This document shows positions 1 through 64,000 of a stretch of 64,000 bases of DNA, one piece after another. The notes beneath the pieces were generated by a model, which searched no databases, had not been told where the DNA came from, and saw only the letters and a list, made by a program, of their open reading frames with translations. Made by a program: the position numbers and the translations under genes. Each line of letters starts with the position of its first letter. Within the stretch, counting starts at the first letter, position 1. Source of the DNA: Squalus acanthias (Eukaryota); contig CM059432.1 of NCBI GenBank assembly GCA_030390025.1, positions 55,740,001 through 55,804,000 of the forward strand, read 5' to 3'.

Positions 1-239
1 GGGCGGCCATTTTTATTTTGGCCAACTGCTAGCACTTTCCCCTTTCACTTTTTTATGCGAGGTGCCGGCCGCGATCGCTCAGTTTGAGTGTAGGGCTGTT
101 TTCACGGCACCTCGCTCCTCCTGCTTGGGGCGCTACTACTGAATTTATGGGGGAGGGGGTGCTAACTTTTTCGGGGTGCTAAAATTAGCGCCCCGGCAAC
201 GTTAGCGCCCCAAAATGGGCACCACCCAATTTTTCCCCC
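1..239. mobile_element. Right end of a GGGGG-TIR Harbinger-type non-autonomous element (truncated by window edge)
   Basis: Ends in AATTTTTCCCCC and has repeated subterminal TAGCGCCC motifs, like the element at 10965-11856. Confidence 0.7.
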
Positions 240-364
240 CTAGTGTCTGGAATACCATCCACTGAAAAAAGTGGGCTCCATAAGAACATAAGAAAGTTCA
301 GAACAGAAAAGCATAATTTGGCTATCAAGCCTGCTCCTTCCACAGACTGCTGGTAGTGATTGCC

Positions 365-490
365 CGACCTTATATTTCACATAAGATCCTTATAGCCAGC
401 AGACTTTCATCCTGTCAGTCAGGGCTGGATTCTAAGTCAGTCCCAACAGTGAAAGTGCAGTGTGTTAAATCACAATTGCAACCAGTCCCA
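365..490 (-). mobile_element. Old LF-SINE-like fragment
   Basis: Minus strand reads ...AATCCAGCCCTGA...GATGAAAGTC...TAAGGATCTTATGTGAAAT. A similar fragment lies at ~42010-42110 (+). Recalled resemblance only. Confidence 0.35.
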
Positions 491-772
491 CAGATGATAC
501 TTTTGAACAGTGAAATGCAATGTTTCAAAAAATAGCTACTCAGCCATCAGGGAAATTCAAATATTTTAATGGGTGCAGATCATTGATGACAAACCAACCA
601 TCATTTTTAATTTTAATTCATTATAATGGATATTCAGGATAGCATTCCAGTGACATGTTAGGAATTTAAGTGTCATCAGTGTTTGTAAATACAGTTGATA
701 TCATAAAGGAAAGTATTTTGTTGTATAGCATACATTTTATTTAGTGTTCTCCCATTATCTCCTGAACACACG

Positions 773-2592
773 GGCCTAGAAATTGGTCTGCCCCCGAAAA
801 CGAGCGCGAGGATCGCAATGCGCTGGCAACCCGCGTCCGTTCAAAGGACTGCAGGCAGCACACGAACTTTGTGCTGCTTGCTCGTTTGCATGATTGTGGC
901 ATTTAGCCCAGTGCTGAATGCGCTGCTGAGTGGCTGAAGGCTCAGCAGGGGGCCCAAGTTTGTGCGAGGCTAGCACCAATTAAAGCTAGCCTGCACTACT
1001 TAAAGGCAGTCTGCACCTCTTAAAGGGGAGGTGCATTCTGCCTGCAGCAGATCATTCAACTGGCTGAGGAAGACAGTGCAAAAAAACAATTAATGATGGC
1101 ACAACAGGGGAGAGAGCATGCACCAAGGTTCTCCAATGCAGCACTGGAAGCATTGCTGCAGGAGATCAATAGGAGGAGAGAGGTCTTGTTTCCACAGGGA
1201 GCCAGGAGGCCTTCCAGGCAACAGACCAAAGTGAAGTGGGAGCAGATAGCCAATGTAGTAATTGCCAGCAGTGTAGCCCCGAGGACCTGGACAGAGTGCA
1301 GGAAGAAGATTAATAACCTCACACAAGTGGTCAAGGTGAGTGAATTCATCTTCAAATGCCATATCCCACCATCTGCACCACTAGCCTCACACACTACACA
1401 ATGCACCACACCCCCATCACTCACCTACCAACAATATCTACCAAACATGACTTACAGCTCACATTCACAGCTTCACCTCACCTTCACTCACTTACCACTG
1501 CTGCAAGAGTCACACCCACATCTGACAGCTTGCACACACTGTCAGCCATTCAACCATGACAGGCACATCACCCAAACACATAGACCACACTCACTGACAC
1601 ACTTCCCTTTCTCTTGCAGGAAAAGGTGGGGCATAAACGTCGCCAGCGGAACCTTGCGGGGGATAAGTGCGCCTGAATCACCTCACCCCCTTGGAAGAGA
1701 TGGTGGTGGGCATTCTTGGGAGGGGCATGGCTGAGACCGTGGCCAGCAGCGGGGCTGAAAGAATACAAGATGCTGGTATCCTCATACGTTATCCTCCTTC
1801 TCACATCCCACTTCCCCCTCATCCCACAATCTCTTCTAATTTACAATCTGCACATGGTGTAAGCCTGCACCTCTTGCTTTCCCCCCACCCCCACCTCCCC
1901 TCACCACAACCCTACCCTTGTGCCTTTCTCATTTCATATACCAAAGAAATCCAAACTGCCCAGCCAATAGTTGTAGAAGAAGAGAGAGAGGAGAGTGATG
2001 AAGAAGAAGAAACACCATTACTCGATCTGACAGTCGCAGCCACCAACTCAGATACTGACACGGCACGGCATTTAGAGTGTCGCTTTGAGGCGGGATCTGC
2101 ACGTGGTGAGTCACCAGGTGCTAGTGGGCTGCAGCCAGGGCAGGGGAAAAGGGTAACGCAAGTGCCAGCTCCCCAGAGGGCAAAGTTGCACATGAGTTCT
2201 ACTGCAGAGGATTCAGATGTGGACTTCGATGGAGCAGCCGACAGAAGAAGGCTGATGGGTATGCACAACAAAATGCTTGGTGCATTGGCAGGCCTGCCAG
2301 AAAGCCTGAGTGCAATGTCAAGGTGCATGGAGGAGTCTGGCACCAACCTTGCACAGGGCTTTGCACAAAGCTTGGAGCCCATGATTTTCAGCATGAAAGG
2401 GGCGGGCAGATCCATTAGTGCACTTGTGGACCCAACCATGATGCAGCGTCTGATGGCCGATGTCTCAGCTGCCATTGCAGCACAAGCACGAGCCACCCTA
2501 CGTCTGAGTGCTGCAGTGGAAGCTCAGACTGAAGTCATGCAAGCTCAGACTGCTCTCATGCAGGCTCAGCTTGCTGCCACGCAAGCTCAGAC
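773..2592 (+). mobile_element. PIF/Harbinger DNA transposon, left part (cut off at a CR1)
   Basis: Starts with TIR-like GGCCTAGAAATTGG, then a CpG-rich subterminal region, then a Myb/SANT gene. Confidence 0.8.
1096..2592 (+). pseudogene. Harbinger Myb/SANT-like DNA-binding protein, 3 exons (1096-1335, 1620-1775, 1938-2592), disabled
   Basis: Trihelix-type motif APRFSNAALEALLQEI...W...W..CRKKINNL. GTGAGT donor at 1336, TTGCAG acceptor at 1619, frameshift in exon 2, second acceptor reads CAT instead of CAG (1935-1937), C-terminus cut by CR1. Confidence 0.8.
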
Positions 2593-4276
2593 GTCACAAA
2601 AGAGAAGGACGATGCAGACATTGTAGTTAAGGAGGAGTGTGAAATATTAGATGAGATAAACATAGTGAGAGAGGAAGTATTAAGGGGTTTAGCATCTTTG
2701 AAAGTAGATAAATCATCAGGCCCGGATGAAATTTATCCCAGGCTGTTAAGAGAAGCAAGGGAGGAAATAGCAGAGGCTCTGACCATCATTTTTCAATCCT
2801 CTCTGGCTACAGGTGTGGTGCCAGAGGACTGGAGGACTGCTAACATTGTATCATTGTTTAAAAAGGGAGAAAGGGATAGACCGAGCAATTAAAGGCCAGT
2901 CAGCCTAACCTCGGTGGTGGGCAAATTGTTGGAAAATATTCTGAGGGACAGTATTAATCATCATTTAGAAAGGCATGGATTAATCAAGGACAGTCAGCAT
3001 GGATTTGTTAAGGGAAGGTTGTGTCTGACTAACTTGATTGAACTTTTTGAGGAGATAACAAGGAGGGTTGAGGAGGGTAGTGCATTTGATGTAGTTTACA
3101 TTGATTTTAGCAAGGCTTTTGACAAGGTCTCACATGGCAGACTGGTCAGAAATGTAAAAGCCCATGGGATCCAAGGGAAAGTGACAAGTTGGATCCAAAA
3201 TTGGCTCAGTGGCAGGAAGCAAAGGGTAATAGTCGATGGATGTTTTTGTGACTGGAAAGCTGTTTCCAGTGGGGTTCCGCAGGGCTCAGTACTCTCGGTC
3301 CCTTGCTTTTTGTGGTATACATCAATGATTTAGACTTCAATGTAAGGGGCGTGAGTAAGAAGTTTGCAGATGATACAAAAAATGGCTGTGTGGTTGATAG
3401 TGAGGAAGAAAACTGTAGACTGCAGGAAGATATCAATGGACTGGCCAGGTGGGCAGAAAAGTGGCAAATGGAATTCAATCTGGAGAGGTGTGAGGTAATG
3501 CATTTGGGGAGGGCTAACAAGGCAAGGGAATACACAATAAATGGTAGGATACTGAGAAGTGTAGAGGAACAGAGGGACCTTGGAGTGCATGTCCACAGAT
3601 TCTTGAAGGTAGCAGGACAAGTAGATAAGGTGGTTATGAAGGCATACAGGATATTTTCCTTTATTAGCTGAGGCACAGAATATAAGAGCAGGGAGGTTAT
3701 GCTTGAACTGTATAAAACACTAGTTAGGCCACAGCTGTATAGTTCTGGTCACCACATTACAGGAAAGATGTGATTGCACTGGAGAGGGTACAAAGGAGAT
3801 TTACGAAGATGTTGCCTGGACTGGATAATTTTAGCTATGAGGAAAGATTGGATAGGCTGGGGTTGTTTTCTTTGGAACAGAGAAGGCTGAGTGGAGACTT
3901 GATTGAGGTGTATAAAATTATGAGGGGCCTAGATAGAGTGGCTAGGAAGGACCTATTTCACTTAGCAGAAAGGTCAATAACCGGGGGCATAGATTTAAAG
4001 TAATTGGTAGAAGGATTAGAGAGGAGTTGAGGAGAACTTTTTTCACCCAAAGGGTTGGGGGGTCTGGAACTCACTGCCTGAAAGGGTGGTAGAGGCAGAA
4101 ACCCTTATCACTTTTAAGAAGTACTTGGATATGCACTTGAGGTGCTGTAACCTACAAGGCTATGGACCAAGAGCTGGAAAGTGGGATTAGGCTGGATAGC
4201 TCTTTTTCGACCGGCGCAGACACGATAGGCCGAATGGCCTCCTTCTGTGCTGTAAATTTCTATGATTCTATGATTC
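2593..4276 (+). mobile_element. CR1 LINE, 5'-truncated, RT with stops/frameshifts
   Basis: KSSGPDEIYPR, QHGF, DFSKAFDKV, SGVPQGSVL and FADD motifs; (TTCTATGA)n tail. Confidence 0.95.
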
Positions 4277-4557
4277 ACTTGTCGCGTGAGCTCACAGATG
4301 AAAGCTAGTCATTTGGTAAGGCACTGGGGGACTGTGACACTTGTGATACCATATCCAGCATGAGCCAGAAATTCAAGATAAAAGGAGAAAAAGTGTAGAC
4401 AGCTGGTGAGGGGGAGAAGGCAAACATATTATCCTGAGTCTTTTACATCTTCATAGCAAGTAGTTACTAGCGCAGCCATGGGGTCACGTTGTTATTAGGG
4501 AATGCCATGAAGTACATGACTTAAAAAGAATGAGAAAACTAATGACAGTAATAGATG

Positions 4558-4763
4558 TGAGAAGTCGCACAACACCAGGTTATAGTCCAACAGCTTTATT
4601 TAAAATCACAAGCTTTCGGAGCGCTGCTCCATCGTCAGGTCACCTGACAAAGGAGCAGCGCTCCGAAAGCTTGTGATTTCAAATAAAGCTGTTGGACTAT
4701 AACCTGGTGTTGTGCAACTTCTCACATTTGTCCACCCCAGTCCAACACCGGCATCTCCACATC
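4558..4763. mobile_element. Penelope pseudo-LTR inverted pair (palindrome) with 13-bp TSD
   Basis: 86-bp arms 4555-4640 and 4642-4727, 1-nt spacer, 4 mismatches. Same sequence as the 3' end of the Penelope at 48724-49762. TSD ACAGTAATAGATG at 4545-4557 and 4764-4776. Confidence 0.9.
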
Positions 4764-6185
4764 ACAGTAATAGATGGGAGGAGGAAATTATTCAACTTGG
4801 TTTATTATTTAAAAAAGCACAATTATTTTGGTTTTTTCCAATTGTCCAAATTTATAAAATCAGTAATATAGCCAGTTTTGCTTTCTGTTAACTTTACACT
4901 CTCTAGGGGTCAACTTAACTCTTAGACAAAACCGTTAGACATGTTCTATTGCATGTGCTCAGCAGGTTAACTATTCATCAGCCTTGTAGAGGTTTACAGG
5001 TGAATCTGTCCTGCACATCTAGTTCATTGCCATTAACAAGTAACAAGAATAGAGGGTTATGCTGACAGAGTTAGTTGAGGAAGCATAGGAGGAGGCTTGA
5101 GTGGAACATAAATGCCGGCATGACTGGTTGGGCCAAATGGCCTGTTTCTGTGCTGTATATTCGATGTAATTCTATGGAAGTACTCCTTGGGACCTGCCTG
5201 GGGCTCAAGAAGTTTATCACTAACAGTTCACCAAAATCACACTGTAAGTAGCAGATACTGTTCACTACCTGATGTTTCCAGTAGGAGTTGTAATGGAGAA
5301 GGGAAAACAACAAAACCTGAGTTTAATGAATCTTATTATTTCATAAATTTTATCTAGAACCTCTGAAAGAAAAATTGTATTGTTTTAGAAACCTACCTAT
5401 CTGCTGCTTCAAAGGTGAGGGGTAGGGGAGAGGAGAGAAGACAGAAAAAAACACCCATTGCTATCTGTTCCGTGGTTGATGTCATTATGTCTTCCCGAAT
5501 ATAGATGTGCATTGTCTGGCATCATACTGGCTTAGAAACCACAGTAAGTCGATAGTTCTGTTTATCCTACAGCTCATATACACATTTAAGGATAAAAATT
5601 GTGATCCTCTACTGCTTATCTCTGACCAATGCTCACATCTAACAATGCTCTCAACTGTCTGCAGAGCCTCACAATTTCTGCCCTTTGTTCTGATCTGAAA
5701 ACTGAAAGTCATCCCTTAGCGATTATACTTAATAGTTTTTTACATTCAATTCAAGTGCCAGATGCTGTTAAATCATAGTGCAATGTTTTCTTTTCCTGAA
5801 GACAAGCACTTTATTTTTAAGTTAATGTTCCTCCCACCAATACAATTTTCCCCTCTCCTCATGCTGGCTAAAGTCAACTTTCATATGCAGAGGCCACTAT
5901 TCAATATCACACCCAAATGGCCATTCTTCATGTATGAGCCTAAAAGTGAATGGCAGGCCATTCAACCGTGGGGGGACCACAGTCTAGCACAACCCGGTTG
6001 GCACCCAACAAAAGACTGAAAGGCTTTCCTTTAACTCCAGTATGAAGCAGTATATCATTATGTCAATAACTGAAGTATAGTTTTCAACAACAGTAAATTA
6101 CTACTCCAGCACACAAATACAATACTCTATTTACACCTCCAGCAAGGTGTTTATGTGTCAAGCCCCTTCCCGGGTATCAAATAAT

Positions 6186-6662
6186 GATCCAGAATTTGCC
6201 GTCAGCAGCAAAGTGAAGGCATTCACTGTTGGCCCCAAAGTACACTTCGCACAAGGATCTCGTGATCCCCGTGTCGAGAACTTCGGGTTTTCCGACATTC
6301 AATTGAAATCAACGAAGTATAGTGGGGATCCCCTTGTGCAAACTACTGTGACATCAACAAGCTGTCTGAGCAGCCAATCAAAAGACAGAATTCTTACAGA
6401 CAGCGAACAAGGAAGTGAGTAAGCTCTTAAAATTCTAACTTTTTAAAAATGTTAGAGAGAGCAGAACAAAGAGTGGGGCTCTCACATAGGAAAAAGGCAA
6501 ACCTGAAATAAAGATGGACAAACTATTTAAAAAAAATTAAGTTTCTTAAAATTTTTAATTTTTATTAAATGGACAAATTGCACACTGCACAAAATTAAAG
6601 TAAGTTTTCCAGGCCCTTAACCTTTGTTTAGCAGTAATAACACTGTCAAAAGAGCAATACCC
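6186..6662. mobile_element. Truncated Harbinger-type MITE related to 24303-25064 (opposite orientation)
   Basis: GATCCAGAATTTGCCGTCAG...GTTGGCC...GATCTCG aligns by eye with the reverse complement of 24950-25064; flanked by AAT. Confidence 0.6.
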
Positions 6663-8513
6663 ATTTCTTTATTTGTAATTATTAGTTTTGTTTTTCCACA
6701 TCTGTAAGCAACATAATCTGTATGTCAATCCCTTTAACATAAAATTGGTCCACTTCATGGCTAGTTCTGTAACATTACGATCAAGACATTTTACATTTAT
6801 GCCACTGTAGTTTAAAACTTTTGTTTTTTCGTTACAAAAAATGATAATTAACCTACAGATTATATTGCAGACTTTTGAGACTTGAATTGTGATTGGTCCT
6901 TAACTTTATATTCAATTTTCAAGGGTTTACAACTCTTCAAATCCACTCCTATGCAAAACAAACCACAACCTATTGTTAATGATTCAGGAGACTCTTCAGA
7001 AATGGAGTTGTAATCCTGTTGATGATGGTGAAAGCAGGTAGTCTGCTGAAACCTAGGGCTGCACATACATTCCAATTATGCAAAGTGCTGAGCAGCTGTG
7101 AAGACCTGCATCACTCTCACAGGATCGAGACAAATCAGTGGAGGTCCTATAAAAAGGTCCATCAAGTTTAATAATTGCCACTTCTCCACAGTAAGTCATT
7201 ATAAAGTAGCACTGACCATGACCTTCTTATTCCTGGAACATCCCCTATTGTAATTATGGGGCCCACTGGGTCCTCATTAATCATGCTGTGTAAAAGGTAG
7301 GTGACAGCTATTGTGACACAGCTGCAGTACAGCATACGGGCAAATGTAAAAAATTTTTTAAAAGTTTTCTCCAAGAGTAAACTGATTCTTTCTCAAAGAA
7401 AATCCACATTTGTCAATTATTTAAAAAACTACTCCATCCCCGCTACCCTCCCCCCCCCCCCCCCCCCCGCCACCCCCCACCACCACCACCCCCAATAAAG
7501 TGCATTTGAAATTTGGAAGACTGCATAATTTCCCACATTTATTTTTTGATTAAGTATACCTCATGCTGCCCTTTTTCATCTTTTCCAGTCACTAAAATTA
7601 TTCTTCATCTATTAGATGAGTTTATAATATTTAAAAGATTATCATTTCTCTAAACATAACTATATGTTGACAATGTGATTTCAGTAAAGTTTAATGATGG
7701 TCAAGTGAAATCTAATGTTATGTCCACTTGACCTATCAAAACAGTAGAATCTGATGTTCCAAACAGGTTGGCCTCGATATTAACCACCCCACGACAAGCA
7801 GGAGAGGGTCGGTGGGAGGGGGGTTTAAAATCAGGGAATGTGTCTCCAAATCGCCGTGTGCATGCCTGCTACAATTTTCACGGTTTTGTAGCGTCTGAGT
7901 GTCCCACCGTGGAGAGGCTTATTTAAATCAGGCTCCCACAGTGCAATGGGAGCCTGATTTAAATTTAACAGTTGTCGCGCAGGTTTCCCACCGCTAGGGA
8001 AACCCAGCAGCGAAAGGGAGATGAGAGCTGCTGGCTCAAGAAGGTAAGTGGCTTTTACAGCACACCTTGTGTGCCAGGAGGAGCGGGAGTGCTGCCCCGG
8101 CCCCTCAAGGAGGCTTTCAGCCTCCCCTCTGCTGATCGCGGCCCCTCTATCTTTCCTGCTACAATCGCAATCACCCACTCCCGCCAAGCACTGATGTCCT
8201 CGCCATGCTGCGATCGCAACCAACCACACCCTCCCCAAGGACCACCGGCCTTCCCCTCTCCCACGATGGCCTCTCTCTCCCCCCAATCCCAAGCACCAAT
8301 TTCCAGCCTTCCCGCCTCCCGTGATTGCCTCTCTTTTCCCCAAACCCCCCCCAGTCCCGATCTACAGCCTTTCCCCCTCCCGTTTGCCAGGGACCATCGC
8401 CAAGGGTCCCTGGCTGCAGCTTCCTGCCGCTGGTTTTCCAGCCCAGCCAACCTGTCAATTTGGCCGGCAGCTGGGCGGGAAACAGAAGAAAAAAATTATA
8501 ATCAGATCCTTAT

Positions 8514-9112
8514 AGTGTCAGCCATGGATCAGTTGGTAGCACTCTCGCCTCTGAGTCAGAAGGTTGTGAGTTCAAGTCCCACTCCAGAGTCTTGAGCACA
8601 AAAATCTAGGCTAACAGTGCAGTACTGAGGGAGAGCTGTACTGTCGGAGGTGCCCTCTTTCGAATGAGATGTTAAACTGAGGCCCCATCTGCTCTCTCAG
8701 GTGGATGTAAAAGATCCCATGGCACTATTTCGAAGAAGAGCAGGGGAGTTATCCCTGGTGCCTTGCCAATATTTCTCCCTCAATCAACATCACTAAAATA
8801 ACAGATGATCTGGTCATTATCACATTGCTGTTTGTGGGAGCTTGCTGTGTGCAAATTGGCTGCCGCGTTTCCTACATTACAACAGTGACTACACTTCAAA
8901 AGTATTTAATTGGCTGTAAAGCGCTTTGGGATTTCCTGAGATCGTGAAAGGCACTATATAAATGTTCTGATGAAAGGTCATCGACCTGAAATGTTAACTC
9001 TGTTTCTCTCTCCACAGATGCTGCCTGACCTGCTGAGTACTTCCAGCATTTTCTGTTTTTACTTCAGATTTCCAGCCTCCGCAGTATTTTGCTTTTATAT
9101 AAATGCAAGTCT
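8514..9112 (+). mobile_element. SacSINE1-like DeuSINE, near full length
   Basis: tRNA head with A/B boxes (GGATCAGTTGG; GTTCAAGTCC), Deu-domain text GTAAAAGATCCCATGGCACTATTTCGAAGAAGAGCAGGGGAGTT, L2-like tail TATATAAATGCAAG. Confidence 0.85.
8965..9095 (+). mobile_element. Solo Penelope pseudo-LTR with hammerhead motif, 10-bp TSD
   Basis: CTGATGA-A-AGGTCatcGACCT-GAAA; matches the end of the Penelope at 53304-53405. TSD TATATAAATG at 8955-8964 and 9096-9105. Confidence 0.85.
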
Positions 9113-9402
9113 GCCTGTCTGTCCGTCCTGCCATTAAATTCAACAGGACCTCTGTGTTCCAGCCTGGTCGAGTTCCCCGCCGTTTTCGCCCTCCCCCGCC
9201 TCACTGTAAATATTGAGGCCATTATGACTGGAAACAGCATTGTGAGCTATATAACATCAAGGCGAGATGATGGTGGTTATAGGTCTACTAGTGATGATGA
9301 AAGTCGTGAGTTATTTGTGATGAAAAATTAAGAGTAGCACAGAAGCATGTCACACAACATGTGTGCTTAATTATAATATTTTCTAAAAAGTATTCACAGA
9401 GA

Positions 9403-9795
9403 ACTTGCATTTATGTAGTGCCTTATCACATTTCAGAAACATTCCAAAGCTTTTACATTGTGTAGCTAGCTACTGTTTTTGTTTTGAATAAACACAGCAG
9501 AAATGTTGTATATAGCAAGGTCTCACTGAACAATGAGAATGCTGACCAGGACAATGGAAGAACTCCCTGCTCTTCTTCGAATATTCTACAGGATCTTTAA
9601 CATCAACCTGAACAGGAAGATTGAACCTCAAGCTTAATGTCTCATCCAAAGGACGGTATCTCCAACATTGGAGCATATCCTCAGTACTGCACCGTAGTGT
9701 AAACCAGATTATGTCCTCATAGCCAGGAAAGAGAGTTGAAACAACAACCTTCTGACTCAGAGGTGAGAGTGCTACCAAACAGGCAAGCTGACACT
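9403..9795 (-). mobile_element. Degenerate SacSINE1-like SINE
   Basis: Reverse-complement similarity to 8514-9112. Confidence 0.75.
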
Positions 9796-10015
9796 TGATA
9801 CCAATAATAACAGCTTGCATTTATATAGCACCTTTAAAAACATCCCAAGGTGTATCAGAGAAGTGTAATCAAAAATCAACGTCAAGCCAAAGAAGAGGGG
9901 TGATCAAAAGGTTGGTCAAAGAGATGGATTATAAGGAGGGTCTTAAAGGAGAATAGGGTGGTGGACAGTCGGAGAGGTTTAGGGAGGGCATTCCAGAGTG
10001 TGGGGCCTAGGCGGC

Positions 10016-12520
10016 CTCAAGGAAACTAATACTGAATCAGGGACAGGGACTCAATAAAATTAATGTAAATAAAATAATGGCACTAAAGAGTGACAAATCC
10101 CCAGGACCAGGTGGTTTCCATCCCAAGGTTTTAAAGGAAGTAGGTGAGGACATTACAGATGCTATAACTATAATCTTCCAAATTTCTCTCGATTCAGGAA
10201 CCGTTCCTTTAGATTAGAAAATTGCACATGTCACTCCGCTATTTAAAAATAGTGAGAGAGGGAAACCAGGGAATTATAGACCAGTTAGCCTAACATCTGT
10301 TGTCGGGAAATTGCTAGAGTCTATAATTAAGGATAGTGTGGCTGAACACCTGAAAATTTTCAGTTGATCAGAGAGAGCCAGCATGGATTTGTGAAAGGTA
10401 GGTCATGCCTGACAAACCTGGTTGAATTTTTTGAAGAGGTGACTAAAGTAGTGGACAGGGGAAAGTCTATGGATATTATGTATATAGACTTTCAGAAGGC
10501 ATTTGATAAAGTCCCACATAAGAGACTGTTAACTAAGGTAGAAGCCCATGGAATTGAGGGCAAATTATTGACCTGGTTAGGAAATTGGCTGAGTGGCAGG
10601 AGACAGGCAGTAGGGATAATGGGTAGGTACTCAAATTGGCAGGAGGTGACTAGTGGTGTCACACAGGGATCTGTGTTGGGGCCTCAACTATTCAAAGTAT
10701 TTATTAACGACTTAAATGATGGCATAGAAAGTCATATATCCAAATTTGCCGATGACACAAAGATAGGTGGCATTGTAGGCAGTATAGATGAAGCATAAAA
10801 TTACAAAGGGATATTGATAGATTAAGTGAATGGGCAAAACTGTGGCAAATGGATTTCAATGTAGGAAAATGTGAGGTCATCCACTTTGAACATCGATCCT
10901 ATTTTTAGCCTTTCACTTTCTAAATGGTGAAAAGCTAAAAATAGTGGTGGTCTAAAGAGACTTGGGGGGAGAAATTCAGTCTCGCCCCATTTGGGGCGCA
11001 ATTATCGGCCGGGCGCAAAGATTAGCGCCTGGCGCTAATTATCGCCACTGACTGCAAACTTGACTTTTATCGCCCTTGGAGGTGATTGGAGCGCTAAATC
11101 AGGCGCTTCACACCTGTCTTAAGGCGCAAAGGCCGAGGAGCGAGGCGCTACTTCAGAGCGCTGGCGAAGCTCATGCGATGTCAGTCAGCAATGGAACACA
11201 CACACAATGGCACCGGCCAGTTCTTAAAGGGGATGGTTGATCTTGCTTTCAATCCACATCCTGCTCATTGCAGCCTTGAATCTCTGCCTGGAGAGACCTG
11301 CACATCAAATCTGCTGGAAAGAACAATGGAGAGTACCAGGGAAAGAGCTTAGAGTGCAGCCCCCACAGTCTCTTCTAAATCGATACAAGGAATGGCAAAT
11401 CAAAATGAACCTGCAAAGTGCTGCTCAGTGCCCAAAACTCCTTCACACAGAGTTGAATCTCTCCAGAAGTCTCTCTCTCTCTCTCTCAGAATGCGTGGTT
11501 CAAAAATGGCACCAACAATAAAAGGCAGGAAGCGGTCGCCTTTAAATAGCGCTCCCCAGTCCCTTCATGACTGCAATTCGCTCCCCTCAACCTGTCGTTG
11601 CTAGCGTCAGGCGGTAAGGCAGGGGGCGCTACTCAATATCTGCTCCGGGGCGATACCGGGGCGTTGCGCACTCGACTGACGTCACGATCTGCCGGCGCAG
11701 GAGATCGTGGCGGTAGTGTTTAGCGCCGCCGCAAAATGTCTAGTTAATTTTGCGAGCGGCGCAAACATAGCCGCGCCTGGGCGCTAGATGCTTTGCGCCC
11801 CATTAGCGCCCTCTTAAGGCGCTAACGGGAGGCGCAACCAACTGAATTTTTCCCCCTTGGGATCCAGGTACATAGATCAATAAAATGTCGTGAACAGGTA
11901 CAGAAAATAATCAAAACGGCTGATGGGATGCTGGCCTTTATATCTAGAGGACTAGAATACAAGGGGATAGAAGTTATGCTGCAGCTATACAAAACTCTGG
12001 TTAGACCACACCTGGAGTACTATGAGCAGTTCTGGGCACCACACCTTAGGTAGGATATATTGGCCTTGGAGGGAGTGCAGCGTTGGTTTACCAGAATGAT
12101 ATCCGGACTTCAAGGGTTAAGTTATGAGGAGAGATTACACAAATTTGGGTTGTATTCCCTAGAATTTAAAGGTTAAGGGGTGATCTGATCGAAGTTTTCA
12201 AGATATTAAAGGGAACAGATAGAGTAGATAGAGAGAAACTATTTCCACTGGTTGGGGATTCTAGGACTAGGGGGCATTGTCTAAAAATTAGAGCCAGACC
12301 TTTCAGGAGTGAAATTAGGAAACACTTCTACACACAAAGGGTGGTAGAAGTTTGGAACTCTCTTCCGCAAACGGCAATTGATGCTAGATCAATTGTTAAT
12401 TTTAAATCAGAGATTGATAGCTTTCTGTTAACCAAAGATATTAAGGGATATGGGCCAAAGGCGGGTATATGGAGTTAGGTCGCAAATCAGCTGAATGGCC
12501 TACTCCTGTTCCTATGTTCC
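10016..12520 (+). mobile_element. CR1 LINE, 5'-truncated, interrupted by a Harbinger MITE
   Basis: ORF 10364-10798 with QHGF/DFQKAFDKV/FADD; tail CCTATGTTCCT. Confidence 0.92.
10965..11856. mobile_element. Harbinger-type MITE (GGGGG TIR), 892 bp
   Basis: TIR GGGGGAGAAATTCAGT / ACTGAATTTTTCCCCC (15/16); perfect 3-bp TSD TTG (10962-10964, 11857-11859); second copy at 55025-55664. Confidence 0.92.
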
Positions 12521-14099
12521 TAAGGCATGGCCGCCAATAATAGGGAAAAGAGAATGGGTGGTGCACAAGAGACCAGAGTCAGAAGAACGGAGAGTATATA
12601 AGGGATGGAGGCAGAATGTAGGGCTGGAGAAAGTTAAAGAGATGGGATGGCGCAACGCCATGCACAAGAGTGAAAACTTTAAACGTGAGGTGCTGGAGGA
12701 CTGGGAGCCAATACAGGTCGGCAACGACAGGGGTGATGGATAAGCAGGAATTGATATAGGATACAATACGGCAACAGAGTTTTGGATGAACTTAAGTTTA
12801 CGAAGGTCAGGATGGGAGGCTGGCTAGGAGAGCACTGGAATAATCGATTCTGGAGATGACAAACGCATAGATGAGGGTTTTAACGGCAAATGGGCTAAGG
12901 TATAGGATGGAGGCAGACAGATACGCACATGGAATTAGATGTTTTTTGTGATGGAGAGGATGTGGAATCAGAAGCTCAGCTTGGAGTCAAATAGAATACC
13001 AAAGTTGTGGTTCTGCTTCAGCCTGAGACAGTGGCCAAATGGAATAGGTGGCAAGGGTTTGAAGTTTGTGGCAGGGCCGAAGACGATGGCTTCTGTGATC
13101 CCAATGTTTAGCTGGAGGAAACTGTGGCTCATCCAAAACCGGGTGTCGGACAAACAGTATGATAACACAGTAGCAGCGAAGGGGTCGAGAAAAGTGATAG
13201 AGTGCAAAGCTGAGTGTCATCAGCATACATGTAGAAACTGACCCCATGTCTGTGGATGATATCGCCAAAGGGCAATATGTAGATGAGGAAAAGGAGGGGG
13301 CCTAGGAAAAATCCAGAAATGGAAAGAGAAGCTGTTGCTGGAGATGCTACAATCAGAGAGGTAAAAGTGGAACCAAGCAAGGGCAGTTCCACCAAGCTGG
13401 ACAACAGAGAAGAATCGTTGGGAGGAGAATGCTGTGGTCAACATATCAAAGGCTAGAGAAAGATCGAGGAGGACAAGAAAGCATAATGCACTATGGTTAC
13501 AGTCACAGAAGATGTAATTTGTGACTTTGATTAGGGCCACTGCGATGCTGTGGAAGGGGCAGAAACCTTCTTGGAGAGATTCAAACAGGGAGTTGTGCGA
13601 GAGCTGGGCAAAATTCATTCAAGGACTTTGGAATGGAAAAGGAGGTTGGAGATGGTGAGGAGCTTTGCAAGGACAGAAGGATTTTTTTGAGGAAGGAGTG
13701 ACGATGGTTGTTTTGAAAGGGGACAGTACATGAGGAGAAGGAACCGTTTACAACATCAGCTAGCACTGGGGCCAGGAAAGGAAGTTAGGTGGTCAGCAGT
13801 TTAGTGGAACTGGAGGTGAGAGAGCAGGAGATGGGTTTCATGATGAGCTCGGAGAGGGTATGAGGGGTTATAGCTAGAGAAAGACGTGGGTTCAGGGATA
13901 GGGTGGAGGAAAGCTGCAGAGACAGCTGAACGGATAATGTCAATCTCTGTGACAAAGAAGTACATGAGCTCCTTGCACTTGCTGTTAGAGGTGTTTTTCA
14001 TCTGTTACCTCTCTTTCCTAATGGTATGTGTCTGTTCTGTACTTTGTATATAGTATTTTTAAACATAATCCACTCTTTCATGTTTTTCCCCTCTAACAG

Positions 14100-14445
14100 T
14101 GCTATCTAGTCTAGTTTTCTGAGATCACCTCTCACTGTGTCAAAATCTGCCTTTCCAAAGTTGAATGTTTCTATTATACTCATTCTGTTTCCTGTCATAA
14201 GGCTAACCTTAAACACCATTATACTGTCACCACTGCTAAGGTGTTCTCAGATTTTGACCTGCTCTACCATCTCCTAGTTGTTACTTAATATCAGGTCAAA
14301 CAGTACGCCTGCTTGCTTGGGTTCCTTGACTAATTGTTTCATGTAACAATCCAATATTGTGTCCACAATCATGTTTTCACTCCTCTTGCACCCTTTATAG
14401 ATTTCCCAATCTATCCCTGATAAATTGAAATCACCCATAACAACT
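14100..14445 (-). mobile_element. Old CR1 endonuclease-domain fragment
   Basis: Minus-strand remnants VMGDFN..GIDW and DLILSN. Confidence 0.6.
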
Positions 14446-16379
14446 TAATTATAACTAAGTTCTCTTTTGCTAAGGCCCCCACTCCCATTTAAGGCCATTA
14501 CCGCCAGGCAAAACAAGTTAAAATTGACCCCAATGACCCCAATCTCCCGCATTGAGTACTGTTACCCTTTATAGATATTAGGATCTGATAGCCGGAATCT
14601 AGTAGTTCAGATTAATATTTATAATACTAAGAATGGAGAGAGTTGGTGGTAAACTATGCACTTAAGTATTTCATGAGAGTGATTTTCTGTTGAGAGATAC
14701 AGAATTTCCTATAAATGGAGATGTGAAACCTTCAGCTTAAAAGCAGAAATAATAAACATTTAAGAATGATACCGTTAAGTGGAATATACTACATATACAA
14801 CATACCAACCAAAATACTACTTATAACAAGCTAACCACTTTTCTGCTGATGGAAATTTTTGGAAGGAGACAGTTTAATTAGCTACTTTGCTAGTACTTAT
14901 TACATTAAATGCTGTGGAGGGGTCAAATCCAAAGTTTCAGTCTCATGGTTCTGTGTAGCTTCTATTTTAGCCTAAAGAAGTATTGTCTCTTTAAAAGATT
15001 AAACTCTATGTACAAACACAAAGCATATCATTCTAAAACAAAATGACACAATCTCAGAGAACCCTGCTCCGATTAGATAACAGTTAATGTCCAACTAATC
15101 ATGGTAAAGTATAAGTAAAACACGTTATAATCAAGATCCCATTTTCCTAATTGCACAGCTAGTTAATGATACACGAAGACAGAAGCTTCTAATATTTCTC
15201 ATTAAATAGCTTGCTAACTGAATTATCACAGCTAAATATATTGCATATTAAAGAGAAAAATAGCAATTTAAACTATTTTAATTTTTTTTTAATAAAGTGA
15301 GTACTTCAAGAGAAGCAGATTTACCTCCCAGGAACATTATTCTATATCGCAAGCTGCATTTTCTGGAGGGAGATGGGGTTGATAATCTCGAAACCCCAGT
15401 GAGCAGAAGTGCTGGGCTGATTACTTTTAATTAAGAGATTTGTACTAAACACTAAATGGTTACCCTCCCCTACTCATTCAACTAAAAGTGTTATGTAAAT
15501 TCTGTTGCCAAATTCAGTTATGGTTTTACACTAAGTATCCATGGCCAGTAAAAATAAATCACCTGTGAATGAGCTGGCTTCAGTTTTCAGATACACAGCA
15601 ATCCTTTGACCTTCAGAGAAACTAACCAGTATCTCAATAAAAATCAAATGTCTGTAAAAAGTGTAGTTAATTGTCTACCCAATGTTGTTTTAAGGTTGGG
15701 TTTTATCACTAAACAACTAAATTTCACCCTTGCAAACATCTGCCCTTTGCCCTCTTGTTACAAAAGTGACCTAGTTCAAATCTAAGTCTCAAGTCAAAGA
15801 TGGATGGCCAGTAAAGTGCTTTTTAGAATCAGATACAAAAATTGAAACGAGATCTCCAAAGAAAATAAAAACACCTTTCCTCACCCAGAGGAGACTTTGA
15901 ACTAGTTCACATACATTCCTTACAAGAAAAAACAGTGACTTACAACAAGAATTAGGAACCTTAATGTCACATTATTCAAATTAGAATCCAAAAAAGCTAC
16001 AGATTAAGATAATAGTACCCCTTTCTTGACGTCAGCAGAGAGTGTTCAACTCTGCAATAAACACAGAGAAAATTGTGGCTATTAAGGGTTTGATGTAACA
16101 TTATTTCTCTGCTGCTCAGTAAACGTGATGCACAATTAGCCTTGTACACCCACACTCTTGTTTTGCCTGGTTTCAGAGACCTCCTTTTCAGATTTTCTTT
16201 GTGCACATGTTTCTAAAATTCATACACATTGCTCAACTTGTTATAGCTGGAAATTGAACAACAAATATTCTAGGTCTGACAAATTAAAACCAGGGTGCAT
16301 GGTGGTGCAGCATATTGGAGCTCCATGACAATGTGCTACAGACAGTATTGAGTTCACAGCCACAATTCCCCTTCAAGTA

Positions 16380-16735
16380 TCAGCTTTCCTCAGTGAAGCA
16401 TTCTTGGCATCTGAGTCAGATGGTTGTGGGTTGAAGCTCCACTTGAGCACAAAATCAACAATGCAGTACTGAGGGAGTGCTGCGTTGTCAGAGGTGTCAG
16501 CTTTCAGATGAGATGCTAAACCAAAGCTCCATCTGCCTGTTCAGGCACTATTTAAAGAAGAGAAGGCGAACTCTCCAACAAACAGATTAGTCATTTAATC
16601 TTCATTTCTATTTGTGGGAATTTACTGTATGGATATTGGGTGCCAAATTTGCCTATGTAACAACAGTAACTACACTTCAAAATAATTAATTGACTGTGAA
16701 GTGCTTTGGGATATTCTAAGGACATGAAAGACACT
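16380..16735 (+). mobile_element. Degenerate SacSINE1-like SINE cut at its tail by a MITE
   Basis: GCAGTACTGAGGGAGTGCTGC...GATGAGATGCTAAACC shared with 8514-9112. Confidence 0.7.
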
Positions 16736-17713
16736 GGCTTAGAAATCCAATAAAGCTCGTAAACAGGTGGTGCCACCGCAAGACAAGGTTTGCTTGCGCC
16801 CGTAAAAAGATCACCGCCAGCACCGGAACTTAGTGCTGCCTGCTCATTATCATTATTGTGGCGTTCAGCCCAGCGCTGAACGGCTGAACACCCAGCAAGG
16901 ACTCTGAGGTAGGTCGGGATGCAGGGCCGACATCGGGGGGAGGACGGAACTCGGGGACAGCATCTGGGCGGGAGGTCGGTGCCAGGATCAGGGGGGAGGT
17001 CGGGGCTCAGGGCCAGGATCAGGGGGTGGGGTCGGGACTCGGAGCCAACATCGGGGGGACGTCGGGACTCGGCGTCAGGATCGGGAGGGGGAGATCGGGG
17101 CCAGGATCGGGGGGGAGGTCGGGACTCGGAGCCAACATCGGGGGGACGTCGGGACTCGGGGTCAGCATCGGGAGGATATCGGGACTCATGGACAGCATCA
17201 GGGGAGGCGGTCGGGGCCAGAAGCGAGGGAACGTCGGGACTTGAGGCCAGCATCAGGGGCAGGTTGGGACGGGGCCAACATCAGGGGCAGGTCGGGACTC
17301 GGGGGGTTCCTGCAGGTCGGGGCCAGGATCGGGAGGAGATCGGAGAGAGCCTGGAGGTTGGGAGTCGGGAGGGAGGTCGGAGATGATAATGGTAATTGGT
17401 AAGTACTTACATTTTTTTCATTCAGTGCTGTTTAACGTTTGTTTTTCCGGGGGTAAACATCGCTGGCGCTGGTTGCCTCAGACGCAAGCCAAATTTGCAA
17501 GAGGGAGCAGAAGGAGGCATAAGGCCCCTTATTTGAATATGTTAATGGCCTAACACCTGTTTCAGACAAAGCTAAACAACACCTCTTTTTTTGCCCTCAA
17601 CAATATGGCGTCAGGCACTACCTGTGCCTGAAGTGGGCAGCAGCGAGGCGAATGCCATTTTTTCCATATAACCGGCCTTAACAGCTGGTGCTAAAGCCCC
17701 GAATTTCTAGGTC
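16736..17713. mobile_element. Harbinger-type MITE
   Basis: TIR-like GGCTTAGAAAT / ATTTCTAGGTC, similar to the 773 end; internal GCCCAGCGCTGAA motif shared with 905-920; TSD not recognisable. Confidence 0.7.
16910..17382 (+). repeat. G-rich ~29-30 bp tandem repeat inside the MITE
   Basis: Units like GGTCGGGACTCGGGGCCAGGATCGGGGGGA; higher-order ~88-bp duplication (17010-17088 vs 17098-17176). Confidence 0.85.
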
Positions 17714-17816
17714 AGCAGGTTCGCTGCTCTGCGAGTCTGGGGCTTCTATCCGCCGCTCTTTATATACGGCTCTCCTCTCTGTTCTGACCAGGATCGCTGC
17801 TCGACTAAATTCATAC

Positions 17817-19246
17817 CTCCCTGGATGACGAAACAGATAGAGAATATGATGAAGCAGAAAAAGGGTGTGTATGACAGGTGTCAGGTTGCAAATACATCTG
17901 AGAATCAGGCTATATACAGAAAGGTCAGAGGAGAAGTGAAAAAGAAATTAAGAGGGGCAAAGAGAGGGTATGAGAATAGAATGGTAGCCAACATAAAAGG
18001 TAATCCAAAAGTCTTCTATAGGCATATAAATAGTAAAAGGGTAGTAAGAGGAGGGGTGGGCCGATTAGGGACCAAAAAGGAGACCTATGCATGGAGGCAG
18101 AGGGTATGGCTGAGGTACTAAATGAGTACTTTGCATCTGTCTTCACCAAGGAAGAGGATGCTGCCATAGATATAGTAAAGGAGGAGGTAGTGGAGACACT
18201 TGATAGGATAAAAATTGATAAAGATGTATTAGAAAGGCTGTCTGTACTTAAAGTAGATAAATCACCAGGAGCGGATGGGAAGCATCCAAGGATGCTGAGG
18301 GAAATGAAGGCGGAAATCGTGGAGGTACTGGCCATAATATTCCAATCCTCCATAGATACGGGGGTGGTGCCAGAAGACTGGAGAATCGCAAATGTTACAC
18401 CCTTGTTCAAAAAAGGGTGTAAAGATAAACCCAGCAACTACAGGCCAGTCAGTTTAACCTCGGTAGTGGGGAAGCTTTTAGAAACAGTAATCAGGGACAA
18501 AATTAACAGTCACTTGGATAGGTGTGGATTAATTAAGGAAAGCCAGCACGGATTTGTTAAAGGCAAATCGTGTTTAACCAACTTGATCGAGTTTTCTGAT
18601 GAGGTAACAGAGAGGGTTGATGAGGGTAATGCGGTTGACGTAGAGTACATGGATTTCCAAAAGGCATTCGACAAAGTGCCACATAATAGGTTCACCAGCA
18701 AAGTTGAAGCCCATGGAATAAAAGGGACAGTAGCAGCATGGATACGAAATTGGCTAAGTGACAGGAAACAGAGAGTAGTGGTGAACGGTTGTTTTTCGGA
18801 CTGGAGGAAGGTATACAGTGGTGTTCCCCTGGGGCCGGTTCTAGGACCACTGTTTTTCTTGATATATATTAATGACTTGGACGTGGGTGTACAGGGCACA
18901 ATTTCAAAATTTGCAGATGACACAAAACTTGGAAGTATAGTGAACAGTGAGGAGGAGAGGGATAGACTTCAAGAAGACATAAACAGGCTGGTGAAATGGG
19001 CGGACACGTGGCAGATGAAATTTAACGCAGAAAAGTGTGAAGTGATACATTTTGGTAGAAAGAATGAGGAGAGGACATATAAACTAAATGGTACAATCCT
19101 GAAGCGGGTACACGAACAGAGAGACCTGGGGGTATGTGTGCACAAATCGTTGAAGGTGGCAGGGCAGGTTGAGAAAGCAGATTAGAAAGGTTTACGGGAT
19201 CCTGGACTTCATAAGTAGAGGTATAGAGTACAATAGTGTGGAAATG
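17817..19246 (+). mobile_element. CR1 LINE fragment (young subfamily, near-identical to 26005-28017)
   Basis: 364-aa ORF 18091-19185 covering the RT domain (NYRPVSLTS, QHGF, FADD); both ends truncated. Confidence 0.95.
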
Positions 19247-19289
19247 CTGGGATACAGTGTAAGCCTTAGCCCATTGCCCCAAAGATCAT

Positions 19290-19717
19290 GGGCAACACGG
19301 TGGCATAGTGGTTAGCACTGCTGCCTCACAGCGCCAGAGACCCGGGTTCGAATCTGACCTCGGGTGACTGTCTGTGTGGAGTTTGCACATTCTCCCCGTG
19401 TCTGCGTGGGTTTCCTCCGGGTGCTCCGGTTTCCTCCCACAGTCCAAAAATGTGCGGGTTAGGTTGATTTGGCTATGATAAATTGACCCTTAGTGTTAAG
19501 GGGGGATTAAATATGTGGGGTTATGGGGATAGGATGGGATATGTTAGGGGGAATTAAATACGTGGGGTTACGGGGGTAGGGTGGGATATGTGTACTGTGG
19601 GGATTAAAGCAGGGACAGGGTACTGGATTTGGATGATCAGCCATGATCGTATTGAATGGTGGAGCAGGCTCGACGGGCCGAATGGCCTACTCCTGCTTCT
19701 AGATTCTATGTTTCTAT
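19290..19717 (+). mobile_element. HE1-like V-SINE
   Basis: tRNA head GGTGGCATAGTGGTTAGCACTG...GGTTCGAATC, V-domain GTGTGGAGTTTGCACATTCTCCCCGTGTCTGCGTGGGTTTCCTCCGGG, CR1-type tail. Confidence 0.9.
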
Positions 19718-20791
19718 CAACCAACTCAGTGCAACCGGGGTTGAATTTAAGACCTTCTGTGTCTGTGTGGCTTAGCTATGCACTAGATAAACTTGCTGCA
19801 ACATCGGGGGAGGGGGAGAAGGCATTCCTAAATCTGATTAAACTTGAGTCCTCTCTTTAGCAACATAACAACCTTCGCAATCCGTCATAACTGGATGAGT
19901 ACAAAGAGAAAATATGATGCTTCATTTGCCAGTACAATTTATTGCAACAGTAATTGTGCCCGATAGGTGGGGAAAGTAAAGTTATAGTCAATGGGCACTA
20001 CAATGTAGGAGATACACAAGGTGACTAGCTGTTCCATTTTTTATGTTATACTCTCTCAATGAAAAGTGGCTACCCTCAATATAACAATGACTGGAAACTT
20101 GCTATACCAAGAACTACAAGTGTGAGCCTGCATTAGCACAACCACACCATCATTGGAGAAGCTGACCGCAATTACAATTTTTTCACCCTGCCACCCCCCA
20201 CACAACACCCCCCCTCCCCGACCCACCCGGCCCACCTTTCCTAAAAATACTTACTCATACATGTAGCACAACCCTCTGGTATATCATCCAATTGGCCATA
20301 ATTTCCCACATTACAACAGTGACTCCACATCAAAATTGCTTCATTGGCTGTAAAGTGCTTTCAGACATCCGGTGGTCGTGAAAGGCGCTATAGAAATGCA
20401 AGTCTTTCTTTTATAATTCACATTTGAGTCTGGTCAGCGAGTGTCACGGGTTATTCAATCCTCAAACTCACAAAAAACTGTAATTGCAAGTCTACTGGTG
20501 GGACAAAGGAGCTGGATTTCGCAGTGTAAATGCCAGGACCTGATTCATGGATCTTAATCTCCCAGAATCCAACTTAAGAGGCCAATAAAGAAGCAGCATC
20601 CAACCAGGATAACTGGATAGTAATCAGAAATGGAAATCTGGCTGATTTTTCTTCCCTCCTAGTTCAAGGGCACTGAGGCCAATTTCAGCATACCTACTGT
20701 CACTCAGCTGAGTTCGGCTAACTCAGCACAGACGAGAAATGGAAGCTCTCATTTTTTAATGCACCTTTCTTTATTTCTGAGCACTAATGGC

Positions 20792-20920
20792 CAATGTTCC
20801 CCCTAAGGTGCGCGGCCGCAATCAGGAAGTCCCACGCAGGCTGCTCACCAGCTGCTACTGCTGGAAAAGATACTGTGCTGCGCAGCCACTGCACAGCAAT
20901 AAAAATGAGAGGGAACAGTG
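20792..20920. mobile_element. 129-bp hAT-type MITE
   Basis: TIR CAATGTTCCCCCT / AGAGGGAACAGTG; 8-bp TSD CTAATGGC (20784-20791) / CTAATGGG (20921-20928). Confidence 0.8.
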
Positions 20921-23309
20921 CTAATGGGGTAAAAAAAAATCTGCAATATTTACAAGTTGGCTCTTGGTAATTAGATAGATGCAAGTACACAACAAATTAA
21001 AGACATTAAAGACTATAACATAAATGGGACTTTACTAAAACATAAAGTCACTAGTTAGACAAAACTGCTCTTTCAAATTTCTAAATTGAAAACTTTTGAT
21101 TAAAAAAAGCAATTGGTTGACAATAAAAAGTGCAATAGCCTAATAAAAGGGCTTCCATAGCACTAGGACAGAGAATAAGTGACAGATAAAGAAATTCAAT
21201 GTCATTTTGGATTTTGCAGTCTCAAACTACAGATCTTAGAACAACCAGCTACCCCCACCCTCCCCTCATCCCCTCCCCACCTTTGTTTCTCCCAGCAGGC
21301 TCACAGCCTTTCAAACAAAACCTGAATGACAGCTATGGGCTATTCCAGCCTCATTCCTGATCATCCATGCCAAACAGGATGGATCTCTCCTATGTAAACT
21401 TCCCAGGCATCTTTGCACCCAAGGGCTACCACACATTTCACCAAGGTGGGGGAGGGGAAATCATGAATAGGATAGCAGAAGCAAACATTATGCTGAGTAA
21501 TGCCAGTAAACCTATAATGGGTGTGATTATTGGGAGGAGGGGGTCCTTGCTTTATGGCATCTGGCCAATATTGCATCTTCCATAGTTCCTGTATTTAATA
21601 TAACATTGGTTGAGTACAATGTCATCAAGATCAGTATTATCTACAAACACCATCAATTGTCCTCCAGCAACAAAGCCCTGCTCACTGGAAATCAATCCCC
21701 TCAGGACAGATGGCCTGTGTTTCAAGTGGCATCTCCCTCCTTGTGCGAAAAAAACTTAATCAGCATTTTCTGCTCCCTAGCAACATTCAAAGGAAATATT
21801 TGCATGACTAAAGCTTTATATATATATAGATAGATAGATAGCTACCAAGGACAGTGCTGGAGATCGCTGCAATACATAGGTCACTGTGTTAATTTTAAAG
21901 TGTTCCATTTAACAATGCAGAATTTTTTTAATTGATGAGATATAGCTAACAATTACATGGAGATATGTCATGTCAAGTAGATTAATGACCACTTTCTTAT
22001 CCTGATAATGGAGATTTTTATTCCCCCGTTCACCAATGATCGTGAGGTATGACTGTTTCAAGCTCTTGTTACTCGGGTTCCCGTTGTAAAATAAATATCT
22101 CCTAGAAAGATGATGTGTTGTGCATCAGCTTTATCTGTTCATCATTTGCTCTGTGATTCCCTTTACTCTTGTTAGAAGAGATTTAGGGATATTCAAGTGA
22201 AATTTGGAACAACATTTAAAAAGTGTCATCAAAGCTAAACATCCAAGACTTTTTTCTCAAACTTGACTCAGCTGTGAAAAAAAAATGGCTCCAACATGTC
22301 TGGATCCTGCAGTGATCCAAAATAAAGAGGAATGCTGACAATCACATTTTGTGATTCTACCTCAGGGAAAAAGAGGTGGAAATAGCATTAGCTCTGGGAC
22401 TAAGATGAGGATGGGAAGACCATCTGTTTGTTTAACCGCTTTATTCGTCCCAAAAAATAAATCAATAGTTCTGGAGGACCTTAAATTGATATATCCTGAG
22501 GAACAAAACTGTCACCTACCATATCTTATCTCTCTTTGTCCTAAAATATCACCAGTTTACAAACACAGGCTTCAGAAATGACTGTCACTTCACTCCAGCT
22601 GCTTCACAACTTGAAAACAATTTCTGATTCACTAAATGTCTTGCAATAATTATTTACACCTCACTAAGGATTGCATTCAACTGCCTAGGACAGTCACTCT
22701 CTTCAGAAACAGGCTCACTGACTTTTGGTCTGTCACTTTTTTGGGAGGGTGGCTGTATTCATAATCTCACAAAATATCCCACAATTCACTATTCTTAAAA
22801 CCAGCAGTTATGCACTGTTTTGCCTCAATGTATAACCTTGTATTCTAAATCTGTCTTTACTAATTTTAAAAAGAGAATAAAATTCAGCAATATTATTACA
22901 GAAATCACCAAACAAAACATGTATGCGGTGAAGTTTGCACCCAAAATCTACACATTTTTGGCAGGGAGAAGTGAGGATGCAGAGGGAAATCTGATCCAGC
23001 TAAAAGTTTCAAAAAAAATAATTTCTGGAAATTCGCAGTTCTGTGAAAATACAAAACAAATTTTCTGCAATGTGCCACATTTAGGAACAGTATGTGAAGG
23101 AAATAAGCAGTAATATAAAAACATTTTCACCAGCCCTCACTATAATACTCATACTCTATGACCATGACCCGCTCATGAACAAAACAGAGGGGAGAATGCG
23201 CACATGCAACAAATGTTACTGAGGACCACAAATGAAGTAGTTGTCTCCATCTCAGGCGGCAAGATGGGGTAAAGTGAATAATGAAAATGATACACTTAAG
23301 AAAGAAAAA

Positions 23310-23686
23310 AGAAAAGCATTTATATAGCACCTTTCACAACCTCAGGATGTCCCAAATGAATTTACAGCCTATGAAGTACTTTTGAAGTGCAGTCACTGTT
23401 GTAATGTAGGAAACGCAGCAGCCATTTTATGTATAGCATGGTCCCACTTACAGCAATGTGATAATGACCAGATAATCTGTTTTAATGGTCTTGGTTGAGG
23501 GATAAATATTGGCCAATACACCAGAGAGAACTCCCCTTCAAAAGAGTGCCATGGGATCTTTAAGTCCACCTGAGAGGGCAGACGGGGCCTTGGTTTAACG
23601 TCTCATCCAAAAGACGGCACCTCAGACAGTGCAGCACTCCCTCAGTACTGCACTGGAGTGTCCGCCTACATTTTGTGCTCAAGTCT
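23310..23686 (-). mobile_element. SacSINE1-like SINE (head missing)
   Basis: Reverse complement of the Deu domain and tail. Confidence 0.85.
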
Positions 23687-24162
23687 TAAACACTTGAATG
23701 CTGTACATCAGGATTTGTTTGAACTTTCTTTCATGTTACATGGTACAGACTAGAGGTTTGTTTCGTAAAGCATTGACACATACTCATTCTCACTCTCCTA
23801 TGTGCATTAACAAAAGGAGACACACTAACAGATTTGAATATGGAACCCTTCTTTTCATTGTATAATTTTGAGTAACCACTGATGAGAAGCAGCTCCTGTT
23901 TTGTACAGCAATCTCCTTTTAAGTCAAGCTCTATTAATTCACAAACTTGAATAACTTGCAGATTATAATGTGCTTTTCTATCATCTAGATCAAGGGTTCT
24001 CAACCTCTTTGCTTCCGAGGCCCCCCTCCCAAGTTATAAAAATTCCGCAGACCCCCTGTAACAAAACACAAGTTGTTTTTCTGTATAAAAATTAGTTATT
24101 AGTTATTAATAGCTCTATTACACCTTATATAAAGAAGAATTTATTAAGTCCTAAATGTACAT

Positions 24163-25133
24163 AAGCAAAATACTGCAGATGCTGGAAATCTGAAATAAAA
24201 ATAGAAAATGCTGGAAATGCTCAGCAGGTCAGGCAGCATCTGTAGAGAGAGAAACAGAGTTAACGTTTCAGGTCTGACGAAAGGTCATCGACCTGAAACA
24301 TTGGCCTGGATTTTGCAGTGGGTAATGATGGCGAACTGTCAGCATTTGATGTCATTACCCCTCTGAAAGTGACCACAACTACAGAATCTAATGCAAGCAA
24401 ATTGAAGCGAGGAAATCTTGAAGTTGCAGTCAGTTATTCACTGCTCCAACACAGGCTACCCCCCGCCCCCCAACCAACACCCCCACCACCCCCCCGCTCC
24501 CACCACATAGCCGGCAATCAGTGTAATCAGTGGAACTGACGAAAACTTGGGCTTTTCTGCGCTAATATCGCTGTTAAATGCCCCATTAAATGTTAAGCCA
24601 TGTTGGAATAGGTGTAACTGGGGTTTTAACAGCGTATTGACTGCTAAACCACTGGCCCTGAAAAACTAATTTTTATATTTTTGGAGTGTCAAATTTCTCC
24701 ATTATGCTAAGAATTACAAGTTTTTAAAAGTTTTTTCATGATATTTCAGCTTTTTTCTTATCCCCATGTGAAAGTCCCAATCTTTATTTTGCTCTCTGTA
24801 ACATTTTTTAAAAGTCCAGATAAAAGCTGCTTTTCATTTCCTGGTTTGCTGTCTGTGAGAATTTTTCAATGTGATTGGATGCTTACGTCCACCCGACCTC
24901 ACTGCAGCTTTTCGATGGGAATTCCCATTACGGAGCGCTACAATCAAATGCACGTTGAGAAAGGCAAACTTCTCACCACAGAAATCGCGAGATCTCTGTG
25001 GGCAGCTTTCTTCAAGGCCAACGGCGAGCGCCTTTGCTTCGCCACTGACTGCAAATTACAGGCCGTTAATTCTGTTTCTCTCTCCACAGATGCTGCCTGA
25101 CCTGCTGTGTATTTCCAGCATTTTCTGTTTTTA
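24163..25133. mobile_element. Head-to-head Penelope pseudo-LTR pair with 14-bp TSD
   Basis: Minus copy 24163-24273, plus copy 24274-24302 + 25065-25133. TSD TCCTAAATGTACAT (24149-24162) / TCCTAAATTTACAT (25134-25147). Confidence 0.85.
24303..25064. mobile_element. Harbinger-type MITE (GGCC TIR) inserted in the pLTR hammerhead
   Basis: TIR GGCCTGGATTTTGCAGT / ACTGCAAATTACAGGCC (15/17); flanks ATT (24300-24302) and GTT (25065-25067). Confidence 0.88.
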
Positions 25134-25499
25134 TCCTAAATTTACATTATGTGCCCATTTGCAGATGGCACATGAGAGAAATGGAGGAATAAACAGGGCA
25201 TGGAACGACTTTATCCACCCGACCTCATTGCCATAAATCCTTTAGTGACAAAAGTAGTCTCCCCCTTTCCTCCTCTCCAACCCTTTCACAAATAGCCAGC
25301 GGTATCTCAAAGGACATGAGCGCCCAGACTAGGCCTATCCATCCGTCAGAGAAGCACATGGCCATGAATATAAAGCTCCAAGTCTGAGGTACAAGGAAAA
25401 TCGTGATAAGGCCTTCAGCTATTTTGTTAACTCAGACTAAAGACATTGAAGGAGAGAATCACACAGGATGCCGATTATTACAGCCTTGCCCGCAGGCTC

Positions 25500-25960
25500 A
25501 GGGACTGAAAAGTCTCTTTCTTTCCATCACCTCCACCCCCCCCACCCCCAGGCCACGTGGCGCACGCGCACTCTCTCCATTAACAGCGCTCTTTTCAAAT
25601 GCGCGAGCGACTTCTAACCGACACAGGGCAGCTCCGCACAAGGGGAAAGAAAAGGGCTGAAAGACAGGTTCGCACTACCTGAGCCCACCTAACGTCAGAC
25701 TAACTCATGGCCTTCCCCACCCCCAACTCCGGTTTTAATCCCCCGGAAGAGAAGTTATAAATTCCACTATTTTACTTAATAGTTAAAAGCGTTGAGTGAG
25801 TGGTTTATGAACGTGGAAGCGATTAGCGCTGGATCAAAAAAAAATTACCGAGTTAAATAGTGCTGTAAAAGTCAGTGATACGAAAAGGGACTTGTCTAAG
25901 CGTTCAATTGGTGTCCAACAGTAAGAACCTGAATTCACTGCGCACGCACAGTCTTTGTAT
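25500..25960 (-). promoter_or_regulatory. CpG-retaining promoter-like segment inside the hAT element
   Basis: NRF1-like GCGCACGCGC (~25559) and TGCGCACGCA (~25939), E-box CACGTG (~25554), possible minus-strand donor CAG|GTAGTG near 25678. Function and strand are inferred. Confidence 0.35.
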
Positions 25961-26004
25961 AGCTGAGACTATTCCAGTCATCACAATATACAGGGGAGAC
26001 GACT

Positions 26005-28017
26005 GACTACATTCCCACTACGGGGAAAGGCAGGGCAACTAAAATCAGGGCTCCCTGGATGACAAAACAGATAGAGAATATGATGAAGCAGAAAAAGGGC
26101 GCGTATGACAAATGTCAGGTTGCAAATACATCTGAGAATCAGGCTATATATAGAAAGGTCAGAGGAGAAGTGAAAAAGAAAATAAGAGGGGCGAAGAGAG
26201 GGTATGAGAATAGAATGGCAGCTAACATAAAAGATAATCCAAAAGTCTTCTATAGGCATATAAATAGTAAAAGGGTAGTAAGAGGAGGGGTGGGGCAAAT
26301 TAGGGACCAAAAAGGAGACCTATGCATGGAGGCAGAGGGTATGGCTGAGATACTAAATGAGTACTTTGCATTTGTCTTCACCAAGGAAGAGGATGCTGCC
26401 ATAGACATAGTGAAGGAGGAGGTAGTGGAGACACTTGATAGGATAAAAATTGATAAAGAGGTATTAGAAAGGCTGGCTGTACTTAAAGTTGATAAGTCAC
26501 CAGGAACGGATGGGATGCATCCTGGGATGCTGAGGGAATTGAGGGCGGAAATCGTGGAGGTACTGGTCATAATATTCCAATCCTCCATAGATATGGGGGT
26601 GGTGCCAGAGGACTGGAGAATTGCAAATGTTACACCCTTGTTCAAAAAAGGGTGTAAAGATAAACCCAGCAACTACAGGCCAGTCAGTTTAACCTCGGTA
26701 GTGGGGAAGCTTTTAGAAACAGTAATCAGGGACAAAATTAACAGTCACTTGGATAGGTGTGGATTAATTAAGGAAAGCCAGCACGGATTTGTTAAAGGCA
26801 AATCGTGTTTAACCAACTTGATCGAGTTTTTTGAGAGGTAACAGAGAGGGTTGATGAGGGTAATGCGGTTGACGTAGAGTACATGGATTTCCAAAAGGCG
26901 TTCGACAAATTGCCACATAATAGGCATGCCAGCAAAGTTGAAGCCCATGGAATAAAAAGGACAGTGACAGCATGGATACAAAATTGACTAAGTGACAGGA
27001 AACAGAGAGTAGTGGTGAACGGTTGTTTTTCGGACTGGAGGAAGGTATACAGTGGTGTTCCCCAGGGGTCAGTTATAGGACCACTGCTTTTCTTGATATA
27101 TATTAATGACTTGGACGTGGGTGTACAGGGCACAATTTCAAAATTTGCAGATGACACAAAACTTGGAAGTATAGTGAAAAGTGAGGAAGATAGTGATAGA
27201 CTTCAAGAGGACATAGACAGACTGGTGAAATGGGCGGACACGTGGCAGATGAAATTTAACGCAGAGAAGTGTGAAATTATACATTTTGGTAGAAAGAATG
27301 GGGAAAGGACATATAAACTAATGGTACAATCCTAAAGAGGGTGCACGAACAGAGAGACCTAGGGGTATGTGTGCACAAATCGTTGAAGGTGGCAGGGCAG
27401 GTTGAGAAAGCAGATTAAAAAGGCTTACGGGAACCTGGGCTTCATAAATAGAGGTATAAAGTACAAAAGTGTGGAAATTATGACAAACCTGTATAAAACA
27501 CTGGTTCGGCCCCAACTGGAGTACTGTGTCCAATTCTGGGCACCACACTTTAGGAAGGATGTGAGGACCTTAGAGAAGGTGCAGAAAAGATTTATGAGAA
27601 TGATTCCAGGAATGAGGGACTTCAGTTACGTTGATAGACTGGAGAAGCTTGGGTTGTTCTCCTTGGAGCAGAGAAGATTGAGAGGAGATTTGATAGAGGG
27701 GTTCAAAATCATGAGGGGTCTGGAAAGTGTAGATAGAGAGAAATTGTTCCCATTGGCAGAAGGGTCGAGAACCAGAGGACACAGATTTAAGGTGATTGGC
27801 AAAAGAACCAAAGGCGACGTAAGAATGCACTTCCTGAAAGGGTGGTGGAGGCAGACTCAAGCTTATCTTTCAAAAGGGAGTTGGATAAGTATCTGAAGGA
27901 AAAAAATTTGCAGGGCTACGGGGAAAGGGCAGGGGAGTGGGACTAGCTGAGAGTCGGCACGGGCTCGACGGGCCGAATGGCCTTCTTCCATGCTGTAACC
28001 ATTCTATGATTCTATGA
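26005..28017 (+). mobile_element. CR1 LINE, 5'-truncated, with 3' tail
   Basis: ORFs 26059-26841, 27012-27335 and 27402-27896 are frameshifted parts of ORF2; (TTCTATGA)n tail. Confidence 0.95.
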
Positions 28018-28224
28018 TGTTTATGCCATAAACATCAGTAGTCTTCCCTGTATATTGATGGGACAAACCAACTGGCGGATCCCCTGAAATCTTCTCACAG
28101 ACCCCAAGGGGGCCACAGATCCCCGGTTGAGAACCTCTGATCTAGATGACTTCCTAAAATAGTCTAGATGGTAATATGGATATTCTCACCACTCCAAACA
28201 GAGTATAATACAATCAACAAAATT

Positions 28225-29132
28225 CATATCTACACTGATGACATCCAACTCCACCTCATCACCAGAAACACTGCCTCTAAGTGTGCTGCTGTACTATCTG
28301 AACACCTGTCCAACATCATGTCCTGCACAAATAGAGATTTCCTACAGCTTATAATTGGCAAAACTGAAACCATCCTGTTTGGCTAACACCAGCACCTACA
28401 TCAACCTCCCCAGCTGCTTCTTCAGGCTGAGCCTGATAGTGCACAATCTCAACATTCTTTGTTGCAGTGAGGTGAGGTTTCTTTCCCACATTCAGTCCAT
28501 TGCCAAGACTGACATCTTTCTCCTCAAACACTGCCCATGCATGCCCTTATCTGAGCCCACTTTGTTGCTGAAATCCTTATTCATGTCTTCATCATCTTGA
28601 GGATGGAGATCCCTAATGATCTGCTCAGCAGAAACTCCACCTCCACTCTTCACAAATTCCAGTTGATCCAGAACTTTGCAACCTGTGTCCTATTCCCCCA
28701 CAAATTTACACATATCCATCATGTCCACCCGTACCCATCTTCACTGGCTTCCTGTGCACCAACAAATTGACTTCAAAATCCTCATCCTCATTTACAAATC
28801 TTTCCACAGTTGAACTGCACCCTATTTGGCAAACCTTCTCCAGCCTACATTCCATCCCACACCCTCTGACTCCAGATTACTGCTTATTCTCCAGTTCCTC
28901 CACTCCACTTTCAGCCATTATGCCCTTGCATTCTAGGCTCTCTTCCAAAACCACTTTGCCATACCATCTCTCTCCCTGCCATCAAAAGCCTCCTAAAAAA
29001 CTTTTTTTTCCATGCCTTGTTTTCCCCTAAATTTATTTAATTCCTTTTCAGCATCCACTTATCCCCGCCCTGTAAATTGTTCTGAGAGATTCTTTTATAT
29101 GAGTATTATAAATCTAAGTTGATGATGTTGTT
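28225..29132 (+). mobile_element. Old L2 LINE 3' part
   Basis: YTDDIQL...FLQL.IGKTE remnant, LHWLPV..DFKILIL, degenerate tail. Confidence 0.75.
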
Positions 29133-29134
29133 GC

Positions 29135-29580
29135 TTCACCATTAAGGTCTCAACTCTGAATAAGTCTGCTTAACTGTCAGGCTGTCAAGTACAAATTGTC
29201 TTGTGCTAAGTGACAAACCCAACTGTCTTTCATTCAAGCTGGTTCTATGGACATTGTCAATCCACCAGTATCTATCCCAAGTGATCATTCTTTAGGTGTT
29301 GGTCTAGGAAGTGAGTGTTATTGGGCTATTCATCATGGGTAGCATCACATTTCAGCACAAACTGTCTTTACCAGACATCCACAGACATGCAGTTCCTGGC
29401 AAGAGCCATTAGAGAGCAATCAAGAGCAAGAAACCTAGCTATTTTTTTCTTCCCAACTCCAGGGATGATAAGGCTAATTCTAGTGCCCCAGCTGAGATAA
29501 TCTGACTCAACACACATGAGGGCTAAAAATGTTCTGCTCTGTAAGGTTCAGTATCAGACCATGTTAGCTTACTCACTAGA
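29135..29580 (-). mobile_element. Old SINE-like repeat (other pieces at ~5830-6010 and ~20590-20740)
   Basis: Mutual similarity among the three loci (CCCAAGTG..CATTCTT; GAGGCCAATT..CAGCTGAG..CTAACTCAGCACA); family not identified. Confidence 0.45.
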
Positions 29581-31740
29581 GGAACTCTTGTCTCAAATTA
29601 GATGGTCAGGAATAGCTCCCCCTGATGGCTCAGTCCTTTGTTTACATACTGAACCATCGGGGAAGTTATTCCTGACTATCTAATATGAGACAAGAGGTCC
29701 TCCAGCAAGCTAACATGATCAGATTAGTGTTGCATTACCCAAAGAAATCTATTCTTTGACTGGTGGGTCAGAACCATTCTTTCTTTGACCAATGGGTTAA
29801 GTGACCTGAATGAGTATCATTTCCCTTATCTAGATTTTGCATGAGTCATCAACTAAGGAGGGTACTGTAAGGCAAGAAAATTGGAGGAGAAAATAAATGT
29901 ACATTTGTAACAATCTGATAAAAGAGATTTATTTATATTTCCATTTATGTACCAAGGCGAAAAAGGCCATCAGGGCCATATATGCTCACCCATCACCCCC
30001 ATTCATTGGGCAATTCCATCTCTATGCACCAACCATCCCTCCCCACCGCACCTCCTGAGTGAGGTAAAAACATAGACCTGTAGCTAATTTGAGTCTTCAG
30101 GCAAAAACTCCTCTTCAACCCACCTTGCTTTCCAGAAATTCATCGAAGGACTGGCAGGACTCAGTCTCCACTACCCGCTTCCGTATCCTGTTCCACAAGT
30201 CAATCACCCTGAGAAAAGTAAAACTTCTAGACATCCAACCTCAGCCCCGCTTCCTCAGTTTGTAACTTTTCCCCCTAATTCTAAGTGACCCCATCACTCT
30301 ATTTTCATATGATGTCCATACCCATAGTAATCTTAAATACCTGAATCAAATCACTTCTGACTCTCCAACAAGCATAAACTCATGGCATTTATTCCAATAC
30401 TCTGAAAGTTAATTAAACTTACTTAAATAACTTCTACAAGCTTACTCAAATGTATTTTTGATCAAACATAACTGTTATGTAAGAATTCAAATAGGTAATC
30501 CCTAAATTTACCTCAAACTATCCGCAAAGTGTTAACTCTCTTATTCCCTTTACAAAGTATCATGGTCAGTCAACCCCATCACCCACTAAGAGGCTGCTCA
30601 GTGTCAGCTAAGAAATTTCATTAACAAAGGTTAACTCCACAAAATGACAGGTCTTCCATACACTGCCAAGAACTATTTTTTACTCATAACATAATACTAA
30701 ACAAAATGTTACAATTTCTTTGATGTAATAGAAAAATGGATACCTGGAAGCAATTACAAAGCAGCAATCTAATCAAGTAGTACAGACAACATAATAAACC
30801 ACTCAAGTAAAGGTTGAGTGGTTTATAGTCATCATCTGAACCTCAGGATTTAGATTGCAGCTTTGAATTCTCCTCTTGGTATTTTCTGTTTCGGTTTTAT
30901 GTGCGAATTTTACTTTATTTCTGTGCCAGTAATTGCCAGTCAACTTTATTTCCTTAATCCATGATGTTTACAAAAGGGATAAACACCTAATACATCAGCA
31001 CTGCAGTTTATCAAGAAATTGTCCACACATACCAGGAAATGTATATTTTAGTAGAAAATTAAAGTTTGAGCAATCTCAATAGCGAACACATGATTACTGA
31101 AATGTTCATGCCACTTTAAAAAAATTGAATGGAAAATAGTAATCATGTAACCATTCTGTTTGTGTTGCTTTCTAATAATTACATTGGCTGCTGCTAAGCA
31201 CCTGACCTGTCTGATGGTTCTGTGTTTGACCAAGAAGTAAAATGATAATCCAAGAAAGGGAGGAACCACCTAGAGGTGAAGAAGGCCAATTTGTACTTGA
31301 GAGTGAGAGAATAATGGAAAAGTTTAATAAGTATTTTGCCTCAGTTTTATTTTTTACAGAGCAAGAGGATGATGTGGAAGAACTATGAGAGATAAATATT
31401 CAAAAAGATTTAAAAAGTTAATGGGACTAAAAATAGAAATGTCACTAGATCCATATGGTATGCATCTCAGAATACTGAAGTAGGTTGGGAAGGAGATAGC
31501 GGAGGCACTAGCTAACATTGGAAATGGGAATTACGCCTAAAGGACTGGAGGGTGGCAAATGTTACACTCTTCTTCAAGAGGGAAACTGATAAGCTAGGAA
31601 ATTATAGGCTAGCTACAAAATTATGGGCCAGTTAGACTTATCTTGGTTATGGGTAAACTTCTAGGCTCCATAATACGGGATAAAATTAGTGAATACTGGG
31701 GAAAGCATCGGCTAATCAAGGATAGTCAGCAGCGATTTGT

Positions 31741-32002
31741 GCATCCCCCAATTCCTGTGCCATGCCTTCAGCCATCTAGTCCCTAAACTTTGGAATTCCC
31801 TCCCAAACCTCTTTGCCTCTCCACCTCTCACTCCTCCTTTAAGATGCTGGTTAAAACCTACCTCTTTGACCAAGCGTTTGTTCACCTGTCGTAATGTCTC
31901 CTTCTTTGTCTCAATGTCAGTTTTTTGTCTGATTATGCATCTGTGAAGCACTTTGGGACATTTTACTACATTAAAGGCACTATATAAATGCAACTTGTTG
32001 TT
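31741..32002 (+). mobile_element. L2 3'-end fragment inserted in the old CR1, 7-bp TSD
   Basis: Ends TATATAAATGCAACTTGTTGTT; TSD GATTTGT at 31734-31740 and 32003-32009. Confidence 0.85.
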
Positions 32003-32340
32003 GATTTGTAAAGGATAGTCCATGCTTGACTAATTTAACTGATTTACAGTGGATGTTGTATGACTGGATTTTCAGAAAGTGTTTTATTAGGTGCCATATA
32101 AGAGAAGAGTGAAGCACAGTATTAAAGGAAAGCTACATATGGATCGAGGAATGGCTGAGGGATACAAAGCAAAGAGTAAAAGTAAATGGATGGTTTTTGG
32201 GTTGGTGGAATGTGGGTGGTGGTGTGGCCCAGCAACATGTGCTGGGACCTCCTTTGTTTTCCATATATTTAAATGATTTGGACATAGGCACAAGAGGAGT
32301 GGTACTAAAGCTTGCTCATGATACCAAATTAGGGAGCATG

Positions 32341-32489
32341 GCAAACTGAGGAACAATGCATGAGATTGCAAGAGAGCAAACTTTGAAGAACAATACATGA
32401 GATTGCAAGAGAGAAAACTGAGGAATTAATGCATGAGATTGCAAGAGGGCAAATAGTGAGGAACAATGCATAAGGTTGCAAGAGGGCAG
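32341..32489 (+). repeat. ~35-bp x4 minisatellite derived from CR1 sequence
   Basis: Unit GCAAACTGAGGAACAATGCATGAGATTGCAAGAGA repeated four times with variation. Confidence 0.85.
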
Positions 32490-33529
32490 AGAAATGTGAA
32501 GTAGTGCATTTTATACAGTAGAAACAGTATGAATAAGTAACATTCTTAATAGAGTGGAAGATCAGAGATATTTAGGGATGCAGATACAGAGATCTTTAAA
32601 AGTGGGAGTAAAGGTAGAAATGGTCGCAAAGGGTTTTATACATAGGGATATTGCACACAAAAGCAACATGGTGCTGTTGAATTTATACAAGACATTGGTT
32701 AGGCTATAGTTGGTCTATTGCATACAGTTCTGGGCACCCCATTATAGAAGGATATTGGAGCCATGAAAAGAGTACAGCAAAGATTCATTAAAATTATAAC
32801 AGGAATAAAAGGTTAAAGTTATGAAGAAAGGTTAAAAAAATTGATTTATTTTCTACTGGAACAGAAATGGTTAAAGGAGGATCTAATAGCGGTTTACCAA
32901 AATTAGTAAAGATTTTGAGAGATAAATAGTGAAAGAGTTGGCAAACTGAAAACAAGAGGACATAGACTCAAGATTATCACGAGAAGAACAAAGGAAGAAG
33001 TTAGAAGTACTTTTTTCACACAGAGGGTATTAGAACATGGAATGCTGTGCCACAAGTGGCTACTGAAGCACAGGATATAGCATTTAAAAGGGATTTGGAT
33101 AAGTATTTGAATAGGGAGAATATAAAAAGATATGGAGAAAGGGCAGGGAAATGGAATTAGAGTAGTCACTCCAGTTGAAGAACTAGAACAAAGTTGGGGT
33201 TGGCCAAATGTCTCTTCCTGTGTTGTAATTTCAATGAGTCAATATTTTTATGATTCAACATTCAAAGTAATTAAATCTCTGAAAATTTGGTGTATAAATT
33301 AAATTATACCGAATAACAAAAATTTCAAAGGTAGATGGTGGAAATGGACTTTAGAAAGTAAAGTAAAACTAGAGTATATTCCAAGGTCTTTCTCACAGTG
33401 AGTAGGGGTATATGCTGGTTTGAAACAGGCATGTACAAAGTACAAATAGAAAGTCTCAGTGATGTCAGCATTCATCAAACAGTCAATATGATATGCTGGC
33501 AGACTTCACAGACACACATTCACAATAGA

Positions 33530-33980
33530 AAAAAGACTTGCATTTATATAGCGCCTTTCACACCACCGGACGTCTCAAAGCACTTTACAACCAATGAAGT
33601 ACTTTTTGGAATGTAGTCACTGTTGTAATGTGAGAAACGCAGCAGCCAATTTGTGCACAGCAAGCTCCCACAAACAGCAATGTGATAATGTGCAACCAGA
33701 TAATCTGTTTTTGTTCTGTTGATTGAGGGTAAGTACTGGCCAGGACACTGGGGATAGCTCCCATGCTCATCTTCGAAATAGTGCCATGGGACCTTTTACG
33801 TCCACCTGAGAGAGCAGACGGGGCCTCGGTTTAATGTCTCATCCAAAAGACAGCACCTCCGACAGTGCAGCACTCCCTCAGCACTGCACTGGAGTGCCAG
33901 CCTAGATTTATGTGCACCTCTTACCCACAACCTTCTGACTCAGAGGCGAGTGTGTAACCCACCGAGCCACAGCTGACACT
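33530..33980 (-). mobile_element. SacSINE1-like SINE, near full length
   Basis: Reverse complement of 8514-9112 including the tRNA head. Confidence 0.88.
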
Positions 33981-33981
33981 A

Positions 33982-34062
33982 TAGGTAGGTAGGTAGGTCG
34001 ATAGCTAGATAGCTAGATGAATGGATAGATGGATGGATAGCTAGATAGATAGAGCGATAGAG
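33982..34062. repeat. Compound (TAGG)n/(GATA)n microsatellite
   Basis: Direct reading. Confidence 0.85.
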
Positions 34063-34084
34063 TCAATAACATAGGCACATAATG

Positions 34085-34335
34085 TGGGGTGATGCTCAGG
34101 AAATGTTGCATTGTCAGCAGTGCTGTCTTTCAGATGAGATGTTAAACTGAGGCCTCGTCTGCCTGTTCAGGTGTACATAAAAAAATCCCATGGTACTACT
34201 CAAAGAAGAACAGGGAAGTTCTCCTGGCCAACATTTATCCCTGACCTAACAACACTAAGGCAGATTAACTGGTTATTTTCTTAAGTGCTGTTTGTGGGAC
34301 ATTGTTGTGTGCAAATTGGCCACTGTGTTGGCCTA
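34085..34335 (+). mobile_element. SacSINE1-like internal fragment
   Basis: GATGAGATGTTAAACTGAGGCC...TCCCATGG...GCAAATTGGC. Confidence 0.75.
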
Positions 34336-36104
34336 GAGGTTATCTTTGCAAGTGTATTCTCTATCTGTGTTACAAAGACTGAAATTAAGACTAAAGCTCA
34401 ATTTTGTATTACAACTGGAATATATTATCGAAATGTTTCTTTAATGTACGTAAGATAAATCAATGTAAAACAATTTGGATGTTAGCTGACTTACTCAGTT
34501 TTCTTTGTTTATGGCAAATGCATGTGGCTTCTACATGAAACACTGAGGTATCCTTATAAAGAAAGAGTAATCTTGCTGTATCACAGCTGTTTCTCACCAA
34601 TATTATCTCACTGCCCCAAAGCCTAGTTGCAGAGTGCCGTAGGGAAAAGCAACAAACGGAATAGGATTATTGTCCAATGAGAGTGTCTTTTACAGGGCAG
34701 TCAACCGAGAGAGGAGTTACACAGTCTCCTTCACAAATTTCCAATGACAGATGTCTAAAACATTCTCAAATTACCACTAATTCTTCAATCTTCCACAACT
34801 TCTATAACACTCATGCCACCCAAAAACCATGCTCAAGACCTTGAGCTCATTGATGAATTCTGCAGGGATTATTAGGTTCAAAACAGCACATCTTTCTGCC
34901 TCTCAGAAATGAAAGCTTTAATCAGACCTAGAATTTTGACATTTCAGATGAAAAATATATTTGGTTTTCAGGATTCTTTGACTTGACAGTTACCATTCAC
35001 AGATGCTGGTGAACATAGAATTAGAAACTACTGCTAATGAATTTGCATTCAAATATTTATAAGGCTCAATCTTAGTGGGAGCAACATTTATCTCTCCAAA
35101 AAAAAATTCACAAAGTAAACTTTACTTAAGTTCAGAACAATTATCTTTCAGGCATTCCTTAATCTCAAACTATAGTTAATAAACCCAGGTAACCACAACC
35201 TGTATATTGTTAAAAATGCAAACGTTTAAGGTCTCATGTTGTTATAATTGGACAAGAAAGCATTGTCCATAACATTGAATGGAAAGACAATTAATTGTGA
35301 TAACATCAGAATACTGCAACTTTTAAAATTTGCACATTCTGTTTTATAACATCCAAAGAAGAGTTCTGTTCATTTCTAATACTCTACGTTGTGATGCAGC
35401 ATTAAGGAAGCGTACAGAACCACAACATCTATCTGAAATTGTAGTATTGTTCAACTGTTCAAAAATTTGTAATCACTTTTTAAAATTGATGATTTCGAGT
35501 AAGATTGCTATGGCTATGGCCCAGACAGTTATGTTGAGTGATTCTGAGCTAAGATTAAAAGCTACATTTACACTACAGTCCCTACAAAATCAGAGTTTGC
35601 ATCAGGGTCATCCTAACTGAACACTAACTCTCAACATTTAGACTTACAGCTGGCCCCAATTAAGTTAATGTATTAAATTACCAAGCTCATCCAAACCCTG
35701 ATTTTTTTTTACAGAAGAGATTCACATTAAAGGTGTTTAAATCAGCCTAAAGCAAATCTCTCACTTTGCTGAGATCTATCGGTCTTTTTGCTCCGAACTA
35801 TATTATGTCCATTGTAACACCGCACTTTTACATATACAACATTGACGACAGATCAGTTTCAAACTTGCAAAATGTGAATTGACAGCTGAAACGTAAAGTT
35901 GGCTTTATTATTCTCATTGCCCATGATATGCGAACACAAGTAAATTTGAAAACAGTCAGAGATGCTGAGGATGTTACTATCGTATAATGATGAAGGAAAG
36001 GTTTTTCATAATATATTTATTTTTGCATTATCTTTATCTAGATAATTTATAAAATAAACTAGTTTAGCTAGAGACCCAAATAATAACCCATGTAATCCCA
36101 ATAA

Positions 36105-37050
36105 GGTCCCACTCACCCATCACCCCTGTCCTCACTGACTTACATTTGCTCCAGGTCTCCAAATGCTTCCAATTTAAAAATGTTATCCTCATGTTTAAAT
36201 CCTTTCATGGCCTCAACCCTCCCTATCTCTGTAACTTCTTCCAGCCCTACAACCTCCCCCCAAGTACTCTACATTCCTCCGCCTCTTGTGCATCTCCCCA
36301 TCGCCCCACCATTGGTGGTGTGCTTTCAGCCATCTAGGCCCTACGCTCTGAAATTCCCTCCCTAAATCTCTCTACTTCATTCTCCTCCTTTAATACCCTC
36401 CTTAAAACAACAACAATTGGCATTTATATCACGCCTTTAACATAGTAAAATGTCCCAAGCTGCTTCATTGGAGCATTTATCAAACAAAATTTGGCACTGA
36501 GCCACATAAGGAGATAGTAGGAAAGTTTGGTCAAAGAGGTAGGTTTTAAGGAGCATCTTAAAGGAGCAGAGATAGCTAGAGAGGCAGAGAGGTTTAGGGA
36601 GGGAATTCCAGAGCTTAGGGCCTAGGCAGCTGAAGGCACAGCCACCAATGGTGCAGCGATAAAAATTGGAGATGCGCAAGAGGCAAGAGTTGGAGGAGCG
36701 CAGTAATCTCAGAGGGTTGTAGGGCTGGAGAAAGTTAGAGATAGGCCATGGACGGATTTGAAATTAAGGATGAGAATTTTAAAATCGAGGCAGTGCCAGA
36801 CATTGAGTCAATGTAGGTCAGCGAGCACACAGGTGAGGGGTGAATGGGACTTGGTGCAAGTTAAGATACAGGCAGCAGTGTTTTGGAGGAGCTCATGTTT
36901 ATGGAGCCAACTCAACCCAACTCTTTGACCAACTTTTAGTTACCCTTACTAATATCGCCTTCTTTGGCTCCATTTTTGTCAGATCATGCTTTTGTGAAGC
37001 ACCTTGGGACATTTTTACATTAACAGTGCTATATAAATGCAAGTTGTTGA
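36105..37050. mobile_element. L2 3' fragment (+) interrupted by an inverted L2 3' fragment (-, ~36406-36905)
   Basis: Plus L2 breaks at CTCCTTAAAAC and resumes at CCCAACTCTTTGACC; the insert starts with the (AAC)n tail. Confidence 0.8.
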
Positions 37051-37255
37051 GAAACTAACGTATTATTATAACATATATTATCAAAGGTTTAAATGGGGAA
37101 TAGCTGAAAATGTGCAGCTTTAGGAGCGTGATTCTTCAAACATTCATGATAAGCAACAAAAGTTTCCAATATCATAGGACAGGAATCCTTAATCTACTAG
37201 ACCAATTTGCGCCTAATTAATTACTAGGACATTACAGCTTGTTTTAAATTAGAAC

Positions 37256-37387
37256 AAAAGCAAAATACAATGGATGCTGGAAATTTGAAATAAAAACAGA
37301 AAATGCTGGAAATATTCAGCAGGTCAGGCAGCATCTGTGGAGAAAGAAACTGAGTTAACTTTCAGGTCGATGACCTTTCGTCAGAAA
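37256..37387 (-). mobile_element. Solo Penelope pseudo-LTR
   Basis: Same family as 8965-9095; hammerhead helix III has a 1-nt deletion. Confidence 0.85.
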
Positions 37388-37629
37388 TTAATGGCTGATT
37401 ATGTGAATCGCACAGCAGCATTGACAATAGCTGCAAACAGCAGTGTTGGGACATAAAGCTTCACCTTTGGAATATGTGTAGCAGTAAGTAGGAAAGGTGG
37501 TATTTGGTACAGTGCAAACCAAACCATCCAGCAAGTATGCTGAAAGTTAAATGAATGATTTGCACTGCAATAGAGCAATATTTCAGAAATTAGAATTCAT
37601 TTCATTGTCACTATTCAATGTATTGTATG

Positions 37630-37980
37630 GGAACTGTAGCATAGTGGTTATGTTACTGGACTACTAATCCAGTAGGCCTGTAATGATCCGGAGATATAAG
37701 TTAAAATCCGACCACGGCAGCTGGGGAATTTAAATTCAGTAATTAAACAAATCTGGAATTAAAAAGCTAGTATCAGTAATGGTAAACATGAAACTACCGG
37801 ATTGTTGTAAAACCCATCTGGTTCACTAATGTCCTTTAAGGAAGGAAATCTGCCACTCTTACCTGGCCTGGCCTATATGTGACTCCAGACCCACAGAAAT
37901 GTGGTTGACTCTTCTTAACTGCCCTCTGAAATGGCCCAGCAAGCCACTCAGTTTAGGGATGGGCAATAAATGCTGGCCGA
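37630..37980 (+). mobile_element. tRNA-derived shark SINE (third family)
   Basis: A box TAGCATAGTGG; tail TAGGGATGGGCAATAAATGCTGGCC also seen in degenerate form in the LINE end at ~42560-42690. Confidence 0.7.
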
Positions 37981-38099
37981 AGAATTTGCTGTTGTAAGAA
38001 AATGTGGAAAAGGGAATAAGCCTCACGGAACATCTGCTCTAAGAATTATTAAAATTACTGAAGGACCGATGTAACTAAAGAGGAATTCCATTTAAAGCT

Positions 38100-39041
38100 G
38101 ATCTTCAATAAACATTTCTCCACGGAACTCGAAAATTGGCTTGGAAGTACATCATTTGGTCAAATGCATTAAAATAGAAGGAAATATTTCGTTAACAACG
38201 GTCGGATGGCTCACATCTGCCAGACTAACTTGTCAAACTAATCACGCGTGAAATTAAATGACGAAAATATTACAGAATTATTCACATAATTCAATAGGAA
38301 ACGCTATGATTTTTCTAAAAGTAGCCAAGGTTACCCTAGTTCACCTCATTTTCGTTCACGATTTATAAAGGAAGGCGCGCTCATCATTCACGTTTTAAGA
38401 TTTCCATCGTAAATTCTGCGGGATGAACATCGGCGATCGAAACTGCTGTGAAGTCAGCAAAAGCAAAATCCAACAGACCTTCCACAATATCAGAAAGTTA
38501 ACGCCGGGGAGCAGTTTTTCGGCTCCTTAGTCATTCACTTAGTTCACTTGGGATATCTTCCCCATTTGGGTAGGGGAAGAGTTATTTTTGCCCTTTCCTC
38601 TGTTGCTCAAAAACATTGCTGGCGCTCAACAGAGTGGGAATCAACATAAACCAGAACCACACAAGGTCAACAGGGGATATCCAAACGGGGAGGGACTAAA
38701 AGCTGATGTCTGCATGTGTGATTGTATATATAAAGCGTTGGCTCGCCTGTTCAAAATTAGATTACAGTGAAGAGTTGCTTCCGTTTTCCTAGGACATCAC
38801 GGCCCGGTTCAAGACCGATGTGCGATGCCTGCCCGAAACTTCCCCCCACCGGAGGTATCGACTGCTTTTTGTTCGCCAGCCTTGAGTGGGGATTAGCTGC
38901 TCAGTATGTATGCGAACAGAGTCGAGACTCAGCTCTCGCCGTGGCGTCCCTGCTTCTCAACCCCGACCTCACAAGTGTGTGAAAGTGAGCTCGGGAGAAT
39001 GGCATGAAGGCAGCTTCATCCGATCTGTCATTCACCTTCCC

Positions 39042-39072
<31 letters not shown>

Positions 39073-41000
39073 CCCCTTTCCCTTTCTCCTTTTGCTCCTC
39101 CTTCCTTTGTCATCCGCTTCCTTTCTTTCGCTTTCTCCCCCCTGCTCCCCAACTCTTCGATCTACCCACCTTGACAAGGTGCTACTGTAATGTCGCCGTC
39201 TTTTGCAACATACATCACGCCACTACTAATTATTAAGTGAAGTTCCACTCTGCAAAAAATAACCCACCAACAAACCACAGCCCAGCACGAAATCTAAAGA
39301 GCCCTAAAAGGTTATTTTTGGTTTACAATTACGACCATTTTTATGGTAATGTAACAGTGCGGGGTTTCCAGCGAGAGCAACAATGTAGGTCTGACAGGAC
39401 AAAAAATATTTTTGGATTTATTCAAATGCATTACCAACCATCCTCAATCTTATTTTGATTGGGACGCAATAAAGAGCGACACATCCACGTACCTTTATTT
39501 CCCAGCACATCATCATCGACCCAGAAATATCACTAGATTCAAATAGTAGTTACGATTACGACCGACATGAAGATATACTTACTGAAAAGGCATGTTTTTA
39601 AATGTTAATTTTCCAGCTCAGTTCTTGTGTTATTACTGCATTTCTGTTTAGCTATTAAATGTCGCTATGATAAAATGATCCTGCGAACAATAGATACCCC
39701 AATTACTCGAATAAAACCTCAACAATTTTTCAATCACTACAGATTTTATTTGTCTTAATTTCGAGACCTATGATATTCGAATCTTTATATTGGTCGAAAT
39801 GCAACATCAGTTCTTTCGAGCTGTGAATGCGCAATTTTCAATTTAAATTTACTCAAAATCGAGTGGAAACAGAGGAAAAGTCCAAATATACTCAATTTAA
39901 AAAGTACTTCCAGATTCTAAACATGTATGTTTACTCAAAACATGATTCAGTTTTTAAAACATGTTACATCGAAAATAAAACGGTTGGCAAAGCAACCGAA
40001 AATAAGTGCAGATTTACCATCTTCTAGTTTGAATTGTAATAACCAAAGATGAAAAATAAACTGGTCCATACTCAAATAAAGACAGCAAATTTCACGTCGT
40101 GATATAAATCACCATTTTATTCTGGCCACAAGAGAAACACAAGTCCCTCCACATTCAAAGCTTCTTTTACTGTAACCCTGGATTCTACCCAAGATCTAAG
40201 CACAAAGAAATTGGAGGAAAAATGACATCGACCGCTCTCTATACAAATGTAGCGAGCGACACCACTCGCATCGAGCACGATCAAAAGCACGGTGTCGCAT
40301 CGCCTGCCTGCATCTTATTTTTCCTTCGGGCATGTGGCGTTCAACGGCATCAAACTGAAAACAGTGGCGAAACCATATTTACCAACTTACATTTTCCTTT
40401 CAGATGAATGTATGCACTTTCTTTTCCCTACGATTGGTGCCCGATGATGACTCAATTATCCGCTGAATTTGCCGACTTTACTGCAACATTGGTTTTGGAT
40501 TATGTGCCCCGTGTATGTGTTTTGCGATTGGGATTGTACGCCGCTCTCCGCCAGCTCAGGGTCTTGGACAGACGGTCAGACCCACACCAGGGAGCGGAGC
40601 ATTGTGACACAACCTGGGCTCTGCGCTGCACCATCCATCACACCGAGGGGGAAATACAGGGACAAACTCTGATAGCTTAGTTGTGTTAAACTAACACCCG
40701 CATTCAATATTATTTACTGAGTTCATTAGAGTATTATTCTGTTATAATTCAAAGAAAAACAGAGTATGGAAGTCAATGGCTAAAGTTATGTAACAAAACA
40801 AGCAAGTGTTCTCCTCTGTAAGAGTGGTTTGGCCTGATAGGGTTACGGTTAGTTACGTCAAAACTACACCAGAGAAGCCAGAGTTCGGAGGTGCAGCTCC
40901 ACGGTGAGCCCAAAGAGGGTATCGGCAACTTGAAGGGCAACAGACCGTGCTAAATATACGTACACACATTTGCTTTCGTATTGGTAAACTCCATGCCAAA
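38100..41000. promoter_or_regulatory. TE-free, CpG-retaining block (candidate promoter/enhancer or ncRNA locus)
   Basis: Many CpGs relative to flanking unique DNA, no recognisable repeat over ~3 kb, TATATATAAA at ~38725, (CT)n tract ~39035-39150. Confidence 0.45.
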
Positions 41001-41344
41001 AAAAACATTTTGAAGTAAACTAAATTCTACGGACATTTTTCAGCCTTCAATAAAAGACAACGAAATACTGTGCAGGATATGTTTTTTTTAATGAATCCCT
41101 CTCATCTGTGAAGCAGAAGAAGGCTGGCAAGTAAACTTTTCGCAGGTCTCTACCAATGTCACTCTCCAACTAGTCACTAGGAGGCACAAAAAAAAGTAGA
41201 CTTTGCTCTCATTTTCTTTCCTTCACTGGGGCAATGTTTTCCATTTGTTCATCGCCTCTGCATCTGGCAGGCTATTGTGGCTCCATTAAGCTTAGGTAAA
41301 GGAAGACATGCAAATATAGCCAGATCCATTCAGCTTCCACCCCC

Positions 41345-41990
41345 ATATCCTCTCCATCACAAAGACTGCCTACTTCCATCTCCATAACATCACCTGCCTC
41401 TGCTCATATCAGTCTGCTTATATCATACTGCTCAAGCTTTTATGCATGCTTTTGTCACTTCCAGACTTGACTATTCCAATGCTCTACTGGTTGACCTCTA
41501 CAACCTCCGCCCTCTGTAAATGTCAGCTGCCTAAATCCTATCCCCCACCAAGTCCTACTCACCCTCACCCCTCTCCTCACTGAACTACATTGACTCCTGG
41601 TTCCCCAACAGCTCAAATTTAAAATCATCATCCTCGTGTTTAAATCTCTCCATGGCCTAGCCCCTTCCTATCTCTGGAACCTTCTCCAGTCCTACAAACC
41701 CTCCTTCAAGCTTTCCATTTCTCTGATTCTGTGCATCTCTCTCCCTTTGCCCGACCATTGGTGGCCATGCCTTCAGCAGCCTAGGTGCCAATCTTAAGGA
41801 ATCTTCTCCCGAAACCTCTCCATCTTTCTCTTATCCTTTAAGACCCTCCTTAAAACCCACCTCTTTGATCAAGCTTTTGGGCGCTCCTGCTAATATCTCT
41901 ATGGTTTGACATTTTTTTTAATCAGGCCTCTGTGAAGCACCTTTTTCTGTGCTAAAGGTGCTATATAAATGAGAGTTGTTTTTGTTGTTT
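41345..41990 (+). mobile_element. L2 LINE 3' part
   Basis: HAFVTSRLDYSNALL remnant and L2 tail. Confidence 0.85.
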
Positions 41991-42302
41991 AACGTATTAT
42001 AACCTGCTCCTTTGAACTCTGGAACCTTAGTTTCAAGTCCAGCCCACAAACGAATGAAAGTCTCCTCACTCTGCCAACTGTAAGGATCCTACACAAAATG
42101 AGCTTGGATAGAGAGAAAATCAGGTAGCTTAAAACATGTCCACGTATTTTTCCATCAGCTCAAGATGTAAGAGACAGAGAGCCACAATAGACCATAAAAT
42201 TCAGAATGAGAAAAGGCAATTCAGTCCATCAAACCTACTCTGTCCAGACTATTATTATTCTGTATAGACTTCTGTCCCACACCACCTGTTTTCCCCCTAC
42301 TA

Positions 42303-42388
42303 CAATCTTAAGGAATCTTCTCCCGAAACCCCTCCATCTTTCTCTTATCCTTTAAGACCCTCCTTAAAACCCACCTCTTTGATCAAGC
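42303..42388 (+). repeat. 86-bp local duplicate of 41789-41874
   Basis: 85/86 identical by eye. Confidence 0.9.
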
Positions 42389-42934
42389 AAATTTGCTTCA
42401 CTGACCTCTGGAAAAAAAATCAAGTAGTGAAATTAAATACCCTGTAATGTTACATCCCTCATGCATGGAATTGTCCTGGTCACTTGTCTCTTAATCCTCT
42501 TCAATGCATCTATATTCTTTTTCAGGTAGGGTAACCAAAACTACCGCATACCTCCCTAACACCACTGTGAGAGCACCATCACTACAAAGACTGCACTGGT
42601 TCAAGGGGAAGGCCCATTACCAGACTCTCCAGGCAAGTAGAGATGAGCGATAAATGCGTCCTTGCCAGCATTGCCCACATTCTGAGAATTAGTTTTTCTC
42701 AACTTCTAAAACCATGCTGAGTGCTCCCTACATTACTGTGTGTTTTAAAAGCTTATTTATAGAATACTGTCGAATGTCTTCAAACATTTTTCCAACTTTG
42801 GATATTAGGCTAACTGGCCTGTAATTATCATATTGGTTACTCCTTTGTTGAATAAACTGGAACTACATTTTCCTCCTCTATTCCTTGAGTACTCCCCACC
42901 ATTTATGAAGCTCTGATAAGTATCAACCAACACA

Positions 42935-45255
42935 TCATTTCAATCTCTATCTCAACTCAACTTGCCCTTCTTCCTCTGATTTTACAGCCCTCCTTAACCT
43001 CTCCCTCCATACAAACTCTCCTACCCATATTCATGGCCACCCCCTCGACCTTGCCATCTTGCATGGCCTCTCTGCACTGATCGGCTCATTCACAGACAAG
43101 GCCATCTGGGATCGCTTCCTTGTATACCTCATCACTCACAACCCCTTAGCTCGTTCCAACCCCACCTCCTCTGCGCCGCCCCTGGAAACAACGCTCCAAT
43201 AAGTAACTTACAACTGCACTTTCAAACTCCCAACTCCTCTTTGGCCCTCCATTCGCCACAATACTTCTGCAGCTGTCGATCTGCTCAATCACTACCTCAC
43301 TTCCACCTTTGATGTGCTTGTCTCCAATAAAACCCTTACTCACTCCCACCCTAGTTGTTCCCCCTGGTATGGCTCCCATCTTCGCTCCCTCAAGTCAAAA
43401 AAGGTGCAGACTTGAACGTATTTGGTGCACAACTAGTTTAGATCACATCAAACACTCTCGGGCCTTACTGCCCTCTGCCAAAACAGTTCACTACTCCAGC
43501 ATCATCCTGGAATGCAAAGAAAACCCCTGGCTTCTTTTCTTCACTATCAACCATCTCTTAAATCCCTCTCTGCCCTCACCCCCAAAAACATGTGCAAGGA
43601 GCTCATGGACTTCTTTGTCACTAATGTCAAGACAATCCGTTCAACTTCCTCTGCCACATCCCTCCCTTCCCCTTGCCCACCAAGCCAAACTTCCCCAAAA
43701 CTCCCCTGCCCTAGCCCTGAACCTGCATCTTTCTCTAGCTTTTCTCCGATCTCTCCTTATGACTTCTCCAAGCACATCTAGTCCATGAGACAAGCTTCCT
43801 GCTCTCTCGACCCCATTCCCACGAAACAGCTGACCACTTCCCTTCTTGGCTCAATTGCTACCTGACATTGTAAATGGTTCCCTCTCATCAGGTACTGTCC
43901 CCTCCCTTTCAAAACTGCCGTCAACACCTCCTCCTCAAAAAACCCACCCTTAACCCCTCTGTCCTTGCAAACTATCGCCCTATCTCCAACCTCCCTTTCC
44001 TCTCCAAAGTCCTTGATCATGTTGTTGCCTTACAAGTCCTTACCCATCTTTCCCACAACTCTGTTTGAAACTCTACAATCATGTTTCTGTCCCTGCCACA
44101 GCACTGAAATGGCCTTGATCAAAGTCACAAATGACATCTTCTGTGGCAGTGACCATGGTTCACTATCCGTCTCAACTTCAACTTAACATTAATTTAACAT
44201 CGTTGACCACACCACTCTCCTCTCATCTATTCACTTGTAGCCAGAGCATCTCCAGCAATGTCTTCTTTTTCCGCCTCCACACTGTTATCTCTGGAGTATC
44301 CCAAGGATCTATCCTTGGCCCCCTCCTATTCTTCATCTACATGCTTCCCTTTAATGACATTATCTGAAGACACGGCATCAGGTTTTTCATGTAGACCGAT
44401 GACATCCATTTCTACCTCTCTTCCACCTCACGTGACCCCTCCACTGCCTGTCTGTTGCCAACCTGCTTGTCTGACATCCAGTCCTGAATGAGCTGGAATT
44501 TCCTCCAGCTAAACATTGGGAAGACAGAAGCCATTGTCTTCAGCCCCTGCTACAAACTCTGTACCCTTGCCACCGATTCTGTCCCACTACCCGGCAACTG
44601 TCTCAGGTTGAAGTCGACTGGTCGGAACCTCAGCATCCTATTAGATCCCGAGCTGCGCTTCTGACCCCATAATCCTCTCCATCACCACCTACTTCCATCT
44701 CCATAACATTGCCCATCCTCTGCTGCTGAAAGCCTCATCCATGCCTTTGTCACCTCCAGACTTGACTATTCCAATGCTCTCCTAGTTTGCTTTCCAACCT
44801 CCATAAATTTCAGCTCATAACTTAACCTGTGCTGGTCCGATCACCCATGTGCTTCTGAACTACATGGCTCTCGGTCCCCCAAGCCTCCAATTTAAAATTC
44901 TCGTGCTCATGTGCTAATCCCTTCATGGCCTCGCCCGACCCAGTCTCTATAATCTAAGAACTCTATATTCCTCCAACTCTGGTCTCTTGTGCATCCCCGA
45001 CTTCCTTCACCCCACAATTGGTGAACATGGCCCTAAACTCTCAAATTCCCTCCCTAAACCTATCCACCTCTCTCTCTCTCCTCAATTATAACCTACATAA
45101 AAGCTACCTCTTTGACGACGCTTTTAGTCGCCACTTCTAATATCTCGTTCTTTGGCTCAGTGTCAACTTTTGTTGGAATTAATGACACTTCTGTGAAGCA
45201 CCTTGGGACGCTTTTCTACTTCAAAGGCGCTCTATAAATGCAAGTGTTGTTGTAT
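42935..45255 (+). mobile_element. L2 LINE, decayed ORF2 plus tail
   Basis: LDPIPT, NYRPISNLPFLSKVL, HSTEMALIKVTND, SGVSQGSILGPLLF, HAFVTSRLDYSN; tail TATAAATGCAAG. Confidence 0.92.
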
Positions 45256-45284
45256 CATTAACTTCTTTTTAAGCTTATATCTTT

Positions 45285-46538
45285 TATTGTGTAATGAGAC
45301 AGGGTTTATTAGTAATCTCATAGTAAAGGATCCTCTGGAGAAGAGTGATCATAATATGATAAAATTTCACATTGAGTTTGAGAGTGAAATGCTTCAGTTG
45401 GAAATGAGAGTCTTATAGGTAAATAAAGCCAATTACATAGGTATGAGGGGCGAGTTAGGTAAGGTAGATTTGGAAATTAGATTAAAAGGTATGGTGGTAG
45501 ATAAGCAGTGGCAAACATTTAAAGAAATATTCCAAAATTCTCAACAAATATACATTCCATTGAGAAATAAAAACTCCACGGGAAAAGTGATCCATCTGTG
45601 GCTAACTAAAGAAGTTAAGGATAGTATGAGATTAAAAGAAGAGGCTTATAATATTGCAAAGAATAGCAGTAAGCCTGGGGATTGGGAGAGCTTTAGAAAC
45701 CAGCAAAGGATGACCAAAAAATTGATAAAAAGGGAGAAAATAGAATATGAGAGTAAACTAGTAAGAAATATAAAAACAGATTGCAAGAGCTTCTACAAGT
45801 ATGTAAAAAGCAAGAGAGTTGCAAAAGTAAGCATTGGTCCCTTAGAGGCTAAGGCAGATGAAATTATAATGGGGAATAAGGAAATGGCAGAGACTTTAAA
45901 CAAATATTTTGTATCAATTCACAGTAGAAGACATAAAAAGCATACCAAAAATAGTGGGGAACCAAGGGGCTAAGGAGAGTGAGGAACTTAAAGTAATTAA
46001 TATCAGTAGAGAAAAAGTACTTGAGAAACTAATGGGACTAAAAGCTGACAAATCCCCTGGACCTGATGGCCTACATCCTAGCATTCTAAAAGAGGTGGCT
46101 GCAGAGATAGTGGATGCATTGGTTGTGATCTTCCAAAATTCCCTAGATTCTAGAACAGTCCCAGCAGATTGGAAGGTAGCAAATGTAACCCCGCTATTCA
46201 AGAAAGGAAGGAGAGAGAAAACAGGGAACTACAGGCCAGTTAACCTGACATCAGTCGTCAGAAAAATGCTGGACTCCATTAAGAAAGTGGTAACAGGGCA
46301 CTTAGAAAATCATAATATGATTAGGCAGAGTCAACATGGTTTTATGAAAGGGAAATCGTGTTTACCAAATTTATTAGAGTTTTTTGAGGATGTAACTAGC
46401 AGGGTAGATAAGGGGGAACCAGTGGACGTAGTATATTTGGATTTCCAATGGCATTCGATAAGGTGCCACATAAAAGGTTGTTACGCAAGATGAGGGCTCA
46501 TGGGGTTGGGGCTAATATATTAGCATGGATAGAGGATA
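45285..46538 (+). mobile_element. CR1 LINE internal fragment (EN end to RT start)
   Basis: ORFs 45443-45973 and 45909-46493 (KSPGPDGLHP, QHGF). Confidence 0.92.
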
Positions 46539-46839
46539 TCCAAAGCCAATACATCCTTCCTGAGGTGTGGTGCCCAGTACTGAACGCAGTACTCCAGACG
46601 GGGTCTAACCAGAGCTCTGTACAGCTGTAACATAACATCCACCCTTTTGTATTCCAGCCCTCTTGAGATAAAGGCCAACATTCCATTAGCCTATTTCATT
46701 ATTTTTTGTACCTGTCCATTAGCTTTCAGTGATTCAAAAGCAAAATACAGTGGATGCTGGAAATCTGAAATAAAAGCAGAAAATGCTGGAAATACTCAGC
46801 AGGTCAGGCAGCATCTGTGGATAGAGAAACAAAGTTAGC

Positions 46840-47604
46840 GGCCCAGAAATTAAACAGTGAGGGTTCCCGCGGGGGTAAAGAATCCCCGCGATATCGCACT
46901 CTGCGCCTACCTTTTTGCTCCGGGCCCACACGAACTTTAGTCTGAAAGGCTCTCTCTCTTGGAACCGTGCAGTGCTTGCGTGACCCAGAGACGCAATTAG
47001 TTCGTGCGAGCTCTGGGATCACGTGATTCAGTTAGAGCCAATGGCAGCACACCATCTTTCATTCATAGTTTTGACAGGAAGACCTGTCAAAGCTATGAAT
47101 ACTATACCCCCCCAAAAGAACAGCTAAACCTCAATTAAATTTTTTTAAAAAGCCATCACATTAATAAAATAAGTATAGTTAAATAAATTAACCACTTTAA
47201 ACAAAAAATTAAATTTTTGAAAAAATTTAAAATCTTTTTAAAAGTTATAAAAATAAACTTACCTTTCTTTAAAGTCTCTAAAAAAGATAAACCTGTTGAA
47301 AAATATTTAAAATAACACTTAATTAACTACTTACCTTGTAAAAAGGGGGTCCTACGCCTGCTTTCTTTATGTGTAAAATGTTCACCACTTACCTGCGCGT
47401 TCAAAGCTGGAAAAAAAGCTAAGTGCACTGTGTGCGCACAGCCTGTAGCGCGCACGCGGTTCACTTAGGAACCGCCCCCTTTTGAATTCACGAAGTGCCG
47501 GTTTCCCGCGCATGCGCAGTGCATGCAGGAAACCGGCAATTGGAGACCTAATACGCGAGAGTACACAGTGCGTACTCTCGCGTATTAGGTCTAATTTTCG
47601 GGCC
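46840..47604. mobile_element. Harbinger-type MITE (GGCC TIR) inserted in the pLTR hammerhead
   Basis: TIR GGCCCAGAAATTA / TAATTTTCGGGCC; flanks AGC (46837-46839) and AAC (47605-47607). Confidence 0.88.
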
Positions 47605-47665
47605 AACATTTCAGGTCGATGACTTTTCATCAGAATTGGGGGACTGAGAGGCAATGTAGAACCCC

Positions 47666-47702
47666 AATTCTGACGAAGGGTCATCGACCTGAAACGTTAA
47701 CT
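47666..47702 (+). ncRNA. Minimal type I hammerhead ribozyme motif (pLTR family B)
   Basis: CUGACGA-A-GGGUC auc GACCU-GAAA-C-GUU-AAC; palindromic AACGUU in place of helix III; stem I weak. Confidence 0.55.
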
Positions 47703-48723
47703 CTCTTTCTCTCTCCACAGATGCTGCCTGACCAGTTGAGTATTTCCAGCATTTTCTGCTTTTATTTCAGCTTTTAGTGATTTCTGTATATGGACGCCTA
47801 AATCTCTCTGATCATCCACAATTTCTAGCTTCTCGCCATTTAGAAAATACTCTGATCTATCTTTCTAACGTCCAAAGTGGATGACCTCACACCTTCCCAC
47901 ATTAAACTTCATCTACCACAGTTTTGCCACTCACCTATCTGTCAATGTAGCTTTGCAACTTTCTGCTCCCATCTACACTATTTACTGTGCCACTTAACTT
48001 AGTGTAGTCAGAAACTTAGATATATGGCTCTCTATTCCTTCATCCAAGTCATTTATAAATATAGTGAAAAGCTGAGGCCCCAGTAAAGATCCCTGGGGGA
48101 CACCACTAGTCACATCCTGCCAGTTTGAGTGCATACCCATTATCCCTACTCTCTGTCTTTTGCCTCCTAGCCAATTTCCTATCCAAGTCAATAGATTGCC
48201 TCCAATTCCATGTACAGTACTCTCATTTTGTTAACCTCACTTTTGTGTCTCACAGTTCCACAGCCTGCAGTGTGAAGAAACTCTTATGTACTAAAAACAT
48301 CTACTTCTCTGCTTCCTACATTTTTGGCTGTTTGCTATTTAAATAATAAAAAATTAAAGCATTATATAAAAGTAAGGACAGAATGTATGACTTTAAAATG
48401 GGGATTGAATTACATCTGTGTGCCTTGCCCTCTTACCCCATTTTATCTGAAGACTACACGTTACTCCCTGTGTGTAATGCCATAAAAGATAGCTTGAAAT
48501 GCATTCAATTTTTCTTTTTAAAATTTAGTTTCCCAGTTAATATTGTGTAAGACTCTTCTCACAACTCCAGAATCAGCTCTTTCAAAGTTTTGTATCACTA
48601 CATTGTTGTTTCTGCCCATAGCTTTGACAATATCAAATCTAGCAATAGTGTGATCACTATGTCCCAGGTGCTCACCACACTCCAGGTTACTCAATTTGTT
48701 GCACAGCTATCATGTTATTGTGA

Positions 48724-49762
48724 TCGCAGCCTTCAACATGTCATCGATGACGACGAACACCTCGCTAAGGCCATCCCCACGCCTCCACTACTCGCCTTCA
48801 AACAGCCGCCTAACCTCAAAAGTACCATCGTTCGCAGCAAATTACCCAGCTTTCAGGAGAACAGCGAGCACGACACCACACAACCCTGCCACGGCAACCT
48901 CTGCAAGACATGCCAGATCATCAACACAGATACCATCATCACACGTGAGGACACTACCCACCAGGTACATGGTACATACTCATGTGACTCGGCCAACGTT
49001 GTCTACCTCATACGTTGCAGGAAAGGATGCCCCGGAGCATGGTACATCGGCGAGACCATGCAGACACTGTGACAACGTATGAACGGACACCGCACAACAA
49101 TCGCCAGGCAGGAGTGTTACCTCCCAGTCGGGGAACACTTCAGCAGTCAAGGACATTCAGCCTCGGATCTTCGGATAAGCGTTCTCCAAGGCGGCCTTCG
49201 AGACACACGACAACGCAAAATCATCAAGCAGAAACTGATAGCCAAGTTTCGCACCCATGAGGACGGCCTCAACCGGGATCTTGGGTTCATGTCACGCTAC
49301 ATGTAACCCCACCTGACGTAGAGTCATCCAGACTCGAGTCGTCGTTGGCTTGTTCTCTCTACACAGATGCAGCCGGACCTGCTGTGATTTCCAGCAAAAA
49401 AAGTAAAAAGTTTAAAGTTTTTGGTTTTCCATACAGACCCCAGCATCTGCCACATTTGACCCCTTGTGATCCCACCTCATTGCCTTTGTTGTATTTTGCT
49501 ATCGTCTTTGATGTAATGTCTTCCTGACTGACCTGGTTGGACACCATCCACACCTTTGATTGCCGTGATTGTCTCTCTGCCGAGGTGTGATAAAGGGCAG
49601 TTAGAAAGATTAACTGTAGTCGTCTGGCATTGTTCTCTGACTATATATGCTGTGCCCATATGTATTTCTTCACTTCACCTGATGAAGGAGCAGCGCTCCG
49701 AAAGCTTGTGATTTCAAATAAAGCTGTTGGACTATAACCTGGTGTTGTGCGACTTCTCACGT
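48724..49762 (+). mobile_element. Penelope-like element (Neptune type), 5'-truncated: Cys linker + GIY-YIG endonuclease + pLTR
   Basis: CHGNLCKTC, NVVYLIRC..C...YIGET; one stop at 49070-49072. TSD ATGTTATTGTGA at 48712-48723 and 49763-49774. Confidence 0.93.
49675..49711 (+). ncRNA. Minimal type I hammerhead ribozyme motif (pLTR family A)
   Basis: UCAC-CUGAUGA-A-GGAGC agc GCUCC-GAAA-G-CUU-GUGA: intact core, 4-bp stem I, 5-bp stem II, palindromic AAGCUU helix III. Confidence 0.7.
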
Positions 49763-51094
49763 ATGTTATTGTGAGTCAGTTTAATGCTGTAAGACTAGTT
49801 GTCCATTAGGTGGAGTGCTAGCTAGCCTTAGAGTTTGGAGCAAGTTATTTTGTGTTTCAAGCTTGTTTTGAATAGTTATCTGTTTTATTTTTTGCTGTAT
49901 TTACAAAACACGTTAGTGAAGAGGATGTCTCCTAATTCAGTCAATCGACTATTGCTTTCTTAAAGCATCAAGCTGAACCAAAAAACAATTTTAAGGCTTG
50001 CATGAACATAATTTTAAATTACTTTTAGCTATTGATGGAGAGAGATTTTCTGCTGAAAAGAAACATGTTCTATTTAATCTGTGCTTTGGTACAGATTTAC
50101 TAGGCAGTGCCAGACAATATTGAGCCATCCAGATCAAAATATTCAAAAGCTTGATCTCTGTCTGTACTGAATTAAAAACATTAAAACATATGAAAGCATG
50201 GTATAACAAAAGGCCATTCAGCGCATCTAGCGCACTCTTTGTACAGACATTGTACAATCTATTTTATGGATATACCCCACCCATTTAATTCTTTGTCTCC
50301 CAAGGGTAATCTAGCAAAGATCCAGAATATGCATCCATCCATAGACAACTCTTTCCTTCCAACAGCACAGGACAGTTTATGGATATTTATCTCTTTGCTT
50401 ATTGTGGGATATGCTGTGCGCAAATTGGCTGCTGCGTTTGCCTACACAACAGCAGCGACGACACGTCAAAACTAATTCATTGGCTGTGAAGCACTTTAGG
50501 ATATCCTGAGGACATGAAAGGTGCAATATCAATGCAGATTCTTTCTTTTTATGTGGTGTGTTCTATTTGATCACTCCAGTCTATATCTACAACTTCCAAT
50601 TGCATTGAAAACATATATACAGCTCCTTTTTGAAGCAATTAGTAGATTCAGCATCAACTGTTTTTGGTGGGAGTACCTCACATTTGCACTACTTTAGAGA
50701 AAAACAGTACTGCCAGACCCTGGGCCCCCTTTCCAGAGCTCTTAGATTGCAAGGCTGACCCCAATGTTGATTATGTCGGTATCCCTAAAATTACTACTTG
50801 GCATAACACTCCTGTTCTTATAAAACTTCCGACTTACCATGAGGAATGCCATGCCATCAGCTAGTATATTATAACTTTTGTATGCACTAACTGTTTGTCA
50901 CACTTGCATCTTGTGTCATGATATTGTTGTGCCTGGCAGTCATGCTTAAAATCGCTTTAAAACTGAGAATTAGTTTTAAATTGTAACTAAACTTTGTATA
51001 GGTTTCTGTACTTGCATTACTTACCTTTCAGTCCTCCCAGCACAAGGTGGTATTGTTGCTCCTCCAAACTCCATTTCTCTCGGTAGGCACTACA

Positions 51095-51555
51095 ACAACA
51101 ACAACAACGTGTATTTATATAGCGCCTTTAACGTAGTAAAACATCCCAAGGTTCTTCACAGGAGTATTATAAGACAAACATTTGACACCGAGCCACATAA
51201 GGAGAAATTAGGGCAGGTGCTTGGTCAAAGAGGTAGTTTTTAAGGAACGTCTTAAAGGAGGAAAGAGAGGTAGAGAGGCAGAGAGGTTTAGGCAAGGAAT
51301 TCCAGAGCTTAGGACCTAGGCAACAAAAGGCACGGCCACCAATCGTTGAGCGATTATAATCAGGGATGCTCAAGAGGGCAGAATGAGAGGAGCGCAGATA
51401 TCTCGGGGGGTTGTGGGGCTGGAGGAGATTACAGAGATAGGGAGGGGTGAGGCCATGGAGGGATTTGAAAACAAGGATGAGAATTTTGAAATCAAGGCGT
51501 TGCTTAACTGGGAGCCAATGTTGGTCAGCGAGCACAGGGGTGATGGGTGAACGGG
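51095..51555 (-). mobile_element. Young L2 3' fragment
   Basis: ORF 51167-51535 HWLPVKQRLDFKILILVFK; (GTT)n tail; ACTACA on both flanks (51089-51094, 51556-51561). Confidence 0.9.
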
Positions 51556-53303
51556 ACTACAGTACATTTTAAGCAAGTTTTCCTTTGAAATGTGTTAAAC
51601 ATTTATGATTTTCTGCCAGGCAAGTCTTATTTTAAGTTTAGTTTAAATTTATAGATTATATTTTTGCTTTAATCAACCTTTTAAGTTTATTTTAATTTAC
51701 TGTATTTCAGTCCTCTCTTGGGACTGCTTGAGATTCAAGCCAATTCAGGCCCCCTGACATCCTTCCCACCCCCACAATTGGACTTGGCACCAATGTGGAT
51801 GCACGCCTACCCCATTTCTGATAGCCCCAGTCCTGCCTTAGGCTGTCGCAACTGCTGGAACGCTAGCCTGTCAGGCCTTGCACCCTCCCTCCCAGTTTCA
51901 CATGCTCATCCACCTACCCCCTTTTCTCATTCCCATCCCCTAATGAGCTCCTTCTTCATCAGTTTCCCAGCATGACAGTTCATAGTTTCAAAATTTTTAC
52001 AGCATTTTGTTCTATTTATAGCGTTGTAAGCACTTAAAAAAACGTTACTTATTGCTGGGGAACTGACTTTCTCATCAGGCTGCTGGGGGAGTGGAACTTT
52101 GAGATCAGGCTAGAAGGAGGAAGGGAATGGTGTTTGAAATCAGGCTGGTGGGGTGGATGTGGATCAGGGTTTATGTTGAGGTTGTTGAGGAAAGGGGGAT
52201 GGAGGGGGGTTTGCTATTAGGATGACGGAGGAAGTGATAAGGCTGAAGGGGAGGGGATAGAGGTTGAGGGGTAATAGGACAGGAGATGGGCTGATCAGAA
52301 TGAGGACTCGAGAAGAGATGAGAATGAAGGCTCATGGGGACAGGGAGGGGGATTATGAGAGTTTGGGGTTCAGGAGGAAGTTGATGGAGGATGAGGGGGT
52401 TAAGAATTCAGAGTGGAGTGGGAGGGGAGTATGGGTGATGGGAGTAAGGACAAGGTGGTAAGCAGGGATGCATGGGAGGGGTGCGTAGGAGGAGAGGTGT
52501 TCGAGGAGAATACAGGGTGAGGTGGTAACGCAAAGCAGAGTGGGCCAGGAATGTGATAAAGTGAGAAGTTGATGGGAAGGTAAAGTGATAGTCAAAATTT
52601 TAATCAAGAATGTGGTATAAAATGACAGTATTCTGTCTCTTTCAACCTGCCAAGAGTGAAGGACATTTCCAGCTGTTACTCTAACAAGAGTCAGTTTTAA
52701 CTCAGTGCTAACACTGTTGCCTCTTCAAAGAGGCCGAGACTGAAACGAAAAAGACAATGGCCACAAAACTCGGTTCCATAGCGCCAGTAGTTTCAGCCAG
52801 TTTTGAAGGAAAAATGGCATCTGTCTCGCTTCTGCCCACTTCCGGCACAGCACACGCTGAACACCACCTTGGTAAGGGCAATAGCGTGGGTGGTACTTAC
52901 GTGCGCCAGCAGTACGCAGAGTTGGCCGATCGTGACGCCAGTCAGTGTGTAACGCAGATTTGACGCACAACCTGCCATTTTCAACCTTGCCGCTCCATTC
53001 AACACCCTCTCCTAAACTGCACGAGGGTTCCCCCCACCAGCGCTACTTAAAGGAATACATCCAACTTGCAGGAGTTGGTTAATGTTATCTACTGGCTCTT
53101 GCAGAGTTTGTAGGAGTACTGGGTTGCTGGAAGAGATTTGAAAAGTTGTTAAAGTGTGCAGGGAGTGCTGTTGGATGTTGGGAAGGCATAGGCTGCTGCT
53201 GGAAGGCCTCTGACTACACCACTTGCTCCCAGTCATGGGGGCTCTAGTTGCAGTCCCCCTCGTGACAAAGAGATGGAGCAGAGGCAGCAAAGAAGACAAG
53301 CTG

Positions 53304-54684
53304 AAATAAAAACAGAAAATGCTGGAAATACTCAGCAGGTCAGGCAGCATCTGTGGAGAGAGAAACAGAGTTAACGTTTCAGGTCGATGATCCTTCGTCA
53401 GAACTGGAAAAAGCTGGAGATCGAACAGGTTTTTAAGCAAGTACGGGGGCAGGGAAAGGCGGGAGGGGAGGAAAGAACAAAAGGAAAGGTCTGTGATAGG
53501 GTGGAAGGCAGGAGAGATTAAGAGACATTAAGAGAGATTGAGAGATGCTCCAAGGCAAAAGGAGAAGGTAATGGGACAAGTTAAGAAACAAAAGATGGCT
53601 CTAGATGAAGTGTAAATGGCACTGGCAGAATGAAAGACTGCTACCATGTGGGAGAGAGAAAAAAAAATGGGGAAAAAAAGGATAGGGGCAGAGGTTATGG
53701 TCTGAAATTGTTGAACTCTATGTTGAGTCCAGAAGGCTGTAAAGTGCCTAATCGAAAGATGAGGTGCTGTTCCTCGAGCTTATGTTGAGCTTCATTGGAA
53801 CAGTGCAAGAGGCCAAGGACGGTGAGGTCTGAGTGGGAGTGGAGCGGAGAATTAAAGTGACAGGCAACCGGAAGCTCGGGGTCACCCTTACGGACTGAAC
53901 GGAGGTGTTCCGCAAAGCGGTCACCCAATCTGCGTTTGGTCTCCCCAATGTAGAGGAGACCGCATCGTGAGCAGCGAATACAGTATACTAAATTGGAAGA
54001 AGTACAAGTAAATCGCTGTTTCACCTGGAAGGAGTGCTTGGGGCCCTGGACAGTGGGAAGGGTGGAGATAAAAGGGCATGTATTGCATCTCCTGCGCTTG
54101 CACGGGAAGGTGCCGGGAGAAGGGGAAGGGATGTTGGGGGTGATAGAGGAGTGGACCAGGGTGTCGCGGTGGGAGTGGACCCTTCGGAATGCTGAAGGGG
54201 GGAGGGGAAGATGTGTTTGATGGTGGGATCACGCTGGAGGTGGCGGAAATGGCGGAGGATGATCCGTTGAATGTGGAGGCTGGTGGGGTGAAAGGTGAGG
54301 ACAAGGGGAACCCTATCGTGGTTCCGGGAGGGAGGGGAAGGGGCGAGAGCAGAAGTGCGGGAAATAGAACGGACACGGTCAAGGGCCATGTCAACCACAG
54401 TAGAGGGGAATCCTCGGTTGAGGAAAAAGGAAGACATGTCGGAAGCACTAGTATGGAAGGTGGCATCGTCAGAGCAGATGCGGCGGAGACGGAGAAACTG
54501 GGAGAATGGAATTGAGTCCTTACAGGAAGCGGGGTGGGAGGAAGTGTAGTCCAGGTAGCTGTGGGAGTCAGTGGGCTTGTAGTGAATGTTGGTCAATAGC
54601 CTATTCCCAGAGATGGAGACAGAGAAGTCGAGGAATGGAAGGGAAGAGTTGGAGATGGACCATGTGAAGGTGATGGAAGGGTGA
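53304..54684 (-). mobile_element. Penelope-like element (Neptune type), 5'-truncated, 15-bp TSD
   Basis: LPFLD..HYKPTDSHSYL, NLVYCIRCSRCGLLYIGET; pLTR with hammerhead motif at 53369-53405. Perfect TSD AAAGAAGACAAGCTG at 53289-53303 and 54685-54699. Confidence 0.95.
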
Positions 54685-55024
54685 AAAGAAGACAAGCTGC
54701 TCACAGAGGAAGGAGTAGGAAGAGGGCTCTCAGCCGGAGGCCTTACCCACCTCAGGTCTTCAGGGAGCACTTCTCCTACCTGCACCTAAGCCAGAAACAG
54801 TGTGTTCGGCGGCTCCGCTTCACCAAGGAGGTGGTCACGGAACTCTGCCACCTCTTGGAACCAGACCTGCAGCCTCAGAGCAAGGTGACGATGGTGCTGC
54901 CAGTGGCCCTCAAGGTGACTGTGGCCCTGAATTTTTTTGCCAGCGGATCCTTCCAGGCTGGAACTGGCGATATAGTAAACATCTTGCAGTTCGCCGTCCA
55001 TCACTGCATCCAGGAGGTCACGGA

Positions 55025-55664
55025 GGGGGAAAAATTTGGTTGCTTTGCGCCTCCCGTTAGCGCCCTAAGAGGGGGAGCGCTATTTAAAGGTGACCGCTTC
55101 CTGCCTTTTTTTGTCGGCGACATTTTTGCACCACGCATTCTGAGAGAGAGAGAGAGAGACTTCTGGAGAGATTCAACTCTGTGTGAAGGAGTTTTGGGTA
55201 CTGAGCAGCACTTTGCAGGTTCATTTTGATTTGACCTTCCTTGCATCGATTTAGAAGAGACTTGGGGGCTGCACTCTGAGCTATTTCCTGCGCCTCTCCA
55301 TTGTTCTTTCCAGCAGATTTGATGTACAGGTCTCTCCAGGCCGAGATTCAAGGCTGCAATGAGCAGGGTGTGGATGGAGAGCAAGATCGACCCTCCCCTT
55401 TAAGAACTGGCCGGCGCCAGTGTGTCTGTGTTCCATTGCTGACTGACATCACATGAGCTTCGCCAGCGCTCTGAGGTAGTGCCTAGTTCCTCAGGCGTTA
55501 GTGCCTTAAGAGAGGTGTGTAGCGCCTGATTTAGCGCTCTAATCACCTCCAGGGGCGATAAAAGCCAAGTTTGCAGTCGGAGGTGATAATTAACGCCAGG
55601 CGCTAAACTTTGTGCCCGGACGATAATTGCGCCCCAAAACGGGACGATATCGAATTTCTCCCCC
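55025..55664. mobile_element. GGGGG-TIR Harbinger MITE, inverted internally deleted copy of 10965-11856
   Basis: TIR GGGGGAAAAATT / AATTTCTCCCCC; flanks GGA/AGA; removal restores the transposase frame EVT-DSLY. Confidence 0.9.
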
Positions 55665-58600
55665 AGATTCTCTGTACACTAGGGGAGGGGACTTTATTGT
55701 CTTCTCTCTAAACAGAGAGAAGCAGGAGGAGCGCACACTTCTTCCAGCCACCCCGATGGTGGCTGCTCGCCAACAAAGGCTATCCGCTCTACACCAAGCT
55801 GATGACTCCCCTCCGCACCCCACCACTCATGGCCAGCACTCATATAATGAAAGCCATGTTGCCACGAGGAATGTCATCGAGCAGACCATTGGGGTGCTGT
55901 AGCAACAGTTCTGCTGCCTTGATTGCTCGGGAGGAGCCCTCCAGTACTCGCTGGCACGGGTGTCCCAAATCGTGGTAGTCTGCTGCACCCTCCACAGCTT
56001 GGCCATCATGAGGGCGCAGCCCTTGCCACCACAGGTTCTGCGACCACCTCAGGAGGAGGAGGAGGAGGAGGAAGAGGAGGAGGAAGGTAGGAGGCAGCCT
56101 GCACATCCACGTTCTGGACGGGCTGTCCATGAGTGCATCATCAGACTCCATTTCCACTGAATGAAACCCCAGATCCCCATTGCTCAACACTTCCCCACCT
56201 TACCATTCCTCTGTCATGGAACATCACAGTGTCCGCTTGGCCACAATGCTGAAATGAAAGTCACCACAAAACAAACATTCCAACCAAATTTATCAATCAA
56301 TCAATCCAATATTAAATAACAAAGTCGCATCACGAGCTCACTGAAGCCCTCAGACAACAGGGGAATGTATTACCCGAATTGTGCCACATAATTGTGCAGC
56401 TCATACTTAAGTATCTTATTTACTGTCAGTTTCACTTGAGCATAGGTTTTGATATTGAGTAAAACATGTTGATTGATGGGACAGGTCCTGTTAGACCTGT
56501 AAAGCATGGTAGTTGCAGTAGTAGTGACACAGGAGGCACCACCAAAACCACCTCATACTGGATTGGTACTGGTTTTTCCCACGCTCTGTTACCTACAAAA
56601 CACAATTATCACAGTCACAGTTAAATTCAGTCTTACAATCATTTCAAGCGACATTACAGTTTAACATCTAGTCAACAAATCATGGACTTAAAAGATTCTC
56701 CAGATCTCTTTTACTCGTATCTATCTTGTGGATAATTCTTACTAAACATGATTTCTCCTTAGCCCTCAATTGTCCCAATCCAAATTCCATGTAACTCTCC
56801 ACTTCAACTTCAATTTCAATCCCTCTATTCTGATTGTTTCATTAATTAGATAGTTTCTCGATGGATTATGTGTCAATGCTGTAAAAGTTGTCTCGCTCTC
56901 CTGAGCCACATTAACCATTTCATGTCTTGCTGTTGTCAAGTAACTGAGCATGTCTGAGACCCATTCTTCAGTGCAGATTCACCACGCATTTGCGGATGGT
57001 AATTGCTTCATACGTAACAAATCACATTTGCACACTCATATCGTTATCTCCATATTATGCCACACATGCCATCCAATACAAGCCTTTCTCGGGCTTTCAG
57101 GTGATCTTATCAAAAGATTGTCTGGAGGTCTTTGCTCATCTTCCACCGTATGGTTCTGATGTCTTGGATAGTGGCCAGACTATCAAATTCAGTTTTCTTA
57201 AAAAGTTCATTATAGGCAGGGACACAAATGTCTCCAAGAGAAAGCTATCAATTTATTATTCTTAACTACACTTTCCTGACTTTCACTAGAAAGTTTGGAA
57301 AATTCCCAATTGGTGGTGTAATTCTCCTATTTCTATCTCACACCCTCAATCACTTCCTCTCTCCATTTTACACATCCCATTAATTACCATTCATATCTCA
57401 TTCATGAGCCCTGGAGGAACTTTACTGTCCAGTACAATATTTAAGATTGAAAACATAGATCAAACATTCTCACTTGGTCCAAGTTATTAACACTTTTTAT
57501 TTATCATTATTTTAGAGGATCTTTTATTTTCCCAAAAGTAACCCAATATATAGTGCCTGAGTCCATTTTGTTATTACAAAATTATCCCAAAATCCAAACA
57601 GCAGTATTGTTGAACTGACAGGTTTTGTCAATGTTTAATTTCATTTCTATCAATTTATCTTCCATTTCCAATTTCAGAAACAAGTGATTCCCAGGCTAGG
57701 TGGCTTACACAGTGTTTTAACATTAGAGACAGAAGTGCTGCAATTAGTTTACAAGGTAACTTCCATATAACAAAAGAAAGAAGAGAATCCATTGTGACTA
57801 TGCTTAGAGCCCAAGGGGTTAATTTATCAATTCATAATTTTCCTTCTGTCACTGTGGGGAAATATTAACTTAAAATTCAGAAACTTAAATTTAATAATGT
57901 CCAATATCTTTAAATTTCATACTAAAGTTGTTGCTTGGTGAACTTAAACAGCTGTCAGTGCAAAGGGTTAACTCCTTTGCAGGTTTTTAAGAAGGTGGAG
58001 CGAAACATTGTCAGGCGCACGCAATTGCGTCACTTCAAGTAAATTTTAAAAAACTTTCCCGATCAAAAAAGACAGTTGTGTTTTCACACTTGAACTAAAC
58101 ACGAACAGAACAGATAAAACAAAACAAAATAGCACATGCTTGCAGAAAACAGTAAATTATGTCATATTTCTTATTGTCCTTTCTTCAGTTGCCTTTCCAA
58201 AATACTGTAAAAACATTGAATATAACTGGAGAAAAATTAGTTTTTCACATTAAAATCAAATCAAACACCATAGCAACCGCGACTCCAAGGTTAAATCTTA
58301 GACTGAAACTTAATCTTTTGTTAAACAAACTTTTTGTTGTTCTTCTCAGTTTTTCCACACCAGCTTAACTAAAATTGTAGTTCAAAGTTTTTTTCTCCAA
58401 TTCTTGGGGCACAATCTTATTCGCACATTCTTAAAACTTCCAAAATCCAAGACAAGACAAAAGTTTTAAACACTTTTAACACAGAGAAGTGGGTGAATCT
58501 AAAACACACATAACAGAATCTTTCTTTTAAAGACAGACTTTTCAGACAAAATAAATACTGTAACTTCTTAAACATTCATAGTCAGGATAACTTTCACTCT

Positions 58601-59093
58601 TTAACACACATTTTCATACAAACTGAAATTCCAGCATTCCTTAACGTTCCTTTCACTCAGCAAATCTTGCGTTTTATTTGTCTCGGCACAGACGTTAATA
58701 ACATCCATGTCAGTAAAACTTTAAATTTCTCTTTTTTTTCCCTCTGTTTAAATCGGCGTCTCAGCAGCTTTTCCTGGCTTTCCAAATCCCTGTTTTTTCA
58801 CTTCCTTTGCTGAGTTTTCAGATTGGTTAGCCTGCAAATTAGATATTTTTCCTCTCTATCTTCCCCCTCTCTCTCCTGCACTTTATGCTTCACCTCCTTC
58901 AGGCTATCTATCAACTGTTCCCGGTGATATGCCAACGCCATTGTATTTCTGGTTTTACCTTTCAACACGCTCTTTACCGCTCCCTTCTTTCAGAGAGAAA
59001 AAAAAACTATACTCAGTCTAAGCAACAATCACGTGCATTTGACCAAGTCTCTCCGGTCCCCCCGACCGGAACCTTACAACTCCTAACTCTGTG

Positions 59094-59111
59094 ATCCCAC
59101 TTCTGACACCA
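59094..59111 (-). other. Primer-binding site, tRNA-Leu
   Basis: TGGTGTCAGAAGTGGGAT, complement of the vertebrate tRNA-Leu(CAA) 3' end plus CCA, 1 nt from the LTR end. Confidence 0.9.
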
Positions 59112-59112
59112 C

Positions 59113-59662
59113 TGTAAGTTTAGGATCACAGGCCACACACTTCTGTTGGGTCATCCCTCGAGTTGTTGGAGGTGTTAGGCCGTCAGCCACCTCAGAGGTT
59201 AACTTAACCAAGGTGTTAGGCCATAGCCACCTCGGGGAAGCCTTCGCCCCTAACTGCCTGATTTCCTGTCTCGATCGTCTATATTTATAGTTATTTCGGT
59301 GGGCTGGTAATCACCTGGTGTTAATCATTTGATCCCCTATCCTATTGTCCAATTGTGAAGCGGGAAGGCATCCCTCACCGCCCCTTTCTGCATGGCTGAC
59401 GAGGCCTCCCTCTTATCTTTCTGAGGAATGTTTTGTTATGTTTCTTTAAGGACATTTTATGACTTTTTGGCTCCACTTTTGTCTATTATCCTACCACCCT
59501 GTGTTGTTTTGCATTTTACGATTCCCTTGTCACTTCTATTTGTCTTTTGATGCTTGTTATTCGACCTTGCTGGCATTTCTGCTATCTGTTCCCGGCTGCA
59601 TGTTGTCAGTCTCTGTTCTAAGAATTAAAACCCATCTTTGAATCTAACAGCTATTTCTTACA
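59113..59662 (-). repeat. Long terminal repeat, 550 bp
   Basis: Termini TGTAAG...CTTACA; TATAAATA on minus strand (~59282-59289); abuts a broken CR1 at 59663. Confidence 0.8.
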
Positions 59663-61076
59663 TCTGGTTCTAGACTCCCCAGCCAGGGGAAACATCCTCC
59701 CTGCATCTACCCTGTCAAGCCCTGTAAGAATTTTGTATGTTTCAATGAGATCACCTCTCATTCTTCTAAACTCTAGGGAATATAGGCCTAGTCTACTCAA
59801 TCTCTCCTCATAGGACAATCCCTCCATCCCAGGAACCAGTCTGGTGAACCTTCGTTGCACTCCCTCTATGGCAAGTATATCCTTCCTTAGGTAAGGAGAC
59901 CAAAACTGTACACAATACTCCAGGTGTGGTCTCACCAGGGCCCTATATAATTGCGGTAAGACGTCTTTACTCTTATATTCAAATCATCTTGTAAGAAAGG
60001 CCAATATATCATTTGCTTTCCTAATTGCTTGCTGTACCTGCATGTTAACTTTCAGTGATTCATGTACAAGGACACCCAGGTCCCTCTGAACACCAACATT
60101 TCCCAATCTCTCACCATTTAAAAAATAATCTACTCTATATTTTTCCCACCAAAGTGGATAACTTCACATTTCTCCACATTATATTCCATTTGCCATGTGC
60201 TTGCCCATTCACTTAGCCTGTCTAAATCTCCTTGAAGCCTCCTTGCATCCTCCTCACAACTTACATTCCCACTCAGCTTTGTATCATGAGCAAACTTGGA
60301 TATATTACATTTGGTCCCCTCATCCAAATCATTGAGGTAGATTGTGAATAACTGATCCTTGTGGTACCCCACGAGTTACAGCCTGCCAACCCGAAAATGA
60401 CCCATTTATTCCTACTCTCTGTTTTCTGTCCGTTAACCAATTCTCAATCCGTGCTAGTATATTACCCCCAATCCCATGAGCCCTAATTTTGTTTAATAAC
60501 CTCTTGTGTGGCACCTTATTGAAAGCCTTCTGAAAATCCAAATACTCAACATCCACTGGTTCCCCCTTATCTATTCTGTTACTTACAACCTCAAAAAACT
60601 CTAACAGATTTGTCAAACACGATTTCCCTTTCATAACTCCGTGTCGACTCTGCCCAATCCTATTATTATTTTCTAAGTGCCCTGTTAGCACGTCCTTAAG
60701 AATAGATTCTAGCATTTTCCCTACTACTGATGTCAGGCTAACTGGTCAGTAGTTCTCGTTTTCTCACTCCCTCCTTTCTTAAATAGTGGGGTTACATTTG
60801 CTACCTTCCAATCCGCGGGAAACGTTCTAGAATCTATGGAATTTTGGAAAATGACAACCAATGCATCCACTATCTCTAAAGCCAACTCTTTCAAAACCCT
60901 AGATGTAGGCCATCAGGTCATGGGGATTTATCGGCTTTCAGTCCCATTAATTTCTGCAGTACTACTTTTTTACTAATACTAATATAATAATACAGTTCCT
61001 CATTCTCGCTAGACCCTTGGTTCTTCACTATTTGCGGGAAGTTTTTTGCGTCTTCTTCCGTGAAGACAGACACAAA
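59663..61076 (-). mobile_element. CR1 LINE fragment cut by the LTR (3') and a Harbinger (5')
   Basis: ORFs 60329-60715, 60130-60372 and 59651-59935 with RT motifs. Confidence 0.93.
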
Positions 61077-62651
61077 GGGCTCGATTTTGCCAGGCCCGAG
61101 GAGGCGGGATTGGAGGCGTGTGAGTTGTTAAAATCGCCAAAAATGGCGGGCGGGCCCGATCCTGCCTCCATCCTGCCTCCGAGCAATTTCCCCAAAAGCG
61201 TGTTTTCTGACCCCCTTTCCATCCTGCCTCCAAGAGGCGGGATAGGCCCTTAAGGCCCTTAACAACCATTTAATAGCCTCTATAATCCCATTTTGAGATG
61301 ACTTTCCGCTTTTTAGTCATTCCCCCCATCCCTCACGCCTCCTCTGGAACACGCCAGGTAATGCTGGCGGCCTCACAAGTAGATTGCTTACGAACAGCTG
61401 CAGCTCCACCATTACAACGGAGTTTTCACCAATGATCATTTGCAGGTGGCAGAACTTTGTTGTTTCAGGTCTGGGGAAATTTAGCAGGCATACTCAGTGT
61501 TGTGGAAGTTTGGAGCCTGACACCCATCTCCAGTGTGACCTCCTGGGAAACCCCTCTCCCCACCTTGACTAAACGCTTCCTCAACTGAGGCATATACCAA
61601 AAGCATGGCAACCATTTAATTCCTTTCCTCCTGGACATCAGATTCGGATGAAGACCAGCCGCGGCAGCAGCAGCAGCAGAACCATGAGCAACAGCAGTAC
61701 CAACAGCAGGAGCATCAACAGGAGCGCCAAGCTGCTAGTGACCCACCTGAAGATGCACAGGCCAGAAGTCGCCAGAACACGACCATATTGCTGCCTGGGA
61801 TGCAAGGGATGCACTCATGTTGGTCACATTTGCTTAGCCTGTACAATCAAACACTTTTGCCTCGCACCTTCTTACCAGAGCATCGACAAGAACCTGCGGA
61901 TTCCTATCACTCTGACCACCATACTGACAATTGCAAGTCGCTCTAAGCCCTCAATGTGGAAGTCCCATTTGCGAAATGACACAGGTCACAACTTCAACAG
62001 TTTGCCATCAGAATTTTTTTATCACAACAAGCAACTGGTGGCATTTCAAAAATAAACACAACATAACACCCAAGTGACTACCCTTGTGACTACTTGTGCA
62101 TTATCTTCCTCTTACGCATGCTCCTACGTGGTGCTTCCCCTGTGGCTTCAGCAGATGTGGAGGCCCCTTGCTCACTTTCTTGCTGCTCCTGTCTCGACAC
62201 CTTTGGCAGCCGTCCTCTGGGGTTGCGAACCTGTGAGGGCTCGGCAACAGTCTGCTGCTCCTGCGGCTGTGCAGGGGATGAGATGCCCATCTCAGTTGGG
62301 TGAGGACTCTGGTGGGGCTCTGACCGAGGGCTTTGCAGTGGCATGGTCGTTTGAGCGCTTCGAGAGGAGCCCCCACTTCCTTGTTGTCTGCCACCAACAT
62401 CCCTCTCATGGGTCAGCCCCACTTCAGAGCTAGCAAGTGGCTTGACAGCACCTTGCTGCACTTCAGGGGGGCCATGAGGACCTGTTTCTGCACTGGAAGT
62501 CCTACTCCAGAGGACTTCCATGAAGGTCTGGTTTCTATGCTCAGTAGCTGACCATCGCTCCTCAAGAGATACCAGTCTATTCTGAACAATGGCCATGTTT
62601 TCTACACTCTGGCGACTTAGCTCCTCCATGGCGTTGCCATCCTCTCCTCTA
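61077..62651. mobile_element. Harbinger derivative with probable transposase N-terminus (+, ~61606-61800) and Myb-protein C-terminus (-, 62090-62650)
   Basis: TIR-like GGGCTCGATTTT; Q-rich start; convergent ORF ending in a basic NLS-like PRRSMRKRK. Family assignment inferred from architecture. Confidence 0.6.
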
Positions 62652-64000
62652 ATAGAAACATAGAAACATAGAAGATAGGAGCAGAAGTAGGCCATTCAGC
62701 CCCTCGAGCCTGTTCTGCCATTTAATGAGATCATGGCTGATCATCCAAATTCAGTACCCTGTCCCTGCTTTCTCCCCATATCCCTTGATCCCTTTAGCCT
62801 TAAGAAATATATCTAACTCCTTCTTGAATATATTTAATGAATTGGCCTCAACTGCCTTCTGTGGTAGAGAATTCCACAGGTTCACCACTCTCTGGGTGAA
62901 GAAATTCCTCCTCATCTCAGTCCTAAATGGCTTACCCCTTATCCTTAGACTGTGACCCCTGGTTCTAGACTCCCCCGCCATCGGGAACATCCTTCCTGCA
63001 TCTAGTCTGTCTAGTCCTGTTAGAATTTTATAAGTTTCAATGAGATCCCCTCTCGTTCTTTGAAACTCTAGCGAATATAAGCCTAATCGACTCAATCTCT
63101 CCTCATACGTCATTCCTGCCATCCCAGGTATCAGTCTGGTGAATCTTCGCTGCACTCCCTCCATGGCAAGAACATCCTTCCTCAGATAAGGTGACCAAAA
63201 CTGCACACAATACTCAAGGTGTGGTCTCACCAAGGCCCTGTACAACTGCAGCAAGACATCCTTACTCCTGTACTCGAATCCTCTCGCTATGAAGGCCAAC
63301 ATACCATTTGCCTTCTGAACCGCCTGCTGCACCTACATGCTTACCTTCAGCGACTGGTGCACAAGGACACCTACTTCCCATTTTCCCAATCTATTGCCGT
63401 TCAGATAATAATCTGTCTTCCTGTTTTTGCCACCGAAGTGGATAACCTCGCATTTATCCACATTATACTGCATTTGCCATGCATCTGCCCAATCACCCAA
63501 CCTGTCCAAATCATACTGGAGTTTGTCTGCATCCTCCTCACAGCACACACGCCCACCCAGCTTTGTGTCGTCTGCAAACTTGGAGATATTACATCTAGTT
63601 CCCTCGTCTAGATCATTTATATATATTGTGAATAGCTGGGGTCCTAGCACCGATCCCTGCGGTACCCCACTAGTCACTGCCTGCCACTCGGAAAAAGACC
63701 CGTTTATTCCAACTCTTTGCTTCCTGTCTACCAACCAGTTCTCTATCCAAGACAGTACCTTACCCCCAATCCCGTGTGCTTTAACTTTGCACGCTAATCT
63801 CTTATGCGGGACCTTATCGAAAGCCTTCTGAAAGTCCAAATACACCACATCCACTGGTTCTCCCTTATCTATTCTACCAGTTACATCCTCAAAAAATTCC
63901 AGTAGATTAGTCAAGCATGATTTCCCTTTTGTAAATCCATGTTGACTTTGTCCGATCCTGTCACTGTTTTCCAAGTGCTCTGCTATTACATCTTTTATAA
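62652..64000 (-). mobile_element. CR1 LINE with 3' tail, continues beyond window
   Basis: ORFs 63333-63974 and 62751-63332; (TTTCTATG)n tail at 62652-62672. Confidence 0.95.

Follow-up and report, generated by a model that had tools for sequence, protein, structure and literature searches.

Several Harbinger families have very probably inserted independently at one GTT triplet of a Penelope-like pLTR because the flanking DNA matches their preferred palindromic target, and not because of the ribozyme in which that triplet is predicted to lie. The resulting hotspot is most likely the known extended target preference of PIF/Harbinger elements meeting an abundant repeat, and the overlap of the GTT with the predicted GUU cleavage triplet of a hammerhead is most likely a coincidence. 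The pLTR is a very common repeat of the Squalus acanthias genome, with about 77,000 exact empty copies available as targets. Two filled copies lie in the window, the whole 64,000-nucleotide stretch of DNA analysed, one at 24163-25133 and one at 46735-47768.

23991..28139, no strand assigned: hAT-type host element, with 15-bp TIRs complementary at 14/15 positions
23983-23990 and 28140-28147: 8-bp duplication of the hAT-type host, ATCTAGAT
24163..25133, no strand assigned: Penelope-like insertion 1, an inverted pair of pLTR stubs
24149-24162 and 25134-25147: 14-bp duplication flanking insertion 1, 13/14 matching
24163..24273, minus strand: antisense pLTR stub, ending inside helix II, without CTGANGA
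24274..24302, plus strand: 5' part of the sense pLTR (CTGACGA, helix II, GAAA, C), with the left duplication copy ATT at 24300-24302
24303..25064, no strand assigned: MITE M1, Harbinger-type, 762 bp, TIR GGCCTG(G/T)A(T/A)TTTGCAGT
25065..25133, plus strand: remainder of the sense pLTR, starting with the right duplication copy GTT at 25065-25067
46735..47768, no strand assigned: Penelope-like insertion 2, an inverted pLTR pair inside a LINE RT fragment
46721-46734 and 47769-47782: 14-bp duplication flanking insertion 2, 13/14 matching
46736..46839, minus strand: 3' part of the interrupted antisense pLTR, with the duplication copy GCT (pLTR strand) at 46837-46839
46840..47604, no strand assigned: MITE M2, Harbinger-type, family A, 765 bp, TIR GGCCCRGAAATT
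47605..47641, minus strand: 5' part of the interrupted pLTR (CTGATGA at 47633-47627, helix II, GAAA, T), with the GTT copy at 47607-47605
47664..47768, plus strand: uninterrupted sense pLTR, predicted minimal hammerhead, with the empty target GTT at 47696-47698

The inserted element at the first locus (24303-25064) has the junctions GACCTGAAAC-ATT[GGCCTGGATTTTGCAG...CTGCAAATTACAGGCC]GTT-AATTC. That at the second (46840-47604) reads AAGTT-AGC[GGCCCAGAAATTAAAC...GTCTAATTTTCGGGCC]AAC-ATTTCAGGTC on the plus strand, and GAAAT-GTT[...]GCT-AACTT along the pLTR strand. For M1 and M2 alike the two duplication copies agree at two of three bases, and the pairs ATT/GTT and GTT/GCT are both compatible with a putative original GTT. 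The sense pLTR part at 24274..24302 lacks the usual AGTT strand of helix I. We take the first host to be a hAT element from its 8-bp duplication and its TIR type, and the reverse-transcriptase fragment that hosts insertion 2 to be a CR1 LINE from its motifs.

The preliminary description of this DNA had placed two MITEs with different interiors at the same pLTR triplet, within head-to-head pLTR pairs at separate loci, and all of this is borne out. Both window junctions and the genome-wide counts below confirm the shared triplet; M1 and M2 match each other only in short A/T-rich stretches (best E 0.07) and differ in their TIRs; and the hosts are inverted pairs in a hAT-type element and in a LINE fragment, respectively. 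Relatives of M1 elsewhere show 66-74% identity, while M2 is 91.6% identical to a copy (L007) that occupies another pLTR GTT in the opposite orientation. Both MITEs have imperfect TIRs of about 16 bp, as do the resolved inserts elsewhere, and from TIR type, duplication and target we infer that they belong to PIF/Harbinger, the coding inserts at the pLTR GTT carrying TIRs of GGC families other than those of M1 and M2.

The pLTR has the traits of an EN+ Penelope-like element. It lies 3' of an open frame of 402 aa (in L103 and its relatives) with RT motifs, LVYCIRCSRCGLL(Y)IGET and, at the C-terminal end, a GIY-YIG that bears a CCHH motif. In the atlas this frame scored 0.94-0.97 to HTH_animal/GIY-YIG/RVT_1 clusters, and in Pfam and PDB it had no significant match. 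Upstream homology ends stepwise among pLTR copies, and both window hosts show 5'-truncated and inverted arrangements with duplications of variable length, an arrangement matching the description in the available text of PMC8557442.

The GTT would be the N-U-H triplet in a predicted minimal type I hammerhead, as the preliminary description said: the triplet, both cores (CUGANGA and GAAA) and helices I and II are all present. Among 46 empty copies, found by a motif search that itself demanded the hammerhead cores, helix II pairing was mostly retained despite a variable loop, and helix I was AGTT/AACT in 29. The Rfam hammerhead models gave no match up to E 5 within the window, and the ribozyme reading thus rests on motif, helices and context. 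Minimal hammerhead forms lack helix III. Penelope minimal hammerheads, as set out in the available part of Cervera and de la Pena 2014 (PMC4209133), resemble the predicted one in their cores, a 4-bp helix I, a single unpaired base preceding helix II, the absence of loop 3, a palindromic 15.2-16.2, and copies that are mostly single or on opposite strands. The present form differs in its 5-bp helix II, its GUU triplet and its 10.1-11.1 pair, which that text gives as a highly conserved G10.1-C11.1 and which is here A-U or G-U (A-T in 26/44 and G-T in 18/44 copies).

Across the genome, we identified 995 filled junctions with a GGC-starting element at the pLTR GTT (GGG-starting elements being outside the count) and 77,166 empty sites, an occupancy of about 1.2%, or about 1 in 80. 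The reversed control of the filled junction gave a single genome match. A TIR-like end started the insert in 29/30 fetched filled loci; L001 (1/30) and L305 (1/10) were mutated empty sites without an insertion, and the counts were scaled accordingly. By comparison, a control ATT elsewhere in the same pLTR gave 21 matches, with a TIR-bearing element in 0/8 inspected. The claim that the GTT is a recurrent Harbinger site, enriched over another RTT site of the repeat, is therefore upheld: it has been used repeatedly and independently, far above the control ATT. By sequence, the inserts form four or more unrelated clusters, with lengths from 680 to 7,044 bp, and in 3/20 long loci the pLTR did not resume within 8 kb. 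Five of 16 frame-scanned long inserts (L061, L062, L069, L071 and L080), all at the pLTR GTT and with GGC-type TIRs, contain PF13359 DDE_Tnp_4 (E 1e-34 to 4e-6), and L071 alone has a Myb/SANT-like second ORF (PF13873, E 3e-9). The 3-bp duplication was identical in 45 of the 65 family A elements for which both ends could be located, among 72 examined, and in 40/52 resolved family A elements at the pLTR. Family A places 236 of about 22,700 ends at the pLTR (about 1%), in both orientations (94 and 142), and family B about 1-2% (2/100 among the ends listed). The literature searched, with most subscription journals and Repbase notes outside its coverage, contained no report of a pLTR GTT hotspot. 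Insertion preference in nested MITEs was reportedly the subject, by its title, of work by Jiang and Wessler in 2001.

Insertions outside the pLTR identify this triplet as a preferred target. Their flanks favour A-N-A/T-Y-[NNN]-R-A/T-N-T around a triplet that is A-A/T-T in family A and loose in family B; position -7 prefers A, -5 takes A or T, and -4 a pyrimidine, and the opposite side mirrors these choices. The matrices, which later mutation has blurred, draw on 137 half-sites of family A and 81 of family B in the initial 25 Mb of a single contig; the pLTR site contributed none, and 7/81 of the family B flanks are CR1-type sites. Both half-site logos display an extended palindromic preference, of which the pLTR target TGAAAC[GTT]AACTCT is the best match along the repeat. 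Over the window pLTR copy, the GTT ranked first with the family A matrix (30.6, next position 5.9) and with that of family B (108.5, next position 28.3). The data favour the alternative that the preliminary description had itself named, a long preferred target.

The two forms of the site differ by one base. Family A duplications at the pLTR comprise 26 ATT/ATT, 14 GTT/GTT and 4 mixed ATT/GTT (52 of 60 loci resolved and 8 not, with one element counted twice), while ACATT makes up 11/100 of empty sites in the first 100, all from one subtelomeric region, and 1/8 in a random sample. Per site, family A uses ACATT about 14-fold more than ACGTT; its matrix predicts 892x and 36x, and about 2,300x and 160x were observed, both above prediction. 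For family B, the observed use is about 640x (6/30 loci) or 1,500x (2/100 rows listed) against a predicted 395x or so. Use of the pLTR hence exceeds the matrix prediction 2- to 5-fold, in agreement with a count by eye of AAACRTT flanks, in which 32/100 were pLTR and G occurred in 12/32 pLTR flanks versus 1/68 others.

This excess is not particular to the pLTR, since a CR1-type LINE site exceeds its matrix similarly (about 27,000x observed versus 5,698x predicted). This near-perfect target had the top family B score of four sites tested, with no random position higher, and is about 16% occupied (about 680 filled versus 3,475 empty, the empty count taking in the GTG form as well as GTA). The idea of the pLTR as a special landing pad is not supported by this comparison, the CR1-type site being 10-13 times more occupied.

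The preliminary description had instead proposed that AACGTT/GTTAAC palindromes, or a cruciform formed by the two inverted pLTRs, draw the transposase. Both window hosts are inverted pairs, and family A use of the G-form exceeds its matrix 4-5x, yet we consider either version very improbable. The CpG-decayed ACATT, which destroys both palindromes, is the form that family A favours, and inverted pairs are not enriched among filled hosts: a partner lies within 700 bp in 17/82 filled versus 18/58 empty copies (Fisher p 0.17), and within 150 bp in 14/82 versus 11/58 (p 0.82). A related reading keeps sequence preference as the main cause and adds methylated CpG, such that 5-methyl-C opposite ACGTT would mimic the T of AAT; we regard it as unlikely, and equally so its corollary that G in the duplication would be tolerated mainly within CpG. 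Among non-pLTR family A insertions with G in both copies, the preceding base is C in 6 and T in 22, where word frequencies predict a C share of 8% (one-sided p 0.024), and at the pLTR the G-form exceeds the matrix 4-5x versus 2-3x for the A-form. Nevertheless, T precedes 22/30 true G duplications, the test is one of several and has a small sample (81 of 90 G-first loci resolved, with about 420 G-first ends in all), and family B takes G without such a rule. Were family A Harbinger proteins to take 5-methylcytosine for thymine within the duplicated triplet, which we think improbable, methylation would widen the target range of a DNA transposon into silenced repeats, and methylated CpG sites like the pLTR ACGTT would be targets that plain sequence does not predict.

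Copying of a MITE-bearing pLTR in one piece by the Penelope machinery, with many cases then reflecting few events, might be suggested by some pLTR-borne family A copies that are closest to another pLTR-borne copy. However, the unrelated insert clusters and the two orientations speak against it, as does the unrelatedness of M1 and M2, and nearest relatives are often opposite in orientation or at non-pLTR sites (L174/L040, 99.6%; L196/L048, 99.7%). Composite copying is refuted for most cases, and we give it next to no weight overall. Selection that retains GUU insertions for shutting down a self-cleaving RNA, or a Penelope copy that is active, is very improbable. Judged from sequence, the insertion parts the triplet from helix I's 3' strand, and long Penelope ORF remains terminate in some of the filled pLTRs (L155, L158, L166 and L170). 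Against this, occupancy is low and is accounted for by sequence within 2-5x, it is about 13 times higher at a non-ribozyme site, and minimal hammerhead monomers did not cleave in vitro according to the available text of PMC4209133. Most hosts (65 of 82 filled pLTRs) are solo stubs, and family A mostly enters cores already mutated, with the helix III palindrome altered beforehand, so that the proposed repeated knock-out of a working ribozyme is probably of little importance.

Under the preferred reading of a target match in the flanking DNA, the element-encoded transposase and Myb/SANT protein would read the target sequence directly, as has been described for other members of PIF/Harbinger. The GUU would coincide with the target because GAAAC, which precedes the triplet in the hammerhead, doubles as the target's left half. 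Helix I probably loses its 3' strand upon insertion, mostly in copies already unable to retrotranspose. The hotspot shows no sign of interplay with the predicted ribozyme.

An extended 9-15 bp target preference is known in the PIF/Harbinger superfamily, and PIF, Ping/mPing and Tourist-like plant MITEs share with the present elements two proteins, a 3-bp duplication and an extended target, according to the available part of PMC2836001; plant PIF/Tourist-like elements differ in their 9-bp target and TTA-type triplet, and the MITEs here measure 720-770 bp and longer. The closest parallel in flank is zebrafish Harbinger3_DR, whose target is AAACACCWGGTCTTT in the accessible portion of a review (PMC3016246): it likewise has a 3-bp duplication central in a palindromic target and a transposase with a Myb/SANT protein, and its flank A-A-A-C-A-C equals the family B majority at -9 to -4 (A, G/A, A, C, A, C). 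The zebrafish triplet, in contrast, is CWG, and the preference here is weaker, spread over many MITE families, with hotspots in other abundant repeats. This zebrafish-like flank therefore suggests an old, conserved flank reading with a variable central triplet. Dada elements, as the available texts of PMC3706591 and PMC8869645 describe them, also recur at a single position within a multicopy, RNA-related sequence, but they are target-specific for multicopy small-RNA genes, whereas families A and B lie mostly outside the pLTR (about 99% of family A ends) and do not have most copies at a single target.

The pLTR hotspot shows, cleanly and in countable form, how hotspots within other repeats are created by a transposon's extended target preference. 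Tens of thousands of near-identical targets differing by one base (ACGTT/ACATT; ATACTTT/ATATTTT) constitute a natural experiment on base preferences, and the CR1-type site shows how far such repeat hotspots can go.

Two Harbinger-type MITEs, M1 and M2, interrupt the terminal repeat (pLTR) of a Penelope-like element in the window at the positions reported in the preliminary description, with which the sequence agrees.

24303-25064: M1, flanked by ATT and GTT
46840-47604: M2, flanked by GTT and GCT, read on the pLTR strand
about 45907-45923: T-form copy of a CR1-type LINE site

Sequence comparison showed that M1 and M2 differ in their TIRs and have unrelated interiors. Both hosts consist of two pLTR stubs in inverted orientation, each pair with a duplication of 14 bp; host 1 (carrying M1) sits inside a hAT-type element whose own duplication of 8 bp reads ATCTAGAT, and host 2 (carrying M2) within a LINE reverse transcriptase fragment, which we take from its motifs to be CR1. 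An old relative of M1, at 66% identity and with one recognisable end only, was found at 6193-6651.

Upstream of the pLTR, we identified an ORF whose end carries RT motifs and a GIY-YIG region containing two cysteines between its motifs; this ORF groups in a protein atlas with HTH_animal/GIY-YIG/RVT_1 clusters (0.94-0.97); Pfam and PDB searches with this ORF gave no significant match. The repeat is consistent with being the pLTR of an EN+ Penelope-like element (PMC8557442). It reads as a putative hammerhead, AGTT-CTGAYGA-A-[RGGTC-loop-GACCT]-GAAA-C-GTT-AACT, and among 46 empty pLTR copies helix II is mostly conserved with a variable loop and 29 have AGTT/AACT as helix I; GTT is thus predicted to be the N-U-H triplet of a minimal hammerhead by the definition in PMC4209133. 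The motif lacks the G10.1-C11.1 pair usual in minimal hammerheads according to the same paper, and an Rfam search of the window returned no hammerhead match up to E 5. Another Penelope-like family, which has a hammerhead motif of its own (CTGA(C/T)GA...GGAGCAGCGCTCC-GAAA-GCTT), occurs at 4577-4705, as a near-perfect fold-back, and at 49670-49772, with ORF remains at about 48700-49600.

The insertion hotspot at GTT is real and genome-wide. Within the 3.71 Gb genome, the scope of all genome-wide counts, the filled junction GACCTGAAAYRTT-GGC had 995 matches, its reversed control 1, and the empty site 77,166; 29 of 30 filled loci inspected were genuine insertions, and occupancy is about 1.2%, GGG-starting elements being left out. 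A second ATT of the same pLTR gave 21 matches, with a TIR in none of eight inspected, so the enrichment test proposed in the preliminary description comes out in favour of GTT. The inserts form at least four unrelated clusters and range from 680 to 7,044 bp. Ends of family A, the GGC-TIR family that includes M2, occur at the pLTR in both orientations (94 and 142), and the nearest relatives of pLTR-borne family A inserts often lie in the opposite orientation or at a non-pLTR site. The GTT insertions are independent events.

A transposase scan of 28 reading frames, taken from 16 long GTT inserts, identified DDE_Tnp_4 in five inserts, and additionally a Myb/SANT domain in one, indicating that the GGC-TIR elements are PIF/Harbinger; M1 and M2 would belong to the same superfamily, judging by TIR, duplication and target. 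A 4,184-bp insert at a pLTR GTT (locus L071) contains transposase and Myb/SANT remains between intact ends, and is a candidate near-autonomous Harbinger. At another locus, an integrase-core frame is nested inside a Harbinger insert (L073:4859-5947). In a handful of elements from families A and B, the triplet is ATT at one end and AAT at the opposite end (e.g. L041, L053, L056, L058, L060), and such mismatched duplications seem commoner than single mutations would give.

Family A (TIR GGCCCRGAAATT) has 17,491 ends, a count whose filter excludes about 22% of sites plus the pLTR junctions; its 137 half-sites favour A at -7 (92), A at -5 (96) and a pyrimidine at -4 (130), with a duplicated triplet of A-A/T-T. 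Family B (TIR GGCYGSRATTTT; 23,949 ends, control 485) favours A at -9 (43 of 81 half-sites), A/G at -8 (61), A at -7 (62), A/T at -5 (71) and C at -4 (52), with a loose triplet, and its majority flank agrees with the target of zebrafish Harbinger3_DR, AAACACCWGGTCTTT, in its left half (PMC3016246). GTT is the top-scoring pLTR position by both matrices, each built without pLTR sites. The flank TCCCCTTGAAAAC-ATT recurred in 4 of 100 rows listed, with the same family A subtype each time (e.g. L259, L263, L270), and is either a further repeat-borne hotspot or a composite element.

The preliminary description had sought the cause in the inverted pair or in the AACGTT/GTTAAC palindromes. A partner pLTR lay within 700 bp of 17/82 filled vs 18/58 empty hosts (p 0.17) and within 150 bp of 14/82 vs 11/58 (p 0.82), and a smaller sample gave 5/29 vs 8/30; thus, inverted pairs are not in excess among filled hosts. 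Of 52 resolved family A insertions at the pLTR, 26 were ATT/ATT, 14 GTT/GTT and 4 mixed. Because mixed pairs are so few, double decay would account for less than one of the 26, which were already ACATT, the CpG-decayed form of the ACGTT target that lacks both palindromes, before insertion. ACATT constitutes 11 of the first 100 of the 77,166 empty sites, and 25 resolved left-junction loci comprised 16 of A-origin and 9 of G-origin. Family A therefore uses the palindrome-free ACATT about 14-fold more per site (about 0.7% vs 0.05%), which argues against the palindromes. Family B inserts at the pLTR, read by eye, mostly have GTT, matching supply.

Nor do the counts support the pLTR as the special landing pad once suggested: about 99% of family A ends are non-pLTR and a site in a CR1-type LINE ORF (TAAACAAATAC-TTT-GT) is about 13 times more occupied (about 16%; 793 junction matches, 9/10 inspected genuine, and 3,475 empty C-form sites). 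The C-form was present in 95 of the first 100 of these 793 junctions. Of the first 100 GTA sites lacking an insert, 73 carried the T-form, compared with 5 of the first 100 filled. This site has the top family B score among four tested, and its inserts (inspected loci L301-L310) represent several Harbinger subfamilies in both orientations. A second CR1-type site (the GAGGACAC-AAA-GAGTCTGC region) is recurrent in family B flanks (L275, L276, L282, L290 and others).

Using base rates of our own arithmetic (about 22,700 family A and 30,000 family B ends, both strands), family A at the pLTR was observed at about 2,300x vs 892x predicted for ACATT and 160x vs 36x for ACGTT, family B at about 640x to 1,500x vs about 395x, and the CR1-type site at about 27,000x vs 5,698x. 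Since this 2-5x excess is present at both repeats, it points to blurred, position-independent matrices and to nothing peculiar to the pLTR. Among the first 90 G-first family A ends listed, 81 were resolved and 30 had G in both duplication copies, preceded by C (6), T (22) or G (2); C precedes the duplicated G more often than expected (6/28 vs 8%, p 0.024), but this is a weak signal, and a tolerance of G by family A mainly within CpG is an unlikely reading.

The target probably overlaps the GUU because GAAAC precedes it. Insertion replaces the AACT after GTT by GGC, and would break or weaken helix I. Yet solo stubs make up 65 of the 82 filled hosts, and a minimal hammerhead showed no in vitro cleavage as a monomer (PMC4209133). 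In host 1 the 5' strand of helix I is missing in any case, and host 2 has T at 15.2; family A prefers already mutated hammerhead cores. Harbinger excision is usually precise, according to PMC2836001, so the damage could also be reversible. The superfamily has an extended 9-15 bp target preference (same paper). Our literature searches listed no description of a hotspot at the pLTR GTT. The hotspot is most likely a new instance of this known PIF/Harbinger preference acting on an abundant repeat.
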